A DNA stretch of 64,000 nucleotides, taken from Clostridia bacterium (lineage in GTDB: Bacteria > Bacillota > Clostridia > TANB77 > CAG-465). Below are positions 1-64,000 of the stretch, in pieces (positions within the stretch are counted from its first letter, which is position 1; every line of letters begins with the position of its first letter). Where the stretch lies: positions 68,883 to 132,882 of the forward strand of contig JAZKXT010000004.1 of NCBI GenBank assembly GCA_045611765.1, given 5' to 3'. The translations under genes and the position numbers were made by a program. The notes beneath the pieces were generated by a model. The model searched no databases, had not been told where the DNA came from, and saw only the letters and a program-made list of their open reading frames with translations.

Positions 1-259
1 TATCGTAGTATCTAATTCTATAGCGGATACAAATATAAATATTGAAAAATTGTTCAATAAAAACTATTCTACTAAGAAAAATCCTTCTGGTTTTGGATTA
101 TATGAAGTTAGGAAATTCTTAAACAAGAGACCTCAAAGCTACATAGTAACAACTATAAATAAAGAAGATAAATTGTTTACACAAACTATTACTATTGATT
201 CAATTGCAAGTAAAACCAATGACGAAAATATCAATAAAATGCAAAGTACAGTGGCATAA
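1..259 (+). CDS. sensor histidine kinase, C-terminal GHKL ATPase fragment (5' end outside window); possibly agr/vir-type receptor kinase
   Basis: Frame 2 is open from position 2 to the stop at 257-259. G-box-like GFGLYEVRKF motif near the C-terminus. Converges on the agrBD cassette. Confidence 0.55.
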   Translation, partial: IVVSNSIADTNINIEKLFNKNYSTKKNPSGFGLYEVRKFLNKRPQSYIVTTINKEDKLFTQTITIDSIASKTNDENINKMQSTVA

Positions 260-278
260 GTCACTGTACTTTCTTTTG
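244..278 (+). terminator. hairpin (AGTACAGTG / CACTGTACT) spanning the kinase stop codon, followed by a T-rich tract
   Basis: 9-bp stem seen directly, then TTCTTTTGG. Confidence 0.4.
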
Positions 279-349
279 GCTGGAAATTAATTTTAATATA
301 TTAATTTTTCCTTTAGCGTATATTTACGCAATATATTATTAATCTTTAA

Positions 350-460
350 TTATTTTATTAAGCTTGTTGGAGCTTTTGGCGCGTGAAAGAACCATAAAGC
401 TGAAGATGTTGTAGTAGATTTAGCGTATGCTTCTACTATTTTTGCTATTAATTTTTTCAT
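350..460 (-). CDS. agrD: AgrD-like autoinducing-peptide precursor (36 aa: MKKLIAKIVEAYAKSTTTSSALWFFHAPKAPTSLIK)
   Basis: ATG at 460 with GGAGG RBS 8 nt upstream. Sits immediately downstream of agrB. Resembles clostridial AgrD (TSACLWFTHQPEEPKSL type) but has Ala where the ring-forming Cys is expected. The ORF track merged it into a longer 69-aa reading frame. Confidence 0.55.
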   Translation of the reverse strand: MKKLIAKIVEAYAKSTTTSSALWFFHAPKAPTSLIK

Positions 461-521
461 ATATTTTTCCTCCTTGTTTAAAATATTTATTAAAAGTATC
501 TCCATGGCCGATACCGTTAAC

Positions 522-1139
522 CTAAAGCAATATGTCAGATATATATGTTTCATAACCATATTGTGTCCTAAACAAATTGTACAGTGTTCTTGTTGTCATG
601 ATTCCTGTTAAAAATACTGTATATATTATAAGATTCTGTAGTATACTATCGTTTATTAAGAATATGCTAATTATATAAATTATGTTTAACATTATAATCG
701 CTTTAACCTTTAACGTCTTCCTTATTTTCATATTAACTTTTGGAATCTCTGGAACATCAGCAGGAACATAAACAAAAATAGTATATAACGAAAATATATA
801 AACTATTAGATAAATTCCATATTTAGTAATACCACTAAATATTAGCAGCTTTGATGCATATGTAATCACTAAATAAAAAACCGCCGAACAGATAAAGCAT
901 CCCCAGTTTGTTTTGGCATGAACTCCACCAGTTATTGTTTTATATAACATTATAACTACTGTTATAATCAATATTTCTTTAACTATATCTAAAAGCAACG
1001 CTATTACTATAATTCCTAGAATTTTTGGTATATCCTCTACTATTCTAGTTATTCCAAATAATAAAATTTCTCGCTCTTCATCGCTTTGGTTATTACTAGA
1101 TATTAAATCTAAAAATTTACAACATATACTATTAATCAA
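522..1139 (-). CDS. agrB: accessory gene regulator B (AgrD-processing membrane peptidase)
   Basis: About 205 aa polytopic membrane protein with the TGGVHAKT motif typical of AgrB. Located directly upstream of the agrD-like ORF. Confidence 0.75.
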   Translation of the reverse strand: MINSICCKFLDLISSNNQSDEEREILLFGITRIVEDIPKILGIIVIALLLDIVKEILIITVVIMLYKTITGGVHAKTNWGCFICSAVFYLVITYASKLLIFSGITKYGIYLIVYIFSLYTIFVYVPADVPEIPKVNMKIRKTLKVKAIIMLNIIYIISIFLINDSILQNLIIYTVFLTGIMTTRTLYNLFRTQYGYETYISDILL

Positions 1140-1326
1140 TTATTCTGTACCTCTGTATATATTTTATATTAATTTTCACCATAAAATATTAAATTGCTAC
1201 AAAAGATTAAAATTATCCTATGAAAATATCCGAATAATTCTTGTGTAAATAAACATATATTTCACACAAGATTTAAACATTTCACTATGTGTTTTCTAAT
1301 TTTTCCCTAGATGCGATAATTGCATA

Positions 1327-1366
1327 AAATTAGACCACTAGTCTATATATACTAGTGGTCTAATTT
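1327..1366. terminator. perfect inverted repeat with 16-bp arms (AAATTAGACCACTAGT ... ACTAGTGGTCTAATTT), loop CTATATAT; probable bidirectional terminator or operator
   Basis: Seen directly. Lies 12 nt downstream of the carD-like stop on the minus strand, between the carD-like and agrB genes. Confidence 0.45.
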
Positions 1367-1377
1367 ATTATATAATT

Positions 1378-1893
1378 CTAAGCTAATTCAACTGTACCTA
1401 AATCATATGAGAATTTGATTTTCTCTTCTATTTCTTTATCTACCGCCATGTGGTCCATGCCTTGTGCAAGCATAAGTTCGCTTATTAATATTTCCTTTGC
1501 TGAAGAAAGCATTTTCTTTTCAGCTGTAGAAAGTCCTCTTTCCATGTGTCTATGTGATAGGTCTCTTACAACATCTGCTACTTCTAATATATCTCCTGTT
1601 TTTATTTTATCTACATTAGATTTATATCTTCTACTCCAGTTGTTTTCATAAATATATTCTGCCTTTGGCTTTTCTAAAACCGCAAATACACTTGGCGCTA
1701 CAGAAGCATTTGACACTTCTCTTACACCTATATCTGTTGCCGTTTCAGTTGGAACCATAAGTTTCATATCTCCAACTGGCATTTTTATTATATAATATTC
1801 TGCTGTATCCCCAAACATTTCTTTTTCTTCTATTGACTCTATTGTACCTGCTCCATGCATAGGATACACTACTTTATCTCCAATACTAAACAT
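1378..1893 (-). CDS. CarD/CdnL-family transcriptional regulator (RNA-polymerase-interacting domain)
   Basis: MFSIGDKVVYPMHGAGTIESIEEKE N-terminus is the typical CarD_CdnL_TRCF domain. Confidence 0.7.
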   Translation of the reverse strand: MFSIGDKVVYPMHGAGTIESIEEKEMFGDTAEYYIIKMPVGDMKLMVPTETATDIGVREVSNASVAPSVFAVLEKPKAEYIYENNWSRRYKSNVDKIKTGDILEVADVVRDLSHRHMERGLSTAEKKMLSSAKEILISELMLAQGMDHMAVDKEIEEKIKFSYDLGTVELA

Positions 1894-2039
1894 ACTTGTC
1901 CCTCACTTTCTGCTTCTTTCATCCGATACAGTTATATTATAACATTTTAAATAAAAAAAGTAAAGGATTTTGAGAAAATTTAAAGTTAAAAGAATAGGCG
2001 TGTTACTGTTCACACGCCTATTTACCCGATTTCAAGCCG

Positions 2040-3392
2040 CTATCCATTTGTTACCAAATCTTTGATATTATTCACTTTAACTAGTTTCACCTCTTGTGGT
2101 ATTTCAAGCTTTTCCAAGCCATATCTAGTTGTATATATAGTTTTATATCCTAATTTTATAGCCTCTTTAATCCTCTTTTCAATATTTACTACTCGCCTAA
2201 TCTCTCCTGTTAATGCAAGTTCGCCAATAAATACAGAATCATTATTTAAAGCCTTCCCTTTATAACTAGATATAATCGCCATTGCAACAGCTAAATCAGC
2301 TGCAGGTTCTGTTATTTTTATTCCGCCAACAACATTGATATATACATCTTGTGTACCCAAACTTATCCCACAAACTTTTTCAATTACCGCTAACAAAAGA
2401 TTAAGTCTGTTTACATCAATTCCCGTTGTAACTCTTCTTGGAATATTGTAATATGAATGAGTTGTTAATGCTTGTAGCTCGAGTAATAGTGTTGATGTTC
2501 CTTCCAATATAGCCGTTGTGACTGTTCCCGGTTGATTCTTTTCTCTTGTTAAAAACATATCCGACATATTTGTAACTTCAACCATTCCTTTTTCAGCCAT
2601 TTCAAATATTCCTATTTCGTTAGTAGAACCAAATCTATTCTTTACCCCTCTAACAATTCTATGAGATATAAAGCGTTCGCCCTCAATATATAGCACAACA
2701 TCTACCATATGTTCTAAAAGTCTTGGACCAGCTATAATACCATCTTTTGTTACATGTCCTATAACAATCGTAATTATTCCAAGCTTCTTAGAGATATTCA
2801 TAAGGCGCGCTGTAACTTCCCTTACCTGAGATACACTTCCTGGCACAGAAGAAATAGACTCGTCATACATTGTCTGAATAGAATCTATAATACAAACTCT
2901 AGGTTTGTTTTCCGTTATTTTAGCTTCAATCTCATCTATATCCGTTTCACCATAAAAATATATCTTATCATTATCTATTCCTAGTCTATCCGCTCTAAGC
3001 TTTACTTGAAGTTCTGACTCTTCTCCTGAAACATATAGCACATCTCCGTGCGCAGTTAGCTTATCCGAAATTTGTAAAACCAACGTAGATTTTCCTATAC
3101 CAGGTTCGCCACCTAAAAGTATCAAAGAACCATCAACAATTCCTCCGCCTAATACTCTGTCCAGTTCACTAAATCCACTCGTGAAACGTTCCTTCTTTAC
3201 TATTTGTATATCTTTCAGTTTTTTCATTTCACTCTTTGGAATATTAGATACTACTTTTTTTCCTTGTGCTTTTTCTTTAATCTTTTCTTCTACAAATGTG
3301 TTCCACTGATTACAGCCAGGACATTTACCTAACCACTTAGCTGACTCATATCCACATTCTTTACAAAAGAATACTACTTTTTCTTTTCCCAT
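2040..3392 (-). CDS. radA: DNA repair protein RadA/Sms
   Basis: N-terminal C4 zinc ribbon (CKECGY...CPGC), Walker A GEPGIGKST, Lon-like C-terminal domain; 450 aa. Confidence 0.9.
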   Translation of the reverse strand: MGKEKVVFFCKECGYESAKWLGKCPGCNQWNTFVEEKIKEKAQGKKVVSNIPKSEMKKLKDIQIVKKERFTSGFSELDRVLGGGIVDGSLILLGGEPGIGKSTLVLQISDKLTAHGDVLYVSGEESELQVKLRADRLGIDNDKIYFYGETDIDEIEAKITENKPRVCIIDSIQTMYDESISSVPGSVSQVREVTARLMNISKKLGIITIVIGHVTKDGIIAGPRLLEHMVDVVLYIEGERFISHRIVRGVKNRFGSTNEIGIFEMAEKGMVEVTNMSDMFLTREKNQPGTVTTAILEGTSTLLLELQALTTHSYYNIPRRVTTGIDVNRLNLLLAVIEKVCGISLGTQDVYINVVGGIKITEPAADLAVAMAIISSYKGKALNNDSVFIGELALTGEIRRVVNIEKRIKEAIKLGYKTIYTTRYGLEKLEIPQEVKLVKVNNIKDLVTNG

Positions 3393-3425
3393 ACATGTTC
3401 CTTTCTACTTCTATTTCTACGTTTA

Positions 3426-4373
3426 TTACAACATATCTTTTTTATTTAGCCACATGGCAACTATTATTGTTATAATTGCTGTTATTCCTAACACGCCATA
3501 AAAACCATACACTCCTGTGTTAAATGGGAACTCTACATTCATGCCCATTATTGAGGCGATTAATGTTGGTATAGATATTATAAGAGTAATAGATGTTAAT
3601 AGTTTCATCACGTTATTTAAATTATTTGATACAACTGTTCCAAATATGTCCGTCATTCCATTTAATATTTCAGAATAAGTTGCTGCCATTTCCATAGCTT
3701 GTCTATTCTCTATAACTGCATCTTCGAGAATGTCTTCATCCTCTTCATATAGTTTTATAAATTTACCACGTCTTAATCTTTCCATAACCGCCTGGTTTGT
3801 TTTAAGTGCTGTGTTAAAGAATATCATAGACTTTTGGTAGTTTATAAGTTTAAGTAATTCTTGATTACTCATAGTTTTGGTTATATTATCTTCAAACACT
3901 TCCACATCTCTGCTAATATATGTTAAGTATTTTAAAAATTCTACTGAAGTTATATATATCAACTGAAATGCTAGTCTAGATTTTTTATACGTAGCAATCT
4001 CGCCTACTATCGTTTTCTTTCTGCTTAACATATCTATTAAAGAAAACTTTTCTGAGGATATAGTTATTATATAATCATCTCTAACTACAAGAATACCTAA
4101 AGGCATCGTTGTATATACCTTACCTCTTTTATTCTTTTCTGTAATAGGCATGTTAATAGATATGAGTACTTGGTCCTCTTCTGTATCTATGTGTGATGTT
4201 TCCTCTTCGTCTAGAGCATACTTTAAAAGCGTCTCATCTACTCCAGTTTCTTTTATGACATAAGCCATTTCTTTTTCTGTTGGCTTTACCAGATCTATCC
4301 AACAACCTTTTTCAATTCCTTCTAACTCTTTTAAATTTTTATCTTGTTCTGTATTTTTTAATATTTTTATCAT
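3426..4373 (-). CDS. CorA-family Mg2+/Co2+ transporter
   Basis: C-terminal two TM helices with the GMN signature (IMGMNVEFP); 315 aa. Confidence 0.8.
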   Translation of the reverse strand: MIKILKNTEQDKNLKELEGIEKGCWIDLVKPTEKEMAYVIKETGVDETLLKYALDEEETSHIDTEEDQVLISINMPITEKNKRGKVYTTMPLGILVVRDDYIITISSEKFSLIDMLSRKKTIVGEIATYKKSRLAFQLIYITSVEFLKYLTYISRDVEVFEDNITKTMSNQELLKLINYQKSMIFFNTALKTNQAVMERLRRGKFIKLYEEDEDILEDAVIENRQAMEMAATYSEILNGMTDIFGTVVSNNLNNVMKLLTSITLIISIPTLIASIMGMNVEFPFNTGVYGFYGVLGITAIITIIVAMWLNKKDML

Positions 4374-4466
4374 ATGCTCACCCCTATACTTTCTTAAATT
4401 ATATTATTACAGCAACGCTTGTATGTCAAGAAACCAGAGGCAATTTACTATGCATTTGTTATATAA

Positions 4467-4495
4467 TTGCATTAACCCACACTTTATGTTATAAT
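4467..4495 (+). promoter_or_regulatory. sigma-A-type promoter TTGCAT-17-TATAAT
   Basis: Hexamers and 17-nt spacer seen directly, about 50 nt upstream of the 4548 ORF. Confidence 0.5.
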
Positions 4496-4547
4496 ACTTA
4501 TGTAATCTTAAGAAACTCTAAAATAATTATTTAAAGGAGTAAGTAAT

Positions 4548-4781
4548 ATGGTAGATTTGAAGTTTAGTTATACTCACTCATCCGGTGGTCCTGTTGTCGA
4601 AGAACACGATACAATCATGCACTTCACAGATGGTGTTGAAAGCGGCGTTTATCCTCCTAAAACTTTATGTTGTGGCCCTGTAAATGTTAGATTTTTTGAA
4701 AATCCTCTTCTTGATAAACAGTTTGCAACAGTTCAAGATTTATACAATCACTGCTCTGCCATTATGCGAGGACACAAATAG
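4548..4781 (+). CDS. hypothetical small protein (77 aa, Cys-containing)
   Basis: Strong RBS AAAGGAGT 8 nt upstream of ATG. Own promoter and terminator. Locally higher GC. Confidence 0.5.
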   Translation: MVDLKFSYTHSSGGPVVEEHDTIMHFTDGVESGVYPPKTLCCGPVNVRFFENPLLDKQFATVQDLYNHCSAIMRGHK

Positions 4782-4783
4782 AA

Positions 4784-4812
4784 AATAGCGAACTTAATTG
4801 TTCGCTATTTTA
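4784..4812. terminator. rho-independent terminator (ATAGCGAAC-ttaatt-GTTCGCTAT + TTT), shared by convergent genes
   Basis: 9-bp stem plus T-run seen directly, between convergent ORFs. Confidence 0.65.
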
Positions 4813-4817
4813 CTATA

Positions 4818-5474
4818 TTACTCTCTTTTAAAAAGATCTTTAGACACTCCACATACCGGACATTGTTCCGGTGGATTATCTCCATAATGAACATAACCGC
4901 ATATTGAACATATCCATTTTGTTTTACTTTGTTCTATATTTTCTTCAGTAGTATTCTCATTTTTAGCTTTAAATTCATCTGTATTAATTAAATTTTCAAT
5001 TTCACTCGCTACTTGTTCTGCTTTATCTAAATCAAGTTCGCCCATATCTTTTATTTCCATACCAGTTAATTCGCTAAACTTTTTAAGTAAAGCTCTTTCT
5101 TCCGGAAATAAAGTATCCATTCTCAACTGTCCATTAACAAAAAATTTATTAAATGTTTTTGATGAGGTGTTTCTGTATATTTCATCTGCTACTATTGGAA
5201 ATTCTTTTTCAGAAAACAATCCTTCGCCAACCAAAATTACATTTTTAGTTTTTAATTGTTCTTTTACTCTATTTAAATATAACTTAGTTAATTGTGCCGT
5301 ATAAGGTCCCCTAAAATTAAATACTAATATTATATTGTCTATATCATTTAAATTTTCAGCTTCAAATGGAGTATCTACATTAATACATTTGCAGTTCAAT
5401 TGGTTAGAAATTACTTGTGCAACTTTTTTAGCACTACCATGAAAAGTTTCATATGTTACTATAGTGTTATTCAT
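4818..5474 (-). CDS. flavodoxin-like domain protein with C-terminal rubredoxin-type zinc ribbon
   Basis: C-terminal CSICGY...CPVCG (CxxC-x13-CxxC rubredoxin-like knuckles). The N-terminal flavodoxin-fold call is weak. Confidence 0.45.
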   Translation of the reverse strand: MNNTIVTYETFHGSAKKVAQVISNQLNCKCINVDTPFEAENLNDIDNIILVFNFRGPYTAQLTKLYLNRVKEQLKTKNVILVGEGLFSEKEFPIVADEIYRNTSSKTFNKFFVNGQLRMDTLFPEERALLKKFSELTGMEIKDMGELDLDKAEQVASEIENLINTDEFKAKNENTTEENIEQSKTKWICSICGYVHYGDNPPEQCPVCGVSKDLFKRE

Positions 5475-5509
5475 ATATTATTTCTCCTTATTAAATATTA
5501 TTTTTACCT

Positions 5510-6364
5510 TTATTTTTGATCTTCAGGTGCGTTATCACAAGGAAGCTCTAATAGTTCTGGATTTAATATATATCTTCTAAATACAGATAACGCTTTGGCA
5601 TAATAGTAACCATCACAAATTCTTTCATCCATAACAAATCTAAATGTCATATACTTTTCAGTTTCACCAGTTTTGTAATTTTTAACTCTTTCTTTTCTTC
5701 CACCCATAGCAAGGAATCCGCTTGTTGTTCCAAAATTATATATGTGATGATAAATTGAATCAATACCTATTGAACCAAGATTTGTTAAGAATATACTCGT
5801 ATGGAAGGGCGAGGCTTCTATAACTGCTTTAGGTAATAAACCATGATTATCCAAAAATATCACCAAATTAATTATACATTTTATTAACCAGTTTGGGAAA
5901 CTCATTATAAACGCTGCAAGTTTGTCTGTTGCGTTTTCCTCTGTTGCCTCTTTGTTTTTTGCAACTTCTTCATGTACATTCTTAGCTATATCTATAATTG
6001 TATCTTCCGGTTTTATTTTAAATTTTACCGTAGTATCTACATAATCTTGTTCACTTAATTTTTTTACTACAGCAAGCGAAATACACACTTCATTTCTTGC
6101 AAATATTCTTCTATTCATTATAAAGCGATTAAGACGTGGTTTTTCAATAACAGTTCTTGCTATTGCTGCTAAGACTACATCCATGTGTGTGATTTTAATT
6201 CCTTGTTCTCTTTTCCTTTTTATATATTCTTCTAGCCTATCTACAGATATTTCATCTTCAAAATATACTTGAGCATCTACTCTTTGCTTCATTATATACG
6301 GTATTATTTTATAATAGGGTTTCAAACTTTTTATTCTTCTTCCATCAGCTCTTTTTCCAAACAT
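5510..6364 (-). CDS. CAT-fold acyltransferase (2-oxoacid dehydrogenase E2 catalytic-domain family), catalytic His apparently replaced
   Basis: DERICDG aligns with the DHRxxDG active-site motif of E2/CAT acyltransferases (His to Glu). Standalone, no lipoyl domain. Confidence 0.4.
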   Translation of the reverse strand: MFGKRADGRRIKSLKPYYKIIPYIMKQRVDAQVYFEDEISVDRLEEYIKRKREQGIKITHMDVVLAAIARTVIEKPRLNRFIMNRRIFARNEVCISLAVVKKLSEQDYVDTTVKFKIKPEDTIIDIAKNVHEEVAKNKEATEENATDKLAAFIMSFPNWLIKCIINLVIFLDNHGLLPKAVIEASPFHTSIFLTNLGSIGIDSIYHHIYNFGTTSGFLAMGGRKERVKNYKTGETEKYMTFRFVMDERICDGYYYAKALSVFRRYILNPELLELPCDNAPEDQK

Positions 6365-6493
6365 TATAATTCACCTCTCATAATTTATTACATATTATCA
6401 TATAATGTCGAATTTTGCAAATCTTTGTTATTTATAGCTCTACTAATATTACTATAAATTAGATGGCAAATTGTTTTCGTGATGAAACACAGC

Positions 6494-6541
6494 CATGAAA
6501 AAGTGGCACAGCAACACCATGAAGAAGTGGCACAGGAACAT
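6494..6541 (+). repeat. 2 x 24-nt tandem direct repeat (CATGAARAAGTGGCACAGSAACAY) abutting a -35 box
   Basis: Seen directly: copies at 6494-6517 and 6518-6541, 21/24 identical. Confidence 0.6.
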
Positions 6542-6546
6542 TTCCG

Positions 6547-6575
6547 TTGACATAATTTTAATGCTATGGTATAAT
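6547..6575 (+). promoter_or_regulatory. consensus sigma-A promoter TTGACA-17-TATAAT
   Basis: Perfect hexamers with a 17-nt spacer. Followed by an about 85-nt leader containing a 9-bp-arm palindrome CAGTTTGCA-T-TGCAAACTG (6624-6642). Confidence 0.6.
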
Positions 6576-6662
6576 ATTTGTAGGTAAGTTTAAACATAGA
6601 TAAAGATAAATCTTTGTCCACGCCAGTTTGCATTGCAAACTGAGAGAGAAAAAGGAGTTTTT

Positions 6663-7124
6663 ATGAAAACAAATACACCTAAACACAACATCATTGCAAA
6701 AGATGCCTTTTTGGCTGCCGAGCATAAACTAATTGCAGAATGCAATATCGAGCGCGGCGAAACTGCTACTTCTCAAATTGCTTCCGGCATCAAGTATAGC
6801 ATATTGCTTCGCTGCTTTGATAAGAAACAAGTCTCAAGCGTCTGTATCGGCTTGTACAATCTCAAAGACAAAATTGATTCAAACAATTTGCCCGAGATTG
6901 TAAAAATTCTTTGGTTGGACGGATTTGATGTTAAGTTTGAGTTGCGCAGCGTGAAAATCAGCGAGGGCCTCAAGATTTTTGGCATCAACTTTGTCAAACC
7001 CGATCAATTTGAGCAATGGAATATGATTGTAACACCTGTCTCCCAAACTCCACGTGATGACGCAGACTACGTTCCTATCCAAATACCCAACAATCTTGAA
7101 TACACACGTTATCACAACGACTAA
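6663..7124 (+). CDS. hypothetical protein (153 aa) in a locally GC-rich (about 42-45%) islet
   Basis: RBS AAAGGAG 7 nt upstream of ATG at 6663; the upstream in-frame ATG at 6633 lacks an RBS. Flanked by its own promoter and terminator. Compositionally foreign. Confidence 0.55.
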   Translation: MKTNTPKHNIIAKDAFLAAEHKLIAECNIERGETATSQIASGIKYSILLRCFDKKQVSSVCIGLYNLKDKIDSNNLPEIVKILWLDGFDVKFELRSVKISEGLKIFGINFVKPDQFEQWNMIVTPVSQTPRDDADYVPIQIPNNLEYTRYHND

Positions 7125-7142
7125 GAAAGTTTATAGCTTTCT

Positions 7143-7177
7143 CCCTCAACTTTTATTTGAGTTGGGGGTCTTTTTTA
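7143..7177 (+). terminator. rho-independent terminator (CCCTCAACT-ttattt-GAGTTGGGGG + TCTTTTTT)
   Basis: Seen directly. Confidence 0.7.
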
Positions 7178-7187
7178 TGCTAAAATA

Positions 7188-7222
7188 GATAGAAAAAGAA
7201 TCGAGACAAAAAGTTCGATTCT
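7188..7222 (-). terminator. terminator after tRNA-Thr (AGAATCGA-N9-TCGATTCT followed by U-run on the minus strand)
   Basis: Hairpin and A-run on the plus strand (T-run on minus) seen directly. Confidence 0.5.
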
Positions 7223-7231
7223 GACTAAAGT

Positions 7232-7307
7232 TGGAGCTAATAGGCGGAATCGAACCGCCGACCTACAGGTTACGAATCTGTTGCTCTACCTACTGAGCTA
7301 TATTAGC
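7232..7307 (-). tRNA. tRNA-Thr (anticodon CGT)
   Basis: Hand-folded cloverleaf: acceptor GCTAATA/TATTAGC, D-arm GCTC-AGTAGGTA-GAGC, anticodon loop TTCGTAA, T-loop TTCGATT, CCA encoded. One A-C mismatch in the anticodon stem. Confidence 0.7.
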
Positions 7308-7372
7308 GTATTGTGGTTGTTTCAAATGTAGCTATATTATATCATAAAGCTTGTAAATGTAAAGAAAATTGT

Positions 7373-7400
7373 TCAAAAAAATCACTTCTAATGAAGTGAC
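7373..7400 (-). terminator. terminator of the tRNA operon (GTCACTTC-atta-GAAGTGAT + U6)
   Basis: Seen directly, immediately 3' of tRNA-Gly on the minus strand. Confidence 0.55.
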
Positions 7401-7402
7401 GT

Positions 7403-7478
7403 TGGAGCGGGAAACGGGGCCCAAACCCGCGACCTTCGCGTTGGCAACGCGACGCTCTATCAACTGAGCTATTCCCGC
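7403..7478 (-). tRNA. tRNA-Gly (anticodon GCC) with non-canonical D-loop (AGTTGATA, A at position 19) and T-loop (TTTGGGC instead of TTCGAAT)
   Basis: Acceptor GCGGGAA/TTCCCGC, anticodon arm TCGCG-TTGCCAA-CGCGA, discriminator T, CCA encoded. The G19-C56 tertiary pair is replaced by the covarying A19-U56, and A58 is replaced by G. Confidence 0.6.
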
Positions 7479-7497
7479 AAATATCAATTTTTTTGCT

Positions 7498-7573
<76 letters not shown>

Positions 7574-7584
7574 AGATAAAAAAA

Positions 7585-7661
7585 TGGCGACCTGGATGGG
7601 ACTCGAACCCACGACCTCCGCCGTGACAGGGCGGCGTTCTAACCAACTGAACTACCAGGCC
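7585..7661 (-). tRNA. tRNA-Asp (anticodon GTC)
   Basis: GGCCTGGTAGTTCAGTTGGTTAGAAC...CTGTCAC...GGTTCGAGTCC...GCCA. Canonical. Confidence 0.85.
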
Positions 7662-7669
7662 AAAAAAAG

Positions 7670-7745
7670 TGGTGGGCACAATAGGGCTCGAACCTATGAC
7701 CCCCTGCTTGTAAGGCAGATGCTCTCCCAACTGAGCTATGCGCCC
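7670..7745 (-). tRNA. tRNA-Val (anticodon TAC)
   Basis: GGGCGCATAGCTCAGTTGGGAGAGC...CTTACAA...GGTTCGAGCC...CCA. Canonical. Confidence 0.85.
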
Positions 7746-7764
7746 ACTTCTGTTGACGAGTATT

Positions 7765-7793
7765 ATTATACAAAATTATTTTTGCTTTGTCAA
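7765..7793 (-). promoter_or_regulatory. consensus sigma-A promoter (TTGACA-17-TATAAT) driving the Val-Asp-Phe-Gly tRNA operon
   Basis: Reverse complement gives TTGACA, a 17-nt spacer and TATAAT, with the TSS about 12 nt before tRNA-Val. Confidence 0.6.
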
Positions 7794-7867
7794 CACATTT
7801 TTATATATTTTTTTAAAATTTTATCGACTTAGCATTTCAGCTTTCTATATTTAGCTTATAATCATGC

Positions 7868-8077
7868 TTAACGTATATATCCTTTAAATTTTGCGTACTC
7901 TTCATCTGTTCTCACAGAGCTTTTTAATTCATCTAGAAAGCCAAATTTATTTTTATACTCTAGCTCTTGTCTCAACTCATTATAGTTCGGTTCTATTTCA
8001 GGTTTCTTCTTTTCAAATAGCATTACTATCACCGCCACTATTCTATCACACCATAGTATTTTTGTAAATGCTTTCAT
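7868..8077 (-). CDS. hypothetical small protein (69 aa), overlapping the symporter 3' end by 32 nt
   Basis: ORF only; weak RBS. Confidence 0.25.
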   Translation of the reverse strand: MKAFTKILWCDRIVAVIVMLFEKKKPEIEPNYNELRQELEYKNKFGFLDELKSSVRTDEEYAKFKGYIR

Positions 8078-9356
8078 CCATTTTCATACACTTGTATATC
8101 ATATAAAGGTTTGGTAATGTCATTATCGCATTAGCTATTGACGCTAAATCAAAAACTACTTCTACAACCATTATACTACCAAAAAATATTCCTATTACAT
8201 ATAACATTCTAAAAAAATATATTCCAATATTGGATTTAAATAAATAGTTTACTGCCTCTTCTCCATAATATTCCCAACATGGTATTGTTGCAATAACAAA
8301 AAATACCATACACACATTTAATATCGCATTACCAAAAGGCACAGTCCCAAATACACTGTTTAGCATAATTCCCACATCTGTTATGTTATACATTCCTGTA
8401 CTTACTATTGTTATACCTGTAAGCATGCACAAAATTATTGTGTCAATAACTACACTTGTTGCTGCAATTTTAGATTGAGTGTCTATGTCTTGTTCTTCAA
8501 CCGTTGCTGTAAATATTGGCGCACTCCCCATTCCAGCCTCGTTAGAAAACATTCCAAGTGAAAATCCTTTTCCTATTATTTTATTTAAACCAATTCCAAC
8601 TATTCCGCCAACAACCTCTTTTACTCCAAAAGCTGCTAGAATAACGGCTTTTAATCCCGGCAATATATTTTGCCTATGAACTACTATGATACTAAAACAA
8701 AGTACAATATATAATACAGTACATATTGGTATTATTATGCTACTAATTTTAGCAATTCTTGTTTTGCCACCAAATACGATATACGCTGTAAGTATAGCAA
8801 GTAATATTCCGATCATCGCTTTATCCATTCCAATACTTACATTAAGTAATGAGCTCAGAGAATTAGACTGTGTCATGGTTCCAGTGCAAGCAGCAGATAA
8901 GGCTACTACAGAAGCAAATATGATTGCCAGGCCCCTTTTATCCAGAACTTCATCTAACACATACATTGCACCACCAAAATAGCCTTTTTTTCTATTTTTT
9001 TTCCTGTATCTTAGTACAACCAAATTTTCTGCATATGATATAACCATAGCAAATACGCCAGAGACAAAAAGCCAAAATAAACTTCCTACTCCACCTATTG
9101 TAAGCGCTACGGCCACCCCTGTTATATTGCCTGTTCCTAACGTTCCAGCAAGTACTGTCATAAGAGACTTAAATGATGTTATCTTATTCTTGTTTCCATC
9201 CTCTTTACTCTTAAACATATCCTTTATTGCAAGCAAAATTTTTAATTGAGGGAACTTAAATTTAATACTTAAATATATACTTGTTATTGTGAGTAGCAAA
9301 ACATATGGATAACCCCATATAAAGCTATTTATATTAGATATTATTTCTTGTACCAT
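8046..9356 (-). CDS. sodium:alanine symporter family (AGCS) amino-acid carrier
   Basis: 436-aa polytopic membrane protein with the AGCS-type motif LAGTLGTGNITGVAVA. Confidence 0.8.
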   Translation of the reverse strand: MVQEIISNINSFIWGYPYVLLLTITSIYLSIKFKFPQLKILLAIKDMFKSKEDGNKNKITSFKSLMTVLAGTLGTGNITGVAVALTIGGVGSLFWLFVSGVFAMVISYAENLVVLRYRKKNRKKGYFGGAMYVLDEVLDKRGLAIIFASVVALSAACTGTMTQSNSLSSLLNVSIGMDKAMIGILLAILTAYIVFGGKTRIAKISSIIIPICTVLYIVLCFSIIVVHRQNILPGLKAVILAAFGVKEVVGGIVGIGLNKIIGKGFSLGMFSNEAGMGSAPIFTATVEEQDIDTQSKIAATSVVIDTIILCMLTGITIVSTGMYNITDVGIMLNSVFGTVPFGNAILNVCMVFFVIATIPCWEYYGEEAVNYLFKSNIGIYFFRMLYVIGIFFGSIMVVEVVFDLASIANAIMTLPNLYMIYKCMKMDESIYKNTMV

Positions 9357-9520
9357 ATAACTAATATATTATTCTTGCTAAGTTTATATGCTGATTAATT
9401 TATTTCAAAGAACACCTAACTACTTACTAGAAACCACAGCAGTAAAAAATTTACAATTTTTTAATATTTGTTCATTTACTATTGCAAATACGCTATAAGC
9501 GTTATATAGTACGCACAAGT

Positions 9521-9741
9521 AGCATTCGGTTGTTGAGTGTCTGCCTCCGATCCCAAAGAAAGGAGATTTGGTAATAATGAATAAGAGAGTTTTCATTTTG
9601 AGAGTTCTCAGGTACATTGTTATCATTTTATTCTTTCTTACCTCCATGGTAATAGAGATTAAAAAATTACACTCATTTATCGTAAATGAGTGTAACTCTT
9701 AGTTTTTAGGGTAGACACTCAACGTACCAAACCGAATGTTC
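9521..9741. repeat. long-range imperfect inverted repeat (arms 9521-9545 and 9709-9741; cores AGACACTCAAC and CCGAATG) bracketing about 165 bp that contains a terminator-type hairpin
   Basis: Seen directly. Lies in the about 480-bp spoIIE-alsT intergenic region, i.e. within the 5' leader of the symporter gene. Confidence 0.5.
9661..9695 (-). terminator. terminator/attenuator hairpin (TTACACTCATTTA-cga-TAAATGAGTGTAA + U6) on the minus strand
   Basis: 13-bp perfect stem and U-run seen directly. About 140 nt downstream of the spoIIE stop and about 300 nt upstream of the symporter start. Confidence 0.55.
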
Positions 9742-9776
9742 CCTTTTTATTTTATGTATTTCTACTTTATATACAC

Positions 9777-9805
9777 ATATTAATACATATTGTTTATTTT
9801 GTCAA
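9777..9805 (-). promoter_or_regulatory. candidate sigma-A promoter (TTGACA-17-TAATAT) for the symporter leader
   Basis: Hexamers seen on the minus strand just downstream of the spoIIE stop. Confidence 0.4.
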
Positions 9806-9837
9806 ATACACAGTTAAGTTTTTTTAATTCTAATATA

Positions 9838-12228
9838 CTATGCTATTTTGCATACAACCACAGTAACGTCATCTAATACAATTTTGTTTTGGCTTCCAAC
9901 TATACGAGCCATAATTCTGTCCATTAGTTTTTTCTCTGTAATTTCAGCTTCATCTTTTAGATTGTCTAATATTTCTTGAAGTGAAGATTTATTCACATCT
10001 GTAACTGCTCCATCAGAAATTAATACTACGAAATCCCCTTTGTTCACAGGCTTTTCAATAGCTGTGTACTTAATATTAGATACAAGCCCCATCGGCATAT
10101 TATCTTGTTTTATTTCACTTACTTCGCCATCTTCTATCATATATGACGGAGCCGCTCCAAGTTTAATAAATTCTAAAACATTATCCCTTTCGTTAACAGC
10201 ACACATATCCAATGTTGCTGAAGTTTCGCCACTTTCTCTAAGCTTAACTAACTTATTTATTATATCTAATATCTCCCCTTTGTTAAATCCACTAGCCCCC
10301 ATTTTTTCTATCATAGAAATAACAGTTTCGCTAACTTCTTTAGACTTAGCACCAGACCCCATGCCATCGCTTATAGCAATTATTTTACTGTTGTCTTTAA
10401 GCTCAGTTACGATGTATGAGTCACCACTTACCATGCTGTCTGCTTTTCTAACTTGTTTTACAACAGCTTTAACTACATACTTACTACTTGGTATAAGTTT
10501 AATTCTAGACTTCTCTGTTTTACTACTATTTAATACAAGTTTAATGCTCATATTAGCGCCCATAACATCACTGACTATTTTCTGTATTTCACGTTTAGCT
10601 TTTTCTATATCTACTAATATGTCCGTAATAAACTCATAGTGCTTAGAGGTTTCTGTATTTTCATAGCTATCTTCATAAACTGCATAGCCCATATATTTTA
10701 ATTCTTCACGAATTCTTTTTTGTTCCGGAGTATCTACCTTAACAGGCTTATCCTCTCTTGCAATATTTCTAATCAAGCTTGATATCGTCTTATATTCTTC
10801 AGCTAGCTTTTTGCTTGCCTCATTTTCTTTTCGCTTAACAATTCTCATAAGTTTAATATTGCTGTATATGTCTATAATGTTGTCTATTAATTCAGACTTC
10901 AAATCGCACTCAACAGGAACCATTTCGTTTGTTATTGGTTTGTTTTCTTCTAAACTTTTAGCTATATGGTCTGCTACTATGTCTAGCTCATCATTTAGGC
11001 AATTAAATCTATTTTTACAACTTATACATTCATTCTTTTTATAATCTAGTAAATATTTCTTGATAACTGTTTTTGTCTCCTCTATTGTTTCTTCTGTTAC
11101 TGGAGTTGTAATGTGTGCTAGGTTATCGAAAACCTCAGACATAGCATTTAGTCTTTCTTTTATATCACTACCAGCCCCAAGTAAGTTTTCGTAGCCTCTA
11201 CCTAGTCCGTTAGAAGTCGTTCCAAATAAATCCTCTAGTTTTAATATAAGTCTTCTTGGAAGTACTAATAAAACACTTGATGCAACTAATAGTTCTGCAA
11301 ACTTACTCCATACAATAATATCTCTTGTATACACATAAGAAAGAACTAAATTACCTAATACAAATACTACAGCTACAACATACTTGCTATACCTATTAAG
11401 CACTCCTGCTATAAATCCCGAAAATGCAAATGTTGTAAGTATTAATGAAGATTGTCCTGTAGCGATTGTATAAATTAATCCTACAAGTACCCCCGTTGCA
11501 GTTCCGACCATCCAGTCATTTTTCCAAGAAATTATCATAATAATTGTCATTATTAATACATTGGCTATGTTAAATCCTAATACTATTAAGTTATAGAATG
11601 GTACTAACATAAGTGAGAGTACTATTCCTAAACTTATAATTTCCTCTTTAGAAAATATTATCTTCTTAGTAATATTAAGTAACATTGACATTCCATATGT
11701 AACTATAGAGTAAAATGATACTGTAAGTAACAAATGTGTCATAGCCTGGCTCACCGTAAAGCTTGTCTTACTATAAATTAAACATGTTACTATATTGGAT
11801 ACAATTGTTGCCGCTCCTAGCTTTAACATTGTTGTATATTTTTTACTATATCCTTCTATTTCAATAATAGACGTAAATAATGTGTACGCCACATACGTCA
11901 AACCATAATTTATAAATACACTTACATCTGCTTTAAATATTAAATAACAAAGTAACGTTATGATAAACGGTAACACTAGAGGTATATTAAATACTGTAGC
12001 TATACCTAGCATTATAACCGCAAATGGTTTTACTTCCATAAATGTAATCATACAAGTTAGTACTAGTACCAAAACATATGGTATTGTTTTATAATCGAAA
12101 AGACTTTTTGCAGTCTGTATAAATTGTTTAAATCTATTTGGTTTTAAATTTACCCTCTCATCAACAACCAAATCTTCTTCAAATATCATGTGAACACCTC
12201 TTACTTTTTTACACATATAATACCGCAA
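9838..12228 (-). CDS. spoIIE: stage II sporulation protein E (polytopic N-terminal domain + PP2C phosphatase)
   Basis: 796 aa, about 10 N-terminal TM helices, C-terminal PP2C motifs (IAISDGMGSG, VLISDGA). Confidence 0.85.
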   Translation of the reverse strand: MRYYMCKKVRGVHMIFEEDLVVDERVNLKPNRFKQFIQTAKSLFDYKTIPYVLVLVLTCMITFMEVKPFAVIMLGIATVFNIPLVLPFIITLLCYLIFKADVSVFINYGLTYVAYTLFTSIIEIEGYSKKYTTMLKLGAATIVSNIVTCLIYSKTSFTVSQAMTHLLLTVSFYSIVTYGMSMLLNITKKIIFSKEEIISLGIVLSLMLVPFYNLIVLGFNIANVLIMTIIMIISWKNDWMVGTATGVLVGLIYTIATGQSSLILTTFAFSGFIAGVLNRYSKYVVAVVFVLGNLVLSYVYTRDIIVWSKFAELLVASSVLLVLPRRLILKLEDLFGTTSNGLGRGYENLLGAGSDIKERLNAMSEVFDNLAHITTPVTEETIEETKTVIKKYLLDYKKNECISCKNRFNCLNDELDIVADHIAKSLEENKPITNEMVPVECDLKSELIDNIIDIYSNIKLMRIVKRKENEASKKLAEEYKTISSLIRNIAREDKPVKVDTPEQKRIREELKYMGYAVYEDSYENTETSKHYEFITDILVDIEKAKREIQKIVSDVMGANMSIKLVLNSSKTEKSRIKLIPSSKYVVKAVVKQVRKADSMVSGDSYIVTELKDNSKIIAISDGMGSGAKSKEVSETVISMIEKMGASGFNKGEILDIINKLVKLRESGETSATLDMCAVNERDNVLEFIKLGAAPSYMIEDGEVSEIKQDNMPMGLVSNIKYTAIEKPVNKGDFVVLISDGAVTDVNKSSLQEILDNLKDEAEITEKKLMDRIMARIVGSQNKIVLDDVTVVVCKIA

Positions 12229-12295
12229 CTATACTATCGTATTTTGTCACAATTTGATTTTGTTTCAACTTTTTATATATTTTATTACAGAGTAC

Positions 12296-12336
12296 GTAAA
12301 AAATCAAGTAAATAGGCACATTTCACCTATTTACTT
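12296..12336 (-). terminator. terminator (AAGTAAATAGG-N9-CCTATTTACTT) after the Met/His-rich gene
   Basis: 11-bp stem with a T-run on the minus strand. Confidence 0.5.
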
Positions 12337-12403
12337 TTTAATTTATATATTATGTTGTTTTTCACAATTTATTTGATACTCAATTTTTAACTTTAATTTT
12401 TGA

Positions 12404-13009
12404 TTAATAACAAGATGTACATCCACCTTTTAATAGTTCTGTTACAAATAGAATGCTTAATGTATCTTTTAAAAGTCCATTACAGAATGGGCAAAATGCT
12501 CTAGTTTCTGTTTTTCCCTCTTCAGTTTCCACTCTATCTAATACTATTATTTTCTTAATATCTTCCTCTTTCTTCATTACTTCACAAATCATATCATTTA
12601 ACTCTTCGTTAAATTTATCTTTAGATATTGCTTTAGGCATTACACCCATGTTTTCCATCATCATTTTATGCATTGTTTTGTGCACATGCACAATAAGTAC
12701 GTTATATGTTTTGCCACACATATTCTCTAATGGTTCCATATGTTGATGCATATGGTACATTGGATACATTTCACCACGTATCATATGACTTCCTGGCATT
12801 GTATAATTTGGATTTAAGTATTTATCACACATATTGTGTGGTCCTTCCCATTTATCCGTATACTTTCCATACATATATAGTGGCATTTTGTGTTCCATGC
12901 CTTTATTGTCCCATTTTAAACACTCTGCTTGACACGGCTCTATACAATTGTTCATCGGCATAGGCATAACCATATGATTATATCCCATATAATTTCTATC
13001 GAATTCCAT
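12404..13009 (-). CDS. Met/His-rich protein (201 aa; about 15% Met, many MxM/HxH/MxH motifs) with C-terminal CxxC pair; possible metal (Cu) binding or spore-coat-type protein
   Basis: Composition seen directly (MVMPMPM, MYPMYHMHQHM, HVHKTMHKMMMENM). C-terminal CPFCNG...GGCTSC. Confidence 0.5.
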   Translation of the reverse strand: MEFDRNYMGYNHMVMPMPMNNCIEPCQAECLKWDNKGMEHKMPLYMYGKYTDKWEGPHNMCDKYLNPNYTMPGSHMIRGEMYPMYHMHQHMEPLENMCGKTYNVLIVHVHKTMHKMMMENMGVMPKAISKDKFNEELNDMICEVMKKEEDIKKIIVLDRVETEEGKTETRAFCPFCNGLLKDTLSILFVTELLKGGCTSCY

Positions 13010-13082
13010 TTTACATTCCTCCTACAGTATATTATATGGCTACTATAGATTTATGTGCAAAAAAATAGAATGTGCTTACATT

Positions 13083-13358
13083 CTATTTAAAATCAAAATT
13101 CATTGAAACATCTGACCTTGACTTCATGTTGTAACTTTGCCAGATTTCGGTTGCCATTTCTCTTGTTATCTCTTTGTTGTAATATGGATTTACTGTATTA
13201 GATAAATAAAACTTACCATTGTCCTTTACTATTTCTTGTTCTCCAAATGTATATAATACTTCTGTAAAACCTTCACCCATATCATATGCTTTTAGAAACA
13301 CTAATGGGTCCTCAGGTATATATTCCTCTACTATTTTATCCATTCTTTTGTTTTTCAT
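13083..13358 (-). CDS. hypothetical protein (91 aa)
   Basis: RBS GAGGGAG 6 nt upstream of ATG. Confidence 0.45.
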   Translation of the reverse strand: MKNKRMDKIVEEYIPEDPLVFLKAYDMGEGFTEVLYTFGEQEIVKDNGKFYLSNTVNPYYNKEITREMATEIWQSYNMKSRSDVSMNFDFK

Positions 13359-13361
13359 AGG

Positions 13362-13748
13362 CTACACTCCCTCAATAATTTCTATACTTTTAGCTATTAT
13401 ATGCTCTAGTCTAGTCTCTTCATTAGATAAATACAAATATCCAATTAACGCTTCAAATCCCGTCGCTATTTTATATGTTATTACATCTGTATTTTTAGGT
13501 ACCGTGTTTGCTTCAGCATTTCTACCTCTGCGAATTATATCTTTTTCATAATCTGTAAGTTCAGCCGTCAAACTTTCTACTACTTTAGCTTGAGCTTTTG
13601 CACTTACATATTTTACTGTTTTCTTATGTAGTTTATTTACTTGTTCACGCGAATTAGAGATTACATGTTTACGTATATATAATTCATAAACAACATCTCC
13701 AATATATGCTAATGTTTTTACATTCACTTCTCTTACATCCACGTCCAT
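13362..13748 (-). CDS. mrnC: Mini-ribonuclease 3 (Mini-III, 23S rRNA maturation)
   Basis: 128 aa with RNase III signature LAYIGDVVYELYIR and no dsRBD. Confidence 0.75.
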   Translation of the reverse strand: MDVDVREVNVKTLAYIGDVVYELYIRKHVISNSREQVNKLHKKTVKYVSAKAQAKVVESLTAELTDYEKDIIRRGRNAEANTVPKNTDVITYKIATGFEALIGYLYLSNEETRLEHIIAKSIEIIEGV

Positions 13749-13785
13749 TACCTCAAAAAAATTATATATTATATATTTGCATTTT

Positions 13786-13801
13786 ACAACAAATTTGTTG
13801 T
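13786..13801. promoter_or_regulatory. perfect 16-bp palindrome ACAACAAATTTGTTGT in the divergent mrnC / thioredoxin-like promoter region
   Basis: Seen directly. Overlaps a candidate TGTATAAT extended -10 element for the plus-strand gene. Confidence 0.35.
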
Positions 13802-13849
13802 ATTTTATAAATAATTTGTGTATAATTTATTTATCTTAGGAGGCATAAA

Positions 13850-14467
13850 ATGCAAAAAAAATATATTTTAATTTTAATCTTAACTTTCATATTTGGTCTT
13901 GTAATAGGTGCTTTTGGCAGTTACATGTCTACAAGACAAAATATAAACGCTCCTATTGTTAATAATGGTGGAAATGAAAATACCGGCAATCCATCTAACG
14001 AAGAAAATAACACTCCATTGGATTTGCCAACAGAAGGAAACGATACTATTCTTACAACTAAATCTGACACTACTTTAAGAGTGGTAAATGAATACGACAA
14101 AAACTTTATTACGGCTAAGAAAAACTTGTTAATAATGTTCGCGTCATGGTGTCCAAACTGCCAAGCAGAAATTAGCGAAATAGAGAAAATATTACAACAT
14201 TACAAAAACAGCAAAGACGTAAACGTAGTACTTATTGCTCATGAATATACAGATACTGTATCCGATTTAATAGACCTTGTTGAAAATGATGTAGATTTCG
14301 GCAACGTTGAAATTAAATTAGATTTAGGAAGAGTTATTAGAAGAACAATAGACCCAGAAGCATCTACAATTCCAATTTCTTATGTTGTAGATAGAAATGG
14401 GAAAGTACTAGAAGTATACAATGCAAGTTTAACATTAGAAAAAGCAATAGATATGGTTGGGAAGTAG
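13850..14467 (+). CDS. membrane-anchored TlpA/ResA-like thiol-disulfide oxidoreductase (thioredoxin fold, WCPNC)
   Basis: N-terminal TM anchor, CxxC motif ASWCPNCQ; 205 aa. Confidence 0.7.
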   Translation: MQKKYILILILTFIFGLVIGAFGSYMSTRQNINAPIVNNGGNENTGNPSNEENNTPLDLPTEGNDTILTTKSDTTLRVVNEYDKNFITAKKNLLIMFASWCPNCQAEISEIEKILQHYKNSKDVNVVLIAHEYTDTVSDLIDLVENDVDFGNVEIKLDLGRVIRRTIDPEASTIPISYVVDRNGKVLEVYNASLTLEKAIDMVGK

Positions 14468-14491
14468 CCAAAGGCTACTTCCTTATCATAT

Positions 14492-15796
14492 CTATTTGTC
14501 CTCTTTACAAGTATCGCCACTTTCTTTTTTCCTATACATATCACACGACCACGTTCTTCCTACTTTAGTGTTATCTTGTCTTCTATCTCTAAGCTCTGGT
14601 ATAGGATTGGGCGCAACTTCAAATCTATAATCACATCCATGTTTTGCAATGTATTTTTCTATAACATTATGACTAGGTATCGAGTCTACAAATTCATTTA
14701 CTTGTGACTGATATTTGAAAAAGTCAGCGTTTGGTTGTAAACTTTGTACAGGCACATAGTCTTCTCTTAAAGCTGTATAATCTACTGTACATTTTAGTAC
14801 TTCTCTTACATATTCTATATTTGGCCCAAGTTTTAAAAGTTTAGGGAATGTTCCATCTGGTATTAGACAAGCCGCATCTTTTCCATCATATTCTCTTAAA
14901 AGATATGCGGCCAGATGTAATCCTGCCACCGAACGTTCATATCCTGCTTTCCAAACCTTTTTAACACACTCGTTTGTTTCATCGCATATACATGAATAAT
15001 ATAGATAGCACATAGTATACATATGCATTAATAAGTTTTCGTACCAACCGACATTAGTATCCATTAAGCTTCCATATTGTGTTACGTGTTGTTCTTCTAC
15101 CATACCAATTTCTTGATATAGTCTTCTACCCAAATCTGTTGGATAAAGGTTACAAATATTCATATAGAAGTTCATTGTTTGTTGTTCTGCCGCAGTTATA
15201 ATGTTTATATGCAGTTTAGTAAGCATACTTGCTCTATCATTATCCACGTGGTATCTAACACTATCTAATGGGCATCTATGATGGGCAATTGTTGGTCTTG
15301 CAGGCATAATTTCTGTATATCTTCCAACCAACTTTTCAGCCGGAATACCGTAATCCATTTCAAGAAGATTTGAATATCTATACAAATGGTCAAAATCTTC
15401 TAATAGTGCAAAGTCCAGCGCTTTTTTAACATATGGGTCAGGCTCATTTTGTGCAAGTCTTGCTGTTAAATCTACTGCAAGCATCTCATAAGAAATAGTT
15501 TCTTCTAGTGCACTTTCATTTACCGGTTTTAGACATTGTATTAACTTTTGCATTTGTTGTGAGGCTCTTCTTATTGTAGCTAAATGTCTTCTGACTTCGT
15601 TGTTATTACAGTTTCGACTAAATTGATGCATAAAAAATACTTGCTCAGTTTCAGCGCCATTCATTAGTATTATTCTTGTTTTTGTGTATGGGTCTACACA
15701 ATTTTTATCATAAGACTTTGGATAAATTTCTTTCCAATTCATATACGATTTATTCAAATCTATCGGCATTTGTTCAAACGGATTCAAAACAATCAC
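14492..15796 (-). CDS. hypothetical protein, possible ferritin-like/diiron-carboxylate fold (two ExxH motifs)
   Basis: LEDFDH and VEEQH motifs. GC somewhat above local background. No confident family assignment. Confidence 0.4.
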   Translation of the reverse strand: MIVLNPFEQMPIDLNKSYMNWKEIYPKSYDKNCVDPYTKTRIILMNGAETEQVFFMHQFSRNCNNNEVRRHLATIRRASQQMQKLIQCLKPVNESALEETISYEMLAVDLTARLAQNEPDPYVKKALDFALLEDFDHLYRYSNLLEMDYGIPAEKLVGRYTEIMPARPTIAHHRCPLDSVRYHVDNDRASMLTKLHINIITAAEQQTMNFYMNICNLYPTDLGRRLYQEIGMVEEQHVTQYGSLMDTNVGWYENLLMHMYTMCYLYYSCICDETNECVKKVWKAGYERSVAGLHLAAYLLREYDGKDAACLIPDGTFPKLLKLGPNIEYVREVLKCTVDYTALREDYVPVQSLQPNADFFKYQSQVNEFVDSIPSHNVIEKYIAKHGCDYRFEVAPNPIPELRDRRQDNTKVGRTWSCDMYRKKESGDTCKEDK

Positions 15797-15942
15797 ACTC
15801 CTTCATTACATTTATATGTAGCAATGTAGCCTATTTATGAATAAATAATAAATCTCCATCGGATTTACACTACATCCAAAATTTGTGATAATATGTTTAA
15901 TATTTTAGGTGCAGTTTATATCTGGTTGGCTTATACAATTAA

Positions 15943-15961
15943 GGCCGTATTAAATACGGCC
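15943..15961 (-). terminator. hairpin GGCCGTAT-ttaa-ATACGGCC just 3' of the aspartokinase gene
   Basis: Seen directly, 6 nt after the stop. Confidence 0.45.
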
Positions 15962-15966
15962 ATCTT

Positions 15967-16950
15967 CTACTTATTCAATATTAATTTTTCGTGTAAAATA
16001 TTTGCGAATTCTTTTGCGACCTTATCTTGAATAATGATACTTACCATTGTTTCACTTAAATTTAGTATATGTATAACTATATTTTTTTCTTTTGCTATCT
16101 CATATATTCTAGTCAAATATTCTGAATTGGATATAAAATTCCCTCCTATTATACTTATTTTAGCTAAATCTTTCTCTATAGCTAGCATTTTAGGTGTTGT
16201 ATCCTCACTTACATCCTCATTTCTTTTATATACTAAAGTCCCTCGTTTATCTCCCAATGTGTTTTTTACCATTATCTTCATTTTATATTTTTTACCTATA
16301 CCTACAGACCTATTATGCAATACTTTTGCCCCAGCCGTAGCAGCTTCTAACATTTCGTCATATGATATTGTCTCTAATAATTTCGTATTATCTATAACAT
16401 TTGGGTCTGCTGAAAATACCCCGTCAACATCTGTGTAAATCTCGCATCTTTTAGCTTTAAGACTTGCAGCAATTGCCACAGCTGACAAATCACTTCCACC
16501 GCGGCCAAGAGTAGTTATATTTCCAAATTTATCTATGCCTTGAAATCCCGCCACAACAACTATTTTGCCGCTTTCTAAGTATTTAGCTATATTTTCCTTC
16601 ATTATCATTTTTATTCTAGCCGTAGAAAAGTTGGAATCTGTTATTACTCCCGCTTGCCCACCAGTCAATCCCACTGCATCATAGCCTTCATTCTTAAGCA
16701 TCATAGTAAGCAAAGCAACTGTTTGTATCTCTCCCGTTGAAAGAAGTAAGTCCATTTCCTTATTATATGTTTTCTCACAATATTCACTAGCTTTATTTAT
16801 TAATCCGTCTGTTGTCTTTCCTTGAGCCGAAACTACAACAACCACTCTATTATCTTGTTTTATTGTAGATATTATTTTTTTCGTAACTAGCCCTAATTTT
16901 TCTTTATCCGCAACCGAACTGCCCCCGTATTTTTGTACAACAATATCCAT
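15967..16950 (-). CDS. aspartate kinase (amino-acid kinase domain + ACT domain)
   Basis: MDIVVQKYGGSSV... and VVVVSAQGKTTD motifs. Start placed at the second ATG (GGAGG RBS 8 nt upstream). Confidence 0.7.
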   Translation of the reverse strand: MDIVVQKYGGSSVADKEKLGLVTKKIISTIKQDNRVVVVVSAQGKTTDGLINKASEYCEKTYNKEMDLLLSTGEIQTVALLTMMLKNEGYDAVGLTGGQAGVITDSNFSTARIKMIMKENIAKYLESGKIVVVAGFQGIDKFGNITTLGRGGSDLSAVAIAASLKAKRCEIYTDVDGVFSADPNVIDNTKLLETISYDEMLEAATAGAKVLHNRSVGIGKKYKMKIMVKNTLGDKRGTLVYKRNEDVSEDTTPKMLAIEKDLAKISIIGGNFISNSEYLTRIYEIAKEKNIVIHILNLSETMVSIIIQDKVAKEFANILHEKLILNK

Positions 16951-17004
16951 AAAAAATACCTCCATATACGATATTTTACGTATACAGAGATATATTTGTT
17001 ACAA

Positions 17005-18588
17005 TTATTTATTTTCCTCTAAATATTCGTCATAAGAACATTTTCTATCCTTAAAGCCACTTGGTGTTAAATCTATTATTCTATTAGCAACTGTTTGAAC
17101 TAATTGATGGTCGTATGACCTAAATAATAATACTCCTTTAAAGTTTTGCATTCCTTCATTTAGTGCTGTAATACTTTCCATATCTAAATGGTTTGTAGGT
17201 TCATCTAAAAGTAATGCGTTTGCGCCTGAAAGCATCATTTTTGTAAGCATACATCTTACTCTTTCTCCTCCAGAAATTACATTTGTCTTTTTCATACTTT
17301 CTTCACCAGAGAATAGCATTCTTCCAAGATATCCTCTAACATATGCATCTTCTTTTTCTCTAGAGAATTGTCTTAACCAATCTGTAAGCGTAATGTCTCC
17401 TTTAAAAAATTCAATATTTTCTCTTGGAAAATATGCATTTGTTACTGTTTGTCCCCACTTAAATTCGCCACTATCCGCTTCCATATTGCCAGATAAAATT
17501 TCCATTAATGTAGAAATACCAATACTGTTTTCACCAACAAAAGCTATTTTATCTTCTTTCGTCATTGTAAATGATACATTATCTAAAACTTTCTTTCCAT
17601 CTACAGTTTTAGATAGATTCTTCACAACTAAAACATCGTTTCCAATATCTCTATCTGGTTTGAAATCTATAAATGGATATCTTCTACTTGATGGTTTTAT
17701 ATCATCTAGAACAATTTTTTCAAGCATTTTCTTTCTTGAAGTGGCCTGCTTAGATTTTGATGCGTTAGCGCTAAATCTTGCTATGAAGTCTTGTAGTTCT
17801 TTTATTCTGTCTTCTTTTTTCTTGTTTGACTCTTTCATTTGTCTTTGAATAAGTTTACTAGATTCATACCAGAAATCATAGTTACCCACAAACAATTGAA
17901 TCTTACCATAGTCTATGTCTGCAATATGTGTACATACTTTATTTAAGAAATATCTATCGTGTGATACAACTATTACTGTGTTTTCAAAGTTAATTAAGAA
18001 TTCTTCTAACCATTCTACAGCTGGCAAGTCTAAACCATTTGTAGGTTCATCTAGTAGAAGAACGTCAGGATTACCAAACAAAGCCTGCGCAAGAAGTACT
18101 TTTACCTTTTCTTCTTCTTTTAAATCTTTTACTAACTTTTCATGAAGTTCTGTAGCTACTCCTAAACCATTAAGTAAAATTGCCGCATCCGTTTCAGCAT
18201 TCCAACCATCCATTTCAGCAAATTTCGCTTCTAGTTTTCCGGCAAGTATTCCATCTTCGTCCGTAAAATCTTCTTTAAGATAAATCGCTTCTCTGTCCTT
18301 CATAAGTTTATATAAAACTTCATTGCCCATTATAACAGCATTTAGTACTTGCTCGTTATCATAAAGGGTATGGTCTTGCTTTAATACAGACATTCTCTCT
18401 TCTTTAGGAATTACAACTTCACCATTTGTTGGTTCTATTTCCCCAGATAAAATCTTTAAAAATGTAGATTTACCTGCACCATTTGCACCAATTAATCCAT
18501 AGCAGTTTCCTGCTGTGAATTTAATATTAACATCTTCAAATAACACTCTTTTTCCGAATCTAAGTGTTACTCCATTTGTCATTATCAT
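17005..18588 (-). CDS. ABC-F family ATPase (two ABC domains, no TMD; translation factor or antibiotic-resistance type not distinguishable)
   Basis: Two Walker A boxes (GANGAGKST, GENSIGIST-like), two LSGGE signatures, inter-domain linker; 527 aa. Confidence 0.75.
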   Translation of the reverse strand: MIMTNGVTLRFGKRVLFEDVNIKFTAGNCYGLIGANGAGKSTFLKILSGEIEPTNGEVVIPKEERMSVLKQDHTLYDNEQVLNAVIMGNEVLYKLMKDREAIYLKEDFTDEDGILAGKLEAKFAEMDGWNAETDAAILLNGLGVATELHEKLVKDLKEEEKVKVLLAQALFGNPDVLLLDEPTNGLDLPAVEWLEEFLINFENTVIVVSHDRYFLNKVCTHIADIDYGKIQLFVGNYDFWYESSKLIQRQMKESNKKKEDRIKELQDFIARFSANASKSKQATSRKKMLEKIVLDDIKPSSRRYPFIDFKPDRDIGNDVLVVKNLSKTVDGKKVLDNVSFTMTKEDKIAFVGENSIGISTLMEILSGNMEADSGEFKWGQTVTNAYFPRENIEFFKGDITLTDWLRQFSREKEDAYVRGYLGRMLFSGEESMKKTNVISGGERVRCMLTKMMLSGANALLLDEPTNHLDMESITALNEGMQNFKGVLLFRSYDHQLVQTVANRIIDLTPSGFKDRKCSYDEYLEENK

Positions 18589-18682
18589 AAAAACGCCTCA
18601 CTTTACCTATAGTATTTTACACTATTTAGCCACATTTGTAAAGGAAATACGTAGAAAAAGCAGGTACTCAAAATGAATAAAT

Positions 18683-19348
18683 TCACTTTAAGTACCTACT
18701 TTTTACAATTTTGCAAACTACACTTTTAAATATGTTGTTATACCTGTTAACTAAAAGACATCTTACCCCCAACTGATTTGCTGAACACAAATCATCAAAA
18801 AGATTGTCTCCCACAATTACAACTTTAGATTTATCTACGCCTATACTTTTTATCAGCTTATTGTAAGTTGCTACTTTAAAAGTTCCATCGGTATACATTA
18901 TCCGACCTTGTGGTATCCCACATTCTTCCAAATTATAGTTTTGCTTGTTAATAGTAGCAAAATATACTTGACTCTCAACATTTAATTGCTTGAGCAAATC
19001 GTATACTCCGTCAAACAAACAAACCTCCCGTGTGTAATTTTCAAAGTAGGTTTCATAAAAGTTTACTACTTTTACTCCACAAATTATTGCATAAATTTTT
19101 ACAAGCAAATTTTGATTAGAATGATTTGTAGGAATAATGCCCGTCTTTACAATATACATGGCCGCTTTGTTCAGAGCCGAAACCACATTCTTCCTGGCCT
19201 TAGATACCTTAAAATGCTTTAATGTTGCTTTCACAGCATTAGTATGCTCAGCACATAAATCTTTGAGCGTTCCGTCAATATCCAAAATAACCACTTCTAC
19301 TCTCTGTTTTTTAACAAATGTAATTATACTATTATTCAATATTCTCAC
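18683..19348 (-). CDS. HAD-superfamily hydrolase
   Basis: Motif I VILDIDGTL, motif IV GDNLFDD. Confidence 0.65.
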   Translation of the reverse strand: MRILNNSIITFVKKQRVEVVILDIDGTLKDLCAEHTNAVKATLKHFKVSKARKNVVSALNKAAMYIVKTGIIPTNHSNQNLLVKIYAIICGVKVVNFYETYFENYTREVCLFDGVYDLLKQLNVESQVYFATINKQNYNLEECGIPQGRIMYTDGTFKVATYNKLIKSIGVDKSKVVIVGDNLFDDLCSANQLGVRCLLVNRYNNIFKSVVCKIVKSRYLK

Positions 19349-19487
19349 CCCTCTAAAATAGTTATTTAAAGTTTTTGAATCGCTGCTAAATAATTATATC
19401 ACACATTGAACGAATATTCAATTTTTTTGCTACTCATTAGTCTCACGTTGCTCACCAAACTAATATACTATTATATGGAGTGGTAAT

Positions 19488-19745
19488 ATGGATTATAATT
19501 TTTGGTGCTCTTCTGGTAAAGAACTTTCGATACTTGCTAATACACTGGCAATATACATTAGTAAAAATTATTGCGCTGACGATTTACTATCTATTGCATA
19601 TTTTGTTGAAACACTAGGGAACAATTTATCTTTGCTAGGCAATCAAAAATTCCGTTGCGAAAATTCTTTAAAACCCCAAAACACAGTTAATTCATGTAAT
19701 ACCATCTCTCCTACAGCTACTCAAAACCCAAATAAATTAGACTAA
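19488..19745 (+). CDS. hypothetical small protein (85 aa)
   Basis: RBS GGAGTGG upstream; own terminator downstream. Confidence 0.4.
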   Translation: MDYNFWCSSGKELSILANTLAIYISKNYCADDLLSIAYFVETLGNNLSLLGNQKFRCENSLKPQNTVNSCNTISPTATQNPNKLD

Positions 19746-19787
19746 ATCTGTTGACTTATTAACAAAAAAATGTTATTATATAAGCGT

Positions 19788-19818
19788 GCTAAAAATTAGC
19801 ATATATTTTTAGCTTTTT
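19788..19818 (+). terminator. terminator (GCTAAAAAT-N8-ATTTTTAGC + T5)
   Basis: Seen directly. Confidence 0.55.
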
Positions 19819-19834
19819 AATATAATATATTAAT

Positions 19835-19908
19835 GGCGCCATAGCCAAGTGGTAAGGCACGAGTCTGCAAAACTCTGATCCCCGGTTCAAATCCGGGTGG
19901 CGCCTCCA
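19835..19908 (+). tRNA. tRNA-Cys (anticodon GCA)
   Basis: GGCGCCATAGCCAAGTGGTAAGGC...CTGCAAA...GGTTCAAATCC...GGCGCCTCCA. TATAAT at 19821-19826 upstream. Confidence 0.85.
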
Positions 19909-19912
19909 AAAT

Positions 19913-19952
19913 AATGACATCACGAAATTATCGTGATGTCATTTTGTTTTTC
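19913..19952. terminator. bidirectional terminator (AATGACATCACGA-aatta-TCGTGATGTCATT + TTGTTTTTC)
   Basis: 13-bp perfect stem seen directly. Confidence 0.7.
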
Positions 19953-19971
19953 ATTGGCTAAATAATAGAAC

Positions 19972-20238
19972 TTACCAAGCTTGATCAGTAATAAAGTTAT
20001 GTATCATAACCTGAGAATATGTTCTCCTACCGAACAGCTTCTTATTGGTGAAGCGCCCATTCTCATAACGCCAACCTTCTGGATAAGTAAGAGTTTCCGG
20101 ACGTACCGTGGTAACAATTTTTCTGACTCTACCAGTTACAGGTGACAACCTTACGGAAACCCTGCCCGGATTGAGCATTTGAAATACTGCCGCAGCTATC
20201 TCCAATTTCATCTCACACATCTTAACCTGTTTTGCCAT
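19972..20238 (-). CDS. hypothetical protein (88 aa) in a GC-rich (about 45%) patch immediately 3' of tRNA-Cys
   Basis: Start moved to the second ATG (GGAGG 9 nt upstream). Composition foreign to the host. Confidence 0.4.
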   Translation of the reverse strand: MAKQVKMCEMKLEIAAAVFQMLNPGRVSVRLSPVTGRVRKIVTTVRPETLTYPEGWRYENGRFTNKKLFGRRTYSQVMIHNFITDQAW

Positions 20239-20473
20239 AATACCCATCCTCCAATAAATTTTTGTCTATATAGCACGCAATCAAACCAACCTTAATATTA
20301 ACTAAAGGTTCACACTTAAATTGCCAATTTAATTATATCATTATTTACATAAAAAGTCAATTTTACTATTATTATACGCTTTTTACATTTAGTTTTAAAA
20401 TATGCTAATTGCTTTACAAGAAGCAATTAGCATATTTATTATTTTACATGTTTACAATATAATTTAAATATAT

Positions 20474-20710
20474 TTAGAAGTCTCTTTCTCTACTCATTTC
20501 TTCTAGTGTACAAATGTTACCATCCTTATCTTTTATGAGCAATTCATAACCACAGACTTCACAGATTTTAGTTATAGTATCAAAAGTAGGTTGACTATTA
20601 GAACGTTCATAGCTAGAAATAGTATTGTCGGCAAGCGCAACTTTCTTTCCAAGCTCCTTTTGGTAAAGCCCAGCTGTTAATCTCATATTTTTAATTATCA
20701 TACCTAACAT
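20474..20710 (-). CDS. XRE-family helix-turn-helix transcriptional regulator
   Basis: 78 aa, HTH_XRE signature (LTAGLYQKELGKKVALADNTISSYERS). Confidence 0.7.
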   Translation of the reverse strand: MLGMIIKNMRLTAGLYQKELGKKVALADNTISSYERSNSQPTFDTITKICEVCGYELLIKDKDGNICTLEEMSRERDF

Positions 20711-20890
20711 AATTTACCACCTACTAATATTATGACAAATTTCGCAAGTTTCGTCATAAAACTGCAAGTTTCTTGCAACCTTTTTCCTGTTAGTGGTAAA
20801 ATGTGAAACCTTATTACAGAGCCCAACAAACTATAACAAAAGTGGGCTAACTCCCTAAAAGTCTACCCACATCTACTACAAACATAACGC

Positions 20891-20920
20891 TTATATTATA
20901 TTATATTATATTATATTATA
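20891..20920. repeat. pentanucleotide microsatellite (TTATA)x6
   Basis: Seen directly, between the GT2 stop and the XRE gene's upstream region. Confidence 0.8.
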
Positions 20921-20938
20921 TCATATCTTATTATCTTT

Positions 20939-22174
20939 TTATTCTTTTACAATCTCTTTAATTCCAATACTTCGTGTATGTACAATTGGTTCCCAGTTTT
21001 TCTCTTTAGAAAATATGCTTATAATATTTATAGGTAGCCACGTAATCATAAAAAATGAGTATAACAGTATACCATACATTACTTCACATATTTTTCTTTT
21101 GTTGTATTTAACTAGAAAAACATTTATTAAAATGCTAATTAAATAACTAATAATAAATATATGAATTCCTATTATTTGTACAATACCTAAAACAGTTAAT
21201 TTTTCAAGTTCTAATCTAACTAATATTTTTAATAGTACAATGCTTGTCATTACGCTACCGCCTACGACCTGCATAAGTGGCGACATGAAATTAAGTAGCA
21301 TGTCTAAACTAGACATGTTTCTATTTTTTATAAACGACTTAAATAATCTTACTCCATATAGTCTTAAACATTTATGGGCTCCGGTTGACCAACGTTTTCT
21401 CTGCTTCCAAGATGCTTTCCAAGACACTGGTTGTTCGTCATAAGTTATAGCATCTTCTACAAATGCAATTTGTATATTATTTATGGCGCACTGAGCTGTA
21501 AATTCAATATCTTCTGTTAATGTAAAAGTATTAAAATGGTAAGTATCAATTATTTCTTTCTTTACCATAAATCCTGTTCCGTTAATACTTGCTGAAGCCT
21601 TAACATTCATACGTGCTCTATTAAAGAAAAAATTTTGCATCCAATAATATATTGAATAACAACCACTAATCCAATTATCTTTGGGATTTTTACTATCTCT
21701 ATATCCTTGAGCCACTTTATATCCAATTTGCAGTGTATCATTCATTCTTTTCAAAAAGTTTGGGTGAACAACATTATCTGCATCAAATATTATATAGGCA
21801 TCAAAATCTTCGTTTTGGGTTTCAGAAAATGCATATCTTAAAGCATCCGCTTTGCATACACAACTACCACAGTCAATTATTCTACTCCCCAAATCTAGCG
21901 CGACCTGTCTTGTGCTATCTGTGCAATTATTAGGTATTACACAAAGTTCATATAACTCGTCGGGATAATTTTGATTGTTAATGCTTTCAATTAAGCTTGC
22001 TATAACATTTTCTTCATTCCTACAAGCCACAAGTATTTTAAATTTATACTTGGGCTCATAAGATTTTATTTGTCTCTTTTTTACATTTACAAAAGCCGTT
22101 ATAGAAGTAAGCACAAAATATGCGCCATAAATAATAAGCATAAGCGTAATTGCATTTAATATGTACACTACCAC
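20939..22174 (-). CDS. family-2 processive glycosyltransferase (PgaC/IcaA/cellulose-synthase-like, membrane-embedded)
   Basis: DxD-type motifs (IFDADN), QRKRW (QxxRW) motif, C-terminal TM helices. GTG start with GGAG RBS. Confidence 0.7.
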   Translation of the reverse strand: MVVYILNAITLMLIIYGAYFVLTSITAFVNVKKRQIKSYEPKYKFKILVACRNEENVIASLIESINNQNYPDELYELCVIPNNCTDSTRQVALDLGSRIIDCGSCVCKADALRYAFSETQNEDFDAYIIFDADNVVHPNFLKRMNDTLQIGYKVAQGYRDSKNPKDNWISGCYSIYYWMQNFFFNRARMNVKASASINGTGFMVKKEIIDTYHFNTFTLTEDIEFTAQCAINNIQIAFVEDAITYDEQPVSWKASWKQRKRWSTGAHKCLRLYGVRLFKSFIKNRNMSSLDMLLNFMSPLMQVVGGSVMTSIVLLKILVRLELEKLTVLGIVQIIGIHIFIISYLISILINVFLVKYNKRKICEVMYGILLYSFFMITWLPINIISIFSKEKNWEPIVHTRSIGIKEIVKE

Positions 22175-22315
22175 TTTTTCTCCTTTTCTTTTTTGTTTTT
22201 CCTATTCATATTCTATGTAATATATATTTATATATTAGTTTTATATGAAATTATTTATTTTAGTTTAACAAACATTCTTATATAAATCATATTTTCTAAC
22301 AAATCAATTAAAATT

Positions 22316-22331
22316 TATATATATATATATA
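22316..22331. repeat. (TA)x8 dinucleotide repeat in the GT2 upstream region
   Basis: Seen directly, about 145 bp upstream of the GT2 start. Confidence 0.8.
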
Positions 22332-22333
22332 AT

Positions 22334-22370
22334 AACAGAGCGTAACTTTTAAATTCAGTTACGCTCTGTT
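22334..22370. terminator. terminator (AACAGAGCGTAACT-N9-AGTTACGCTCTGTT) after pgeF
   Basis: 14-bp perfect stem seen directly. Confidence 0.6.
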
Positions 22371-22376
22371 GTATAT

Positions 22377-23237
22377 TTAAATTATTTTAACAATAGTTGC
22401 CATACACCCATAGTCTTGTTCGCCTTTTTGAGTTTTCGACCTATATGAGTAAAAATGTTCGTTGTTACAGCAAGTACAGATATTTGCAAAATGTATATTT
22501 TCCTCTTTAACCCCAATATTTATTAAGTCTTTTGTTATAACATAAGGTAAATCTATATGAAATCTCTTTGGATTTCCTTTTTCATATGCTATATATTCTT
22601 CTTCATAAGGCCAAATGTCTGTAAATATCTTTTTAAAATTCTCATCTTCACTTGAAAAACAGCATTTAAGAACTGATGGTGAAACACATATTATTAAATC
22701 TGCTGGATTTGTTCCAAATAACTCTTGCATGTTCTCTATAGCTTTTATATAAATTCTTTTCGCGGTCCCTTTCCAACCGCTATGTACATTTGCCACCTTA
22801 TTATTCTTAATATCATAAATTATTATAGCATTACAGTCTGCCGTTGTAACAAGTGTTGTTATTCCGGGTTCCATTATATAACCATCAATGGGCTCACTAT
22901 TAATATTTTGGAATCTATATTCATCTTTATTTTTTTCTGTTAGATACAAGATATTATCTGTATGATCTTGTCTTGCTTTATATACTTCATCTGCATTTAA
23001 ATTTAATTTATCACAAATTATATTTAAATTTTGAATCACATTTCCTTTTTTATCTGTTCCTGCTAATCTAAAATTAAGGCTTCCCATTACACCTTCACTT
23101 ACTCCCCCGCGCCTTAATGTAACTACTGCTATTATCTTATCACTGTGCTCGCTCAAAGCTTTAAATGTTAAATACTCCACTTCGCCGTTTTTAACATGTG
23201 TCACTTGTTCATTTGAAAATTCTTCACACTTTTCCAC
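22377..23237 (-). CDS. pgeF: YfiH/PgeF-family (DUF152) purine-nucleoside-phosphorylase / peptidoglycan editing factor
   Basis: VHSGWKGT motif and conserved C-terminal CTCC...YSYR region. Confidence 0.65.
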   Translation of the reverse strand: MEKCEEFSNEQVTHVKNGEVEYLTFKALSEHSDKIIAVVTLRRGGVSEGVMGSLNFRLAGTDKKGNVIQNLNIICDKLNLNADEVYKARQDHTDNILYLTEKNKDEYRFQNINSEPIDGYIMEPGITTLVTTADCNAIIIYDIKNNKVANVHSGWKGTAKRIYIKAIENMQELFGTNPADLIICVSPSVLKCCFSSEDENFKKIFTDIWPYEEEYIAYEKGNPKRFHIDLPYVITKDLINIGVKEENIHFANICTCCNNEHFYSYRSKTQKGEQDYGCMATIVKII

Positions 23238-23332
23238 TTAATCCACCTCAAAATATTTGTCACGCAAATATTTTACTAAACTTTTTTAATATTTACAACT
23301 AAAACTACTAATAATATTTTTGGTGATTTATT

Positions 23333-23794
23333 ATGGAATATACAAAAATGGGAATGAACAACAAAGAATATACAGAGTATGTAGAAAACAAAGCTGAAAA
23401 AAGTAATATACTAAAAGAGTGTATTGTAGCTTTTATAATTGGTGGTATTATTTGCATTATTGGTCAAATTATAAAAGACGTGGCTTTGAATATGGGAGCA
23501 GATGAAAAAACAGCCGGCGCAATTTGCTCTATTTCATTAATATTTTTAGGTGCTCTCCTTACCGCATTAAAATTATACCAGCGTATAGGTAAAGTGGCCG
23601 GTGCTGGTTCTATCGTTCCAATAACAGGATTTTCTAACTCAATTGTATCCCCCGCTATCGAATATAAATCTGAAGGATTAGTATTAGGAATTGGAGCAAA
23701 TATGTTTAAGGTCGCAGGTCCTGTACTTGTTTATGGTATAGGTTCGTCTGTAATACTTGGACTTATATATTACCTTATTAATCTATTTATGTAA
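23333..23794 (+). CDS. spoVAC: stage V sporulation protein AC
   Basis: 153-aa membrane protein with the characteristic SpoVAC sequence. Heads a spoVAC-AD-AEb run. Confidence 0.8.
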   Translation: MEYTKMGMNNKEYTEYVENKAEKSNILKECIVAFIIGGIICIIGQIIKDVALNMGADEKTAGAICSISLIFLGALLTALKLYQRIGKVAGAGSIVPITGFSNSIVSPAIEYKSEGLVLGIGANMFKVAGPVLVYGIGSSVILGLIYYLINLFM

Positions 23795-23808
23795 GTAGGA
23801 GGAATATT

Positions 23809-24846
23809 ATGAAAATTGGGAAACAAACCATTATATTTGAAAACAAACCAGCTATACTTTCTGTTGGTTCCGCTGTTGGCCCTAAAGAAAAAGAAGGACC
23901 TTTAGGCGAGTTGTTTGATACATCAGTAGAAGATGTATACTTTGGTGAAATCACATTTGAAAAAGCTGAGTCAAAATTTATGGCTGAAGCTATGGGAATT
24001 GCTATAAAAAAAGCCGAACTTAAAATTTCAGATATAGATTTTGCCTTTGCGGGTGATCTTTTAAACCAATGTATCTCTTCTGGATATTCTGCAAGGAATT
24101 TGGAAATTCCATTCTTTGGCCTTTATGGTGCTTGTTCTACATTTGCCGAAGCAAATATTTTAGCTGCATCATTTGTAAATTCAGGATACTCATATAACGC
24201 TATAGCATCAGCATCTTCACACTTTTGCGCATCCGAAAGGCAGTTTAGAATGCCGCTTGAACAAGGGACACAAATGACTCCAACAAGTCAATGGACGGTA
24301 ACTGGAAGCGGTGCTACATTAATAGTGCCAAATAACGAACGAATACAATATGAATTACCTCATATAGTTGGTGCAACGCCTGGTAAAGTAATTGACCAAG
24401 GAATAACAGACATTGCAAATATGGGTGCTGCTATGGCACCTGCTGCTTTTGATACGTTAGTTACGCACTTTGAAGATACTGGAAGAGCCCCAGATTACTA
24501 CGATTTAATTATAACTGGAGACCTAGGAGATTTAGGTTCTAAAATACTTATAGAACAGCTACAAAACTATGGCTATGATATTTCCAAACAACATATAGAT
24601 TGTGGTACAACAATTTTTGATTGTAAAGAACAAGAAACTCATATGGGTGGTAGTGGTTGTGGATGTAGTGCTGCTGTATTTTGTGCATACATTTACCCAA
24701 GGCTTAGGAATAAAAGTCTAAATAAAGTTCTTCTTGTTGCAACTGGAGCTTTAATGAGTCCCGTATCTTTAGGGCAAGGTGAATCAATTCCCGCTATTGC
24801 TCACGCTGTAATTATTGAAACCCTAGATAAAATGGAGGAAGGATAA
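23809..24846 (+). CDS. spoVAD: stage V sporulation protein AD (thiolase-like fold)
   Basis: 345 aa. Order and tight spacing with the flanking spoVA genes. Confidence 0.8.
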   Translation: MKIGKQTIIFENKPAILSVGSAVGPKEKEGPLGELFDTSVEDVYFGEITFEKAESKFMAEAMGIAIKKAELKISDIDFAFAGDLLNQCISSGYSARNLEIPFFGLYGACSTFAEANILAASFVNSGYSYNAIASASSHFCASERQFRMPLEQGTQMTPTSQWTVTGSGATLIVPNNERIQYELPHIVGATPGKVIDQGITDIANMGAAMAPAAFDTLVTHFEDTGRAPDYYDLIITGDLGDLGSKILIEQLQNYGYDISKQHIDCGTTIFDCKEQETHMGGSGCGCSAAVFCAYIYPRLRNKSLNKVLLVATGALMSPVSLGQGESIPAIAHAVIIETLDKMEEG

Positions 24847-24847
24847 T

Positions 24848-25216
24848 ATGGATATGTTTTTAGACTATTTAAAAGTTTTTATAACTGGTGGTGCTATCTG
24901 TTCGATAGGGCAAATCCTTATAGACAAAACCAAACTTACTCCAGCAAGAATACTTGTACTATTTGTAACATTGGGTGTAATTCTTACTGGTCTTGGAGTA
25001 TATGAGTATATCGTAGACTTTGGTGGTGCTGGTGCAACTGTTCCTATTAGTGGTTTTGGTTATACCTTAGCAAATGGTGTTATGGAAGCAGTAGACGAAC
25101 ACGGGTTATTGGGTATATTTGTTGGTGGCGTTACCGCGGCTGCAAGTGGTATATCTGCTGCAATTATATTTGGATATTTGTTTGCTTTAATTAGTAAGCC
25201 GGATATTAAAAAGTAA
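24848..25216 (+). CDS. spoVAEb: stage V sporulation protein AEb
   Basis: 122-aa membrane protein, 1-nt gap to spoVAD. Confidence 0.75.
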   Translation: MDMFLDYLKVFITGGAICSIGQILIDKTKLTPARILVLFVTLGVILTGLGVYEYIVDFGGAGATVPISGFGYTLANGVMEAVDEHGLLGIFVGGVTAAASGISAAIIFGYLFALISKPDIKK

Positions 25217-25230
25217 TTATAAATTACATA

Positions 25231-25266
25231 AAGGAGTGAAACTTATATGTGTTCCACTCCTTATAT
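25231..25266. terminator. terminator (AAGGAGTG-N16-CACTCCTT + TATATT)
   Basis: Seen directly. Confidence 0.5.
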
Positions 25267-25268
25267 TA

Positions 25269-25577
25269 TCACTCAATATATGCCCATATTAATATATTAC
25301 CAAAAAGTCTAAATTCTGCTCCACACGCACCAACTCCTTCCGCCACAGCATCAGATCCTGGTGTATGTGTTATTTGTTTGTTTTGTATATAACTTATTGT
25401 ATATCCTAAACCTGTGTAAGTCACTTTTTCTAAATTCGCTTCTTGTTTTAGATTAATTAATGGATATGTATAATATTTAGCATGTCTTAGTCTTAAACAA
25501 TCTATAGTTACAAATATAATCCATATAAATATTAGTATTATAATAGAAAAGATTGCTATTTTTAATACTCTATTCAT
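25269..25577 (-). CDS. hypothetical membrane-anchored protein (102 aa)
   Basis: RBS AAGGGGGAA; N-terminal TM helix. Confidence 0.45.
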   Translation of the reverse strand: MNRVLKIAIFSIIILIFIWIIFVTIDCLRLRHAKYYTYPLINLKQEANLEKVTYTGLGYTISYIQNKQITHTPGSDAVAEGVGACGAEFRLFGNILIWAYIE

Positions 25578-25714
25578 ATTTATTCCCCCTTAATTTATAT
25601 AAACATTTTAACATTTAACAAAAATATATTCAATACCATTTTACTTTTTATTTCTTTTTGATATAATAACAAAAAATGTATAAAAATCTTATCTTATTAG
25701 AAAGGATGGTTATT

Positions 25715-26590
25715 GTGGAAAATGGTTATATAGACTTACATGTACATAGTCTTTATTCTGACGGCAAACGTTCATTAAAATATATTGCAGATAAATCTAT
25801 TGAAAATAACGTTGGCGTTATTGCCTTCACCGAGCACTATAACATGTCATCATTTGTTCCATTTAGAAAACTTGTTGGTAAACAAATAGAAGTGCTTCCC
25901 GCAATTGAAATGGGCTCATCGCTAACTTTGTTTGGACTCAGTAAAAATCACGTATGTCACATTATTGCATATTTCCCTACAACACAAATTTGCTCTATAT
26001 TAGATTATTACGAACTAAGTAGAGACAAGTGCGTTAAAAGAACTTTGGAAAGGCTTCGTGACGAAGGTATAAATCTTTCTTACCGTACTGTAGTAAAACA
26101 TGCTCGAGATAAGGCTAGCGTTGGACGTTACGATATCGCCATTGCCTTATCCAAGCTTGGCCACGCCTCCACTCCCGCTAAAGCATACAGTAAATTTCTA
26201 GACTTAAATTCCCCTATATACGTAGATAGAGAGAAAATGCAAGTAGATACTTTGATTAAAAGTATTTTAATGTGCAAAGGGTTGCCTGTTTTAGCGCATC
26301 CCAGAACATTAAGATTAAACAATTCAGATATGCGCGAATTCATATTAAAGCTTCGAAGTTTTGGATTAGTTGGAATTGAAGTATATAATCCGCATCACAA
26401 ACCAGAACACATTCAGTTTTTTGGAGATTTATGTGATGAATTCGGCCTTCTAAAAACAGTCGGTTCGGATTACCACGGACGTTCGAAAGATGAAATTGAG
26501 ATTGGTCTTGGGATTGATGAAAATCTAAAAATTGATGATTATTCAATTATTACAGCATTAAAGCAAAAGGAAAAACAATTATTTTACTAG
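25715..26590 (+). CDS. PHP-domain metal-dependent phosphoesterase
   Basis: IDLHVHSLYSDG motif. Start placed at GTG 25715 (RBS AAAGGATGG); the ORF-track ATG at 25676 lacks an RBS. Confidence 0.65.
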   Translation: MENGYIDLHVHSLYSDGKRSLKYIADKSIENNVGVIAFTEHYNMSSFVPFRKLVGKQIEVLPAIEMGSSLTLFGLSKNHVCHIIAYFPTTQICSILDYYELSRDKCVKRTLERLRDEGINLSYRTVVKHARDKASVGRYDIAIALSKLGHASTPAKAYSKFLDLNSPIYVDREKMQVDTLIKSILMCKGLPVLAHPRTLRLNNSDMREFILKLRSFGLVGIEVYNPHHKPEHIQFFGDLCDEFGLLKTVGSDYHGRSKDEIEIGLGIDENLKIDDYSIITALKQKEKQLFY

Positions 26591-26620
26591 GGCAACATAT
26601 TGTCCTAGTATTTTTATTTT
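26587..26620 (+). terminator. terminator (CTAGGGCAA-catat-TTGTCCTAG + T-run)
   Basis: Seen directly. Confidence 0.5.
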
Positions 26621-26710
26621 TAAAATTGAAAATTTAATTTTTATTTACATATAAATTAAAATTTTACACATAATATCTTTGTATTTATATACATTTAAGG
26701 AGGAAAAAAT

Positions 26711-26893
26711 ATGGATACATTAAACCAAATGGAGCTTCAAGATATAAGGCATGCATGTGGTGCTAGTTCAAGCCTTTGCAAAAAACTTGAGTACTACAAA
26801 ACAGTTGTTACAGACCAAAATGCATTAGACATTTTTAACAAAATTTGTAATTCTTGCGATGATTTAAAGCAAGATTTAACAAGTCATTTATAG
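26711..26893 (+). CDS. hypothetical small Cys-containing protein (60 aa), probably spore-associated
   Basis: Strong RBS AAGGAGG. Coupled to a downstream CotF-like gene. Confidence 0.45.
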   Translation: MDTLNQMELQDIRHACGASSSLCKKLEYYKTVVTDQNALDIFNKICNSCDDLKQDLTSHL

Positions 26894-26902
26894 GAGGTTA
26901 TT

Positions 26903-27151
26903 ATGGACGAAAAACAAGCAGTAGCTGATACTTTAGCTGGGATTAATGCCCTTATTAATATGCTAACATATAATGTTATGCAAAGTAACAATAAAGCTTT
27001 AAGAGATACCTTTGTTACTTACAGAAATCAATTTGAAGACTTGCAATGGCAAATATATGTAATTGCTAGAGACAAAGGCTATTACATTCCAGCCGCACCA
27101 GCCGGAATGGCCGATATTGATGCTGTTAAAACAGCTGTGTCTGGAAGTTAA
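26903..27151 (+). CDS. CotF-like (Coat_F domain) spore coat protein
   Basis: 82 aa. RBS GGAGG. Sequence pattern resembles Coat F domain proteins. Confidence 0.45.
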   Translation: MDEKQAVADTLAGINALINMLTYNVMQSNNKALRDTFVTYRNQFEDLQWQIYVIARDKGYYIPAAPAGMADIDAVKTAVSGS

Positions 27152-27165
27152 TAATTCTTCCTTAT

Positions 27166-27191
27166 AGGGTACGTTTGTACCCTGTTTTTTA
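27166..27191 (+). terminator. terminator (AGGGTAC-gttt-GTACCCT + T6)
   Basis: Seen directly. Confidence 0.7.
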
Positions 27192-27205
27192 TTTATTTTA
27201 ATTTA

Positions 27206-27847
27206 TTATTCATTCACTACATATACTTTATATGCATTAATTCTTGCTGGATAAGATTCCATAATAGTTCCATCATAAAATATTTTTACTTTTTTCCCTA
27301 CCCCATATGAATAATCTATATAGTCATGTTTAAAACTAACTACTATTCTATCTGATGATTTTGCTTCACTTTCATTAGCATCTGGGCACACTATAATATA
27401 TGTTGTACTCTCTTCTATTACAGTTCCAATAAAGCTTTTAGTGTTAGTATCGTATTTTTTCTGAGTAATATATCTTATTTCCCATGCATCCAAATCTTTT
27501 AAAGTTATTCTACCTCTTGCTAAAGCTAATATAATATTTTCTTGTTCACCATTTACATATTTAACAATTATATCTTGGCTTTTAATACAATTGAAATAGT
27601 ATTCGTTATTATCATCTTCATATATTTTTTCTAATGCCTGCGCACAAGTATAATTATCCTCTTTAGTTCTATCTTCAACTTCCAGTATCTGATAACCATT
27701 TTCAGGTGGAGCATAGTCATAACCCCAAGTACTAAATATTACTTTTTTGTTATTCTTCATCATGTACGTATCTATAGCATACATTGCGTATACCATTATT
27801 ACAATGGCTATTAATATTCCTACTACTATGTTTACTTTCTTTTTCAT
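27206..27847 (-). CDS. hypothetical membrane-anchored protein
   Basis: Start at ATG 27847 (GGAGGGG RBS 9 nt upstream). Confidence 0.45.
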   Translation of the reverse strand: MKKKVNIVVGILIAIVIMVYAMYAIDTYMMKNNKKVIFSTWGYDYAPPENGYQILEVEDRTKEDNYTCAQALEKIYEDDNNEYYFNCIKSQDIIVKYVNGEQENIILALARGRITLKDLDAWEIRYITQKKYDTNTKSFIGTVIEESTTYIIVCPDANESEAKSSDRIVVSFKHDYIDYSYGVGKKVKIFYDGTIMESYPARINAYKVYVVNE

Positions 27848-27989
27848 TTGCACTCACCCCTCCTTAATACATTTACAATATATCACAAAGGAATGCAGCT
27901 TTCAATATTTTTTAGGCCATAAAATCACCTGGACAGTGGCCAAAAATAGCGCTTATCTATTTTATACAGATAAGCACTCTTGCTATTTA

Positions 27990-29717
27990 TTATTTTTTTA
28001 ACTCTTCGTGTCTTTTAATCTTCATTGTTGTTGTTTTAACAAAATCTTCTTTTTTAATCTCTAAATCCTTAATCCATTTAAAGCTTGAAAGCTTTTTATT
28101 TACTTCTTTTATTTCTGACCAAATTAAAGCATGCATTTCTTCATCTGAAGGTAAATCATTACCATACTTTTCTTTAAGATATGCTTCATCTAATGTAACT
28201 TTTACGGCTATAATTTGCTCCTTTTCGTCTCTTGGATCTTGAGTTGCATATACCATTGATTCATTTACATATGGTATTTTATTTACTAGTGTTTCTATTT
28301 CTTCAGGATAAACGTTCTTTCCATTACCAGTTATTATTAAGTTTTTGCATCTTCCAGTAAGATACAGATGACCATCTTTATCCATATATCCCAAATCACC
28401 TGAGTGGAACCATCCGTCTGTTATAGATTTGGCTGTTTCTTCTTCGTTTTCATAATATCCACCAGTTACATTTGTTCCTTTAATCCAAACTTCACCAATA
28501 CCTTCTTCATTTGGTTCGTGGATTTTAACTGTACAACATTTACCTGGTTTACCTACAGAACCAAATCTTCTATCTGTATCTGGAACTATTGTAGCAAGTG
28601 GTGATGTTTCTGTAAGACCATAACCTTGTAAGAAGATTATTCCAAAGCCTTCTATTTTATTACCAATTTCAGGGTCTATTGGAGCTGCTGCTGAAACTAT
28701 AAGTCTAATTTTTCCACCCAATCCATCTAATACAGATTTAAATACTTTTCGTTTTAATTTGAATCCAGGTTTACCTAATGCATTTGTTATTTTTATCATA
28801 GAGTTTACTAGTTTAGTTTTTCCTTGCTTCTCTATAGTGCCTAAAACCTTCTTCATTAGGTTTTCTATTAGTGCAGGCACTCCTAACATAACTGTAGGCT
28901 GAACGGCCTTTAAATCGCTTGCTATACTCTTTAAACCACCAGCATATCCTATAGATATTCCACAATATATTGGAATCATCATACCAACAGTTGATTCATA
29001 TGAATGATGCAGTGGTAGTACTGAGAAAAATCTGTCATCATTGTAAAGTGATACTTCGCTAATTGCCGCTTCTATATTTTCAATTATATTTTTATTTGTA
29101 AGCATGACACCTTTTGACTCAGCTGTTGTACCAGATGTAAATAGAAGTATCTTAAATTCTTCCGGGTCTATTGGAACTTCCATAAGAATTTTTTCATCGT
29201 ACTCACTTCCTATTTTCAACACTTCATCAAACGTATAGTCGTTTTTACCTTTGAATGTGTTTTCTAATTGGTTCTCCTCTGAATAAAGCTCTATATAATA
29301 CTTTAAGTCAGGCACTTCATTTCTTATGCTATTTATTAAATCTCTTTTTCTATTTGAGAAAAATATTGCTTTAGCTTTTGAACGTCTAACAAGGTTAGCT
29401 ATCTCACTTGCTGGCAACTCTTTATCTAGAGGTACAACAACTCCTGTTCCACAAACAACAGAATAGTATGAAACAGCCCATTCATAACTGTTTTCACCAA
29501 TTATGGCGATTCTTTCGCCTTTAAGTCCAAACTTCTCTATCAAAGCCGCACCCACATTTGTTACATCACGCCTAAACTCTTTATATGTTATCTCTCTAAA
29601 TTCTTTTTTGCCAGGTCTTTTTTCTAAAAAACCAACTTTATTTGGCACCTCTTTTGTTGTTATATCAAAAGAATCTCTTATTAATTTTAAATTTTTAAGA
29701 ATTACTCTTTCTCCCAT
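27990..29717 (-). CDS. AMP-dependent synthetase/ligase (long-chain acyl-CoA synthetase-like)
   Basis: AMP-binding motifs TSGTTAESKGV, YGLTE, GWFHSGD. Confidence 0.8.
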   Translation of the reverse strand: MGERVILKNLKLIRDSFDITTKEVPNKVGFLEKRPGKKEFREITYKEFRRDVTNVGAALIEKFGLKGERIAIIGENSYEWAVSYYSVVCGTGVVVPLDKELPASEIANLVRRSKAKAIFFSNRKRDLINSIRNEVPDLKYYIELYSEENQLENTFKGKNDYTFDEVLKIGSEYDEKILMEVPIDPEEFKILLFTSGTTAESKGVMLTNKNIIENIEAAISEVSLYNDDRFFSVLPLHHSYESTVGMMIPIYCGISIGYAGGLKSIASDLKAVQPTVMLGVPALIENLMKKVLGTIEKQGKTKLVNSMIKITNALGKPGFKLKRKVFKSVLDGLGGKIRLIVSAAAPIDPEIGNKIEGFGIIFLQGYGLTETSPLATIVPDTDRRFGSVGKPGKCCTVKIHEPNEEGIGEVWIKGTNVTGGYYENEEETAKSITDGWFHSGDLGYMDKDGHLYLTGRCKNLIITGNGKNVYPEEIETLVNKIPYVNESMVYATQDPRDEKEQIIAVKVTLDEAYLKEKYGNDLPSDEEMHALIWSEIKEVNKKLSSFKWIKDLEIKKEDFVKTTTMKIKRHEELKK

Positions 29718-29722
29718 TATAA

Positions 29723-31426
29723 TTACTCTCCCTTTTTATTGCTGTCTAGGAATCTTTTTATCTTCATAGTGGTAGTCTTTGCAAAGTCTGTAGTTCTAAT
29801 TTTTAGATTCTTAACAGCTTTATATGATACCATTTTTTTATTTAATCCTTTTATTTTCTCCCATATGATTTCTTTAAGTTTAGCAATATCCGGAACGTTT
29901 TTGCCGTATTGTTCTTTCAAATACTCTTCATCTAAAGTTACAACAGCCGAAAGCACTGTGTCGTCTTTTGTCTCTTCTCCAAACACAAGACATTCTTTTA
30001 TTTCAGGGAATTTGTTTATTTCATCTTCAATTTCCTCTGGGAATATATTTTTACCATTTGGAGTAACTATAACAGACTTGCATCTTCCTGTTATAATTAG
30101 GTTGCCTTTTTCATCTAAACGGCCTAAGTCTCCTGTATGGAACCAACCATCAACTAAAACTTCACTAGTTGCAACTTCATCCTCGAAGTAACCAAGCATT
30201 ACATTATTACCACGAACTAGTATTTCTCCTATACCTTTTTCGTCTGTGTTGTCCAGTTTTATTTCACAGTTTGAAGCAAATCCAACTGTACCTGCAACTC
30301 TATTTTTTTCAGGCGTTCCTGCAACAACTGGTGCTGTCTCGCTTAATCCATAACCTTGCAATACATTAATTCCAAAAGCCTCAAAATTTGTTACAAGCTC
30401 TTTTGGAACTGGCGCTGCAGATACAAGCACTGTTCTAAGTCTTCCACCCAAAGCTGAATGTATTTGCTTAAATACTACTTTCTTTAATTTGTATCCGACT
30501 GCTCCCAAACCGTCTGTAAGTTTAGTCATTTTATTAACTAATTCTTCTTTTCCTTGTGCTCGTATAGTTTTACTAATTTTATTATACATATGCTCTAAAA
30601 GAAGAGGTACTCCAACTATTATACTTGGCTTTGTTTCTTGTAATTCTTGAGAAACATACTTAAGCCCTGTACATATTGCAACAGACGCTCCATTAACTAA
30701 TGGATACATGCTTCCTACAATACTTTCATATATATGATGCATTGGAAGCACAGAGAAAAATCTATCTTTAGGATATACTTTTAGTAGTCCTGGTGCCCCC
30801 TCAAGAACGGATATGACATTCTTGTGAGATAGCATAACACCTTTAGACTGCGCTGTTGTTCCTGATGTAAAAAGTAGTATTTTGAAATCATTTTCAGAAT
30901 ACTCATAATCCATATATGAAGTATCTCCTTCAGCTATATACTTTCTGCCTTCCTCTATTACCTGATTAAATGATAAAGACTGTTCATCGCTTTGTTCTTT
31001 GTCCATATTAATAAATATAATGTCTTTGCTTACTTTTTTCTTAATTTCAAATATAACATCTTCTTTTTTAGAAGAATAAATTATACAACCTGCTTTTGAC
31101 CTATTAAGTAAGTTTTCAATTTCGTTTGCTGGAAGTTCTTTATCTAGTGGCACAACAATACCCACACCAGTTGTTGATGCTAAATATGACACATACCACT
31201 TATAGCTGTTTTCACCTATAACAGCCACTCTTTTCCCCTGCAACTTATACTTTTTAACTAATGTTGTTGCAAGTGCCATTGTATCTTCTTTAAGCTTTTC
31301 ATAAGTTATTTCTTCAAACTTTTTAGTTACTTTATTTTTTTCTAAAAAAGCTATATTTGAAGAATACTGTTCACATTTTTTGACAATAATGTCTTTTAAT
31401 GTTTTAAGTTCTCCTACTTTTAGCAT
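29723..31426 (-). CDS. AMP-dependent synthetase/ligase, tandem paralog
   Basis: TSGTTAQSKGV, YGLSE, GWFHTGD. Start at the second ATG (GGAGG RBS). Confidence 0.8.
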   Translation of the reverse strand: MLKVGELKTLKDIIVKKCEQYSSNIAFLEKNKVTKKFEEITYEKLKEDTMALATTLVKKYKLQGKRVAVIGENSYKWYVSYLASTTGVGIVVPLDKELPANEIENLLNRSKAGCIIYSSKKEDVIFEIKKKVSKDIIFINMDKEQSDEQSLSFNQVIEEGRKYIAEGDTSYMDYEYSENDFKILLFTSGTTAQSKGVMLSHKNVISVLEGAPGLLKVYPKDRFFSVLPMHHIYESIVGSMYPLVNGASVAICTGLKYVSQELQETKPSIIVGVPLLLEHMYNKISKTIRAQGKEELVNKMTKLTDGLGAVGYKLKKVVFKQIHSALGGRLRTVLVSAAPVPKELVTNFEAFGINVLQGYGLSETAPVVAGTPEKNRVAGTVGFASNCEIKLDNTDEKGIGEILVRGNNVMLGYFEDEVATSEVLVDGWFHTGDLGRLDEKGNLIITGRCKSVIVTPNGKNIFPEEIEDEINKFPEIKECLVFGEETKDDTVLSAVVTLDEEYLKEQYGKNVPDIAKLKEIIWEKIKGLNKKMVSYKAVKNLKIRTTDFAKTTTMKIKRFLDSNKKGE

Positions 31427-31585
31427 ATTAACCTCCATATAATTGTTACCTGGTAATAATTATATTATAATATTGAGTATTTGTCAAATAAATTATAATT
31501 ATTTATAATTTATATTATTTGTAGTAAATATATAAAATAGACAAAAGAACACGATGTTTCTTTTGTCTACCTAATACTTAATATT

Positions 31586-32695
31586 TTATTCCTCCGATAC
31601 TTTTTTCACATTTTTCTTCTTATCTTTTCTATATACAAAAAGACTTTTAAAGTATCCCGCTTGAAACATTGTTTCAAATACGTTTTTAAATATTACCATT
31701 ACTACCGGACCTACGATTAATCCAAATAATCCAAATATTTTTAATCCTATATACATCGCAACCAATGTTATAAATGGATGTACTCCAATATTTTGACTTA
31801 CTACTCTTGGTTCAAGAAGTTGTCTTACTACTGTTATTACTAAATATACCACAAGTATAGATATTCCAAATCCAATGTTTCCTGTTATTGCAGAATATAC
31901 TGCCCAAGGAAGAAGGATTGTTCCTGTTCCGAGGATTGGTAGTGCATCAACTACCGCTACTATTAGCGCTAAAGTCAATGGGTATGGTTGTTTTAATATT
32001 ATAAACGCAATTAGTAATTCTACGAATGTTATACATATCATAATACACATTGCCTTTAAGTAACTACCAAGCGATTTTAAACTTTTAACAACTACGTTAG
32101 ATATTTTATTTACAAGTTCATTTGGAAACAAGTCTGTTAAATATCTTGTTATTGTCCTTCTATCTGTTACTAAGAATAACGTTGCTAAGAATGTTATTAT
32201 TACATATATAATAATATTAGGAACAAGCATTATAAAATCTATTACACTATTTACTAATGTTGTTGCAAGATCCGTAACTTTACTAAGCAGTTTTAATCCT
32301 AAGTCATATATTGATTTAGACATTGTCTCTGGAACGTTGTTCATAAAATCTTCTATGCTTCTATATATTGCATTATATTCAATTTTAGATTCTTCATATA
32401 ATGTGGGTATTCTACCACTTATTTCTACAGCCTCACTAACAAGTGCTGTAATAACTAGTGCAAAAACACATCCAATTAACAAATAAACTAAAATAACTAA
32501 TATGGTTCCTACTAATTTTCTAGGCCATTTGAACTTAACTATAAAAAAATTAACTAATCTTTCTACCGCCGAAGCAATCAGTATTCCTATTAAGAACGGC
32601 CAAAAATATATTCCTAGTCCTATAGCAAGTAGCACTGTAGCACATACTGCTAAGAACCCTAAAAGCTTTAATCCTGTCTTTTTATAATCTATCAT
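31586..32695 (-). CDS. AI-2E family transporter (YtvI-like sporulation integral membrane protein)
   Basis: 369 aa, 8 TM helices, typical AI-2E/PerM architecture. Confidence 0.65.
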   Translation of the reverse strand: MIDYKKTGLKLLGFLAVCATVLLAIGLGIYFWPFLIGILIASAVERLVNFFIVKFKWPRKLVGTILVILVYLLIGCVFALVITALVSEAVEISGRIPTLYEESKIEYNAIYRSIEDFMNNVPETMSKSIYDLGLKLLSKVTDLATTLVNSVIDFIMLVPNIIIYVIITFLATLFLVTDRRTITRYLTDLFPNELVNKISNVVVKSLKSLGSYLKAMCIMICITFVELLIAFIILKQPYPLTLALIVAVVDALPILGTGTILLPWAVYSAITGNIGFGISILVVYLVITVVRQLLEPRVVSQNIGVHPFITLVAMYIGLKIFGLFGLIVGPVVMVIFKNVFETMFQAGYFKSLFVYRKDKKKNVKKVSEE

Positions 32696-32879
32696 ATGTT
32701 CACCTCTAAATTATTATATATTTAATAACATGAATTGTCAAATGTATCTCCTTTTTTTGACAATTTATGTTATAAGAAACATTACTTCTATTCACTCCTA
32801 TCGTCAAAATTTACTATTAATTTTTTATACCATGATATTTTACCCACTATATTTATGTGATAAGTATATTCTACAAACT

Positions 32880-32909
32880 AATAGAGGTAACCTTATTGTT
32901 ACCTCTATT
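32880..32909. terminator. terminator (AATAGAGGTAAC-cttatt-GTTACCTCTATT) at the 3' end of the large operon
   Basis: 12-bp perfect stem seen directly, 14 nt after the giant gene's stop. Confidence 0.5.
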
Positions 32910-32922
32910 CTTAACATATTTA

Positions 32923-35900
32923 TTAGTCAAAATCTGTTGCAGCTCTTGAGTCTAAGTCATATAACATTACTGTTCCTTTTACTTCATTGTATACTGTATC
33001 TGATGTTATATTCCATACGCCGCCTTCAAGTCTTAATGAAACATCGTTATTCGATGTTACAGCTTTTCCATAATTCGAATAACCCATAAATCCTTCATAA
33101 TCCCATTGACTTGTGTTTGCCTTTCCAGCTTGAGTATCTTTAGAATAAGATAAGTCTATTCCATTTGAGCTAGCTATTATATCAAAGACCACTCCTATGT
33201 AACCATTTGTTAATGGTTTATTTATATCATAGTTGCCATTCTTATCTACTTTTACCGCAATTGTTGAGTTAGGTAGTTTATATTCTCCATAATATGTTAT
33301 TACAGAATCGTTTGCATTTGGAGTCGCCATTTTATACGTTAACTCTATCGTTCTTAAGTGACCTATATTTATAGATGATTTAGAAAAATGATCTGTTACT
33401 TCATCTTGTATATATCTATATCCATCATTTGGTGTAAAGTTTATATTATAACCTCCACCATCATTGTCTATTCTTACATACTTGCCATTGCTTGCTTTAT
33501 AGAATAAATATATTCCTTCACTCTTATTAGAACTATCATATTCTTTCAAATATGTTTTTCCGTCTTTTGAAATATAGTAAAATCTTGTGTTTATCGTTAC
33601 TTGCTTTTCATTATTTGCTGAATCACCTTTATAATATGATCCAGTAACGTTCATATCAAAACTAAATCTATATCCCATCTTAGGAGCATTTATGTATGTA
33701 TTATCCGTATTTTTATATGGTCCTATAGGAAGTGTTCTAAGAGGATTTCTTCCGATTTCAGTAAGTGTCCTTGGTACTATTTCATTAGTTTGAGTTGATT
33801 CCTTCTTCCATTTTGTAATACCAGAATAATATACTGTCCCATTATGAACGTTTACTTTACTAGACGTATTAGTTCTAAATACACTCTTCCAGTTTACATC
33901 TTTTACATCTGTCACTTTAAATCCATATATCCTATTTAATATTAATATTTTATTTTGGTTTTGTTCTGCAAAATAACTTGGATGTTCACAGATGTTCTCT
34001 ACATCTTCTTTCATCTCATTGGCAAGTTCTTCTATCGCTTTATATCGTGTTGATTCACTTAACATTAATGATGTTGAATTATATGCCGTTGCTCTTACAT
34101 GATATTGAACCTCTCCTTCAGAAAGCGGAGATACATCTAGCTCATCCACTGCCCCGTATGCCTGCGCTGTAACTTTACCTATGCCACTTGCATTTCGCTT
34201 CACTCTTATCCACGTTCCAGCTATTACTTTTCCACCACCATTATATACTCTATCATTTATAAATACCTTGTGTACATCAAAATCAAATTTGATATAATAT
34301 GGAGAACTATAAGATGATGTTGCTCCATAGTCAGTTGTATCATTTAATCCATAAACATTATTCTTTGTCACATCACCAAATGTTAGTGTTTTTGACATGT
34401 TGTTAATTGTTATTGTAAATGGAACATTTGATTGAACTAGCCCGTTTCCTTCATTTTTTGTAGATTGGTCAACTATATTATTTGAAGTAGTTTCGAATGC
34501 AGAATTTACCGTTATTGGTGTATATATATTTATAGGATCAACATATTCATATCTAGGATTATCCACAGTAGGCTCATTATTTATTTGATATTTCTGTATT
34601 AAATTAGTGTGAGTCCTATAAAAACTTGAATCCTTATACTCATCAGATATAGATGGATAATATACTGTATCTTTAATTCCCGTAATATCCGAATAACCAA
34701 TTCCCATTAAATCTTTTAAAGTATATTTTACTTCTCCTGCTAAAACTCTAACTCCATTTAATATATTATAGTGAATATGTCCTCTGGCCTCTACATAGTC
34801 TTGCTCACCTATTCCCGTCTCATAATATTCTTTAGGTATTTTAATAGGGGTTGTTTTTACTTCTATTTTTCCTTCAGGATTATCTATATCTGTTAATAAT
34901 TCTGCTATTTTATATGTTTTCTCAACTTTATTGTTAGGCTGAGCACTATTTAAAAGTATATCATCGACTTGAACATCCATGTTTTGTACTCTCAATTTAA
35001 ATGTTATATCATAGGTCGAAGCCACATCGGCATTGTTATCTGTTTCTGATTGACCATACATAAACATATACTCATCATAACGTACCTTGCCTGTTGGATA
35101 ATTCTCAATCATCCACTCCCATTCTTCATTCCACTCCGAATATTGTGTAAGCGCCTCCCCTACTTCTTCGTTAAGAACAATATACTTAGCAATATTCACA
35201 AGGAAAGAAAGTTCTTTATCTATCTCTTTTTCTATATTTCCCAATGCAGTATCTATGTTTTTCATTTGGGAATATATAGCTGTAATCTGGGCATTTCTCT
35301 TCGAAACATAGTCATCAGTAGTTCCTGCACAGTAGCCTTGCCATGCGTAAATTAAATTGTCGTCATCCCAACATTTAGCTCCTTCGTGGCTATTAGCTGC
35401 ATTAACTTCGTTTGTTAACTTAGTTTTATAATTTAATATTGAACCTTCTTTACTCCAACTGTATATAACTCTACTATAACCATTAAGCGCCACTGCAACA
35501 GACTCCAATGAAAATTCTATACTCTTTGTTACACCATCAGGTTTAATAACTAGTTTGCTACCAGTAGAGTTATAATACGTTTTTATTGGATTATCGTATC
35601 CACCTAATTTATCGGCGCCTTTCATAAATGAAATATAACTATTTGTCTTATTAACAAGATATTGAGCTGTATCACGCGCTTCCTTCCACGTTGTATATGA
35701 TGTTCCTATATTCAAACTGTCATAACACTGACCAACATAAATATTCAGTCCACCAGCAAACCATTTCTTCTCACATTTCAAATTTTTAAATGAGTCTGTA
35801 ATATTATCATTTAACAATTTTCTAGTGTCACTAACTGCATTTTTTAATTCTGTTAATTTTTCTTTTATCTCAGCTTCATTGGCTAGTGCTTCTTCCCAAG

Positions 35901-38900
35901 AAATTTTAGTACTAATTTCTATCTCATCTTTTAGGTCTTCAAGTTCTTGTTTTTTTGCATCCCATAAATCCTTTGCCTTTTTACGTTCTAATCTAACGTA
36001 TTCTACATCATCTTTATTTATTACGCCATTACTATTAGCGTCTAACTTTTTAGCATCATATTCATAATTAATTGTATGGAATGATGAGTCTGCCCAATTA
36101 TATGACGAGATTTTAACAGAATAGCTATTATCTGCCTTATCCGGATCCGGATTTGCTCCATTCCAACTCCCCTCATTAACATATTTAGCGCTATATGTTC
36201 TGTCTGTATAATTGCTTTCAATATCTATAGTATTTTTAGTGATTTCTCTTCCTTCCAATCCTGTCATTAACAATGTAGGGGTCTTGAAAACCGTCAATGT
36301 TTTTTTATTTTTTTCCCAGTTATATAAACTACTACCAACTGTAACTGCATCTATTGCTCCAGCATCATATAACGTTGCTTTATTAATGCTATATGCAGAT
36401 ATTTCTGTTACTTTATCATAACCAATTACTGTTGGATGATTAAAAGAAAATTGTATATCTTCAGACACAGGCTCGCCGCCAGCAATTGGACGTGTTCCTG
36501 ATACTAATATATCGTATACTATAGGGGTTTCATTTGTTGTGTATTGTGTTGTAACCGCTCCTAAGATAGCACGTGGTAACTTACTAGTTCCCGATTTTAC
36601 TATTGATACTGTACTATCATGACCAGACGGCATCGAGTATGTAGAATAAGATGATTCTCCTTTATACGTATCATCATAACAAGTCGTATTCGGAGTAGTA
36701 GAATCTGATACATCTACTGTCACCTTACCACCAATTACAGGAGTAGGTTCTGTTTTAATCGTCTCATCCTTATAATAATAGAACCAAACTTCTCTAACAG
36801 ATGCGTAATCCTCATTCAACTTAACCTCTACACCATTAGTAGAATCTTTTTCGTTATTCGCAATTCTTGTAATGTCTGACCTTGATGTATATGCATCACT
36901 CCACCTTCCATCTGTCCCCTCAGACAAATCATAGCCTTTATATACTATTCCATTTTTTATTTCTACAGGCTTAACAACCAAGTGTTCATTTGTCTTCATA
37001 CTTATTGGATATACTTCTTTTGTAAATTGATCGTTATTCATTCTCTCTATATCAACTCTATACGTTGGAGTAATAATGTCCCACCAAGCAGATGGTCTTA
37101 TTTCTATTTGAGCTTTAGAATTAGGAACTATGCCTGTTTTATCCGATTCAGGTACTAAAGTAAAGTCTGTTACATCATCATCACCGTTATCCTTAATATA
37201 ACGGTGATATACTGTTACCTCACCAGCATAATCTGAATAATACAAGTCTATCATGTATACTTTATTCTCAGACATTAACATTTCCGAATCGTCTTCATAT
37301 TCGGCATCCCATAAACTTAATTCGGTTACTTCATCTGGGCCCCAATCTTCTGGTGACCATTTTTCATATTTTCCTTTACGTATTCTAAATTCAAGTTGCT
37401 TTAATGCAGTATCATAATCTAACGCTGCTACAATATTAAATCCTATTAAATTTGTTTCAGGATATTTAACATCTTTAATGCTTAATGGGAAATCATAATA
37501 TTTTACACCAGAATATATTTCTGTAAAAGTTCTTCCATTTTCTGTAACTGTACCTGTAGTGTCATTATCTGGTACTGAGTTTAATACATTTCTATCATAA
37601 TCTAAAATTTCACCTAATTTATCTTGCAATGTACCCGTTACTGTGTCACTACATCTATCTGTACAACCTTGCGTTTTGGCTTCATCTAACGCACCTAAAA
37701 TACCACCTACACACGTATTAATGCAACTATTTCTATCCCAACTCCAATCATTGTTGATAGCCATTACGCTATCATTATTAACTAACTCTGTAGATATAAC
37801 ATTGTTAGTTCCAAGGTCAATATGTCTTACATATATTTTAGCATCAGATAGTTGTGGGAATAACAATTCGTTATCATATAAGTTAGCAACAGAGCCTAAC
37901 GCTAGAGAATATTCTTGTGGTTCAGTTCCATACAAGCTAACACTCCAGAATTTATTAGTAGCTGTTACTTTATTTTTGTCATCAAAAAACTCTCTTACTG
38001 TTCTAGATGCTATATATTTATTATCATAATTTTTAGATATTAACACCTGCGATATCATACAACCGTCTTCTTGTTCAGCAACAACCGCTGCATCAACAAA
38101 ATCCCCAACTATATTAGATGGTAGCACGTGATCGTCTACTATTACATTTCCTATTGTTGTTCCGTTATAATTATCATCTAGGTGTATCATGGCGCTTCTA
38201 AATATTGTTTGTTGAGATTCTTTTTTGTTTACTTTAAATGTTCTTTTTTCTTCATTATCTATATATCCACCAATTCTAGATACTGTATAAAATACATTAT
38301 CTGGTTTATCTTGAAAGCGTGCAAAATCATATTTGCTTGTATAAGATGGATATGAATGGAATAAGTTAACTGTTAACGACCCCAGCTCATCTTCAGGATC
38401 ATAATCTGCCCAATCATATACCTCGTCGTTATTTACGTCATATTGCTTCAATGACGAACTTTCACCAACATCGGTATAGTTAAGAGTATTAAATCCAATA
38501 GCCCCAACCCCAACCTTGTCAGCTGAATCTTCAATTTTTGCATATTCACTTAAATAATAATCTTTATGAAATATATATTGTGCTGTTACAAAAGTATTTA
38601 CAGCGGGCAATGGTACTGATGTACTTTCAACAACCCACTTAGAATCATACATTTTTCCGCCATACTCATATTGATAATAGTCACCATTTTTATCTAATTC
38701 ACGAACTAGCATATATCCTGACTTCTTATGATATTTTTTTACCGTTCCTGAATATGGAGTTGTAAATGTTCTAAATATCAATTCGTATGCGTCATCACCA
38801 TCGATATCTGTTTTCCATAAGTGATTAATTAAACCAACTCCAAGCACTTGATTAATATTAAAGAAGATTACACATAAAAACATTATGCTACATATAGTTA

Positions 38901-38916
38901 TTATTTTAGTTTTCAT
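32923..38916 (-). CDS. giant secreted/surface protein (1997 aa), last gene of the Tad-like operon
   Basis: N-terminal signal/anchor (MKTKIITICSIMFLCVIFFNINQVLG). Central coiled-coil about residues 1010-1090. One dockerin/EF-hand-like Ca loop (DANSNGVINKDD). Thr/Tyr/Asn/Gly-rich beta-type composition. No LPXTG. Confidence 0.6.
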   Translation of the reverse strand: MKTKIITICSIMFLCVIFFNINQVLGVGLINHLWKTDIDGDDAYELIFRTFTTPYSGTVKKYHKKSGYMLVRELDKNGDYYQYEYGGKMYDSKWVVESTSVPLPAVNTFVTAQYIFHKDYYLSEYAKIEDSADKVGVGAIGFNTLNYTDVGESSSLKQYDVNNDEVYDWADYDPEDELGSLTVNLFHSYPSYTSKYDFARFQDKPDNVFYTVSRIGGYIDNEEKRTFKVNKKESQQTIFRSAMIHLDDNYNGTTIGNVIVDDHVLPSNIVGDFVDAAVVAEQEDGCMISQVLISKNYDNKYIASRTVREFFDDKNKVTATNKFWSVSLYGTEPQEYSLALGSVANLYDNELLFPQLSDAKIYVRHIDLGTNNVISTELVNNDSVMAINNDWSWDRNSCINTCVGGILGALDEAKTQGCTDRCSDTVTGTLQDKLGEILDYDRNVLNSVPDNDTTGTVTENGRTFTEIYSGVKYYDFPLSIKDVKYPETNLIGFNIVAALDYDTALKQLEFRIRKGKYEKWSPEDWGPDEVTELSLWDAEYEDDSEMLMSENKVYMIDLYYSDYAGEVTVYHRYIKDNGDDDVTDFTLVPESDKTGIVPNSKAQIEIRPSAWWDIITPTYRVDIERMNNDQFTKEVYPISMKTNEHLVVKPVEIKNGIVYKGYDLSEGTDGRWSDAYTSRSDITRIANNEKDSTNGVEVKLNEDYASVREVWFYYYKDETIKTEPTPVIGGKVTVDVSDSTTPNTTCYDDTYKGESSYSTYSMPSGHDSTVSIVKSGTSKLPRAILGAVTTQYTTNETPIVYDILVSGTRPIAGGEPVSEDIQFSFNHPTVIGYDKVTEISAYSINKATLYDAGAIDAVTVGSSLYNWEKNKKTLTVFKTPTLLMTGLEGREITKNTIDIESNYTDRTYSAKYVNEGSWNGANPDPDKADNSYSVKISSYNWADSSFHTINYEYDAKKLDANSNGVINKDDVEYVRLERKKAKDLWDAKKQELEDLKDEIEISTKISWEEALANEAEIKEKLTELKNAVSDTRKLLNDNITDSFKNLKCEKKWFAGGLNIYVGQCYDSLNIGTSYTTWKEARDTAQYLVNKTNSYISFMKGADKLGGYDNPIKTYYNSTGSKLVIKPDGVTKSIEFSLESVAVALNGYSRVIYSWSKEGSILNYKTKLTNEVNAANSHEGAKCWDDDNLIYAWQGYCAGTTDDYVSKRNAQITAIYSQMKNIDTALGNIEKEIDKELSFLVNIAKYIVLNEEVGEALTQYSEWNEEWEWMIENYPTGKVRYDEYMFMYGQSETDNNADVASTYDITFKLRVQNMDVQVDDILLNSAQPNNKVEKTYKIAELLTDIDNPEGKIEVKTTPIKIPKEYYETGIGEQDYVEARGHIHYNILNGVRVLAGEVKYTLKDLMGIGYSDITGIKDTVYYPSISDEYKDSSFYRTHTNLIQKYQINNEPTVDNPRYEYVDPINIYTPITVNSAFETTSNNIVDQSTKNEGNGLVQSNVPFTITINNMSKTLTFGDVTKNNVYGLNDTTDYGATSSYSSPYYIKFDFDVHKVFINDRVYNGGGKVIAGTWIRVKRNASGIGKVTAQAYGAVDELDVSPLSEGEVQYHVRATAYNSTSLMLSESTRYKAIEELANEMKEDVENICEHPSYFAEQNQNKILILNRIYGFKVTDVKDVNWKSVFRTNTSSKVNVHNGTVYYSGITKWKKESTQTNEIVPRTLTEIGRNPLRTLPIGPYKNTDNTYINAPKMGYRFSFDMNVTGSYYKGDSANNEKQVTINTRFYYISKDGKTYLKEYDSSNKSEGIYLFYKASNGKYVRIDNDGGGYNINFTPNDGYRYIQDEVTDHFSKSSINIGHLRTIELTYKMATPNANDSVITYYGEYKLPNSTIAVKVDKNGNYDINKPLTNGYIGVVFDIIASSNGIDLSYSKDTQAGKANTSQWDYEGFMGYSNYGKAVTSNNDVSLRLEGGVWNITSDTVYNEVKGTVMLYDLDSRAATDFD

Positions 38917-38925
38917 GATTTCCTC

Positions 38926-40278
38926 CTATTCTATAACCACTTGTTCAGTTGGTTTTACTATATGCCTAGCTAGGCAAGCTTTAGATATTAATAATGAATT
39001 TGAATTAAATGTCATACCTGTTGGTAAGTCTACATACATCGTAATTTCATTTCCATTATATTTTACTTTTCTTGATTCATCACCGAACAACAAATTATAT
39101 TCAGTATCTGAATTAATAACTTTAAATGTTATTTTTGTTCTAATAATATATTGTTCACCATTACTATACATTATTGGAAGTAACGGCGTTGCCTCACCTT
39201 GTAATGTTATTTTATTATCTTTTACATATTGTACATATTTTTTTACATCATTTGTGTTCATTTTATATGTCATAAGACTTCCTATGCTATATAAAAACTT
39301 TTCATTTGTAATTGTTTTATAATCTACATTTAATATACTTCTAAAATAGTTTACTACCATATCATCAATTTGGCCATATAAATAACCCATTAGTTTATAT
39401 GTATGCTTTGGGGTTTTAAATGAAGGTTCCCATTTCACTTCGTAATCTAACTCATAAATTTCTTTAGGTATGCTCGAAATTATATATGGGTATTCTTTAT
39501 AGTTTTCTGGCATTTGTTTTTTATCTGTAACAATTTCTACTTTTTCGTCGCTATTACCTTTGTTTTTATAATACATCAACGCATTTTCTTCTATTATTTC
39601 AATTAATAGTTTGTTTAATTCACCTTTAACTATTTTAGAATTAGATAATGCTGAATTTTTATTTTGTATAATTCCTAATGTTACTGCTTTTGCTATCGCT
39701 ATTTGCTCAGCTTCTGTATATTGTTTTAACCTTTTCTCACTCATCTTTAATTCTGATGGTTTTACTTCACCCAAAACACCTTCTAAAACATTTGTTGTAA
39801 TCACAACTGCATCTATATATGTTGCTCTCACATCTAGCTCTTTTTCTGTTATACTGTCATTTATACCCGCATATAATGAATAATTGTACCAATTTTGGCT
39901 ATCTGGTTTGCTTTTGTCCGTTAGGTAATATATATTTGAAATATCCTTTATATTGTTTATAGTTCCAACCGTAACTTTGATTAGCTCCGCATTAGAAACT
40001 TTTTGGATGGATGTGGCTTTTTCATTGTTATATAACTTTGCAAAACCATATGTTTCCATTTTATCTGTATATTCCCAATATTTAACGGTTATTATTAATG
40101 CTTTAATTCCAAAATATATTCCAATAGATACTACTATCATTATACCAATTAATACTTTTGTAAATACAGACAGTCTATTAGGCTTTTTATCAGCAGTGTT
40201 TTTAGACTCACTTGTTGCGACCTTCTTAGATGATGTTTTTTTCTTATTCTTTTTCAATTCATTGTTGCTTTTTTCCAT
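38926..40278 (-). CDS. membrane-anchored extracellular protein (450 aa), Lys-rich cytoplasmic N-terminus + single TM
   Basis: KKNKKKTSSKK... followed by a TM helix (VLIGIMIVVSIGIYFGIKALII). Confidence 0.5.
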   Translation of the reverse strand: MEKSNNELKKNKKKTSSKKVATSESKNTADKKPNRLSVFTKVLIGIMIVVSIGIYFGIKALIITVKYWEYTDKMETYGFAKLYNNEKATSIQKVSNAELIKVTVGTINNIKDISNIYYLTDKSKPDSQNWYNYSLYAGINDSITEKELDVRATYIDAVVITTNVLEGVLGEVKPSELKMSEKRLKQYTEAEQIAIAKAVTLGIIQNKNSALSNSKIVKGELNKLLIEIIEENALMYYKNKGNSDEKVEIVTDKKQMPENYKEYPYIISSIPKEIYELDYEVKWEPSFKTPKHTYKLMGYLYGQIDDMVVNYFRSILNVDYKTITNEKFLYSIGSLMTYKMNTNDVKKYVQYVKDNKITLQGEATPLLPIMYSNGEQYIIRTKITFKVINSDTEYNLLFGDESRKVKYNGNEITMYVDLPTGMTFNSNSLLISKACLARHIVKPTEQVVIE

Positions 40279-40292
40279 CTCTTATTCTCCTC

Positions 40293-41357
40293 CTATGGTT
40301 TGCATATTGGACATGGATAATACCCTTGCGTTGCCGCTTCAGCTCTATTTATATAAAATGCTGGCACTAATTTTTCTTCTGTATGGTTTTTCCATGATAA
40401 ATAAGCTTTACACTCATTCGACATATGATATAGGTTTCTTGCTAAATAAGATATATCTGTTCCAGATTCAGAAACCACGCCTTTACTTAAATAATATTTG
40501 TTTGCCGATACCAAATCCGATGCACTATATGCTTTATAATTTAAATATCTATTTCCTAAAGATATTCCTTGGATTATTGCTATCATTCCTATTCCGTCCA
40601 TTGTCTCATACCATTCTTCATCAGATGCTACCGAAAACTGAAACGAATACTTTATCCCAGTAAGCCTTGCAAAATCATTATGTTTATTTACAGCATAAGA
40701 TATTTCTTGCATTGCAATTCTTGCTATAGTTGCTGTTCTAATAGATTCTAATTCTTTTATCTTAGCATTATTACCTAATACACCATTCATTTTTGAATCA
40801 GTTAAATAAAAAGATCTCGTATCATATATTTCTCCATTAGATCTATACCTAGTAAGATATATATAATCATCCATTGTAAACGTTACTTCATATGTAAGGC
40901 TACCACTAGTATATGTGTGCATATACTTTACCTTGGGTTTAGTTACAAATATTGTGTTACCAGTAGTTATATCTTTTTCAGCTGAATGTATATATATACC
41001 ATCATAATCTAATACAGCTACAACAGGTATGTACATTTTAAGATGCTCTAACGACATAGTATTATTATTAATATTAAAGCTACTAGAAAGAGAATTAAAG
41101 AATGTATTTACAGCCATATTTGCATTTATACTAACTTTATTATCTACTATTCCCGAATAACCATAATCTATGTTTTCATCTTCATTTTCTACCTGTTTCA
41201 TGGAAGAAACAGCATCCTGAACTGCTGAATTCATCAGATTCTTATAATACATCTCCTGCTTCTCGGATTTTACTAAAAATGATATATTAACATACACTAT
41301 TATAACCACAGGTAAAAATATTGCTACAAATATTAGTGCAAAATCTGTTAATCTCAT
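40293..41357 (-). CDS. N-terminally anchored (pseudopilin-like) extracellular protein (354 aa) ending in Cys-rich YYPCPICKP
   Basis: N-terminal MRLTDFALIFVAIFLPVVIIVYV hydrophobic segment. Confidence 0.5.
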   Translation of the reverse strand: MRLTDFALIFVAIFLPVVIIVYVNISFLVKSEKQEMYYKNLMNSAVQDAVSSMKQVENEDENIDYGYSGIVDNKVSINANMAVNTFFNSLSSSFNINNNTMSLEHLKMYIPVVAVLDYDGIYIHSAEKDITTGNTIFVTKPKVKYMHTYTSGSLTYEVTFTMDDYIYLTRYRSNGEIYDTRSFYLTDSKMNGVLGNNAKIKELESIRTATIARIAMQEISYAVNKHNDFARLTGIKYSFQFSVASDEEWYETMDGIGMIAIIQGISLGNRYLNYKAYSASDLVSANKYYLSKGVVSESGTDISYLARNLYHMSNECKAYLSWKNHTEEKLVPAFYINRAEAATQGYYPCPICKP

Positions 41358-41431
41358 GCTGTTTCTCCTTTCTTATTTAATCATGTTTTTAAATTTTCTT
41401 TATTATATATTTAATTTATAGTAACCAATAA

Positions 41432-44400
41432 TTAATTGACTACAAATGTTCTACTTACTTCTTCTACATTGCCAGCTATATCATATGTTCTTATAGTAGC
41501 TGTCATTGTTCCTTTTTCGGTAATTGTTTTTGTTATACTGCCACCTGCATTACTTATACTTCCAGATATCACATGTGTGCCATCAGATTTAACAAGTTCA
41601 TATGTACATCTATCGAATCCACTTAAATTATCTGAACCTGCTATAAACTCCATTTTCACTTGTCCCGAGTATACATGCGTATACCAATCCATTGTATAAA
41701 TATCATTAAACTTCATGTTCGTACCAGTCGGAGCAGTTTTGTCTAGTTTAATTGTTTTTTCTTCCAATACTGAATTGCCATTTGAATCCTTAGTCGTTAT
41801 TGTGACTTTTGTTCCGCTAGTATTAGAAGTTATTTCATTACGAGACAAAGTAACCATAACCTCTCCACTATTGTCACTTCCACCTGTATACGATAAAGCA
41901 ACATTTTGATTATACCATTTACCCTCCTCGTAAGACTGGCCGTTTACAAGTAATGTTGCAGGCATTGGTGGTAGTTTGTCTATCACTGTCGTACCTATAT
42001 TTCCTGCTTTATCCTCAAGGGCAATTGTTAACTCATATTTGCCATCACTAGGTAACGTTACATCGCTAGACGTTCCACTGCTTATCCCACTACTAGTTTC
42101 TAATTGCCATCTTCTAGCTTTAAAACCAGAACCATACTCTGTATAATCTAAATATCTTTTCTGACCAGCAACTGATGTGACTAAAGCTGGTGGTGTAGTA
42201 TCTACTTTTATAGACCTTGTCTCAGATGTGCTTGACTTTCCAGCTTGTGTATACGTAGTTGCGTATAACGTATATTGTCCATCGGCTAAGTCTTTTTCTT
42301 TAACGAATGTAGTAAACTTTTCACCAACTCCATTTACATATAAATATCCATATGAATACCCTGATGCTGCGCTTCCTGTATCAACAGTTATTTTCACTTT
42401 TGGTTTAGTAATATACCAACCTTCATTGCCTAATCCACCTTCTATTATCTCTAGAGTGGCTGGTTTCGGATTGGATTTATCAAATTTTAGTTCTCTCGTA
42501 CTTTCGCTATAGTTTCCAGCCTTATCATATGTTCTGGCTATAATTTTATACTCTCCGGGCTCCGTTAAAGTTACGGATGTCGGATTAAAGCTATTATAGT
42601 TAACACCTTCATTTTGAACTGGTCCTTCTATTTCATATGTAGTTTTCCAAAATCCACTTGTTGTATCTGAACCATTGGAAATTTTTATAGTAATACTAGG
42701 AGCTATAGCAGTATCATATGCTAAATACCAGCCTGTACTTCCATAATAATAGCCAGATACATTTACAGCAATAGTTGGTGAAGTTGGCGCGTTCTTGTCT
42801 ATTTTTACCTCAAGTGCAACTTTGTCACTTTCATTTCCAACATAATCTTCTGCATAACCTCGCACCGTTCTTGTACCATTCCATGATACAGGATATGTGG
42901 TTACATCATATAAAGAATCGTATAAAGTTAAAGCGTTTTGGATTTGTAAAACGTTACGCCATACACCACTTCCACCTTTATCCGCTGTAGAAGGCGCTAG
43001 ACTTATCGTTACATCAGACCTGTACCACGTTACATCGTCTACTGTGTTGCTAACCCCTTCGGCAACCAAACTAGGTGGAAAAGGCTTTTTATCATCTTCA
43101 AGTACTTTGTACCCATTGCTTTTAGCTCCAGCCAATGCAAGTAATACAGTATCTGAATGTGGATTATTATCTATAATTGTTCCTTCTTCTTCTATGTAGA
43201 TATCATTTAATAATTCGCGTTCTATTTCTTTTTGCGCCCAACCTTCCTCTAATTGAAAGTAATTATTATTGCTAGTTCCAGTGTGTGCGAATTTTACCAA
43301 AACGCGTTCCGCATATTGTGACAGAATATCTACTCTATACTCACCCATATATAACTCTTCATCTGTCCAACTCTCAACAGTCAAATTATTTACATTCTTT
43401 AATGTATCAGAATTCTTTATAGCCTTTTCTATTTTCTCTTTAATAGCTTCTTGATTAGTTGTACCTAGTCTTGGAAAAGATATTATAAAACAAATTTCTT
43501 GGTCTTCAGTCGCTTTTATATAATTATCCACCCAACTGTCATTAACATAAGCTGTATTGTCTACCATTCTAGACTCGGCTAAATTATTAGTTTTTACTAG
43601 CTTCTTCCAATTATATGGCCCTAAAATAGTAGTATGATTTCCCGAATTCTCATCAAATAATTCTATTGCAACCGTTTCTGCCGCAAGAGATGCTATGCCG
43701 TTTTTGTCCTCTCCCAATCCTGGTAATACTGTAACAGTTGCATCTGCAGCTATATAGTCTAAAACTGACATATGCACATTAGTAAGTTTTATTTCTAATT
43801 GATAGTAATCTTCCACGGATATAAAATTCAAAGCAATATTAGCATACATTCCATTTAATTTTATGTAATTACTTATTATATGATTTGCTATATCACTACT
43901 CCATACTAAATCTTTTATAGGAGTATAAACATTTCCTGTATCTATCTTATCAAAATTTCTTAATTCAGCTAGAATTGTTATTTCTGTATTATTTGAATCT
44001 GACAAGTCATATTGATATACATATTGTCTTTCTTCAACTTTTTCACACAATTCTGCAAGTTCCGAATCTATATCTACATCATCACAATTTAACTCGTCAA
44101 CAAAGCTCGATTCTGTTATCACAGATTCTTTTTGTATGTTAGTTTCTCCTTTTTTGTTAACAGGAACTGTTAATATAACTTCCGGAACTATGTCTTGAGA
44201 TGCTTGTATTTTATTATATAATTCCCAGTTTACATTATTAATGGCCCCACCATAGCTTATATTTACTATTTTACTGTTTGACGATTCTGAAAAAGAATCA
44301 CGTAAAATACTCGCTATGGTTTTGTTTGTGTTATATACTTTAACATATATCTCGTCGTTTTTCTTTAATAAATATACTCCGTCTTTTATATTTGTTTCAT

Positions 44401-44776
44401 TTGCACTAATCTTATTAGTTTGCTTATCTTCCCATACATCAAATATGTCTTGAGTATTATATAATATTTTTTGTTCACCGTATGTTTTAACATTGCCATC
44501 GGAATCTCTTTCCTCTGGAACAAGAATACTTCTATATGCCTCTATAGACACATTATATATATTGCCTGTGGACGCTATAGCATTCATATAGTCTGTATAT
44601 GATTGTTCATCTATAAATCCATTGGTCCTAACCTTATCCACAAAATTAGTAGTGGCAGTTAAAACAATGTTATATGCCATGTTATCTTGTCTATCTGCCA
44701 AACTGTATAATGGAAATATAACTACAAAAAATGTTCCTATAATAGTTGCAATTATAATGCTTATAGTATCTTTCAT
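41432..44776 (-). CDS. large pseudopilin-like protein (1114 aa): pilin-type N-terminal helix + six C-terminal about 90-aa beta-sandwich repeats each ending in a D-x-A-G-N motif
   Basis: N-terminus MKDTISIIIATIIGTFFVVIFPLY... is homologous to that of the 405-aa protein. Repeats: EDYVGNESD, YDKAGNYSE, YTQAGKSST, EDKAGNIGT, DSNGNSVLE, YDIAGNVEE. Confidence 0.55.
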   Translation of the reverse strand: MKDTISIIIATIIGTFFVVIFPLYSLADRQDNMAYNIVLTATTNFVDKVRTNGFIDEQSYTDYMNAIASTGNIYNVSIEAYRSILVPEERDSDGNVKTYGEQKILYNTQDIFDVWEDKQTNKISANETNIKDGVYLLKKNDEIYVKVYNTNKTIASILRDSFSESSNSKIVNISYGGAINNVNWELYNKIQASQDIVPEVILTVPVNKKGETNIQKESVITESSFVDELNCDDVDIDSELAELCEKVEERQYVYQYDLSDSNNTEITILAELRNFDKIDTGNVYTPIKDLVWSSDIANHIISNYIKLNGMYANIALNFISVEDYYQLEIKLTNVHMSVLDYIAADATVTVLPGLGEDKNGIASLAAETVAIELFDENSGNHTTILGPYNWKKLVKTNNLAESRMVDNTAYVNDSWVDNYIKATEDQEICFIISFPRLGTTNQEAIKEKIEKAIKNSDTLKNVNNLTVESWTDEELYMGEYRVDILSQYAERVLVKFAHTGTSNNNYFQLEEGWAQKEIERELLNDIYIEEEGTIIDNNPHSDTVLLALAGAKSNGYKVLEDDKKPFPPSLVAEGVSNTVDDVTWYRSDVTISLAPSTADKGGSGVWRNVLQIQNALTLYDSLYDVTTYPVSWNGTRTVRGYAEDYVGNESDKVALEVKIDKNAPTSPTIAVNVSGYYYGSTGWYLAYDTAIAPSITIKISNGSDTTSGFWKTTYEIEGPVQNEGVNYNSFNPTSVTLTEPGEYKIIARTYDKAGNYSESTRELKFDKSNPKPATLEIIEGGLGNEGWYITKPKVKITVDTGSAASGYSYGYLYVNGVGEKFTTFVKEKDLADGQYTLYATTYTQAGKSSTSETRSIKVDTTPPALVTSVAGQKRYLDYTEYGSGFKARRWQLETSSGISSGTSSDVTLPSDGKYELTIALEDKAGNIGTTVIDKLPPMPATLLVNGQSYEEGKWYNQNVALSYTGGSDNSGEVMVTLSRNEITSNTSGTKVTITTKDSNGNSVLEEKTIKLDKTAPTGTNMKFNDIYTMDWYTHVYSGQVKMEFIAGSDNLSGFDRCTYELVKSDGTHVISGSISNAGGSITKTITEKGTMTATIRTYDIAGNVEEVSRTFVVN

Positions 44777-44882
44777 TAATATCTTCTACCTTTCTTATGG
44801 CTCTATATATTCTATAAATATGAATTTCCCGTTATTATACTGCATTTCATATTTCTTACTATTATTTAAGCTCGTCCAGGTG

Positions 44883-45146
44883 TCATGAAGTATTGCACCG
44901 TTGTAAAAAAATATTATCTCCCGACTTGCTTCCATAATGTCTTATCTCTGGCCCTGTATATAATCGTTCATGGTCTTCGCCAATACTTTCTGCAAGTGTA
45001 CCATTCATCCCAACAATATACGGTTCATTCATAATTTCAACCATGTCTAGAATACTGGTCATAAGAGTAACACCTGCACTTAAAGCTATAGCAAATATAA
45101 ATACATAAATTCCTATCATTATTGCTTCACTTGCTGATTGCTCCAT
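44883..45146 (-). CDS. small pilin-like protein (87 aa)
   Basis: MEQSASEAIMIGIYVFIFAIALSAGVTLM: short polar leader then a hydrophobic helix. RBS GAGGGGGAAAG. Confidence 0.45.
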   Translation of the reverse strand: MEQSASEAIMIGIYVFIFAIALSAGVTLMTSILDMVEIMNEPYIVGMNGTLAESIGEDHERLYTGPEIRHYGSKSGDNIFLQRCNTS

Positions 45147-45147
45147 A

Positions 45148-45597
45148 TTATTTTCTTTCCCCCTCTAGCTCATAACGAATTATTATATCGCCGTTATATT
45201 CATATACTTTTACGTCATATTTATTTTCATAACTGAATAATTCTCCTTGAAATTTTTTATTTCCTTCCATTAATTCTTGGAGTTTTTGTGATGGTCTCTG
45301 TCCGTTTGCCTCTGCCACTGATTCAATATTATCTCTTTTAAAATATTCTACCACTATATTTTGATCAGTATATTCGTATTTTTTTACAACATTAAGTAGA
45401 CCGACACCTGTATCTTTTCTCCCATCATACATTGCGTAAATATTATCAAACTGACTATATATATCCGTATCTGTTTCATCAACAAAACCAAATATTTCTT
45501 TCATTTGACTAAACATAGCAAAAAGCGCTGTTGCAATCGACACTGTAATAAACAAACTAACAGCTATAATTACCACTTTAGTTGACAACGCATCCAC
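45148..45597 (-). CDS. pseudopilin-like protein (149 aa), GTG start
   Basis: MDALSTKVVIIAVSLFITVSIATALFAMF N-terminal helix. RBS AGGTGGTG. Confidence 0.45.
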   Translation of the reverse strand: MDALSTKVVIIAVSLFITVSIATALFAMFSQMKEIFGFVDETDTDIYSQFDNIYAMYDGRKDTGVGLLNVVKKYEYTDQNIVVEYFKRDNIESVAEANGQRPSQKLQELMEGNKKFQGELFSYENKYDVKVYEYNGDIIIRYELEGERK

Positions 45598-45621
45598 TTA
45601 ATTCACCACCTATCCTATTAA

Positions 45622-46839
45622 TTAGTATGACCACACTCCAACTATTTGCCTTCTTCCATCAAATTTTTTACTAGCCTCATCCATCTCATCATACTTTCCA
45701 GCGTTATATGTCTGTGTAGTCAAATACCCAAACTTAGGAACACTTTCTAATTTTATACTTTCTTCCACTTTTTTATCATTAATATATAAATTAACTATAC
45801 ATTCTTTATCCTGTACTTTATCTACTGCAATTTCTATTTTAGTATCTGCCATTATATCTGTTGGATAAGATAAAATTGTAGTATTTTCAACAAGAATTGA
45901 AACTCCATTCAAGCCAACACTTACAAGCATGTCACCGGTATTGACAAAGTTGTACATTAATTGTATATCTCCTGTATTTAATACCCCTTTTGCTCTTAAT
46001 TCTGTTACCGTTTTTGGCGTAACTTTCAAAGCAACTTTATAATCATCGGTCGGATTTATAATATTCAAGTTTGAAGTGCTATGTTTCATTGCTTTTAATC
46101 CCACAACACTACTTGTAATGCTACCATAATCTACTTCGCCTATCCATTTACTAGCTAAAATTCTTCCGCCATAATTTACATATAGTCTAGTATTTGTATC
46201 TATAGCGTTTGCTGTTATAGAGTTATATAAAATTGTTGCCAATGTAGTATTAGTATTACGTATAGTTACATTAAAGTTGTCTCCTTCATTTAACAAATAT
46301 GCATAATGTTCTGTTCCATTAGATAGATTTAATTTTTTTTCATTTTCTAAAATATTTACAATATGCTCTGTTGTATATACTTGCTTAGATACCCTATATG
46401 TATCTTCAGACATAAAATCTGTTGGAATTTTCCCAAGTTTACCTGCTAAAAATTTATCCTGTTCATCCTTTTCTAACCCCATTTTATCTTCTGCAGATAA
46501 CCACTCTTCTTTTTGTTCTTGTGTTGTTGTTGCGACTAGTTCATACTTTCCATCCTTTTTTATATAATAATTGGTTATAGGATCATACCTTGTATATTCA
46601 TGTGTAAGTTCTATATCATACGAATTGCCTGTAAGGCGAAGTCTTCTTTCGTAATCACTATACATGTCCCTTGTTATATATCCCTTATTTCTTACTTCAT
46701 CTACAAAATCTTGTGTGTACCTCATAGCAAGTATATATGATATATCGTCTTTCTTTTCATATGCCATATATACAGGGAATATGAAAAGAAGAACTATGGA
46801 TATTATAACAATAACAATTGTTTGTAAACTGTCTTCCAC
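45622..46839 (-). CDS. pseudopilin-like protein (405 aa) sharing an N-terminal module with the 1114-aa protein
   Basis: MEDSLQTIVIVIISIVLLFIFPVYMAYEKKDDISYILAMRYTQDFVDEVRNKGYI matches MKDTISIIIATIIGTFFVVIFPLYSLADRQDNMAYNIVLTATTNFVDKVRTNGFI. Confidence 0.5.
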   Translation of the reverse strand: MEDSLQTIVIVIISIVLLFIFPVYMAYEKKDDISYILAMRYTQDFVDEVRNKGYITRDMYSDYERRLRLTGNSYDIELTHEYTRYDPITNYYIKKDGKYELVATTTQEQKEEWLSAEDKMGLEKDEQDKFLAGKLGKIPTDFMSEDTYRVSKQVYTTEHIVNILENEKKLNLSNGTEHYAYLLNEGDNFNVTIRNTNTTLATILYNSITANAIDTNTRLYVNYGGRILASKWIGEVDYGSITSSVVGLKAMKHSTSNLNIINPTDDYKVALKVTPKTVTELRAKGVLNTGDIQLMYNFVNTGDMLVSVGLNGVSILVENTTILSYPTDIMADTKIEIAVDKVQDKECIVNLYINDKKVEESIKLESVPKFGYLTTQTYNAGKYDEMDEASKKFDGRRQIVGVWSY

Positions 46840-46851
46840 TTGTTATCCCCC

Positions 46852-47259
46852 TTAATAATCAATTATCTTATCTGGAGAAGAAATATACAATATCTCTCCT
46901 TCTTTTGTCACTGTATAGTTCCAAATTGGATTTATTTTATCTAGCATTTCTTCCTTAATATTGCCTGTACTATATCGCCAACTCCCACCTAATGTAGTGC
47001 CATTAAACCTTATTGATACGCTATCATCTGTTATATATTTAGTTATTAACGAACGCACATCTACCCCTGTTAAAGTCGTCGCATCTAAATCTTCCTTTTT
47101 CATTATTTCATCATATTCTGAAGCTATATCTGTCCTATGCCCCACTTGTTCAGCAACATCTATTGCTTTACCATAATATATTGTCATGGCGGATATAACC
47201 CCCATTATTATAAAAACTGAAACACTTATAAAAATAATCCTTACTGACCACTCTTCCAT
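46852..47259 (-). CDS. pseudopilin-like protein (about 135 aa)
   Basis: Start at the second ATG (AAGGGGA RBS). MEEWSVRIIFISVSVFIIMGVISAM N-terminal helix. Confidence 0.45.
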   Translation of the reverse strand: MEEWSVRIIFISVSVFIIMGVISAMTIYYGKAIDVAEQVGHRTDIASEYDEIMKKEDLDATTLTGVDVRSLITKYITDDSVSIRFNGTTLGGSWRYSTGNIKEEMLDKINPIWNYTVTKEGEILYISSPDKIIDY

Positions 47260-47360
47260 AATGTTCCCCTTTCTAATTAACAAATATAAAAAGAATTGAT
47301 TATACCGTGTTTAATTTCTTCTTATATTTATTAATTTCAATATAAATTAACATATCTTAA

Positions 47361-47391
47361 AATAGCCTTAAAAAGGCATACAACATAATTA
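47361..47391 (-). terminator. attenuator-type hairpin (AAAAGGCATA-N11-TATGCCTTTT) immediately 3' of the candidate major subunit gene
   Basis: 10-bp perfect stem seen directly, in the 133-bp gap inside the operon. Confidence 0.45.
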
Positions 47392-47416
47392 TATGCCTTT
47401 TAAGGTTAAAATTTAA

Positions 47417-47863
47417 TTATATAGCTTTTTTGAAATATAAGCCTATAACATTTCCATTCGTATCAAGAATAACAGCAGAAGTATACCTTTCACTCTTAAT
47501 AGCAGCTAGAGCATCGGTTAAATTAGGTGTGGCTGCATTCTTAGTAGAAGAAACAAGACCACCTGCTTTTGGACTACCTGTTACTGTTAGTGCATATTTA
47601 CCATAGTTGGTACTATCTATAAGAATTCCCATGCTTTTTATGTATTTTCTAACAGCTGTTCCTACAGAAGTTGCGCTTAATGTTTTTCCGTCATATACAT
47701 TGTATAATTCGTTTTTTAAATCTCCTGTTATGCCAGAAATTTGTCCACCAGCTTCATCCATCATTCCAGTACCTAAGTTTACTATTAATAGTACTGCAGA
47801 TATGATTATGATTGTAATGAAAAGTCCAACACCAATCATAATCGCTTTTTCTGTATTATCCAT
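47417..47863 (-). CDS. candidate major filament subunit (148 aa) with archaeal/Tad-type class-III-like N-terminus
   Basis: MDNTEKAIMIGVGLFITIIIISAVLLIV. Strongest RBS in the operon (AAAGGAGGT). Preceded by a 110-bp gap and followed by a hairpin, the usual arrangement for a highly expressed major pilin. Confidence 0.45.
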   Translation of the reverse strand: MDNTEKAIMIGVGLFITIIIISAVLLIVNLGTGMMDEAGGQISGITGDLKNELYNVYDGKTLSATSVGTAVRKYIKSMGILIDSTNYGKYALTVTGSPKAGGLVSSTKNAATPNLTDALAAIKSERYTSAVILDTNGNVIGLYFKKAI

Positions 47864-47972
47864 ATTTATTTACCTCCTTTATAGATAATATATTATAATA
47901 TATTGTTACTCACTTTTTAAGTGATATAACCTTTATATATGTTAAACGCCTATTTGGCGATATAACCAATTT

Positions 47973-50069
47973 TTACATGTTCAATACTGACATTTGTGAT
48001 ACGAGTTGCATTATGCTCACAAGTAGTAATGGACCAACAAAGTATGCCGCTACCAATATTATTAAAGGAGTAAATCCAATTGCATTTCCCATAGTAGATT
48101 TTTTGTTTATTATTCTTTCGTTTGTTTCTTTCCTTTTTTCATATTGGAAACTTCTCTCTGTTTCTAGTTCATCAAAGGCTTCTCTTATTGGTATTCTTTC
48201 TACCGCCGAAATTAACGCTTCTACTATACGCTGGAAGTCTTTTTGTGGAACTGAATCCTTTAAGTCCTCTAAAGCTTCAATTGCACCTGCTTCATAGTTG
48301 TTTAAAGCTGTAGAAATCGGCTCTTTATATGCGTATGAATATCTTTCAAGCCATTCTAATACCGTTTGTACATCAACTCTTTCAATATACATAAGCATTA
48401 GTATTATTGACCTAAACTGCATTATTTCGTCTTCTCTTTCCAAAGCCCTTATTTTATTTTTAATAATTAAAACAATATTTGGTATGAAATATACTCCCCA
48501 TGCAACGAGCAGCGCTATTATCATTTCCCAAAATTTCATGAAATTATCTTTGACGCCTTCTATTTTCCCAAGAACTCTTTCAACATCACTATCCAAAACC
48601 TTTTGTTCCTCTTCAGCTCCCGATGCGCCCATTTGTTTTTCTAGTTCATATCTTACATCTTCTTCTGTAACATTTTTTTCGTTCTTTAGCTTGTCTACAA
48701 TTTCCTTGTCGCTTTTATTTAACGCTTCTGCCGCTTGTCTGTCTTCGTCAGATAGGGCTCCAAGGCTTAAGAATTCTTCGCTAATTTCATTATATATACT
48801 ATTTAAATCTATCGCATGTATATTTATTAACAAAACAAACATGGCTACAAAAGCTATAATCGCATACGTAAACTTATTAATGTAGAACCACTGCAGAGTT
48901 AAATATGAGTTTGTCGACTTAATTCTTTCAGTAAGTCTTTTATGTTTCCTCGTATGCTCGCTTGGCATGAAACCTCTTATTACAAATTTAACAAGTGGAA
49001 ATTTGTAAAGCTTATCTTGCCATTTTTCAGTTACAATTCTATCGAATTTTATTTCGTTAGAATCTTCTCTTATTAGTTTTAAGGCAAAGTATGCTACAAA
49101 TATTGATACCATTATTAGTGTACGGATTACAAATCCAATACTGCTTGAATAGAAATTTATAAGTGCTGGGAAGTTTGTTGATGCCCAGTTTTCTACAATT
49201 TGTAGGAAGAATATTGGTGCTATAGCTATTGCTGTCAAACTTCTAAATTTATAATTTATTTTGTCTTTTTTTAGTAGCTCCAAATATACATCGTTTAGTA
49301 TATTGTTTAAGTTTTTTAAGTATACTGACACTCCCTCTACTTTTCTATCTCCAAGTTCCATTGTAAGATAGGATACACCAGCAAAAAGTTTTAAAAATTT
49401 ATTTGGTGCCGTATCATAATATTTCTCAAGCATTACGTCAGGATTATCTGATGTTATAGCATCTCTAATTCTTCTTATTTGAGGCATTATTTCTTTGTCC
49501 TCAAGCTCTTCTATAGCATCATTAAATGCTTCTTCTATCATACCATGCTCATGGAATGAGTGTCTTATTTCTGTAAAAACTTCCGGTAATTGTGTCATTA
49601 TCTTATCTGCTACTTTATTAACCCTAGAGTTAACCATAACATCATTTATTATGAACACCATAAGTATTACAACAATTGCCGTATATAAATCCGAAACTAC
49701 ATTTAAGAAGACAAACAGCGCTGCAAATATAAATAATAAAGATAGTAACATTATCGAGCCTGTTTTTCTTCTTATTTCATACTCGGTATAATCATTTACC
49801 ATTTCTAGTTTAAGTCTTGTCTTTCTAGTATAGTATTTTATAACTGGTAGTTTTACCAATATTAAATATGCTACTTGAAATACTCTATCCAAAATATCCT
49901 TAATACTTGTTTTATTCTTTACAACTATTTGATCTTTTTGAAATAGCTTTGAATTACTTGCATATTTTTTCTTTGTTACATTATAGTATATTATAACAGC
50001 AAGTAAGCCTAAAAAGGCAATTCCAACCATGCCAATTATAATATACAGAGTTCCATTACCCGCTGCCAT
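47973..50069 (-). CDS. GspF/TadB/TadC-family inner-membrane platform protein, apparently two fused T2SSF-like modules (698 aa)
   Basis: Two repeats of a TM helix, cytoplasmic helical domain, then TM helices. Adjacent to the secretion ATPase. Confidence 0.5.
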   Translation of the reverse strand: MAAGNGTLYIIIGMVGIAFLGLLAVIIYYNVTKKKYASNSKLFQKDQIVVKNKTSIKDILDRVFQVAYLILVKLPVIKYYTRKTRLKLEMVNDYTEYEIRRKTGSIMLLSLLFIFAALFVFLNVVSDLYTAIVVILMVFIINDVMVNSRVNKVADKIMTQLPEVFTEIRHSFHEHGMIEEAFNDAIEELEDKEIMPQIRRIRDAITSDNPDVMLEKYYDTAPNKFLKLFAGVSYLTMELGDRKVEGVSVYLKNLNNILNDVYLELLKKDKINYKFRSLTAIAIAPIFFLQIVENWASTNFPALINFYSSSIGFVIRTLIMVSIFVAYFALKLIREDSNEIKFDRIVTEKWQDKLYKFPLVKFVIRGFMPSEHTRKHKRLTERIKSTNSYLTLQWFYINKFTYAIIAFVAMFVLLINIHAIDLNSIYNEISEEFLSLGALSDEDRQAAEALNKSDKEIVDKLKNEKNVTEEDVRYELEKQMGASGAEEEQKVLDSDVERVLGKIEGVKDNFMKFWEMIIALLVAWGVYFIPNIVLIIKNKIRALEREDEIMQFRSIILMLMYIERVDVQTVLEWLERYSYAYKEPISTALNNYEAGAIEALEDLKDSVPQKDFQRIVEALISAVERIPIREAFDELETERSFQYEKRKETNERIINKKSTMGNAIGFTPLIILVAAYFVGPLLLVSIMQLVSQMSVLNM

Positions 50070-50078
50070 ACTCTATAC

Positions 50079-51971
50079 TCACCCCCATGCTGTGTCTAAG
50101 AATTTATCAAATGCTTTGATATCTTCATCAGACATGTTTTCACGCATAGCTTGTACATTTGCTTCTGACAGTTGATGTACAAATATATATTCGCCATCTT
50201 TAAATTCTACTATGTTGTGATAATCATAGTTCGAAGTTTGAGTCATATGCCTAAAGTATTCAGTAGCGTTATCCATGAATGCTTCCCATTTGCCTTCCAT
50301 ATTTTTAGCTCTTTTGTATCCATCGTGATAGTTAAACTCTTTCTCTTTTGGAACACACTCTGTTATTCTCTCTATATATCTTGTTCCGTCAACACCTCTT
50401 TTTAGGTGAACGTCAAAGTTTATAACGTTAACAACCTGTACTTCTGCAACATCTTCATTGTTAAACATACCTATTTTTAAAAGTGAGTTTCTTAGTGCAG
50501 TTATAAGGTTAGGGAATGTTTTAGCGTGGTGCGTAAATAATGTGAATTTAGAAGCAACCTGCGCCATTTGTATCATCCATGCAGCAACCGGGTCAGTTGC
50601 AACCTCTCCTAGGATATTAACACCACCATCTGTTTTCTTTTGAACATCTAGACCCATTTGTCCAGTGATTGTGTCTGTCTCTCTTAAAGACAAGATATTG
50701 TTTCTAGGATATATTTTTCTTAAGTGAAGTTCGAATGCTGTTTCCTGAACACGCATCGTTATTGTTGGGTAAAGGTATTTCATTATAGCCATAAGAAGTG
50801 TTGTTTTACCACAACCTTGTTCACCCGTTATTGCTGTAACACGAGCACCTCTAATTAAGTATTTAAGTAACTCTATTACTGGTTCTTTGTTTTTATGTAC
50901 TAATAATTGTTCTGTGTCTATCAAAGTTGGTGGAGCAAACTTTCTTACGAAGAACGCCCACGACTCTGCAAAGTTAGGTCTTAATACAACTATTCTGGAA
51001 CCATCTTTCATTTCGTTGATTTTGAAACCAACTGATTCAGATAATTGTCCTGGATTATTGTATTTGTATATGTTTTGACATACACGTCTAAGCTCTGCTT
51101 CGCTGCCGAATGATAAGAAAGATAAATACATTGATTTACCTTTATAGAAAATCCATACTGAGTCGTATGACATTGGTATATTGAATTTTCCTGTTTGATC
51201 TAGGTAATCCTCCATGTCACCAACTTGGTCTAAGAAGCTAGGTGGTATACCTGAAACTCCTCCTGAAACACCGTCTATATTTTGGTCACGTATATCATCT
51301 ATTACGCTAAATCCTTTATATCCTTGATAAATTCTTTGAACAACTATTTCTAATTTGTCTTCAAAATCTATTGGTGTTCCTTCAACTTCTTCTTCATAAA
51401 TATGATTTATTTCTTCAGCAGTTATTACATATGATGGAACTTTTGCGTCATATTCGAATTTTGGTTCGTCTAGTCTGTATTTGCTTATCATATGGTTTAA
51501 TGCATTAGATTTATATTTTTTCTTATACAAATGAAGTAATATGTCGAATTGGTCTTGCGCTGTCATTTTTTCTTTGCTATCGAAAGGTATTGCGAAATTT
51601 AGGTTTCTATCTGTTACCTTATATTGGTTTTTTAGTAAGTCAAACATTAATGATTTAACATACTTCTTGTCGTTAGCAGATGCATAACCCGCACCTTTTA
51701 AAGCTTTTTTCAAATCGTACTTTGTATTCTTTCTTCTTTCGAATTCATCTTCAGAAAGAGCAAGATCGTATAAGTTCATTCTAGTTATTTCGTCGAATTC
51801 GTGTTTTATAAAATCAGACATTCCTTTTATGCTGTATTTTTGTCTTTCACGTTCAACTTCATCCTCAATTCTTGTGTCTTTTTTAGAGGTTGCTGCATAA
51901 TATATACCTGCAACAACTAGAGCGAACATAACTATTATTAATATTGTGTTAAATATAAATGAAAGTGACAA
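50079..51971 (-). CDS. VirB11/CpaF(TadA)-family secretion ATPase with an N-terminal TM helix and about 250-aa N-terminal extension (630 aa)
   Basis: Walker A GEQGCGKTT in the expected position for the CpaF/VirB11 P-loop; N-terminal MSLSFIFNTILIIVMFALVVAGIYYA. Confidence 0.6.
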   Translation of the reverse strand: MSLSFIFNTILIIVMFALVVAGIYYAATSKKDTRIEDEVERERQKYSIKGMSDFIKHEFDEITRMNLYDLALSEDEFERRKNTKYDLKKALKGAGYASANDKKYVKSLMFDLLKNQYKVTDRNLNFAIPFDSKEKMTAQDQFDILLHLYKKKYKSNALNHMISKYRLDEPKFEYDAKVPSYVITAEEINHIYEEEVEGTPIDFEDKLEIVVQRIYQGYKGFSVIDDIRDQNIDGVSGGVSGIPPSFLDQVGDMEDYLDQTGKFNIPMSYDSVWIFYKGKSMYLSFLSFGSEAELRRVCQNIYKYNNPGQLSESVGFKINEMKDGSRIVVLRPNFAESWAFFVRKFAPPTLIDTEQLLVHKNKEPVIELLKYLIRGARVTAITGEQGCGKTTLLMAIMKYLYPTITMRVQETAFELHLRKIYPRNNILSLRETDTITGQMGLDVQKKTDGGVNILGEVATDPVAAWMIQMAQVASKFTLFTHHAKTFPNLITALRNSLLKIGMFNNEDVAEVQVVNVINFDVHLKRGVDGTRYIERITECVPKEKEFNYHDGYKRAKNMEGKWEAFMDNATEYFRHMTQTSNYDYHNIVEFKDGEYIFVHQLSEANVQAMRENMSDEDIKAFDKFLDTAWG

Positions 51972-52004
51972 AACTCTTTCCTCCTTTTCTTTATATTTTG
52001 TTCT

Positions 52005-52811
52005 CTATATTCTTACGCGGTCTAAAACCGCTTTTGTTATATTTCTTATTTCATGAATAAAATATCCATTATAGTCATTTTTTTCAGCATTTAAGTTTTT
52101 ATAAAAGAAATCAATTACATTTCCATCATTACATGCATCTGTAAACACGTAGTTATGTGGTATGCAATGTATTGGCTCTTTTATTCCATACTTTCTGCGA
52201 ATATTTGGGATATTATATTTAGATTTTTCCTCATAATTACACATTAAAAGCATTTTAGGTTTATTCTTTATAATCTCATTTGAAAGATATTTATCCATTG
52301 CTTCCTCTAAAAAGACTTCTTCTTGATTCATAGTACAAATTACATAGTCTGCCTTTTCCAACTCATCTGTTATATATGATTTTTCAGTACCCTTAGGTAA
52401 ATCTAACCAAACCAAATCATATGTTTCATTTGCTTTATTTACAACCATTCCTAAACTGTTGGTAAGTTGGCTAAATTGTTCTCTACTTGCAACATTTGTA
52501 CCATACATTACATCAAGTCTTTGTTTTAAAACTGGTTTTGCATAGTTTCTTATACTTTCAGGAGTAAGTTTATTACTCTCAACAAGTCTTGCTAAAGCTG
52601 TAATACCAATACTTGAACTATTGAACACATTCTGTGCTTTTAAAGAACTGTAATCTGTAAATGAGCTTTCAATTTTTTTAGCTTGCCAATGTGCGTGTAG
52701 AAGTATATTAGAATAATCTTCTTCAATCGCCATCAAAGTACTAACAGCTACACTTGCATGCGTTTGTCCTATAGAAGTAGCTACCGGGCTCCAAAATACT
52801 ATCTTTGGCAT
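52005..52811 (-). CDS. MinD/ParA-fold protein with degenerate P-loop (TadZ/CpaE-like pseudo-ATPase?)
   Basis: KIVFWSPVATSIGQTHASVAVSTLMA aligns to the deviant Walker A xKGGxGKT[T/S], but with GQT replacing GKT. Confidence 0.4.
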   Translation of the reverse strand: MPKIVFWSPVATSIGQTHASVAVSTLMAIEEDYSNILLHAHWQAKKIESSFTDYSSLKAQNVFNSSSIGITALARLVESNKLTPESIRNYAKPVLKQRLDVMYGTNVASREQFSQLTNSLGMVVNKANETYDLVWLDLPKGTEKSYITDELEKADYVICTMNQEEVFLEEAMDKYLSNEIIKNKPKMLLMCNYEEKSKYNIPNIRRKYGIKEPIHCIPHNYVFTDACNDGNVIDFFYKNLNAEKNDYNGYFIHEIRNITKAVLDRVRI

Positions 52812-53536
52812 TACAATTTCCCCCTTGTATACATTTTTATCATTTTTCTAATTTCCCCCGCTTGTACATCACCTAATATTTCTGACGCCATGTCTGTTAT
52901 AAGCGAAATATATTGTTTTGTGTGTCTGTTCATGTCTATATAACCACTTTGCTCAAATTCTATATCAGCAATTTTATCTTGATCTGTATATGCAAATTCA
53001 TATTCTGTCTCATTCCAATCAACAGGAAGACTTAGTATTTTACTTTCAAAATATTTTTCACTAGCTCTTGTTACATATTGTCTAAATAATACACGCGTAA
53101 GAACCGGCTTCCTTTCTACCGCTTCATATTTTAACATAGTGTTTAATAGTTCTTCATTCTTAGCTATAGATATGTTTAGATATTCTATAAAGAAGAATGT
53201 TTTTGCAAAATTCTCTTGTATAAAGTCCTCATATGATTGTACATTGTCTATGTCTATTAATATAATATCATATGTGTCTGCGTTTGATGTTTTTGTACAT
53301 ATGTATTCTTTTATTGCTTCTATACTTCTAAATCCTAGAGCATAATCCACAGAATCAAAATGTACTAAATATTCTTCTTCCGAATTATTGAAGGCTGGTA
53401 TAGAATATCTTAGACGTTCTTCCGATGTTGCATCAATAACTAAAACAGATTTCCCAGTTATAGTTAATACTTTAGCCAAATTAATTATATATTCGGTTTT
53501 ATTTACATATCCTACCAAACCTATTATCTTTTGCAT
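52811..53536 (-). CDS. MinD/ParA-fold (TadZ/CpaE-like) protein with deviant Walker A VGYVNKTEY
   Basis: IIGLVGYVNKTEYIINLAKVLTITGKSVLVID resembles the MinD N-terminus. Overlaps the downstream paralog by 1 nt. Confidence 0.4.
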   Translation of the reverse strand: MQKIIGLVGYVNKTEYIINLAKVLTITGKSVLVIDATSEERLRYSIPAFNNSEEEYLVHFDSVDYALGFRSIEAIKEYICTKTSNADTYDIILIDIDNVQSYEDFIQENFAKTFFFIEYLNISIAKNEELLNTMLKYEAVERKPVLTRVLFRQYVTRASEKYFESKILSLPVDWNETEYEFAYTDQDKIADIEFEQSGYIDMNRHTKQYISLITDMASEILGDVQAGEIRKMIKMYTRGKL

Positions 53537-53550
53537 TTGTTCCTCCTATT

Positions 53551-54660
53551 TTAATAATCTAAAGCCTCTCCTCTTAAAGCTTGTTGATTGCTAATTGAAT
53601 CTGTAATTCCAGAAACAACGTTATCATAAGCCTCTTCATTGCTTTGTTCAAATGAAGCTATGCTGCTTTCAATATTACGTCTTGCTTCTGCATTAAGTTT
53701 ACCTTTCGCTTGCTCTACTATATATTGATTTTGTCTCATAAATGCCATTACTTGAGAGTTTGGTTGGTAATTAGCTTTCGTTTTGTTATATGATTCAACA
53801 AAGTATCTATATTCAATAGCATATTGTGTTACTATGTCTAATAAACTTTGTCTAGCAGTAGATACTCCCACAGTTTCTTTTTGGCCATTTGCATCAACAT
53901 TTCCAGTTTCTCTGTTTTCTACCATATAAATGTCATCCATGTCATCAAATTTTGCAAGTTCTTTACCAATTTCATCTCTTAAATATAATTGTGCTTGTCT
54001 CACCGCTTCATCTGTAGTATTTAATTTTATTTGCGTTGTAGGGTCAGTATATTTTACCGCATACAATTTTGTTCCCTCTGTTAAATACGAATCTACTATA
54101 GCACTGTTTAACATTAATGTATCTTCTTCTGACATGTCCATCCAAATTGATGTTCCAGATATTTTCGATACTTGTTTTTGTGTAAGTACAATATAGTCAG
54201 CTCCATTTGGATACATTATTCTTATATCTATAAAATCATTTACAACAAGATCTGTAGGTAATAGCACCGCGTTAATTTCTTGTATTCTCATATCTTGAGA
54301 TACTATCTTATCTCCAACCATACTAGAAACAGCAACCGAATTCCTCACTATGTTATATTTTGCCACTTGACCTACAACAGCTCCCGTTGATAAATACGCA
54401 TTATTTGGAACTGTGTTTTTGTGTATAGTTGTTGTAGTAAGCATATCTGCTGTTATAGTTTCTCCTTGAACAACATCTCTAGTAAAGGTTACTACGTCAG
54501 CTGTATATTTTTCCAAGAAGCTTTTACTTGTTCCTTCTTTATATCCTTTTACAATGTTATTAGATATTAGTATTGTAACAAGAACAAATACCAATCCTAT
54601 TCCAAGTCCTATTAAAATTCCATTAATCAATCTCTTCTTTATTTGATTCATTCCTATCAT
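53551..54660 (-). CDS. CpaB/RcpC-like pilus assembly protein (membrane anchor + SAF-type beta domain), first gene of the operon
   Basis: Start at ATG 54660 (GGAGG RBS 9 nt upstream). TM LINGILIGLGIGLVFVLVTILI, then a periplasmic-type domain. Confidence 0.45.
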   Translation of the reverse strand: MIGMNQIKKRLINGILIGLGIGLVFVLVTILISNNIVKGYKEGTSKSFLEKYTADVVTFTRDVVQGETITADMLTTTTIHKNTVPNNAYLSTGAVVGQVAKYNIVRNSVAVSSMVGDKIVSQDMRIQEINAVLLPTDLVVNDFIDIRIMYPNGADYIVLTQKQVSKISGTSIWMDMSEEDTLMLNSAIVDSYLTEGTKLYAVKYTDPTTQIKLNTTDEAVRQAQLYLRDEIGKELAKFDDMDDIYMVENRETGNVDANGQKETVGVSTARQSLLDIVTQYAIEYRYFVESYNKTKANYQPNSQVMAFMRQNQYIVEQAKGKLNAEARRNIESSIASFEQSNEEAYDNVVSGITDSISNQQALRGEALDY

Positions 54661-54688
54661 ATGTATAAACCTCCATAATACTGTCAAA

Positions 54689-54717
54689 ATAATATAACAA
54701 AATGCCTACATAGTCAA
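54689..54717 (-). promoter_or_regulatory. sigma-A-type promoter TTGACT-17-TATTAT for the Tad-like operon, with upstream palindromes TGAGGCCTCA (54732-54741) and TTTACAAAAATGTAAA (54744-54759)
   Basis: Seen directly on the minus strand; about 22-nt leader to the RBS. Confidence 0.45.
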
Positions 54718-54811
54718 CAAGTTTTAGGTATTTGAGGCCTCATTTACAAAAATGTAAAGAACACGTAACATTATTGTAATATTACATGCTCTTTACCGCT
54801 ATAATACGTCA

Positions 54812-56095
54812 TTATATGGTATTTTGTTGTAAAGTTTTTAACCCCTTCACCGTATATGTGTCTACCATGTATATTATATAATCCCATAGATTAGATTTGT
54901 TTGCTTCACTATTTACAATAAGTTTAGCTTCATACATTACTTCTCCATTTGCATTTATATATTCTACTTTTCCTATGCATTCGCCTTTTGTAATCGGCGC
55001 CTGAATGTTTTCGTTATATTTTATTTGTTTTGTATATTCTACATTTTCACCTTTTTTAGTTATTAAATATTCATCTTTTTCTAACGTCACTTGAACTTTA
55101 GAAGCTATATGCTTGTTTATTTGGATTTCATCTATTACTTCTCCCTTTGTTCCTATCTTCTTACTAGCGTATGTAGAAAAACCGTAATTTAACAACGTTG
55201 CGACCTCTTCGTTTCGAATAGCGCTAGTTGGCGCTTTCATAACAACTGCTATTAAAGATAATCCATCACGTTCAGCCGTTGCAGAAAGATTAAATAGTGC
55301 TTGAGATGTAGAACCTGTTTTAAGTCCAGTTATTCCTTGATAACTCTTTAATAACTTATTGGTATTAGACAATTCAAATGTTCCATTTCTTATACTATCC
55401 ATCCAAATAGTAGTATATTTAGTTATATCTGGATGCTTAGTAATTAATTCTTTAGACATTATTGCTATATCTTTAGCAGTTGTGTAGTGTCCATCTTCAT
55501 CTATACCATGTGCATTTAAGAAATGAGTATTTTCCATTCCTAACTCTTTTGCTTTAGCGTTCATCATAGCGACAAAATTCTCATGACTTCCGCCAACTAG
55601 TTCCGCCATAGCAACACTTACATCATTAGCAGAAACTACACAAATACATTTTAGAGCCTCATCTACAGTTAAAGTTTCCCCTTCCTTAAACCAAATTTGC
55701 GAGCCACCCATGCCAGACGCGTTAGCACTACAGGTTACCGTATCCGTATACCTTAAATTTCCGCTGTCTATTTGTTCCATAACAAGCAACAATGTCATAA
55801 TCTTGGTAACAGATGCTGGTAATAATCTTTCATTTTCATTGTTAGCATATATTATCTCTCCAGTAGTCGCTTCCATAAGTATCTGAGAACCAGATTGAAA
55901 TGTAAAAGTTGGATTTGCCGTCGTTTGTATTGATGACTCAGCAGTTTTATACATTTTATTTTGTGTCTCTACCAATTCACTATTACTCTCAACTACAGCA
56001 AAATCCGGCAAAGCATATATGCCGATTGGTGCAATTATGTTAGATAGTGTTATAACTATAACAAACATTGTTAATATCTTTCTGAAATTTTTCAT
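54812..56095 (-). CDS. D-alanyl-D-alanine carboxypeptidase (PBP5/DacB-like serine peptidase S11)
   Basis: SVTKIMT (SxxK), SANDVS (SxN) and KTGST (KTG) motifs. Start at MKNFRK (AAGGAGG RBS), signal peptide. Confidence 0.75.
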   Translation of the reverse strand: MKNFRKILTMFVIVITLSNIIAPIGIYALPDFAVVESNSELVETQNKMYKTAESSIQTTANPTFTFQSGSQILMEATTGEIIYANNENERLLPASVTKIMTLLLVMEQIDSGNLRYTDTVTCSANASGMGGSQIWFKEGETLTVDEALKCICVVSANDVSVAMAELVGGSHENFVAMMNAKAKELGMENTHFLNAHGIDEDGHYTTAKDIAIMSKELITKHPDITKYTTIWMDSIRNGTFELSNTNKLLKSYQGITGLKTGSTSQALFNLSATAERDGLSLIAVVMKAPTSAIRNEEVATLLNYGFSTYASKKIGTKGEVIDEIQINKHIASKVQVTLEKDEYLITKKGENVEYTKQIKYNENIQAPITKGECIGKVEYINANGEVMYEAKLIVNSEANKSNLWDYIIYMVDTYTVKGLKTLQQNTI

Positions 56096-56271
56096 AGTTT
56101 TCCTCCTTAACCTTGTTACAATATATGGGCTAAATGCATGTTTTATGATTATTTTGATGCTACTAAATAAACCCAACGAGGAGCCTTAATATCCCCGCCC
56201 GCCACTCACGGTATACGCATCATTAACTTCCTTATGATATTCGTGTAAAAGGCTTTTTAAGCATAGAAAAT

Positions 56272-56295
56272 GGGTGTCAACTTTCGTTGACACCC
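56272..56295 (-). promoter_or_regulatory. GC-rich hairpin GGGTGTCAAC-gaaa-GTTGACACCC in the dacB 5' leader, within a GC-rich (about 45%) 430-bp islet
   Basis: 10-bp perfect GC-rich stem seen directly, followed on the minus strand by AUUUUCUAUGCUU. Confidence 0.5.
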
Positions 56296-56455
56296 GATGT
56301 TTGAAAATGTATTAACATTTTCACGCGCGTAAATATGCCCGCTGGAAAAGTGTTTCTGTATTCTTTTAAGCCACCATTATACACTCCCGTAACATTTGTA
56401 TATAATAAACAAACATGTAAACTACAAGTATATGTTGGGGCTTATTAGAAAACCT

Positions 56456-56554
56456 TCAGCACTTAATCCAAGAGGTTAAGTTTCCGCGCCAAGTGGCCTG
56501 CTTCTTCTCAGACTTCATCTGAGAGATGACCCGCTTCAAAAAAGCATTCTTCAT
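56456..56554 (-). CDS. tiny ORF (32 aa, MKNAFLKRVISQMKSEKKQATWRGNLTSWIKC) with perfect Shine-Dalgarno
   Basis: AGGAGG 8 nt upstream of ATG. Not in the supplied ORF track (<60 aa). High GC relative to the host. Confidence 0.35.
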   Translation of the reverse strand: MKNAFLKRVISQMKSEKKQATWRGNLTSWIKC

Positions 56555-56613
56555 AACAAAAACCTCCTTTTTAATTATAAAACGGACGATCAACAACGAT
56601 CTTAAATAGGATA

Positions 56614-64000: not shown

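Follow-up and report, generated by a model that had tools for sequence, protein, structure and literature searches.

The window analysed here is a stretch of 64 kb from an uncultured, AT-rich gut Clostridia bacterium. It carries agrB and then agrD on the minus strand, facing the 3′ end of a histidine kinase gene on the plus strand. The features considered, in window coordinates, are:

2..259, plus strand: 3′ end of a probable agrC-type histidine kinase gene (last 85 codons and stop; the remainder lies beyond the left window edge)
243..272: hairpin between the convergent operons, overlapping the kinase stop codon (terminator scan)
350..460 including the stop, minus strand: agrD, encoding the 36-aa precursor MKKLIAKIVEAYAKSTTTSSALWFFHAPKAPTSLIK (assigned by TIGR04223 match, homologues and position after agrB)
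469..473, minus strand: GGAGG ribosome-binding site of agrD, 8 nt before the ATG (read from the sequence)
522..1139, minus strand: agrB, 205 aa with a TTG start, encoding a membrane cysteine peptidase/cyclase with catalytic His74 and Cys81
1260..1285, minus strand: direct repeat GTGAAA-N14-GTGAAA, which lies 121 nt ahead of the agrB start and may bind a LytTR (AgrA-type) regulator
starting at 1307, minus strand: imperfect third copy of the repeat, GGGAAA
1330..1363, minus strand: hairpin and U-run after carD (-22.1 kcal/mol, z = -7.3)
1378-1893: carD, an ORF with CarD domains

An Rfam scan of the 64 kb window returned tRNAs only and no rRNA. In relatives the agr locus adjoins the sporulation genes yabP and yqfD. 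Sporulation is under agr control in several clostridia (PMC8251862), and a tie between the locus and sporulation through these neighbours is no more than suggestive.

Processing enzyme and precursor peptide

AgrB is intact, as originally predicted. Its ORF scores 111 bits with Pfam family PF04647, the match covering positions 3-182 of the 185 in the model, and a homology search recovered 185 relatives, nearly all of 205 aa at 100% coverage and almost all from assemblies of uncultured gut or rumen Clostridia. Neither His74 nor Cys81 varies among 27 aligned sequences, and the two correspond to His77 and Cys84 in AgrB of S. aureus, the catalytic residues of that enzyme. The window gene product is hence recognizable as an AgrB-family membrane peptidase retaining the His...Cys dyad. 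A search of the PDB with either the single sequence or a 27-sequence profile yielded no relatives of AgrB, the sole match being a weak, chance one to YidC.

The agrD gene follows agrB after a gap of 61 nt and has a ribosome-binding site of its own. Its product contains no Cys and matches the NCBIfam model TIGR04223 ('AgrD family cyclic lactone autoinducer peptide') with 22.2 bits, over a cut-off of 19; a Pfam scan assigned no family to the peptide. The Cys-free, AgrD-like peptide of 36 aa that had been proposed to follow agrB behind a GGAGG motif is thereby upheld. We propose to divide it into a leader (M1-S19), a core (S20-F25, SALWFF) and a follower (H26-K36, HAPKAPTSLIK), which gives it the makeup of a small AgrD precursor placed directly after agrB, with a Pro-containing follower. 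At 17 loci agrD occupies the same place downstream of agrB. A longer in-frame reading of agrD, 69 aa in length, is not the gene: in L001 and L002 the frame is closed by a stop codon six codons ahead of the conserved ATG. Two other small ORFs, at 427-525 and 474-611, are located near agrD on the opposite strand. A full-text literature search for the AgrD core sequences found no match in searchable papers.

The convergent kinase and the repeat upstream of agrB

The converging 3′ end of a histidine kinase gene had been noted at the outset and is confirmed. The accompanying claim, that the cassette has no adjacent agrCA, has to be withdrawn, because the converging kinase is probably of the AgrC type and a LytTR regulator precedes its orthologues in 11 loci. 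The window fragment scores 20.5 bits against HATPase_c_5, slightly below the cut-off of 22, its weak NCBIfam matches include S. aureus AgrC, and its identity with the L003 kinase is 67% over residues 395-462 of the latter. The L003 counterpart, a convergent gene downstream of agrD, codes for a protein of 462 aa with a long hydrophobic N-terminal half, the H-box FKHDMGN and a HATPase_c_5 match of 48.7 bits. Among NCBIfam models this protein fits S. aureus AgrC best, from position 4 to 407 of 414; the score of 94 bits is far under the equivalog threshold of 500, which a distant relative can be expected to miss. In the same operon, upstream of the kinase, L003 encodes a 224-aa Response_reg and LytTR regulator.

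The convergent pair of a LytTR regulator (224 aa) and an AgrC-like kinase (~460 aa) was found in 11 related loci (L001-L005, L007, L009, L012, L014, L015 and L017; L008 and L005 are one contig), and kinase fragments running to contig ends were found in four others (L010, L011, L013 and L016). L006 alone has agrBD without kinase and regulator, so loss of the pair does occur. As the window appears to start inside agrC, we infer the N-terminus of its agrC, and its agrA, from the orthologous loci; a tblastn search of the 64 kb window detected no second LytTR regulator or AgrC-like kinase.

Among the kinases of L001, L002, L003 and L017, whose paired AgrD cores are SVVWFF, SMMWYF, SMLWFF and SCVWFF, the sensor is 55-64% identical, compared with 91-97% for the DHp domain and 75-85% for the catalytic domain. 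A kinase sensor that outpaces the rest of the kinase in divergence is an agr-style pattern.

Both hairpins flanking the cassette are likely terminators. The one between the agrBD and agrC operons folds with -18.2 kcal/mol (z = -4.5) on the plus strand and -14.8 kcal/mol (z = -4.3) on the minus strand; the other is assigned to carD, and with a carD terminator upstream agrBD should have a promoter of its own. In that upstream region lies the GTGAAA-N14-GTGAAA repeat, matched exactly nowhere else in the 64 kb window (0.11 matches expected). With a spacer of 14-16 nt, the repeat is present once per locus in 8 related loci, 120-150 nt upstream of agrB. LytTR regulators such as AgrA are known to bind direct repeats that come in pairs at a period of ~21 bp, and the arrangement fits a putative AgrA box that could serve as autoinduction site. 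A point against is that ~90 nt separate the end of the window copy from the best -10-like element, which adjoins the ribosome-binding site. A scan allowing one mismatch gave 6 matches in the window versus 2.7 expected; further targets in the window were set aside, since only the matches upstream of agrB look meaningful.

Position of the ring-forming residue

The original prediction placed the missing thiolactone Cys at Ala21, on the basis of an ungapped alignment with C. perfringens AgrD. The alignment check suggested along with it was run on AgrDs from relatives of the window locus. Close homologues (n = 14) were drawn from the protein database with a 42-aa extended query, and a profile search of 1.84 billion representative proteins produced 37 matches, with 32 short peptides retrieved; 7 genome-scan loci and 8 metagenome-scan loci also contributed to the set. 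Across about 35 related AgrDs the ring Cys aligns with Ser20 and not with Ala21, and the assignment to Ala21 is therefore abandoned.

Nine distant loci (L004, L007 and L009-L015) have a single core Cys, situated six residues before the follower His, which is the position of Ser20. The same spacing of Cys to the His of an H-x-P-K-x-P follower recurs in P0137-P0139, P0142, P0144-P0147, P0149 and P0153, and a subfamily of the form 'NTAC + six residues + HQPKMP' has its Cys seven residues before His. At the Ser20-equivalent position, the 32 short peptides of the profile search carry Cys in 26 cases (6 or 7 residues before His or Pro), Ser in five (P0140, P0143, P0162, P0165 and P0170) and Gly in one (P0168). 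The presence of Ser in five representatives beyond the close clade indicates that exchange between Cys and Ser is recurrent. Ser20 of the window thus stands where its relatives have their ring Cys, at a fixed distance from the follower, as would be required of a serine-lactone signal.

Within the close clade (14 sequences) Ser20 and Phe25 are invariant, and the variable core sites are positions 21, 22 and 24. Positions 21-22 of the 14 close homologues read AL, VV, MM, ML, VF, II, FV, SI, IA, IV, FM, MA, CA and CV, and position 24 is F, Y or L. Two peptides, P0123 (SSCAWFF) and P0130 (SSCVWFF), have a Cys at position 21 besides Ser20. They could form a five-residue thiolactone like the C. perfringens [CLWFT], so the clade may not place its nucleophile uniformly, and for these two peptides the original alignment is not unreasonable. 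In the other 12 of the 14 position 21 is not Cys (aliphatic or aromatic in 11, Ser in 1), and it can therefore not be the general nucleophile. Ser19 is a possible second nucleophile in the window peptide; in relatives this position is Ser, Thr or Ala.

The codons used at the ring position fall into distinct families. Ser20 is encoded by TCA or TCT in the window, L001-L003, L016 and L017 and by AGT or AGC in L005, L006 and L018, and the ring Cys of L004 is encoded by TGT. In a neighbour-joining tree of AgrB a single clade unites the Ser-type loci, the window grouping with L001-L003 and L005 with L006. The Cys-type L004 is nested in it, beside L005 and L006, and every outgroup is Cys-type. Because no single base change links the TCN and AGY serine codons, and each family is one change away from TGY, the simplest reading of these sequences would be two independent one-base changes from Cys to Ser, starting from a Cys ancestor. 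Two such changes fit the pattern expected if the position tolerates Cys or Ser only. A sequencing error is ruled out, because reaching TCA from a Cys codon always takes two changes.

These data also bear on whether the peptide is a signal at all. The original prediction had left two options, a Ser-lactone or a linear or unprocessed signal. The first is favoured by the family alignment, by the exchange of Cys and Ser at a fixed position and by published precedent. The second, as weighed here, holds that the ring Cys was lost by a change to Ala21, leaving a peptide that is linear, unprocessed or non-functional in a decaying orphan cassette. We judge this highly improbable. It can draw on the ungapped alignment, which sets the C. 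perfringens Cys opposite Ala21, on the Cys at position 21 of P0123 and P0130, and on L006, where agrCA is missing. Yet position 21 is hypervariable and mostly aliphatic, and it is the invariant Ser20 that corresponds to the Cys of the nine distant loci and of most short peptides. Per comparison with the window, 8-13 agrD codons differ synonymously and 3-7 non-synonymously, which we read as selection. The clade also retains intact orthologues of AgrB, AgrC and AgrA, and the kinase sensor diverges faster than the remaining kinase across loci with differing cores. Because agrD differences outside positions 21, 22 and 24 are mostly synonymous, the AgrB dyad is kept, AgrC and AgrA are conserved in relatives and the kinase sensor diverges fast, a linear or unprocessed signal is unsupported. 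Nor does the cassette resemble an orphan of the C. perfringens type, its nucleophile lying six and not five residues before His and an AgrC-type kinase converging on it.

For the clade as a whole we put forward, tentatively, a history in which the thiolactone Cys of a six-residue signal underwent two independent changes to Ser (TGY to TCY and TGY to AGY), after which the two residues following the nucleophile and the kinase sensor diversified into many signal types. The many core variants of the clade, together with the fast-diverging kinase sensor, look like signal specificity groups.

Proposed signal and relation to known agr systems

The locus is probably half of a complete quorum-sensing system of the agr type, whose four genes are arranged so that agrB-agrD face agrC-agrA and whose signal is closed by Ser20. 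It is of an ordinary kind and appears functional.

By analogy with characterized systems, the 36-aa AgrD would meet AgrB at the membrane through its N-terminal helix, and Cys81 and His74 of AgrB would cleave between Phe25 and His26, freeing the follower. The Ser20 hydroxyl would then resolve the acyl-enzyme to give a six-residue lactone ring, Ser-Ala-Leu-Trp-Phe-Phe, from which the leader would be removed by some peptidase. The convergent AgrC-type kinase would perceive the signal with a polytopic sensor domain and phosphorylate the LytTR regulator, which would bind the GTGAAA repeats upstream of agrB and close an autoinduction loop.

The most likely product is a predicted six-residue macrocycle, SALWFF, closed by Ser20 after cleavage between Phe25 and His26. 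We favour this cleavage site because it leaves Pro31 at +6, as Pro35 stands in C. thermocellum AgrD, where cleavage between F29 and Y30 leaves the conserved Pro35 at +6 (PMC5322536). Lactone formation and the length of any tail are, like the cleavage site, proposed by analogy. Precedents for the separate elements exist. The C. thermocellum pentapeptide containing Ser25 was seen by LC-MS/MS and read by its authors as a lactone (PMC5322536), a tail-free six-residue ring is established for C. acetobutylicum [CVLVTL] (PMC8251862, PMC12312760), and Ser-closed signals include RIPT[STGFF] of S. pseudintermedius and GBAP of E. faecalis (PMC12312760). C. difficile AgrD2 is given as NSA[SSWVA] in a review table (PMC12312760). 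Predicted [M+H]+ values are 752.3766 for cyclic SALWFF, 839.4086 with a tail of one Ser and 770.3872 for the linear hexapeptide.

A ring of another size, either a five-residue lactone SALWF resulting from cleavage between F24 and F25 or a seven-residue ring closed through Ser19, appears unlikely. Most characterized signals do have five-residue rings (PMC12312760), Ser19 is present, and the related 'NTAC' subfamily has its Cys seven residues before His. The variation of position 19 among Ser, Thr and Ala nevertheless leaves no conserved nucleophile there. Cleavage between F25 and H26 retains the conserved Pro at +6, as in C. thermocellum (PMC5322536), and the invariance of Phe25 in the close clade is what would be expected of the acyl-donor residue.

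The final form of a six-residue ring closed by Ser20 is a separate matter. Should the signal have no tail, the α-amine of Ser20 could attack the ester in an O-to-N acyl shift and convert the ring into head-to-tail cyclo(SALWFF), which is not a lactone. Molloy et al. studied five clostridial signals, among them the six-residue one of C. acetobutylicum, and found all of them tail-free and rearranged from thiolactone to lactam; they call the fate of tail-free Ser-lactone signals (e.g. that of H. thermocellum) unresolved (PMC8251862). The Ser peptide of C. thermocellum is itself tail-free (PMC5322536). As all the clostridial signals detected by Molloy et al. were tail-free and had become lactams, homodetic cyclo(SALWFF) is a serious alternative final form, which we regard as possible though not probable. 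Against it, the conserved TTT[ST]S stretch could provide a tail, as in the S. pseudintermedius RIPT[STGFF] (PMC12312760). The leader cleavage site is not predictable here, and lactone and lactam are of equal mass. If the signal does prove tail-free, its O-to-N acyl shift to a homodetic cyclic hexapeptide would answer the question raised by Molloy et al. on tail-free Ser lactones.

With the Ser20-closed macrocycle as the preferred reading, the locus adds a lineage of uncultured gut Clostridia to the short list of Ser-closed agr systems. In evolutionary terms the case is a clean one, with a ring position that accepts only Cys or Ser and has been switched more than once. The locus leaves the picture of agr signalling as it was, since Ser lactones, six-residue rings and split agrBD and agrCA operons are already documented. 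Mildly new are only the apparent double switch from Cys to Ser and the predicted six-residue Ser-closed ring, the latter possibly undescribed so far.

Among known systems, C. perfringens AgrD ([CLWFT]) resembles the window peptide in its aromatic LWF core and in an H-x-P-x-x-P follower, but has its Cys five residues before His, whereas the nucleophile of the window family is six before. The C. perfringens agrBD is not known to have an adjacent agrCA; the window agrBD, by contrast, faces a probable agrC-type kinase gene. The C. perfringens signal is tail-free (PMC8251862, PMC12312760).

C. acetobutylicum shares with the system proposed for the window the separate agrBD and agrCA operons, a six-residue macrocycle and a nucleophile located six residues before the aromatic residue or His that opens the follower (PMC12312760, PMC8251862). 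It differs in that its nucleophile is Cys and not Ser, and the core sequences are unrelated. In S. pseudintermedius/intermedius and in the GBAP system of E. faecalis (fsrBDCA) Ser replaces the ring Cys, as in the window, a lactone is formed by an AgrB-family enzyme and the product is sensed by an AgrC-family kinase (PMC12312760). Unlike the window host, these organisms are Bacilli, with a single agrBDCA or fsrBDCA operon and ring sizes of 5 and 9. The agrB2D2C2A2 locus of C. difficile is, like the system proposed here, a clostridial four-gene agr locus with Ser at the AgrD ring position (PMC12312760), but its AgrD2 is listed with a five-residue ring, its gene order is another one and its sequence is not close.

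In C. (Hungateiclostridium) thermocellum, the AgrD Clo1313_2818 is likewise an AgrD of the Clostridia with a Ser nucleophile, which in the window peptide is predicted (PMC5322536). The two peptides also have in common an aromatic-type start of the follower and the conserved Pro at +6, and for C. thermocellum the product was detected by LC-MS/MS (PMC5322536). The ring has five residues there and a predicted six here. The C. thermocellum agrD stands without co-located agrB, agrC or agrA, whereas in the window agrB is adjacent and a probable agrC converges on the cassette.

Serine codons at the AgrD ring position

Comparison of AgrD codon 20, which specifies the ring residue, across related agr loci separates the serines by codon family, TCA/TCT being used in the window and in L001-L003, L016 and L017, and AGT/AGC in L005, L006 and L018. 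A Cys-type AgrD with a TGT ring codon (L004) is nested among these Ser-type loci. Because the Ser codon families differ by subclade and the nested locus carries TGT, the sequences suggest that the switch from Cys to Ser occurred in two independent events.

Two Ser-clade AgrD peptides, P0123 and P0130 (L017 1161-1271), bear Cys21 immediately after Ser20, with cores SSCAWFF and SSCVWFF. For these two, ring closure could yield a six-residue lactone or, alternatively, a thiolactone of five residues. L017 contains a complete convergent agrCA partner, the operon of AgrC-type kinase and LytTR regulator.

Gene context of the agr locus

On the minus strand of the window, the following genes and ORFs were noted:

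within 1378-4373, minus strand: carD, upstream of agrB and on the same strand (Pfam CarD domains)
2040-3392, minus strand: putative radA, read by eye, beyond carD and upstream of agrB
3426-4373, minus strand: putative corA-type gene, read by eye, beyond the putative radA
4818-5474, minus strand: 218-aa ORF whose C-terminus has two CxxC pairs (WICSICGYVHYGDNPPEQCPVCG)

The last of these looks like a larger protein with a rubredoxin-type tail. In relatives, yabP, yqfD, ybeY and a DAGK_prokar gene lie on the far side of agrCA (L017). Transfer RNA genes are found at three places, and an Rfam search found no rRNA in the 64 kb window:

7232-7745, minus strand: five-tRNA cluster (Thr-CGT, Gly-GCC, Phe-GAA, Asp-GTC, Val-TAC)
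19835-19908: single tRNA-Cys
60698-60784: single tRNA-Leu

Locus L006 (6001-7400; 'uncultured Clostridium sp.', CAYZTN010000013) has agrBD, followed by unrelated plus-strand ORFs, and the convergent kinase and regulator are absent. Its AgrD core is identical to that of L005, and it looks like an orphan agrBD inside the clade.

Atypical AgrD matches and predicted ring size

P0168, a predicted protein of 96 aa, has an AgrD-like N-terminus whose ring-position residue is Gly (NTAGGSWFCIHQPKMP) and runs on in a single frame into the C-terminal end of a GHKL kinase; it resembles what a deletion or fusion would leave of agrD and agrC in convergent arrangement, or else an assembly artefact. Five long proteins (P0152, P0156, P0163, P0169 and P0171; 310-569 aa) each gave several matches in the AgrD profile search, all confined to the leader segment (profile positions 6-23). 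They may be repetitive proteins matched by chance and not AgrD relatives.

A sizeable AgrD subfamily (P0141, P0148, P0150-P0151, P0154-P0155, P0157-P0161, P0164, P0166-P0167, P0172-P0173) places Cys seven residues ahead of His, mostly in the pattern ...KSTNTAC, six residues and HQPKMPASLIKKD. Given this spacing, and assuming the same cleavage directly before the follower His, seven-residue rings are predicted, larger than the five- and six-residue clostridial rings listed in a 2025 primer.

What the first reader, a model, noticed from the sequence alone, without database searches (positions are those of the whole stretch)
32923..54760. 22-kb operon encoding a divergent Tad/type-IV-filament-like machinery plus a cascade of N-terminally anchored giant extracellular proteins
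Fourteen co-directional, tightly spaced genes follow one promoter (gaps 0-35 nt, apart from two about 110-133-bp gaps flanking the candidate major subunit). The machinery part includes:
- a CpaB/SAF-like anchored protein;
- two MinD/ParA-fold paralogs with deviant or degenerate P-loops;
- a VirB11/CpaF-type ATPase that unusually carries its own TM helix and a 250-aa extension;
- a 698-aa platform protein that looks like a TadB-TadC fusion.
After these come four small pilin-like proteins (87-149 aa), each with a short polar leader followed by a hydrophobic helix (AIMIG... type). They lack both the G/FTLIE type IVa signature and the Glu+5 of Flp pilins, and are closer to archaeal class-III-like N-termini.
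Next come five progressively larger proteins (354, 405, 450, 1114 and 1997 aa) that reuse the same pilin-like N-terminal module in front of large beta-rich ectodomains. This gene complement (platform fusion, membrane-tethered ATPase, giant pseudopilin-adhesin fusions, no LPXTG, no prepilin peptidase in cis) does not match any canonical Tad, Com, type IVa or archaellum locus I know. It sits among sporulation genes, so it may build a surface or spore-associated fibre.
Basis: partly seen in the sequence, partly recalled or inferred. Interest (0 to 1): 0.9.

Follow-up and report, generated by a model that had tools for sequence, protein, structure and literature searches.

The report
Tad-like pilus operon of TANB77
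This 22-kb operon is real and encodes a very divergent Tad-type (type IV filament) pilus machine with its pilin-like subunits, but the same gene cluster was already described in 2024 as the "conserved pilus cluster" of the uncultured gut clade TANB77, so it is interesting biology rather than a new discovery.

Summary
The 14 co-directional genes (minus strand, 32923-54687) are real. They are syntenic in 80 genomes of uncultured gut Clostridia. The machinery reading holds. It comprises:
- a SAF/CpaB-like anchor;
- two small ParA-like proteins (one supported only weakly, the other only by the literature);
- a membrane-tethered CpaF-like ATPase;
- a 698-aa two-half platform whose model matches GspF cytoplasmic domains;
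- a major pilin-like subunit with an invariant N-terminal helix, a variable head, and its own promoter and terminator;
- three small and three large proteins with pilin-like N-termini.

Two details are wrong. The 450-aa protein is a bitopic membrane protein, and the 1997-aa protein has an ordinary Sec signal peptide.

Kim et al. 2024 (Nat Commun 15:10726) already published this cluster, with the same component assignments, as the TANB77 pilus cluster. That evidence was in silico.

New here:
- a short acidic leader with a [K/R/E]-Ala site, and no Gly-1 or Glu+5;
- no A24 peptidase in the window, but one in cis in a distant homologous cluster;
- more than 1000 diverse platform relatives;
- whole-cluster homologues on plasmids of Clostridium botulinum, C. 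argentinense and Paenibacillus, and in two metagenome loci next to conjugation genes.

The promoter is sigma-A-like, so nothing supports a spore link.

The parts
54689..54717 (-). Sigma-70-like promoter TTGACT-17-TATTAT of the operon. It is preceded by a terminator-like hairpin (54754-54796) that closes the upstream dac gene.
   Evidence: The same promoter type (TTGACT/TTGATT ... TATTAT/TATACT) lies upstream of g1 in relatives. These are consensus matches only.
53551..54687 (-). g1: membrane-anchored SAF/CpaB-like protein (378-aa ORF; the likely start is ATG 54660, MIGMNQIKK...).
   Evidence: Pfam SAF 1.5e-7. NCBIfam CpaB 2.9e-7, below its cut-off. One TM at residues 23-41. 25-74% identity in 79 loci.
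52811..53536 (-). g2: small ParA/MinD-like protein with a deviant P-loop (G..G...KT).
   Evidence: Sub-threshold Pfam AAA_31 2.8e-4 and CbiA 3.4e-3. The family profile hits MinD over 30 residues at E 1.6e-3. The orthologue was called TadZ-like by fold in PMC11680825.
52005..52811 (-). g3: second small cytoplasmic protein, ParA-like only by literature and topology. Its N-terminal motif FWSP....G.TH has no Walker lysine.
   Evidence: No Pfam or PDB sequence hit and no detectable relation to g2. COG1192 and a CpaE-like fold are reported for the orthologue. It is conserved in the wider family at 23-30% identity.
50079..51971 (-). g4: CpaF/TadA-type secretion ATPase (630 aa) with an N-terminal TM helix (residues 5-23) and a conserved extension of about 250 aa.
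   Evidence: Best PDB hit is CpaF, over residues 273-550, at E 1.3e-7; the archaeal GspE hit is only 7.5e-3. The Walker A motif GEQGCGKTT, the ILGE motif and the THHAKT box are invariant. 60-94% identity in 80 loci.
47973..50069 (-). g5: 698-aa polytopic platform protein with two T2SSF-like halves in one chain.
   Evidence: No Pfam or PDB sequence hit, even with a family profile. In the AF2 model (pLDDT 68), the best specific Foldseek hits are the EpsF/OutF cytoplasmic domains (probability 0.95-0.99, TMt 0.62-0.68). 7 hydrophobic segments. PMC11680825 reports TadC-like and TadB-like halves with 8 TMH.
47417..47863 (-). g6: candidate major pilin (148 aa), with its own promoter-like site (47892-47920), a strong RBS and a terminator-like hairpin (about 47365-47400).
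   Evidence: The N-terminal 32 aa (MDNAQKAIMIGVGLFITIIIIS...) are invariant in 45 homologues, while the rest is 36-52% identical. AF2 pLDDT is 87.7, with helix 3-57 plus a beta head. Tandem paralogues occur in many relatives. Regulatory sites.
46852..47283 (-). g7: small pilin-like protein (likely start ATG 47259, MEEWSVR...).
   Evidence: The family N-terminus is M-[DE]-[ED]-x3-R-A-[IL]-x-I-G-V.
45622..46839 (-). g8: 405-aa minor-pilin-like protein. It shares an N-terminal module with g11.
   Evidence: BLASTP of g8 against g11 gives E 9e-13 over about 230 aa. The module (FP.Y..ERQDD.SY...FVD.VR..GYI) is conserved in the wider family, including the Paenibacillus and Clostridium plasmids.
45148..45597 (-). 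g9: small pilin-like protein (149 aa).
   Evidence: The family N-terminus is M-x4-N-K-A-[IL]-x-I-[GA]-V-G-x-F.
44780..45146 (-). g10: small pilin-like protein, frameshifted in this window. The ORF is 87 aa (44883-45146), and the rest of the gene continues in another frame.
   Evidence: Orthologues are 139-154 aa, and the C-terminal part is readable in frame 2.
41432..44776 (-). g11: 1114-aa modular minor-pilin-like protein. It combines a g8-type N-terminal module with Ig-like (Big_13, Big_3_2, OmpL47-type) domains.
   Evidence: Pfam Big_13 1.2e-13 and Big_3_2 5.7e-7; NCBIfam OmpL47-type domain 1e-14. N-terminal homology to g8.
40293..41357 (-). g12: 354-aa protein with the N-terminus MK(I/L)TDFALIF..LP and a conserved C-terminal motif YH..C ... 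G[FY]YPC..C.P.
   Evidence: There are sub-threshold Ada_Zn_binding hits in 7 of 32 members. It is conserved in the wider family.
38926..40278 (-). g13: bitopic membrane protein (450 aa) with a Lys-rich cytoplasmic tail, one TM (residues 36-54) and a large ectodomain. It is not pilin-like.
   Evidence: It always precedes a g14-like gene, and the pair is duplicated in L087.
32923..38916 (-). g14: 1997-aa secreted protein with a Sec-type signal peptide. Its C-terminal domain of about 540 aa is conserved.
   Evidence: The C-terminal 540 aa are 34-37% identical in 7 metagenome loci, always downstream of g12-g13 homologues. An orthologue has the signal peptide ...NNVQA|N. No Pfam family.

Best explanation
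The operon encodes a complete but very divergent Tad-like (type IV filament) nanomachine of a monoderm gut Clostridium, the same cluster that Kim et al. 2024 described for order TANB77.

Proposed mechanism:
1. The hexameric CpaF-like ATPase g4 is tethered to the membrane by its own TM helix. It drives the single-chain, two-half platform g5.
2. The platform extracts pilin-like subunits from the membrane and stacks them into a filament through their hydrophobic N-terminal helices.
3. g6 is the major subunit. It is transcribed from its own promoter, stopped by its own terminator, and has an invariant helix with a fast-evolving head.
4. g7, g9 and g10 are minor subunits of the same N-terminal class.
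5. g8, g11 and g12 are larger, modular minor-pilin or pseudopilin-like proteins that prime or cap the fibre. g11 carries Ig-like adhesin modules.
6. g1 (SAF/CpaB-like) forms the envelope-spanning collar.
7. g2 and g3 are TadZ/CpaE-like positioning or scaffold proteins with degenerate P-loops.
8. g13 (bitopic) and g14 (Sec-exported giant protein) form a conserved accessory pair, probably a surface or fibre-associated adhesin with its membrane partner.
9. The most likely role is adhesion or colonisation in the gut during vegetative growth.

Shown here: homology of the ATPase, the SAF domain, the platform fold, the pilin-like architecture, conservation and synteny.

Inferred: filament formation, subunit roles, N-terminal processing and adhesion.
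For: - Genes and synteny.
- ATPase: CpaF is the best solved relative, and the catalytic motifs are invariant.
- g1: SAF/CpaB signal.
- Platform: the model matches EpsF/OutF cytoplasmic domains.
- g6: the model is a 55-residue helix plus a beta head at pLDDT 87.7. The N-terminal 32 aa are invariant against a head that is 36-52% identical, and tandem paralogues exist. It has its own promoter-like site and terminator-like hairpin.
- Minor subunits: g7, g9 and g10 share the N-terminal motif.
- g8 and g11: paralogous, with Ig-like domains in g11.
- Peptidase link: an A24 prepilin peptidase is the last gene of a distant homologous cluster (L093).
- Promoter: sigma-A-type, of a kind conserved in relatives.
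- Independent in-silico agreement: PMC11680825 gives the same assignments.
Against: - No filament has ever been seen.
- The canonical prepilin site (Gly-1, Glu+5) is absent, and position -1 is not conserved across the wider family.
- No A24 peptidase occurs in the window or within 10 kb of the cluster in 80 related loci.
- The platform and g3 have no sequence-level link to T2SSF or ParA families.
- The two platform halves are not detectably related to each other.
- The platform model is only of moderate quality (pLDDT 68, pTM 0.34).
Confidence: 0.75

Rival explanations
1. The machine is primarily a DNA-transfer or mating pilus, or a DNA-uptake pilus, rather than an adhesin fibre. It would be a domesticated descendant of a pilus module of Gram-positive conjugative elements, with g12's C-terminal Cys/His motif acting as a DNA- or metal-binding receptor.
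For: - Distant whole-cluster homologues lie directly next to a TraG/VirD4 coupling protein plus an NlpC/P60 hydrolase (L088), and next to a VirB4-like AAA_10 ATPase plus a glucosaminidase (L096). Homology of those clusters is shown.
- The platform family occurs on 33 plasmids, including those of C. botulinum, C. argentinense and Paenibacillus.
- The best NCBIfam hit of g4 is 'TadA family conjugal transfer-associated ATPase' (3.6e-6).
- g12 ends in an Ada_Zn_binding-like motif.
Against: - The window and 80 related loci contain no VirB4, VirD4, relaxase or hydrolase homologue.
- The cluster sits at a conserved chromosomal position next to dac in 69 of 80 loci.
- It is reported as single-copy in 95% of TANB77 species, which fits vertical inheritance of a core trait.
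- The Ada-like hits are below threshold.
Confidence: 0.12
2. The small N-terminally hydrophobic proteins do not polymerise into a long fibre. The system would be a pseudopilus-type or membrane-embedded export or assembly device that places g11 and g14 (and their relatives) on the cell surface.
For: - The pilin-like proteins have no fold match to solved pilins.
- There is no canonical cleavage motif and no peptidase in cis in TANB77.
- A giant Sec-dependent protein and its bitopic partner are conserved at the end of the cluster.
Against: - A monoderm needs no second-membrane secretion step.
- g6 has the hallmarks of an abundant major subunit: its own promoter and terminator, an invariant helix, a hypervariable exposed head and gene duplications.
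Confidence: 0.1
3. A spore-associated appendage expressed during sporulation.
For: - Neighbouring genes include a DD-carboxypeptidase and YtvI.
- SpoIIE and SpoVAC/AD/AE also lie in the window.
- The dac neighbour is conserved in 69 of 80 loci.
Against: - A terminator-like hairpin separates dac from the operon.
- The operon and its relatives carry sigma-A-type -35/-10 boxes, not sigma-E, -F, -G or -K-like ones.
- ytvI has its own perfect sigma-70 consensus.
- Homologous clusters on plasmids sit in unrelated contexts.
Confidence: 0.03

Closest known systems
Conserved pilus gene cluster of the uncultured gut order TANB77 (Kim et al., Nat Commun 2024;15:10726; PMC11680825)
   Same: - Gene order and sizes agree. 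The paper lists 358 aa CpaB-like (1 TMH), 231 aa TadZ-like, 280 aa CpaE-like, 640 aa TadA/CpaF with 1 TMH and 693 aa with 8 TMH (TadC-like plus TadB-like halves), followed by single-TMH pilin-like proteins. The window has 378, 241, 268, 630 and 698 aa followed by pilin-like genes.
- Hosts are uncultured gut Clostridia MAGs.
   Different: - The published representative (CAG-245) has 12 genes ending with a 621-aa protein. The window has 14 genes, including a 1114-aa Ig-domain protein and the g13-g14 pair.
- The paper did not analyse N-terminal motifs, the peptidase question, the major-subunit regulatory signals or relatives outside TANB77. It calls the cluster exclusive to TANB77 at a 50% similarity cut-off.
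Tad/Flp (type IVc) pili, e.g. Caulobacter Cpa, Aggregatibacter Tad, Bifidobacterium breve Tad
   Same: - A CpaF/TadA-type ATPase is the closest solved relative.
- A CpaB/RcpC-like SAF protein is present.
- ParA-like TadZ/CpaE-type proteins precede the ATPase.
- The order is ATPase, then platform, then pilins.
- No retraction ATPase paralogue is present.
   Different: - The platform is one fused chain that scores with no T2SSF model.
- The ATPase has a TM anchor and a 250-aa extension.
- The ParA-like proteins are short (about 240-270 aa) and degenerate.
- The major subunit is 148 aa with a globular head, not a 50-80-aa Flp with G/XXXXEY.
- There is no TadE Pfam signal and no TadV in cis.
Archaeal type IV pili and Epd-like pili (ancestors of Tad according to Denise et al. 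2019, PMC6668835)
   Same: - Short leaders end in [K/R]-[G/A] before the hydrophobic stretch, with no Glu+5 requirement.
- Pilins have a globular domain.
- The platform has two T2SSF-like halves in one protein, as in most archaeal T4P.
   Different: - The ATPase profile scores far better with bacterial CpaF than with the archaeal GspE homologue (1.3e-7 against 7.5e-3).
- A SAF/CpaB protein is present.
- No KaiC/FlaH-like protein is present.
- The hosts are Bacillota.
Unannotated homologous clusters on Firmicutes plasmids (C. argentinense pRSJ17_1, C. botulinum p12/29, P. polymyxa M1 pPPM1a)
   Same: The core order is the same: SAF protein, two small proteins, an ATPase of about 620 aa, a platform of about 670-690 aa, small pilin-like proteins, a g8-like protein and a g12-like protein.
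   Different: - They are plasmid-borne and followed by a GGDEF protein and cell-wall hydrolases or CWB-repeat proteins.
- Platform matches to the query used (P0470, a distant family member) are 22-30% identical. For metagenome members of the wider family, the ATPase is 36-50% and the platform 25-29% identical to the window's proteins.
- In RefSeq they are annotated only as 'ATPase, T2SS/T4P/T4SS family' or 'CpaF' plus hypothetical proteins.
- None has been studied experimentally, as far as the library searches show.

Membership tests
TANB77 conserved pilus gene cluster (Kim et al. 2024) | Gene order CpaB-like, two COG1192-like proteins, ATPase of about 640 aa, platform of about 690 aa, then 5-7 single-TMH pilin-like genes | tested here: met
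   Sizes are 378/241/268/630/698 aa followed by pilin-like genes. The same order holds in 80 loci.
TANB77 conserved pilus gene cluster (Kim et al. 2024) | Topology: 1 TMH in the CpaB-like protein and the ATPase, about 8 TMH in the platform, 1 N-terminal TMH in the pilin-like proteins | tested here: met
   A Kyte-Doolittle scan gives g1 one segment, g4 one segment (5-23), g5 seven segments, and g8/g11/g12 one N-terminal segment each.
TANB77 conserved pilus gene cluster (Kim et al. 2024) | Host genome belongs to GTDB order TANB77 | not testable with these tools
   No GTDB classification is available here. All 80 best loci are uncultured gut 'Clostridia bacterium' MAGs, plus Clostridium sp. CAG:465 and CAG:1219. 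That these CAG genera belong to TANB77 rests on my own recollection and is not verified.
Tad/Flp (type IVc) pilus system | TadA/CpaF-family ATPase | tested here: met
   CpaF is the best PDB relative (E 1.3e-7 with the family profile). NCBIfam TadA-family gives 3.6e-6. Pfam T2SSE is only 0.016, below the gathering score.
Tad/Flp (type IVc) pilus system | Two separate platform proteins, TadB and TadC, each with one T2SSF domain | tested here: not met
   There is a single 698-aa protein. It has no T2SSF hit in Pfam or NCBIfam, nor against PDB sequences with a family profile. Only fold-level similarity to EpsF/OutF cytoplasmic domains is seen.
Tad/Flp (type IVc) pilus system | Flp-type major pilin (50-80 aa, G/XXXXEY processing motif) | tested here: not met
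   g6 is 148 aa with a folded head. Its N-terminus MDNAQKAIMIGVG has no Gly-1 and no Glu/Tyr at +5/+6.
Tad/Flp (type IVc) pilus system | TadZ/CpaE ParA-like protein | tested here: inconclusive
   g2 has sub-threshold AAA_31, CbiA and MinD signals. g3 has none. Fold-level TadZ/CpaE similarity is reported for the orthologues in PMC11680825.
Tad/Flp (type IVc) pilus system | TadV/CpaA prepilin peptidase (A24) | tested here: inconclusive
   It is absent from the 64-kb window and from within 10 kb of the cluster in 80 relatives. It is present in cis in one distant homologous cluster (L093). The rest of the genome could not be searched.
Tad/Flp (type IVc) pilus system | CpaB/RcpC SAF-domain protein | tested here: met
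   Pfam SAF 1.5e-7, above its cut-off. TIGR03177 CpaB 2.9e-7, below its cut-off.
Type IV filament superfamily (generic) | Pilins with a long hydrophobic N-terminal alpha-helix followed by a globular domain | tested here: met
Archaeal type IV pili / class III signal peptides | Leader ending in [KR][GA] directly before the hydrophobic stretch | tested here: inconclusive
   g6, g7, g9 and g10 families have [K/R/E]-A at that position in most TANB77 members. The position varies (A, G, L, T, F, V) in the wider family. Cleavage is untested.
Gram-positive conjugative type IV secretion system | VirB4-like ATPase, VirD4 coupling protein, relaxase and cell-wall hydrolase in the locus | tested here: not met
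   None is found in the window by Pfam, nor by tblastn with the L088 and L096 proteins in any TANB77-type locus.
Sortase-dependent pili | C-terminal LPXTG sorting signal and a sortase gene | tested here: not met
   No C-terminal LPXTG-like motif occurs in any of the 14 proteins, and no sortase family hit occurs in the window.

The most novel reading that the evidence does not exclude
The TANB77 operon may be one branch of a large, unclassified subfamily of type IV filament systems of Bacillota. Its features would be a single-chain two-half platform invisible to T2SSF models, a membrane-tethered CpaF-like ATPase, and pilins with a 6-8-residue acidic leader lacking Gly-1 and Glu+5. The ancestral home of the subfamily would be conjugative plasmids and ICEs, including Clostridium botulinum, C. 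argentinense and Paenibacillus plasmids. In that case it would be a candidate for a pilus associated with DNA transfer in Gram-positive bacteria, later domesticated as a core colonisation organelle in TANB77. Its subunits may be processed non-canonically or not at all.
Probability: 0.25. Interest if true: 0.75.

Novelty: already known. Interest (0 to 1): 0.42.

Why it matters
TANB77 is an uncultured gut order whose abundance predicts response to checkpoint-blockade therapy. One protein of this very cluster was reported to activate dendritic cells through TLR4 (PMC11680825). Several things would therefore help efforts to use or detect this structure:
- knowing which gene is the abundant major subunit;
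- knowing how the subunits are processed;
- knowing which proteins are exposed;
- knowing that cultured bacteria (Paenibacillus polymyxa M1, Clostridium botulinum, C. argentinense) carry homologous clusters on plasmids.

For pilus biology, the family shows how far a Tad-type motor can diverge: a fused platform, an anchored ATPase and non-Flp pilins. The family is missed by standard domain models, so current censuses of type IV filaments in Firmicutes probably undercount it.

Tried and rejected
- A sequence-level link of the platform to T2SSF failed. Single-sequence and 21-sequence-profile searches against PDB sequences found nothing, and Pfam and NCBIfam found nothing.
- hhalign detected neither an internal duplication of the platform nor paralogy of g2 and g3.
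- An exact look-up of the window's own proteins to name the source genome failed. P0241 is 100% identical to g6 and lies on a 272-kb NCBI contig, but no gene record was retrievable.
- Literature searches linking CAG-465 or CAG-1219 to TANB77 found nothing, and the paper's supplements are not held.
- tblastn with the L093 A24 peptidase against plasmids was uninformative.
- The weak match of g14 residues 980-1097 to cytochrome b562/BRIL (E 6e-5) is most likely a four-helix-bundle or compositional resemblance and was not pursued.
- An ABC-transporter reading of g4 was rejected. The ABC_tran hits cover only the P-loop (about 30 residues), whereas CpaF aligns over 270 residues.

Full report
**Observation.**
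- The minus strand between 32923 and 54687 carries 14 consecutive ORFs of 378, 241, 268, 630, 698, 148, 143, 405, 149, 87, 1114, 354, 450 and 1997 aa.
- Intergenic gaps are -1 to 33 nt except for four: 109, 133, 106 and 74 nt.
- The 106-nt gap is not intergenic. The 87-aa gene is frameshifted in this window, its orthologues are 139-154 aa, and the missing C-terminus is readable in another frame.
- A terminator-like hairpin (54796-54754) closes the upstream DD-carboxypeptidase gene. A sigma-70-like promoter (TTGACT-17-TATTAT, 54717-54689) and a GGAGG ribosome-binding site follow it, in front of ATG 54660.
- The 148-aa gene has its own promoter-like site (47920-47892), a strong AAGGAGG site and a terminator-like hairpin.

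**Reality of the genes.**
- tblastn of the 14 proteins against 80 loci fetched with the ATPase shows the order dac-g1-...-g13 conserved in uncultured gut Clostridia MAGs from humans, ruminants, rabbits and chickens.
- The ATPase is 60-94% identical, the platform 34-80%, and the other proteins 22-88%.
- The flanks stop before g14. A separate metagenome scan found the C-terminal 540 aa or so of g14 (34-37% identity) in 7 loci, each time downstream of g12 and g13 homologues. In L087 the g13-g14 pair is duplicated.

**Machinery.**
- *g1.* It has a TM helix and a SAF domain (Pfam 1.5e-7) with a sub-threshold CpaB signal.
- *g4.* It aligns over 270 residues with Caulobacter CpaF. The E-value is 2.6e-7 for the single sequence and 1.3e-7 for the family profile. 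The next hit, an archaeal GspE homologue, is only 7.5e-3. Walker A, Walker B and the His box are invariant. The N-terminal TM helix and the 250-aa extension are conserved in all relatives.
- *g5.* It has no hit in Pfam or NCBIfam, nor against PDB sequences, even as a 21-sequence profile. Its AlphaFold2 model is moderate (pLDDT 68). The best specific Foldseek hits are the cytoplasmic domains of the type II secretion platform proteins EpsF and OutF (probability 0.95-0.99, target TM 0.62-0.68).
- *g2.* It gives only sub-threshold ParA/MinD signals.
- *g3.* It gives none, and g2 and g3 are not detectably related.

**Pilin-like proteins.**
- *g6 sequence.* The first 32 residues (MDNAQKAIMIGVGLFITIIIIS...NLGTG) are invariant in 45 homologues, whereas the rest is 36-52% identical. 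Many relatives carry two or three tandem copies.
- *Small subunits.* The g7, g9 and g10 families share the motif M-[D/E]-x(3-5)-[K/R/E]-A-[I/L]-x-I-[G/A]-V-[G/S]-x-F. Gly-1 and Glu+5 are absent. The [K/R]-A site fits the archaeal class III pattern.
- *Larger proteins.* g8 and g11 are paralogues over their first 230 aa or so (E 9e-13). g11 adds Ig-like Big_13, Big_3_2 and OmpL47-type domains. g12 starts MK(I/L)TDFALIF..LP.
- *Not pilin-like.* g13 has a 35-aa Lys-rich cytoplasmic tail before its TM helix. g14 has a Sec-type signal peptide.

**Prior description.** A literature search found Kim et al., Nat Commun 2024;15:10726 (PMC11680825).
- The paper reports a 10-14-gene cluster present in 122 of 129 species of the uncultured gut order TANB77.
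- It annotates the proteins as CpaB (358 aa, 1 TMH), TadZ (231 aa), CpaE (280 aa), TadA/CpaF (640 aa, 1 TMH) and a 693-aa, 8-TMH protein whose halves resemble TadC and TadB. Single-TMH pilin-like proteins follow.
- The evidence for a pilus is in silico (eggNOG, InterPro, DeepTMHMM, AlphaFold2 and Foldseek).
- One recombinant protein ('938', 621 aa) activated dendritic cells via TLR4.
- The window's operon matches this description gene for gene.
- No later mechanistic study was found. I could not verify the GTDB placement of the window's genome.

**Beyond the paper.**
- *Family size.* A profile of the platform finds 1059 representative clusters (at 50% identity) at E <= 1e-3 and 567 at E <= 1e-30. 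Most of the 150 best listed are 600-790 aa, roughly full length.
- *Whole-cluster homology.* Distant members sampled from this family keep the cluster. g1, g3, g4 (36-50% identity), g5 (25-29%), a g8/g11-like gene and a g12-like gene are all detectable.
- *Peptidase.* One such cluster (L093) ends with a 172-aa Peptidase_A24 gene carrying the two aspartate motifs. This links the family to prepilin processing.
- *Conjugation neighbours.* Two clusters lie directly beside conjugation hallmarks. L088 follows a TraG/VirD4 coupling protein and an NlpC/P60 hydrolase. L096 follows a VirB4-like AAA_10 ATPase and a glucosaminidase.
- *Plasmids.* The platform also occurs on 33 PLSDB plasmids: Paenibacillus 11, Clostridium 9, Lysinibacillus 6, Butyrivibrio 2 and others.
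  - In C. argentinense pRSJ17_1, C. botulinum p12/29 and P. polymyxa M1 pPPM1a the same core order is visible. It is annotated only as an 'ATPase, T2SS/T4P/T4SS family' or 'CpaF' gene (plus a SAF-domain protein in pPPM1a) among hypothetical proteins, and is followed by a GGDEF protein.
  - The pilin-like N-termini persist there, for example MNNASSALKVAAGLFLTIAL. The residue before the hydrophobic stretch is not conserved.
- *TANB77-type loci.* None of them, nor the window, contains an A24 or conjugation gene homologue.

**Interpretation.**
- The best-supported reading is a Tad-derived type IV filament machine that builds a surface fibre from g6, with g7, g9 and g10 as minor subunits. g8, g11 and g12 would be modular priming or tip proteins, and g13-g14 an accessory surface pair.
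- Adhesion or colonisation is the likeliest role. This rests on the Ig-like modules, the fast-evolving and duplicated major-subunit head, and analogy with Tad pili of gut bifidobacteria (established knowledge).
- Strict membership in Tad fails on two defining features: separate TadB/TadC proteins with T2SSF domains, and a Flp pilin. The system therefore works like a Tad pilus but is a distinct variant.
- The spore-fibre idea has no support. The operon's promoter is sigma-A-like, relatives carry -35/-10 boxes of the same kind, and neighbouring genes have their own signals.
- A DNA-transfer role is a minority rival for the TANB77 copy, but a real lead for the plasmid- and ICE-borne relatives.

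**Verdict.** The finding is a real and well-read locus, and its core interpretation is correct. It is already in the literature, so novelty is low. The residual interest lies in four points:
- the unexplored assembly mechanism, including the processing question;
- the wider family;
- the family's association with mobile elements;
- the availability of cultured carriers for experiments.

Noticed in passing
window 44780-45146 (minus strand): The 87-aa pilin-like gene (g10) is truncated by a frameshift. Orthologues are 139-154 aa, and the missing C-terminus can be read in another frame. This explains the apparent 106-nt gap before the 1114-aa gene. It may be a real pseudogene or an assembly error.
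   Followed up: partly
window 40293-40420 (C-terminus of the 354-aa protein g12); alignment A8: A conserved C-terminal motif, YH-x3-4-C ... AA..G[FY]YPC-x2-C-x-P, lies at the very end of the protein. It resembles the Ada zinc-binding domain: 7 of 32 members hit PF02805 below threshold, with a best E of 0.0013, and one weak 'sunset domain' hit was seen. The motif is kept in several distant family members and lost in others. It could bind metal or DNA.
   Followed up: partly
window 35626-35979 (residues about 980-1097 of the 1997-aa protein g14): A helical segment matches soluble cytochrome b562/BRIL sequences at E 6e-5 to 1e-3. It is probably a four-helix bundle inserted in the giant protein. 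Heme ligands were not checked.
   Followed up: no
L087 2275-13296; L081-L086: The bitopic protein (g13-like) and the giant secreted protein (g14-like, about 1260-1340 aa elsewhere) travel as a pair after the g12 homologue. The pair is tandemly duplicated in L087, and L081-L083 carry two g13 copies. Only the C-terminal 540 aa or so of g14 are conserved.
   Followed up: partly
L093 14342-14860 and 1-1943: A distant homologous cluster ends with a 172-aa Peptidase_A24 gene. Upstream in the same locus are a DUF5702 protein, a canonical TadE-like protein (MKKSG|NITVEAAIAVP), a second A24-like 150-aa ORF (motifs AYEDVQ and GSGD) and FHA/PP2C/Ser-Thr-kinase genes. This suggests a second, canonical Tad locus next to it.
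   Followed up: partly
L088 1-5237 and 14575-22010; L096 1-3823: Distant homologous clusters lie next to conjugation-type genes: TraG/VirD4 with an NlpC_P60 hydrolase in L088, and an AAA_10 VirB4-like ATPase with a glucosaminidase in L096. In L088 the cluster is followed by four proteins with signal-peptide-like N-termini that contain '...SDTDSVTNNFHFGKIDIE'. From memory this looks like TasA/camelysin-type SipW substrates (not tested). A >2300-aa SpaA/SdrD_B adhesin follows.
   Followed up: partly
L098 (C. argentinense pRSJ17_1), L099 (P. polymyxa M1 pPPM1a), L100 (C. botulinum p12/29): Plasmid-borne homologous clusters in cultured Firmicutes are each followed by a GGDEF-domain protein. In p12/29 a signal peptidase I gene follows as well. 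RefSeq annotates most of the proteins as hypothetical. No GGDEF gene was seen next to the TANB77-type cluster in the window.
   Followed up: no
L019, L022, L024, L026, L028, L029, L031, L036, L041, L052, L064 (about 13.6-15.7 kb in locus coordinates): There are two or three tandem copies of the major pilin-like gene. Their N-terminal 25-30 residues are identical and their heads divergent, reminiscent of multi-copy pilin or flagellin loci under diversifying selection.
   Followed up: partly
window 522-31438 and 56614-63986: The genomic context is ordinary chromosome of a spore-former:
- AgrB, CarD, a RadA-like protein and CorA;
- SpoIIE (9838-12228);
- SpoVAC/AD/AE (23333-25216);
- two adjacent AMP-binding acyl-CoA ligases (27990-31438);
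- YtvI;
- two ABC-F proteins;
- a radical SAM/SPASM protein;
- TruA;
- a XerC/D-like recombinase.

Three ORFs (12404-13009, 14492-15796 and 63444-63986) have no Pfam family.
   Followed up: partly
g13 orthologues in L017-L065 (N-termini): Many g13 orthologues share a cytoplasmic N-terminal motif, (F/I)(V/I/K)P(S/A)Y, ahead of a Lys/Arg-rich stretch and the TM helix. The window's copy lacks it. It could be a docking peptide for a cytoplasmic component, as in PilN-PilM. This is untested.
   Followed up: no

Follow-up and report, generated by a model that had tools for sequence, protein, structure and literature searches.

Gene organization of the locus

The window analysed (64,000 nucleotides of contig JAZKXT010000004.1 of a Clostridia bacterium) carries on its minus strand a 16-gene operon, the final gene of which encodes a 1997-aa protein (hereafter, the giant). 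The features of the operon are listed below, with positions counted from the first letter of the window.

32880-32909, minus strand: terminator-like hairpin with a 12-bp stem, 17 nt past the giant stop
32923-38916, minus strand: giant ORF, 1997 aa, terminal operon gene, with an ATG start and an intact frame
38926-40278, minus strand: p450, bitopic membrane protein (Lys-rich cytoplasmic tail, one transmembrane segment, ectodomain of about 380 aa), the dedicated partner of the giant
40293-41357, minus strand: p354, with a pilin-like N-terminal helix and a conserved C-terminal H/C...CPxC motif (plasmid ortholog, E 1e-37)
41432-44776, minus strand: p1114, large pilin-like protein with Ig-like (Big_13, OmpL47-type) domains
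44883-47863, minus strand: pilin-like genes p87 (frameshifted), pil149, p405, pil143 and pil148
47973-50069, minus strand: platform protein, polytopic, 698 aa (TadC+TadB fusion according to PMC11680825)
50079-51971, minus strand: CpaF/TadA-like secretion ATPase, 630 aa
52005-54687, minus strand: two ParA/TadZ-like proteins and a CpaB-like SAF-domain protein
54689-54717, minus strand: operon promoter, sigma-70-type (TTGACT-17-TATTAT), just past the terminator of the upstream PBP gene

The giant ORF is the largest of the window (the runner-up is 1114 aa), and one NCBI protein (P0001) matched its product at 100%. It starts 9 bp after the stop codon of p450 (450 aa) and is closed by a UAAUAA double stop. 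The hairpin that follows has a dG of -16.4 kcal/mol (z = -5.0 against shuffles); the consensus terminator scan made no call there because of the weak U-tract. Since the gene after the giant has its own perfect promoter (TTGACA-17-TATAAT, 32713-32741), this promoter and the hairpin together indicate that the giant closes the operon, in agreement with an earlier sequence-only reading, in which the largest ORF of the window was taken for the last operon gene, followed by a terminator.

The ATPase matched PDB CpaF (E 2.6e-7 over 270 residues) and TIGR03819 (E 3.6e-6), and its plasmid orthologs (see below) carry the TadA/CpaF annotation; it was counted as diverged because no Pfam secretion-ATPase family matched it at E <= 0.01. 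The CpaB-like protein matched SAF (E 1.5e-7) and TIGR03177 (E 2.9e-7), and the matches of the ParA-like proteins were weak (E 2.8e-4). The platform protein gave no Pfam or PDB sequence match, even with a 12-sequence profile; structural homology of its halves to TadC and TadB has been described (PMC11680825). On the basis of the CpaF and CpaB/SAF matches and of this independent structural annotation, the operon machinery is Tad-like. From its position in the gene order and its size, p1114 is probably the ortholog of the published 'pilin 938'. Neither Pfam nor PDB gave a match to p450. In pil148, a nearly invariant N-terminal helix is combined with a variable head. The pilin-like N-termini (MDNAQKAIMIGVGLFITIIII...) have neither Gly at -1 nor EY, that is, no canonical prepilin cleavage motif (Flp G/XXXXEY), and no prepilin peptidase (A24, TadV/CpaA) was found among the window ORFs scanned (positions 1-20000 were outside the scan); for these two reasons, the polymerised pilus is regarded here as putative.

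Domain organization and predicted structure of the giant

The giant was divided into the following segments.

38839-38916, minus strand: Sec-type signal peptide, residues 1-26 (n-region MKTK, 15-residue hydrophobic core, VLG|V cleavage-like site), assigned from hydropathy and the same layout in family members, with cleavage predicted
37747-38838, minus strand: N-terminal alpha/beta domain, residues 27-390, conserved in about 40 family representatives
36043-37746, minus strand: variable beta-rich region, residues 391-958
36007-36042, minus strand: EF-hand/dockerin-like Ca loop DANSNGVINKDD, residues 959-970, between two predicted helices
35782-36024, minus strand: charged Pro/Gly-free helical segment, residues 965-1045
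32926-34533, minus strand: C-terminal beta-sandwich module, residues 1462-1997, ending ...KGTVMLYDLDSRAATDFD, which defines the family

The sole hydrophobic segment of the protein is the leader at residues 1-26 (MKTK-IITICSIMFLCVIFF-NINQVLG|VG). The sequence-only reading had noticed this leader and called the protein signal-anchored; because the small residues at -1 and -3 are kept across the family, however, the leader is probably a cleavable Sec signal peptide and not a signal anchor. A type IV pilin was also considered for the giant and rejected, as the leader is an ordinary Sec leader with an AXA-like site, and not a class III signal peptide with an alpha1-N helix.

Two AF2 models (residues 27-1000 and 1300-1997) were mostly beta with large low-confidence stretches. 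No known fold was matched by residues 27-390, and CnaB/MucBP-like stalk modules are weakly suggested for residues 391-958. At the C-terminus, beta sandwiches were predicted with pLDDT 80-93 across the last 350 residues, and the best Foldseek matches of this model were to adhesins of Gram-positive bacteria, namely to the Ig-like domains of PrgB, BspA, AgI/II and SpaP. The predicted structures are arrays of beta sandwiches, with a weak resemblance to the stalks of Gram-positive adhesins. The C-terminal tail is near-invariant in the family (...GTVxLYDxDxRAAxDF[ED]). A PilY1-type propeller was rejected, as there was no beta-propeller in the model and no PF05567 or vWA match.

The loop DANSNGVINKDD matches the canonical 12-residue EF-hand/dockerin loop, as had been proposed, and the closest subclade also has the motif at the corresponding junction; it is missing from the wider family. 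Among the 134 full-length family members, the loose pattern was found in 19 (4.45 expected from shuffles) and the strict pattern in 10 (0.7 expected). A dockerin consists of two tandem Ca-binding segments of about 22 residues. The dockerin assignment (PF00404) was therefore rejected, because the giant has a single 12-residue loop, which fits the generic EF-hand pattern, and no Pfam match. The adjacent residues 965-1045 (46% D/E/K/R, zero Pro/Gly) were predicted to be helical by AF2 and gave a weak cytochrome b562-like match. The charged helical segment near the middle is thus present as claimed earlier; a coiled coil is not demonstrated for the giant itself because there is no continuous heptad register, whereas its relatives have long, strongly heptad-periodic stretches at this position.

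Searches of Pfam, NCBIfam and PHROG gave no match to the giant. The statements that it has no sortase signal and no recognizable enzymatic motif stood: neither an LPXTG-type motif nor a C-terminal hydrophobic segment was found (the end is ...SRAATDFD), and domain searches recognised no enzymatic or toxin domain. These results bear on the possibility that the giant is a secreted cargo, with the Tad-like machine working like the piston of a type II secretion system to push the folded giant across the cell wall into the medium. TcpF and CofJ are cargo proteins secreted by type IV pilus systems. They provide precedents (PMC12075869, introduction), and the giant, with its Sec signal, is encoded at the end of a type IV filament operon. 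However, very large, modular, stalk-like proteins of variable length are typical of surface fibres rather than of soluble effectors, and with no enzymatic or toxin domain in the giant, we regard secretion into the medium as very unlikely.

Conservation of the family and of the gene order

The C-terminal region of about 530 residues defines an unannotated family with at least 257 clusters at 50% identity, in which the module is always at the extreme C-terminus of signal-peptide proteins of 900-2750 aa from uncultured gut Clostridia. Between the giant and its two closest homologs, the last 350 residues were the most conserved part (50-69% identity), and the middle, of variable length, was the least conserved (10-25% identity). 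Such a pattern would be expected of a protein that has its C-terminus in contact with conserved machinery and its remainder turned towards the environment.

Gene order was compared across 78 species-level genome loci and a set of 61 metagenome loci, for which the platform protein served as the anchor; all of the loci found with the giant cluster were from uncultured gut Clostridia. The conserved order was CpaB, two ParA/TadZ-like proteins, CpaF-like ATPase, fused platform protein, pilin-like proteins, p354, p450 and the giant (in the genome loci, TM698, pilins, p405, pil149, p87, p1114, p354, p450 and the giant). It was complete in more than 50 of the genome loci and, among the metagenome loci, in about 45 long ones. 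Giants almost always adjoined these same genes, with p450 directly upstream in 61 of 73. We found neither wide occurrence of homologs away from the machinery genes nor an S-layer or toxin family annotation, and, as far as genetic association goes, the earlier proposal of a cargo or distal component for the filament system is supported. That the giant belongs to a Tad-like pilus system is well supported. Exceptions were locus L114, with a pilus cluster devoid of p450 and the giant, and the giants of L021 and L061, with no adjacent machinery genes within the available sequence; the giant is thus neither strictly required nor strictly linked.

Duplicate p450-giant pairs occurred in at least 10 places, either in tandem or at distinct loci, and for this reason the pair is regarded as a cassette. 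Its occurrence away from pilus genes is one of the grounds for another explanation, namely that the giant is an envelope-anchored fibre held by its upstream partner and co-expressed with the pilus but not carried by it. The ordinary Sec signal, with no pilin-type N-terminus, also favours an anchored fibre. On the other hand, the primary copy of the giant was almost always encoded directly after p354 (51 of 61).

Orthologous operons on plasmids

The C-terminal module also ends plasmid operons of Paenibacillus, Lysinibacillus, Alkalihalophilus and Clostridium botulinum. With hhalign, the module of the giant matched the terminal proteins of the Bacilli plasmids (probability 99.85%, E 7.6e-31; 99.0%, E 9e-18) and of the C. 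botulinum plasmid (98.6%, E 7e-16), and the homology extends over some 430-490 residues at the C-terminal end, with the final ...Y/F-x-x-D-x-x-x-x-x-D-F motif among them; there is no existing Pfam model for this module. In these operons, the ATPase, platform protein, CpaB, ParA, p405 and p354 have clear orthologs (E 1e-203 to 1e-24), and pil148 has a weaker match (E 3e-10). DUF5704 proteins of Paenibacillus, Lysinibacillus, Alkalihalophilus and Cohnella plasmids resemble the giant in being encoded by the last structural gene of a Tad-like operon and, in the DUF5704-annotated A. pseudofirmus protein, in having a Sec signal; they differ in being half its size, plasmid-borne and followed by a GGDEF gene. 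The 185-aa PF18964 domain lies N-terminal to the shared module in the plasmid proteins (E 1e-58 to 4e-80) and had no match in the giant even at E <= 1, whether the whole sequence or five sub-fragments were searched. Literature searches gave nothing on DUF5704.

SLH and Cu_amine_oxidN1 are wall-binding domains. In the plasmid operons, secreted proteins with these domains hold the slot of p450, so that the upstream partner of the giant is probably attached to the envelope. Such a partner suits a pilus-tip protein and a fibre anchored in the wall or membrane equally well. The wall-binding partner in Bacilli adds to the case for the anchored fibre; the C-terminal module is, however, common to the TANB77 and plasmid systems despite the non-homologous partners, which argues that its main contact is a conserved machine component, e.g. 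p354 or p405. Taken together, we consider a fibre held by p450 (or, in Bacilli, by the SLH/Cu_amine_oxidN1 protein) and not carried by the pilus to be rather unlikely.

The orthologous ATPase was found on 34 Firmicutes plasmids, and the neighbours of the plasmid operons include genes for a replication-relaxation protein, NlpC/P60 and cell-wall hydrolases, and SSB. Given this plasmid location and the neighbouring wall-hydrolase and replication-relaxation genes, the system may be read as a pilus-based contact apparatus, with the giant as a cell-cell aggregation or mating adhesin similar to PrgB, an aggregation substance, the Ig-like region of which was the top Foldseek match. This similarity is weak, however; no VirB4, VirD4 or relaxase was found, PLSDB typed all of the 34 plasmids (34/34) as non-mobilizable, and the operon of the window, like that of its relatives, lies on the chromosome, is syntenic across species and is flanked by housekeeping genes (AI-2E transporter, acyl-CoA ligase-type genes, PBP and SpoVA). 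An aggregation or mating adhesin is therefore improbable in our view.

The plasmid operons end with a GGDEF gene. This, the plasmid location and the sigma-70-type operon promoter speak against the exosporium or spore role that had been suggested earlier. A large, beta-rich product of a spore-forming host (SpoVAD is encoded in the window and CotF in relatives) would suit a protein of the exosporium, a spore appendage or the S-layer that has no relation to the upstream genes; nevertheless, the giant is linked to the pilus operon, Pfam searches of the giant and of five further members of the family gave no SLH/CWB2 repeats, and the giant has no collagen-like repeats. We hold such an origin to be extremely improbable.

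Proposed role of the giant

On balance, we favour the interpretation that the giant is a surface component (adhesin or fibre), exported by Sec and not itself a pilin, that is dedicated to a diverged Tad-like (type IVc-like) pilus system of monoderm Firmicutes. Signal-peptide cleavage, C-terminal docking, display on the pilus and adhesion are what we infer for it. The giant would cross the membrane via Sec, with removal of the signal peptide, and its C-terminal module of about 530 residues, with the tail, would dock it to distal parts of the machine; candidate docking partners are the large pilin-like complex (p405, p1114 and p354) and/or the envelope-anchored p450. The rest of the protein may project outward as a long adhesive fibre composed of the semi-conserved N-terminal head, the variable beta modules, the EF-hand Ca loop and the helical/coiled-coil spacer, and polymerisation of the pilus would carry or expose it through the thick cell wall.

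A more far-reaching proposal, which we make tentatively and consider doubtful as a whole, is that the p450-giant pair is an interchangeable 'tip cassette' of an unrecognised Firmicutes-wide class of Tad-like pili, that the module of about 530 residues is a new docking domain mounting a non-pilin adhesin of 100-300 kDa on a monoderm pilus, and that the giant, and not the small pilins, contacts the host or other cells (plasmid-promoted aggregation). In TANB77 this class would be encoded on the chromosome, and in Bacilli and Clostridium on plasmids.

If the giant is the largest, most variable and most exposed product of the operon, it is an obvious candidate for contact with host or mucus and for strain-level differences, and the published TANB77 gene set would miss it. 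To our knowledge, no non-pilin tip or accessory adhesin has been established for the Tad-type pili of monoderms, and a conserved docking module common to both kinds of system, chromosomal and plasmid-borne, would be a starting point for understanding how such pili move large loads across a thick cell wall. The question is experimentally tractable, since the orthologous system occurs in culturable hosts (Paenibacillus polymyxa M1, Lysinibacillus sphaericus C3-41 and Alkalihalophilus pseudofirmus OF4). The module also represents an annotation gap, in view of the number of representative clusters that it comprises.

Comparison with known systems

The giant shares with PilY1/PilC the properties of a large non-pilin with a Sec signal, encoded with and after the minor pilins, of a conserved C-terminal and a variable N-terminal part, and of paralogous copies in some genomes; PilY1 also has an EF-hand-like Ca site. 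By analogy, it might work as PilY1/PilC do, with the conserved C-terminal part for docking and the variable part exposed. The giant is not related to these proteins: PilY1/PilC belong to type IVa pili and not to a Tad-like system of monoderms, their C-terminal beta-propeller domain (PF05567) is absent from the giant, and the EF-hand loop of the giant lies outside the C-terminal module and occurs only in a subclade.

The AgI/II family, PrgB, SdrD and sortase pilins have, like the giant, tandem Ig-/CnaB-like beta sandwiches, a helical or coiled-coil spacer and variable length; the LPXTG anchor of Gram-positive fibrillar adhesins is absent from the giant, the structural likeness is weak and there is no sequence likeness. 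Tad/Kil pili have minor-pilin 'Tip' complexes (Herrou et al. 2025, PMC12075869), in which Tad-type pili are functionalised by variable, interchangeable distal modules in cassettes. Kil Tips are, however, pilins with a prepilin leader, whereas the giant is a non-pilin paired with a non-pilin membrane protein.

Among the closest known systems is the TANB77 pilus gene cluster (genes 927-938; Kim et al., Nat Commun 2024, PMC11680825), which has recently been linked to immunotherapy response. Its published order (CpaB, 358 aa; TadZ, 231; CpaE, 280; TadA/CpaF, 640; TadC+TadB fusion, 693; then pilin-like proteins) agrees with ours in order, size and annotation (378, 241, 268, 630 and 698 aa, respectively). 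As published, the cluster ends at pilin 938, with no mention of p354, p450 or the giant, and it is called TANB77-exclusive, whereas we found orthologous operons on Bacilli and Clostridium plasmids. The giant is an undescribed last component of the TANB77-type pilus cluster, and its presence there is consistent.

The terminal gene and its operon

The ORF at 32923-38916 (minus strand, ATG start, 1997 aa; hereafter the giant) is real and by far the largest in the window. It starts 9 bp past the stop codon of the preceding 450-aa gene (p450) and terminates in a double stop. Behind this lies a 12-bp hairpin (dG -16.4 kcal/mol, z = -5.0) that, because of its weak U-tract, was not called by the consensus terminator scan. 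The next gene, for an AI-2E transporter, is preceded by a perfect -35/-10 promoter of its own. Because of the double stop, the hairpin and this promoter, the giant was assigned as the last gene of the operon with a terminator-like hairpin behind it, in agreement with the sequence-only reading made previously. The features of the operon are as follows.

54689-54717, minus strand: operon promoter, sigma-70-type, just past the terminator of a PBP5-type carboxypeptidase gene
First in the operon: CpaB-like SAF-domain protein
After the CpaB-like protein: two ParA/TadZ-like proteins
After the ParA/TadZ-like proteins: ATPase of 630 aa (TIGR03819; Caulobacter CpaF in PDB, E 2.6e-7 over 270 residues)
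After the ATPase: polytopic membrane protein of 698 aa (platform protein, TM698)
pil148, pil143, pil149 and p87: small proteins in which a short polar leader precedes a hydrophobic N-terminal helix
p405, p1114 and p354: three larger proteins with an N-terminus like that of the small pilin-like proteins; p1114 with Ig-like domains
p450: bitopic membrane protein, directly before the giant

In the family of pil148 (47417-47863, minus strand), the candidate major pilin, the head is variable and the N-terminal helix, MDNAQKAIMIGVGLFITIIIIAAVMLI, is nearly invariant across species; major type IV pilins likewise combine an invariant N-terminal helix with a variable head. At the N-terminus of pil148, Gly is missing at -1 and Glu at +5. 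A canonical Flp/prepilin cleavage motif is lacking, and neither the window ORFs scanned nor the operon neighbourhood yielded a prepilin peptidase. PDB searches gave chance-level matches only (E of at least 0.1) for the profiles of the platform protein and pil148, and no match for p450 or the C-terminal profile of the giant.

The p87 gene (44883-45146, minus strand) matches residues 1-71 only of its 144-166-aa orthologs, and the missing C-terminal part is readable in another frame just past the stop (about 100 bp downstream); the gene is frameshifted, being either a pseudogene or misassembled. The C-terminus of the extracellular pilin-like p354 (40293-40400, minus strand) has the family-conserved motif LYH..C..Y ... 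YPCPxCxP, with a weak, non-significant match to Ada_Zn_binding, and is a possible zinc site. Directly upstream of the CpaB-like gene lies a gene for a PBP5-type D-Ala-D-Ala carboxypeptidase (54812-56176, minus strand), both in the window, where a terminator of its own follows it, and in most of the metagenome loci; this neighbourhood may be functional, with the enzyme remodelling the wall for the pilus, or may be just conserved synteny.

Sequence features of the giant

The sole hydrophobic segment of the giant is residues 1-26, laid out like a cleavable Sec signal peptide (MKTK, hydrophobic core, and VLG with V after the cleavage point). Since this layout recurs in the relatives with A or G at -1, we infer a cleaved signal peptide rather than a signal anchor; the N-terminal hydrophobic leader of the earlier "signal-anchored" description was retained and the anchor was not. 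That the giant is a secreted cargo is, in our judgement, quite unlikely.

Residues 959-970, DANSNGVINKDD, fit the canonical EF-hand loop, as had been proposed for a Ca-loop motif. The loop sits between two helices in the AF2 prediction, and the closest subclade conserves it at the equivalent junction; it was not found in the wider family of the giant. The EF-hand-loop pattern gave 19 matches in 134 proteins under the loose definition (4.45 expected) and 10 under the strict definition (0.7 expected). Residues 965-1045 are 46% charged, contain neither Pro nor Gly, and are predicted to be helical. To this extent they fit the charged coiled coil of about 80 residues in the sequence-only reading; the heptad test was negative (no continuous register), and the coiled-coil register was dropped. 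Close relatives have long, strongly heptad-periodic stretches at this position. A weak match of residues 980-1097 (35626-35977, minus strand) to the cytochrome b562 four-helix bundle (E 6e-5) was the only result of the PDB sequence search with the giant; the similarity is probably compositional, but it hints at a bundle of helices in this region and not at a two-stranded coiled coil.

No sortase motif was found in the giant, and no enzymatic motif is recognizable, both as previously stated. Searches of Pfam, NCBIfam and PHROGs gave no significant match for the giant, its sub-fragments, or five further family members. The structural similarities of the predicted models to known folds are weak and support a "fibrillar, adhesin-like architecture" at most; PilY1 was rejected at the fold level.

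The family and its linkage to the pilus machinery

The word-indexed search with the full-length giant returned three proteins, that is, two homologs besides the giant; both are syntenic with it (same upstream genes, same downstream AI-2E and AMP-binding genes), and the likeness among the three is highest in the last ~600 residues and lowest in the middle. With the C-terminal profile, the word-indexed search returned 27 proteins, nearly all of them C-terminal fragments. The exhaustive profile search (query, residues 1300-1997; clusters at 50% identity) gave 257 representative clusters at E < 1e-3, of which 176 were at E < 1e-30. In every full-length match the C-terminal module (giant residues 1462-1997) is at the extreme C-terminus of a 900-2750-aa protein, and the family ends in KGTVxLYDxDxRAAxDF[ED]. 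The N-terminal domain (residues 1-390) is common to about 40 representatives, and the middle is variable and repeat-rich. The tblastn search of the C-terminus against phage genomes gave no match.

One genome per GTDB species was scanned with the C-terminal profile, and 78 loci were obtained, all from uncultured Clostridia/Bacillota MAGs and CAG bins (guts of human, sheep, rabbit, buffalo and others). Gene content was determined by local phmmer of the window operon proteins against all ORFs with a 10-kb flank. The order TM698, pil148, pil143, p405, pil149, p87, p1114, p354, p450 and giant was kept wherever the flank reaches, and p450 homologs were present in 71 of the 78 loci. Metagenomes were scanned as well, with the platform protein as anchor, and yielded 61 loci; the whole order (PBP gene and CpaB through p450) is present in the long loci, and those with longer flank have the giant or a long signal-peptide ORF after p450.

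The sequence-only reading would have been refuted by homologs occurring widely without the adjacent machinery genes; this was not the outcome, as the homologs almost always adjoin the machinery. p450 is directly upstream of 61 of 73 giants. The exceptions are a cluster without p450 and giant, in which p354 is enlarged to 681 aa (L114, 15969-18014); a distant cluster (L141, 14859-17633; platform protein 29% identical) whose giant slot holds an ORF of >924 aa with a lipoprotein signal; and two giants without adjacent machinery within the available locus sequence (L021 and L061). At 10 or more places there are extra cassettes of p450 and giant, arranged in tandem or lying at different loci within one MAG.

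Tandem p450-giant cassettes: L027, L028, L032, L040, L048, L066, L073
p450-giant cassettes at separate loci, away from the pilus operon: L025, L034, L046, L058

The giant is specific to the system, Sec-targeted, modular and rich in beta structure, and is paired with an upstream gene of which the product is probably envelope-attached. That it is a spore or S-layer protein is very improbable.

Plasmid relatives

The tblastn search of the C-terminal 698 residues against PLSDB matched 23 plasmids of Paenibacillus, Lysinibacillus, Alkalihalophilus, Cohnella, Cytobacillus, Sporosarcina and Thermobacillus. Among the matches listed (10 of 23), every gene was annotated as "DUF5704 domain-containing protein". 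Profile comparison over ~430 columns, including the terminal tail (probability 99.85%, E 7.6e-31; second, 99.0%, E 9e-18), confirms at the profile level that the C-terminal module of the giant is homologous to that of these proteins. The Pfam DUF5704 domain itself is N-terminal to the shared module in the plasmid proteins and is absent from the giant. We found no literature on DUF5704, and nothing specific on plasmid and Flp pilus in the host genera.

On the P. urinalis plasmid (L143) and A. pseudofirmus OF4 pBpOF4-01 (L144), the DUF5704-annotated gene is the last structural gene of an orthologous operon (phmmer: ATPase 1e-203, platform 1e-117, ParA 1e-42, p354 1e-37, CpaB 1e-32, p405 N-domain 1e-25, pil148 1e-10), and in both a GGDEF gene follows. 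Orthologous ATPases are on 34 Firmicutes plasmids, including those of Clostridium botulinum, C. argentinense, C. beijerinckii and Butyrivibrio. On C. botulinum pINGR16-02E1 (L145), the protein ending the operon (881 aa) has the shared module (probability 98.6%, E 7e-16); the 650-aa protein of Butyrivibrio pCY186 (L146) matched weakly (probability 73%) and was not counted as a family member. An entire class of Tad-like operons has the C-terminal module in common in its terminal proteins. The plasmid operons often have cell-wall hydrolases inside or beside them, a replication-relaxation gene nearby and a GGDEF gene behind the gene of the terminal protein.

The plasmid context suggests an aggregation or mating adhesin, a reading that we consider unlikely. 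As a candidate relative, pXO16 aggregation-mediated conjugation was not borne out: no Bacillus plasmid was among the ATPase matches, and a review of that system describes no Tad-like ATPase.

No p450 homolog was found in the P. urinalis and A. pseudofirmus operons, and the p450 slot in them holds a secreted protein with an SLH or a Cu_amine_oxidN1 domain. These proteins and the p450 pairing bear on the main rival explanation, in which the giant is an envelope-anchored fibre held by p450 or SLH-type partners; the TANB77 and plasmid systems have the machine in common and not the upstream partner, and we regard this explanation as rather doubtful.

Proposed role and comparison with known systems

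The C-terminal module may be the docking element of the giant, because it is the only part kept between the TANB77 and plasmid systems and its tail is near-invariant. The N-terminal ~1450 residues would then be an exposed adhesive fibre. Mounting on a priming complex of the large pilin-like proteins seems most plausible since polymerisation would carry the ~220-kDa giant through the wall; we hold this to be the likeliest arrangement, with slightly better than even confidence.

Kim et al. (Nat Commun 2024; PMC11680825) reported a pilus cluster of 10-14 genes for TANB77, an uncultured gut order in which 122 of 129 species conserve it. Their Table 1 gives CpaB (358 aa), TadZ (231), CpaE (280), TadA/CpaF (640), a TadC+TadB fusion (693) and, after these, seven pilin-like proteins (143-621 aa); order, size and annotation agree with the upstream operon of the window. 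The pilin-like 938, which is reported to activate dendritic cells via TLR4 and to improve the anti-PD-1 response in mice (PMC11680825), is from gene order and size the presumable ortholog of p1114. The published gene set stops at 938, the text names no downstream gene, adhesin or giant, and only a review was found besides it for TANB77 and pilus. The machinery has been known since 2024. Neither the giant nor its partner nor the C-terminal module has been described, and for the module there is no family model. The published picture is corrected in that the conserved cluster is longer than reported and, with operon orthologs on Firmicutes plasmids, is not exclusive to TANB77.

We know of no non-pilin adhesin component established for this pilus class and cell-envelope type. 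Functionally, the giant may be a non-pilin, pilus-associated adhesin analogous to PilY1, from which it differs in its unrelated fold, its pilus class and the type of cell envelope.

Follow-up and report, generated by a model that had tools for sequence, protein, structure and literature searches.

In the tad locus of Aggregatibacter actinomycetemcomitans, terminator structures reportedly follow flp-1, and pilin transcripts are said to exceed those of the downstream genes. Segmental mRNA stability brought about by terminal stem-loops is known from papBA of Escherichia coli and cip-cel of Clostridium cellulolyticum. The "termination cascade" after flp-1 from Kram et al. 2008 (J Bacteriol 190:3859) is cited in passages of PMC3767616 and PMC7494200. 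A Tad-like pilus cluster was published for the uncultured gut order TANB77 (Nat Commun 2024;15:10726, PMC11680825), and this pilus was linked to the response to cancer immunotherapy. There, TadA and a fused platform gene combining TadC and TadB were assigned by structural homology, and CNNProm predicted no promoter before the pilin gene considered here and one before the next gene.

The window analyzed here is a stretch of 64,000 nucleotides from a Clostridia bacterium, and the pilin gene, its two neighbors, and the elements in the gaps between them are on its minus strand. Judged by gene order and product sizes, the operon is the Tad-like pilus cluster of TANB77. The sizes are 378/241/268/630/698/148... 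in the window versus 358/231/280/640/693/165... in PMC11680825, and the two clusters share the gene order, a TadA/CpaF protein with one transmembrane helix, a fused TadC+TadB protein of ~690 aa, and a series of pilin-like proteins, each with one N-terminal transmembrane helix. SAF/CpaB-like, ParA-like, and CpaF-like proteins are recognized upstream of the pilin gene; the upstream assembly set comprises a CpaB-like protein, two TadZ/CpaE-like proteins, TadA/CpaF, and the fused TadC-TadB, which gives the series CpaB, TadZ, CpaE, TadA(TM), fused TadCB, and pilin-like proteins of the TANB77 cluster. The CpaF-like ATPase showed similarity to PDB 8rkd (E 2.6e-7) and TIGR03819 (E 3.6e-6). The gene just upstream of the pilin gene (47973–50069) encodes a 698-aa polytopic membrane protein that corresponds to the platform published for TANB77 as a TadC/TadB fusion (synteny in 69/71 loci, 52–80% identity). 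The ATPase and the inner-membrane platform expected of a type IV filament are thus encoded directly upstream of the pilin. The synteny of the cluster is kept in ~65 of 71 related loci, which come from metagenome-assembled genomes of gut Clostridia, including CAG:465, CAG:921, and CAG:1219 scaffolds. The published study, in which protein 938 was tested, differs in that it names no major pilin, terminator, or peptidase; it describes neither the invariant N-terminus nor the tandem copies of protein "932", nor the hairpins designated here as H0, H1, and H2.

The pilin-like protein of 148 aa (47417–47863, ATG start) is the candidate major subunit and the equivalent of "932" (PMC11680825). Its database record is only an unnamed NCBI entry. 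It has 636 unannotated homologues, mostly 128–204 aa in length. In an alignment of 30 homologues, the near-invariance of residues 1–32 was found together with a hypervariable C-terminus; overall, few proteins of the cluster are less conserved than the pilin, with 29–58% identity in most loci versus 71–93% for TadA. It is the first pilin-like gene 3' of the platform gene, and 1–4 copies are found in tandem among the 71 related loci, where some contigs end within the pilin gene. The AF2 model (mean pLDDT 81.7) predicts an N-terminal helix at residues 3–56 (54 residues), followed by a small alpha/beta head of one helix and 4–6 strands. This predicted architecture fits the hydrophobic alpha-1 helix (~50 residues) and globular head of type IV filament pilins.

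No significant fold or sequence match of the pilin to solved pilins or archaellins was obtained. The canonical class III signal peptide (G at −1, a hydrophobic residue at +1, E at +5) is absent, as the invariant N-terminus MDNAQKAIMIGVGLFITIII does not contain G-x4-E. The K-A|I-M in this N-terminus resembles archaeal-style cleavage sites, and this is a resemblance only. Among all the pilin-like proteins, no Pfam family was assigned at E ≤ 0.1 and no NCBIfam family at threshold, with one sub-threshold srtB_target match (E 0.09). The pilin does not fit the Flp/Fap family: there is no Pfam Flp_Fap match, the length is 148 aa versus 40–80 aa, and the G/XXXXEY motif is missing. A motif-only search for the prepilin-peptidase motif GxG[DE]x[KR] in ORFs of at least 100 aa, applied to the window and to ±10 kb in each of the 71 loci, yielded no candidate; the single match, GSGEVK in locus L011, is not peptidase-like.

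Upstream of the pilin gene is a gap of 109 nt (47864–47972). Its Shine-Dalgarno sequence AAAGGAGGT (47872–47880) is a perfect 9-nt match located 8 nt before the ATG, with a dG of −13.4 kcal/mol. Among the first pilin copies, AAAGGAGG is seen in 51/72 and AAGGAGG in 58/72, with a median spacer of 8 nt. The sequence-only reading had ranked this site as the best in the operon, which holds for the length of uninterrupted match but not for duplex energy, as the sites of genes 47973–50069 (−14.3 kcal/mol) and 45148–45597 (−14.5) are stronger and that of 40293–41357 (−13.4) is equal.

The 5' gap contains a conserved hairpin designated as H0. The copy H0a (47941–47967), GGTTATATCGCC-AAAT-AGGCGTTTAAC followed by ATATA, was recognized by folding and is present in most loci. 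A second H0-like hairpin, H0b (47905–47931), GGTTATATCAC-TTAAAAA-GTGAGTAAC, is a duplication within the sub-clade of the window, and the H0a and H0b arrangement is also found in L001, L003, and L011. RNAalifold found no structure in the MAFFT alignment of H0 because the sub-clades were shifted by one column, and the alignment was replaced by one built with a covariance model. The covariation score is 0.248 for H0 versus 0.106 in shuffles, and the model (R2) matches only 5' of pilin genes, in the window at 47932–47971. Three other readings were dropped by eye: H0 as an integron attC-like element (GTTAAA...GTTTAAC), for which the order of the core sites is wrong; TTAACA in H0 as a −35, which leaves no space for a −10 before the Shine-Dalgarno sequence; and a sigma-54 −24/−12 reading of GGCATATAATTATG, which has the wrong spacing and is not conserved.

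The hairpin H1 (47366–47405), CCUUAAAAGGCAUAUAAUU-AUG-UUGUAUGCCUUUUUAAGG, is a terminator- or attenuator-like element on the 3' side of the pilin gene, with the core GG at 47397–47396 and the core CC at 47376–47375. The 10-bp core AAAAGGCATA/TATGCCTTTT noted earlier from the sequence is present, and it extends to a stem of ~17–20 bp (47405–47366, dG −19.7 kcal/mol). H1 starts 11 nt after the stop codon in the window and 11–29 nt after it in most loci, and is thus a stable stem-loop directly after the gene, as intrinsic terminators are. The gap had been given as 133 bp from a TTG start of the next gene at 47283; that gene starts at ATG 47259 and the true gap is 157 nt. The folding of either version is far from chance (z = −5.56 for 133 nt, z = −5.59 for 157 nt). 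H1 is among the approximately nine strongest simple hairpins of the window; within the operon, no other intergenic hairpin is strong. In its A-tract, stem, and U5, with UUUUU after the core GCC, H1 is of one style with the hairpins found at gene ends of this window, at 54796–54754, 32909–32880, and 59422–59387.

H1 was found in 53 distinct sequences by the first motif search, and loci L052 and L062 were added by the covariance model R1. In the alignment of the 53 sequences, 95% of cells are paired versus 34–54% in slid controls, and 7 of 16 pairs are changed on both sides, with compensatory C-G/U-A and A-U/C-G replacements. The core GG(U/C)AUAUAAU...UUAUAU(A/G)CC is kept across loci whose pilin heads are only ~30–40% identical. 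U.G wobbles are frequent in the core and A.C is absent; this pattern points to sense-strand RNA. The two arms are not equally constrained. The 5' arm (GGTATATAAT) is the tighter one, and nearly every locus has a perfect TATAAT there; the 3' arm drifts, with U.G at pair 24-41 in 35/48. The tighter arm with its TATAAT hints at an extra sequence-specific role beyond simple termination. The stem has only 2–3 G-C pairs, and the T-run that follows is 4–5 nt long in 30/57 loci, 3 in 7/57, 2 in 19/57, and 0 in 1/57. The loci devoid of H1 have a replacement hairpin, either a G+C-rich stem with a U-run (L004, L010) or a long AU hairpin without a U-run (L006, L016, L023).

All R1 matches at E < 0.01 in 1.36 Mb are the H1 site after the pilin gene (47361–47411 in the window), and a reading of H1 as a REP-like dispersed repeat was rejected, as there is one site per locus in the same 1.36 Mb. 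A metagenome-wide exact search for the H1 palindrome yielded 107 stretches, of which 42 adjoin a pilin gene and a further ~5 are pieces of pilin genes cut off by the end of a contig; the palindrome also occurs in unrelated, terminator-like contexts. It is enriched at pilin loci and is not their unique signature. The Rfam 15 scan of the gene and both gaps (46800–48100) gave chance-level matches only (E ≥ 1), none of them at H0, H1, or H2. A mini-ORF in the H1 loop was dropped by eye, as the AUG is seen in some loci only.

The next gene (46852–47259) encodes a 135-aa pilin-like protein. Its ATG at 47259 is preceded by the Shine-Dalgarno sequence GAAAGGGGA (AGAAAGGGGA at 47274–47265), and its orthologues, which begin with MEDFSIRAIVIGV, come after H1 and H2 in related loci. 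The window's version of H2, designated as H2' (47275–47337), is a long hairpin of ~21 bp, AAATTAATAAATATAAGAAGA-loop-TCTTTTTATATTTGTTAATT, obtained with RNAalifold from 7 loci of the sub-clade, and it ends ~2 nt before the Shine-Dalgarno sequence. An equivalent structured segment is present in 47/52 distinct loci (median z −4.4). A single hairpin in the two gaps had been noted before; to it are added the two H0 copies on the 5' side and this second long hairpin on the 3' side. In the window, no convincing promoter was recognized in the interval from H1 to the next gene, and therefore read-through would be needed for the downstream genes; the promoter predicted before the next gene in PMC11680825 would make it unnecessary. 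The sequence GGTATAAT (47305–47298) was rejected as a promoter of the next gene, as it falls within the variable loop of H2' and is not conserved. An attenuator with alternative pairing of H1 and H2 via GGUAUAU was dropped by eye, as it is not conserved in the sub-clade of the window.

From these comparisons we infer that the 148-aa gene probably encodes the major filament subunit of the TANB77 Tad-like (type IV filament) pilus. The invariant N-terminus, the hypervariable head, the tandem copies, the first place after the platform gene, and the conserved strong Shine-Dalgarno sequence give comparative support to this role, which the sequence-only reading had proposed. The protein could instead serve as a minor pilin or as an accessory protein anchored in the membrane, with the fibre made of another pilin-like gene of the cluster; its lack of a match to known pilins and of a canonical processing motif, the absence of a nearby peptidase candidate, and the absence of a major-pilin assignment in PMC11680825 are consistent with such a role. 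It is nevertheless doubtful, as the N-terminus and head, the amplification, the position, and the strong Shine-Dalgarno sequence with dedicated flanking hairpins are typical of major subunits, and the downstream genes share none of these features to the same degree. The supply of extra pilin by an internal promoter in the 5' gap is less probable still. The TATAAT at 47897–47892 is present as noted earlier, and TTAAAA-17-TATAAT (47920–47892) matches the consensus at 10/12 positions; a start site there would yield a short leader that still includes the Shine-Dalgarno sequence. This TATAAT lies in a perfect AT palindrome, AATATATTATAATATATT (47887–47904), which is kept in ~10 loci of the sub-clade (L001, L002, L003, L008, L009, L011, L040, L047, L054, and L058) but is absent from short-gap loci. 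Such promoter-like matches are not in excess in the region (90 observed versus 96 ± 10 in shuffles), the −35 position is not conserved even in the closest loci, there is no TG extension, and in many orthologous loci the gap is only 47–56 nt and is taken up by H0 and the Shine-Dalgarno sequence. With no CNNProm promoter before the pilin gene either (PMC11680825), an internal promoter is unsupported as a conserved feature.

The sequence features, their conservation and covariation, the site specificity, and the operon context are best explained, with a probability of roughly 0.6, by a major pilin cistron set apart from the assembly and minor pilin genes by conserved stem-loops, giving an excess of pilin. 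The most likely start of transcription would be the operon promoter, which precedes the CpaB-like gene. H1, which is built as the ordinary intrinsic terminators of this genome (an A-tract, a long AU-rich stem closed by G-C pairs, and a U-run), may stop part of the transcripts and/or shield the pilin segment at its 3' end. H0 and H2, just before the Shine-Dalgarno sequences of the pilin gene and the next gene, may shield the segments that processing releases at their 5' ends. Together with the near-consensus Shine-Dalgarno sequence at optimal spacing, the hairpins would raise the output of pilin above that of the machinery or the minor pilins. The predicted parts of this scheme are termination or read-through, RNA processing, and the resulting stoichiometry. 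Several observations were counted against it: the two U after H1 in 19/57 loci, which are poor for intrinsic termination; the 2–3 G-C stem pairs, the constrained TATAAT arm, and the promoter predicted before the next gene; and a pilin without a detectable relative among solved pilins in fold or sequence, without G(−1)/E(+5), and without a peptidase candidate in the motif search. The earlier description of H1 as an attenuator stands in so far as H1 is a conserved, covarying, and site-specific structured element; attenuation itself is a conjecture, and only UU follows H1 in 19/57 loci, so mRNA processing or stabilization is equally viable for this element. A version in which selective RNA processing and stabilization is the main action of the hairpins, and no transcripts end at H1 by termination, is possible but on the unlikely side; it overlaps with the scheme above and differs on termination at H1. 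An endonuclease would cut in the spacers, for instance immediately 5' of H0 or in the interval from H1 to H2. H1 would then guard the pilin segment against 3' exonucleases, and H0 and H2 would guard their own segments against a 5' exonuclease. The back-to-back placement of H1 and H2 in nearly all loci, the positions of H0 and H2 each just before a ribosome-binding site, the third of loci without a U-tract after H1, the conservation of the stem sequence, which suggests recognition by a factor, and the general parallels with papBA and cip-cel are in favor of it; yet H1 is followed by a U4–5 run in the window and in 30/57 loci, like the ordinary terminators of the genome, and a cleavage site is not identifiable from the sequence. 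It is improbable that H1 works as DNA, either as an operator of a dimeric regulator or with its 5' arm as the −10 of a minor-pilin promoter. The perfect TATAAT with a drifting 3' arm and the promoter predicted before the next gene (PMC11680825) are compatible with this, but the spacing of the arms varies widely, the whole element being 20 to 36 nt, which is incompatible with a fixed dimer operator, and no −35 or TG extension is conserved upstream of the arm. Read on the opposite strand, the U.G wobbles become A.C mismatches, and therefore the symmetry of H1 is RNA-like; the wobble asymmetry may come from a few inherited events.

A more far-reaching proposal is that H0, H1, and H2 constitute an order-wide cis-regulatory RNA family read by a dedicated factor, that the pilin represents a new class of type IV filament subunit, and that the 5' arm of H1 has a dual use; as a whole it is speculative and unlikely. 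A regulator that binds RNA or a specific RNase step might be this factor, and it would either set the stoichiometry of the pilin or exert feedback on its supply. The new class would be non-Flp, with the invariant 32-residue N-terminus and no linked prepilin peptidase, and the TATAAT arm would serve both as a terminator arm and as a promoter or pause element.

PMC11680825 left the main subunit and the regulation of the TANB77 pilus open. Protein "932", with an N-terminus nearly invariant across the order, a hypervariable surface part, and frequent amplification, is now the likely fibre subunit, and this would indicate which protein dominates the surface visible to the host; the N-terminal peptide is a possible order-wide marker. 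The three conserved hairpins are mutable targets for the control of subunit ratios in an uncultured Clostridial lineage and candidates for new RNA motif families.

Compared with type IV pilins and archaellins, the TANB77 pilin differs in its lack of a significant match in fold or sequence and of G(−1)...E(+5), and neither the window nor the 71 loci yielded a peptidase candidate. The tad operon of A. actinomycetemcomitans is likewise of the Tad type and has a pilin gene followed by terminator structures; as generally known, flp-1 is the first gene there and Flp is ~75 aa with G/XXXXEY, whereas the TANB77 pilin gene comes after the assembly genes, its product is 130–200 aa without the Flp motif, and its hairpins are conserved in sequence across the order. 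H1 shares the A-tract, stem-loop, and U-run with intrinsic terminators and attenuators; ordinary terminators conserve structure and not sequence, while H1 keeps its core sequence and a third of loci have no U-tract. In papBA and cip-cel, as generally known, stem-loops at the ends of cistron segments set abundance in an operon for a multi-subunit surface structure, and the parallel with the TANB77 hairpins is one of anatomy. A main subunit bracketed by hairpins is a familiar way to out-produce neighboring genes, and the general understanding is unchanged; the layout of a pilin gene followed by a hairpin is classic, and the hairpin motifs H0, H1, and H2 are new.

The pilin-like ORF of 148 aa (47417-47863, minus strand, as are all features of the pilin region) encodes a protein beginning MDNTEKAIMIGVGLFITIIIISAV... 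The genes upstream encode one SAF/CpaB-like and two ParA/MinD-like proteins, an ATPase of 630 aa with distant similarity to CpaF/TadA (PDB 8rkd, E 2.6e-7; TIGR03819, E 3.6e-6), and a polytopic membrane protein of 698 aa. On the downstream side is a series of proteins whose N-termini consist of a short polar segment and then a hydrophobic helix, and no Pfam or NCBIfam family was found for any member of this series. A "pilus gene cluster exclusively conserved in TANB77" was already described, with the order CpaB, TadZ, CpaE, TadA (one TMH), fused TadC+TadB (693 aa), and the pilin-like 932-938 (PMC11680825). The protein sizes in the window (378/241/268/630/698/148...) agree with this cluster, which identifies the 148-aa gene as the counterpart of "932". 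The published description assigned no major pilin, terminator, or prepilin peptidase, and CNNProm promoters were predicted before 933, 934, 935, and 937, with none before 932 (PMC11680825). The operon, of about 21.7 kb, is framed by a promoter-like TTGACT-17-TATTAT (54717-54689, minus), which comes after the PBP5 gene upstream and its terminator (54796-54754, minus), and by a terminator-like hairpin after its last large gene (32909-32880, minus).

The CpaF/TadA-like ATPase (50079-51971, minus, 630 aa) has an N-terminal hydrophobic, apparently membrane-spanning segment, MSLSFIFNTILIIVMFALVVAGIYY..., and the Pfam T2SSE domain did not reach E < 0.01 in it. A membrane-anchored Tad ATPase is unusual; one TMH is also given for the published TadA ATPase (PMC11680825). 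Two giant proteins (41432-44776, minus, 1114 aa; 32923-38916, minus, 1997 aa) share the N-terminal plan of the small pilin-like proteins, a short polar segment ahead of a hydrophobic helix, and the former contains the bacterial Ig-like domains Big_13 and Big_3_2. Their genes are syntenic in 64/71 and 23/71 related loci, respectively, and they may be tip adhesins on a pilin-like anchor. A PBP5-type D-Ala-D-Ala carboxypeptidase gene (54812-56176, minus), set off by its own terminator, is the immediate upstream neighbor of the pilus operon in 53/71 loci, and may represent a conserved link of cell-wall trimming to pilus assembly.

The 636 homologues of the 148-aa protein are all unannotated. In an alignment of 30 sequences, residues 1-32 are nearly invariant, MDNAQKAIMIGVGLFITIIIISAVLLI.NLGT, and both sequence and length are highly variable beyond residue 32. 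A genome scan revealed 71 loci (designated L001-L071) from gut Clostridia MAGs, including CAG:465, CAG:921, and CAG:1219 scaffolds. Whole-cluster synteny is kept in around 65 of them, and the platform gene, encoding the fused TadC/TadB-type membrane protein, precedes the first pilin copy in the approximately 60 loci where the upstream gene is callable. Three further loci have either an additional pilin copy in opposite orientation or a contig that lacks the machinery genes. In most loci the identity to the window copy is 71-93% for TadA and only 29-58% for the pilin. The pilin is present in one to four tandem copies, and several MAG contigs break inside its variable part; these breaks and tandem copies point to strain-level diversity, with pilin amplification within populations. 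The loci concerned are L066, L067, L069, and L070, whose contigs end at about 10100-10190, and L022, L027, and L038; the tandem arrays here comprise two to four copies.

AlphaFold2 predicts a 54-residue N-terminal helix with a small alpha/beta head (pLDDT 81.7), a model of generic pilin shape. Two findings speak against a major-subunit role: the 148-aa protein lacks the G(-1)/E(+5) motif, and among ORFs of at least 100 aa in the window and the 71 loci, none has the prepilin-peptidase signature GxG[DE]x[KR]. We therefore infer, with good support, that this protein is the major subunit, rather than take it as demonstrated.

The SD of the pilin gene, AAAGGAGGT (47880-47872, minus), is located 8 nt 5' of the ATG. 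The sequence-only reading ranked it as the best in the operon, which holds for the length of the unbroken anti-SD match, at ideal spacing, and fails for duplex energy (-13.4 kcal/mol), where three other operon genes equal or exceed it. Among first pilin copies, AAAGGAGG is found in 51/72 and AAGGAGG in 58/72, with a mean dG of -12.4 +/- 0.8 and a median spacer of 8 nt. The strong site is thus a conserved property of the pilin gene. The stretch that encodes the invariant N-terminus contains an inverted repeat of 7 nt, ATGATTG...CAATCAT (47839-47833 and 47814-47808, minus), comprising codons for IMIG and TII. Most homologues share this repeat, which folds into a weak hairpin (-5 to -7 kcal/mol) and could either result from the conserved codons as a by-product or be an element of translation or stability.

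The 5' gap, from the stop codon of the upstream gene (47975-47973) to the pilin gene, is 109 nt on the minus strand. An internal promoter had been suspected here; no conserved promoter is present, and a conserved hairpin, designated H0, is found instead. The suspected TATAAT belongs to a perfect 18-nt AT palindrome (47904-47887, minus), which is found only in the window's sub-clade (about ten loci) and lacks a conserved -35 position. The region is not enriched in promoter-like matches over shuffles. H0 is composed of GGUUAA(n), a variable upper stem-loop, and UUUAAC, followed by AUAUA. In most loci 18-45 nt separate its 3' end from the ATG, and in many the entire 5' gap (47-56 nt) consists of H0 and the SD. 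The H0 covariance model matches only 5' of pilin genes, including the extra opposite-strand copies (L004 and L010), except for one weak match (E 0.35) over the 3' hairpin in L038. All ten pairs show double changes, with a covariation score of 0.248 vs 0.106 for shuffles, in a model-fitted alignment that leans towards structure. H0 is duplicated in the window (47967-47941 and 47931-47905, minus) and in its closest relatives L001, L003, L011, L040, and L058, and is single in most loci.

On the 3' side, the next gene starts at ATG 47259 (minus) behind AGAAAGGGGA, and its orthologues likewise begin MEDFSIRAIVIGV...; orthologues and SD place the start there and not at TTG 47283, the start in a mechanical ORF list. 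The 3' gap, put at 133 nt before, is therefore 157 nt, with folding z = -5.56 for the shorter and -5.59 for the full gap. The 10-bp-stem hairpin proposed there, AAAAGGCATA / TATGCCTTTT, is present (z -5.6 for the gap) as the core of a longer stem of about 17-20 bp, H1 (47405-47366, minus; dG -19.7 kcal/mol). In a census of the 64-kb window, H1 is among roughly nine strongest simple hairpins, and is the sole strong intergenic one within the operon. It reads AAAA-GGCAUAUAA...UUGUAUGCC-UUUUU, in the A-tract/stem/U-tract style of gene-end hairpins elsewhere in the window.

Almost every locus has H1, which stands 3' of the final pilin copy except in a few loci, where it follows one of the copies. 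Its conserved sequence is AAGG(U/C)AUAUAAUU, a variable-length loop, and (A/G)UUAUAU(A/G)CCUU. Among 53 distinct sequences, 95% of cells are paired, compared with 87.6 +/- 0.7% for shuffles and 34-54% for slid controls. Both sides are changed in 7/16 pairs, for example U-A/C-G at the third core pair (C-G in the window) and, within the outer stem, A-U/C-G and U-A/A-U; the score for covariation is 0.231 vs 0.119. Pair 24-41 is U.G in 35/48 sequences and A.C is never seen in the core, so the pairing fits the sense-strand RNA, not the opposite strand; the opposite-strand echo of the H1 model scores lower in all loci but one. The variable arm-to-arm distance argues against a dimeric DNA operator. 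That the TATAAT arm of H1 acts at the DNA level is a minor possibility, which agrees with the CNNProm promoter predicted before gene 933 (PMC11680825). Wobbles nearly always have their U in the 5' arm and their G in the 3' arm. The former, GGTATATAAT, thus appears the more constrained of the two, which may reflect a few inherited events or an extra role of its sequence.

The U-run after the core CC is 4-5 nt in 30/57 loci and only 2 nt in 19/57. Loci lacking H1 have another hairpin at the equivalent place, either a G+C-rich stem with a U-run (L004, L010) or a long AU hairpin with no U-run (L006, L016, L023). The H1 covariance model gives matches with E<0.01 only at the pilin 3' site in 1.36 Mb on both strands, and a dispersed repeat was rejected on this ground. 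A metagenome-wide search for the exact palindrome returned 107 stretches. Only 42 of them adjoin a pilin gene, and about five others represent pilin fragments at the ends of contigs; the remainder occur in unrelated contexts that often resemble terminators. The palindrome is thus strongly enriched at, but not exclusive to, pilin loci. The exact core palindrome AGGTATATAAT...ATTATATACCTT also stands before T-runs and directly 3' of unrelated genes, such as a 355-aa gene (L081, L088, L090, L154, L172) or a 132-aa gene (L122, L124, L130, L142, L165), in other low-GC contigs from metagenomes, so it probably behaves there like an ordinary terminator.

Between H1 and the SD of the next gene is a further long hairpin, H2 (47337-47275, minus), with a 21-bp stem and a variable loop in the window's sub-clade. 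With the start at ATG 47259, the 3' arm of the window form, H2', falls outside the coding sequence. GGTATAAT at 47305-47298 falls in the variable loop and is not conserved. The H2 segment of 52 distinct loci has a median dG of -18 kcal/mol and a median z of -4.4 (z < -2 in 47/52). Other long gaps within the operon are unstructured (z -0.5 and +1.8).

The layout is thus assembly genes, H0, SD, pilin(s), H1, H2, SD, and minor pilin-like genes. In the most economical reading, transcription would start from the operon promoter, H1 would terminate some transcripts and/or shield the pilin segment at its 3' end, H0 and H2, each beside a ribosome-binding site, would stabilize the 5' ends of processed segments, and the strong SD would allow maximal pilin translation. 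This reading, in which termination and processing may each have a share, agrees with the general idea of an insulated subunit gene proposed earlier.

The gene cluster has been described before, and its type of regulatory layout is classic. New are "932" as the probable fibre subunit, with an N-terminus invariant order-wide and a hypervariable, amplified head, and the three conserved RNA stem-loops H0, H1, and H2, which are missing from the published cluster description and absent from Rfam.

A "termination cascade" has reportedly been described for the tad locus of A. actinomycetemcomitans, and would be the known case corresponding to the pilin-H1 arrangement. Segmental mRNA stability is known in pap and cip-cel, which would likewise be the counterparts of the proposed hairpin-flanked pilin segment.
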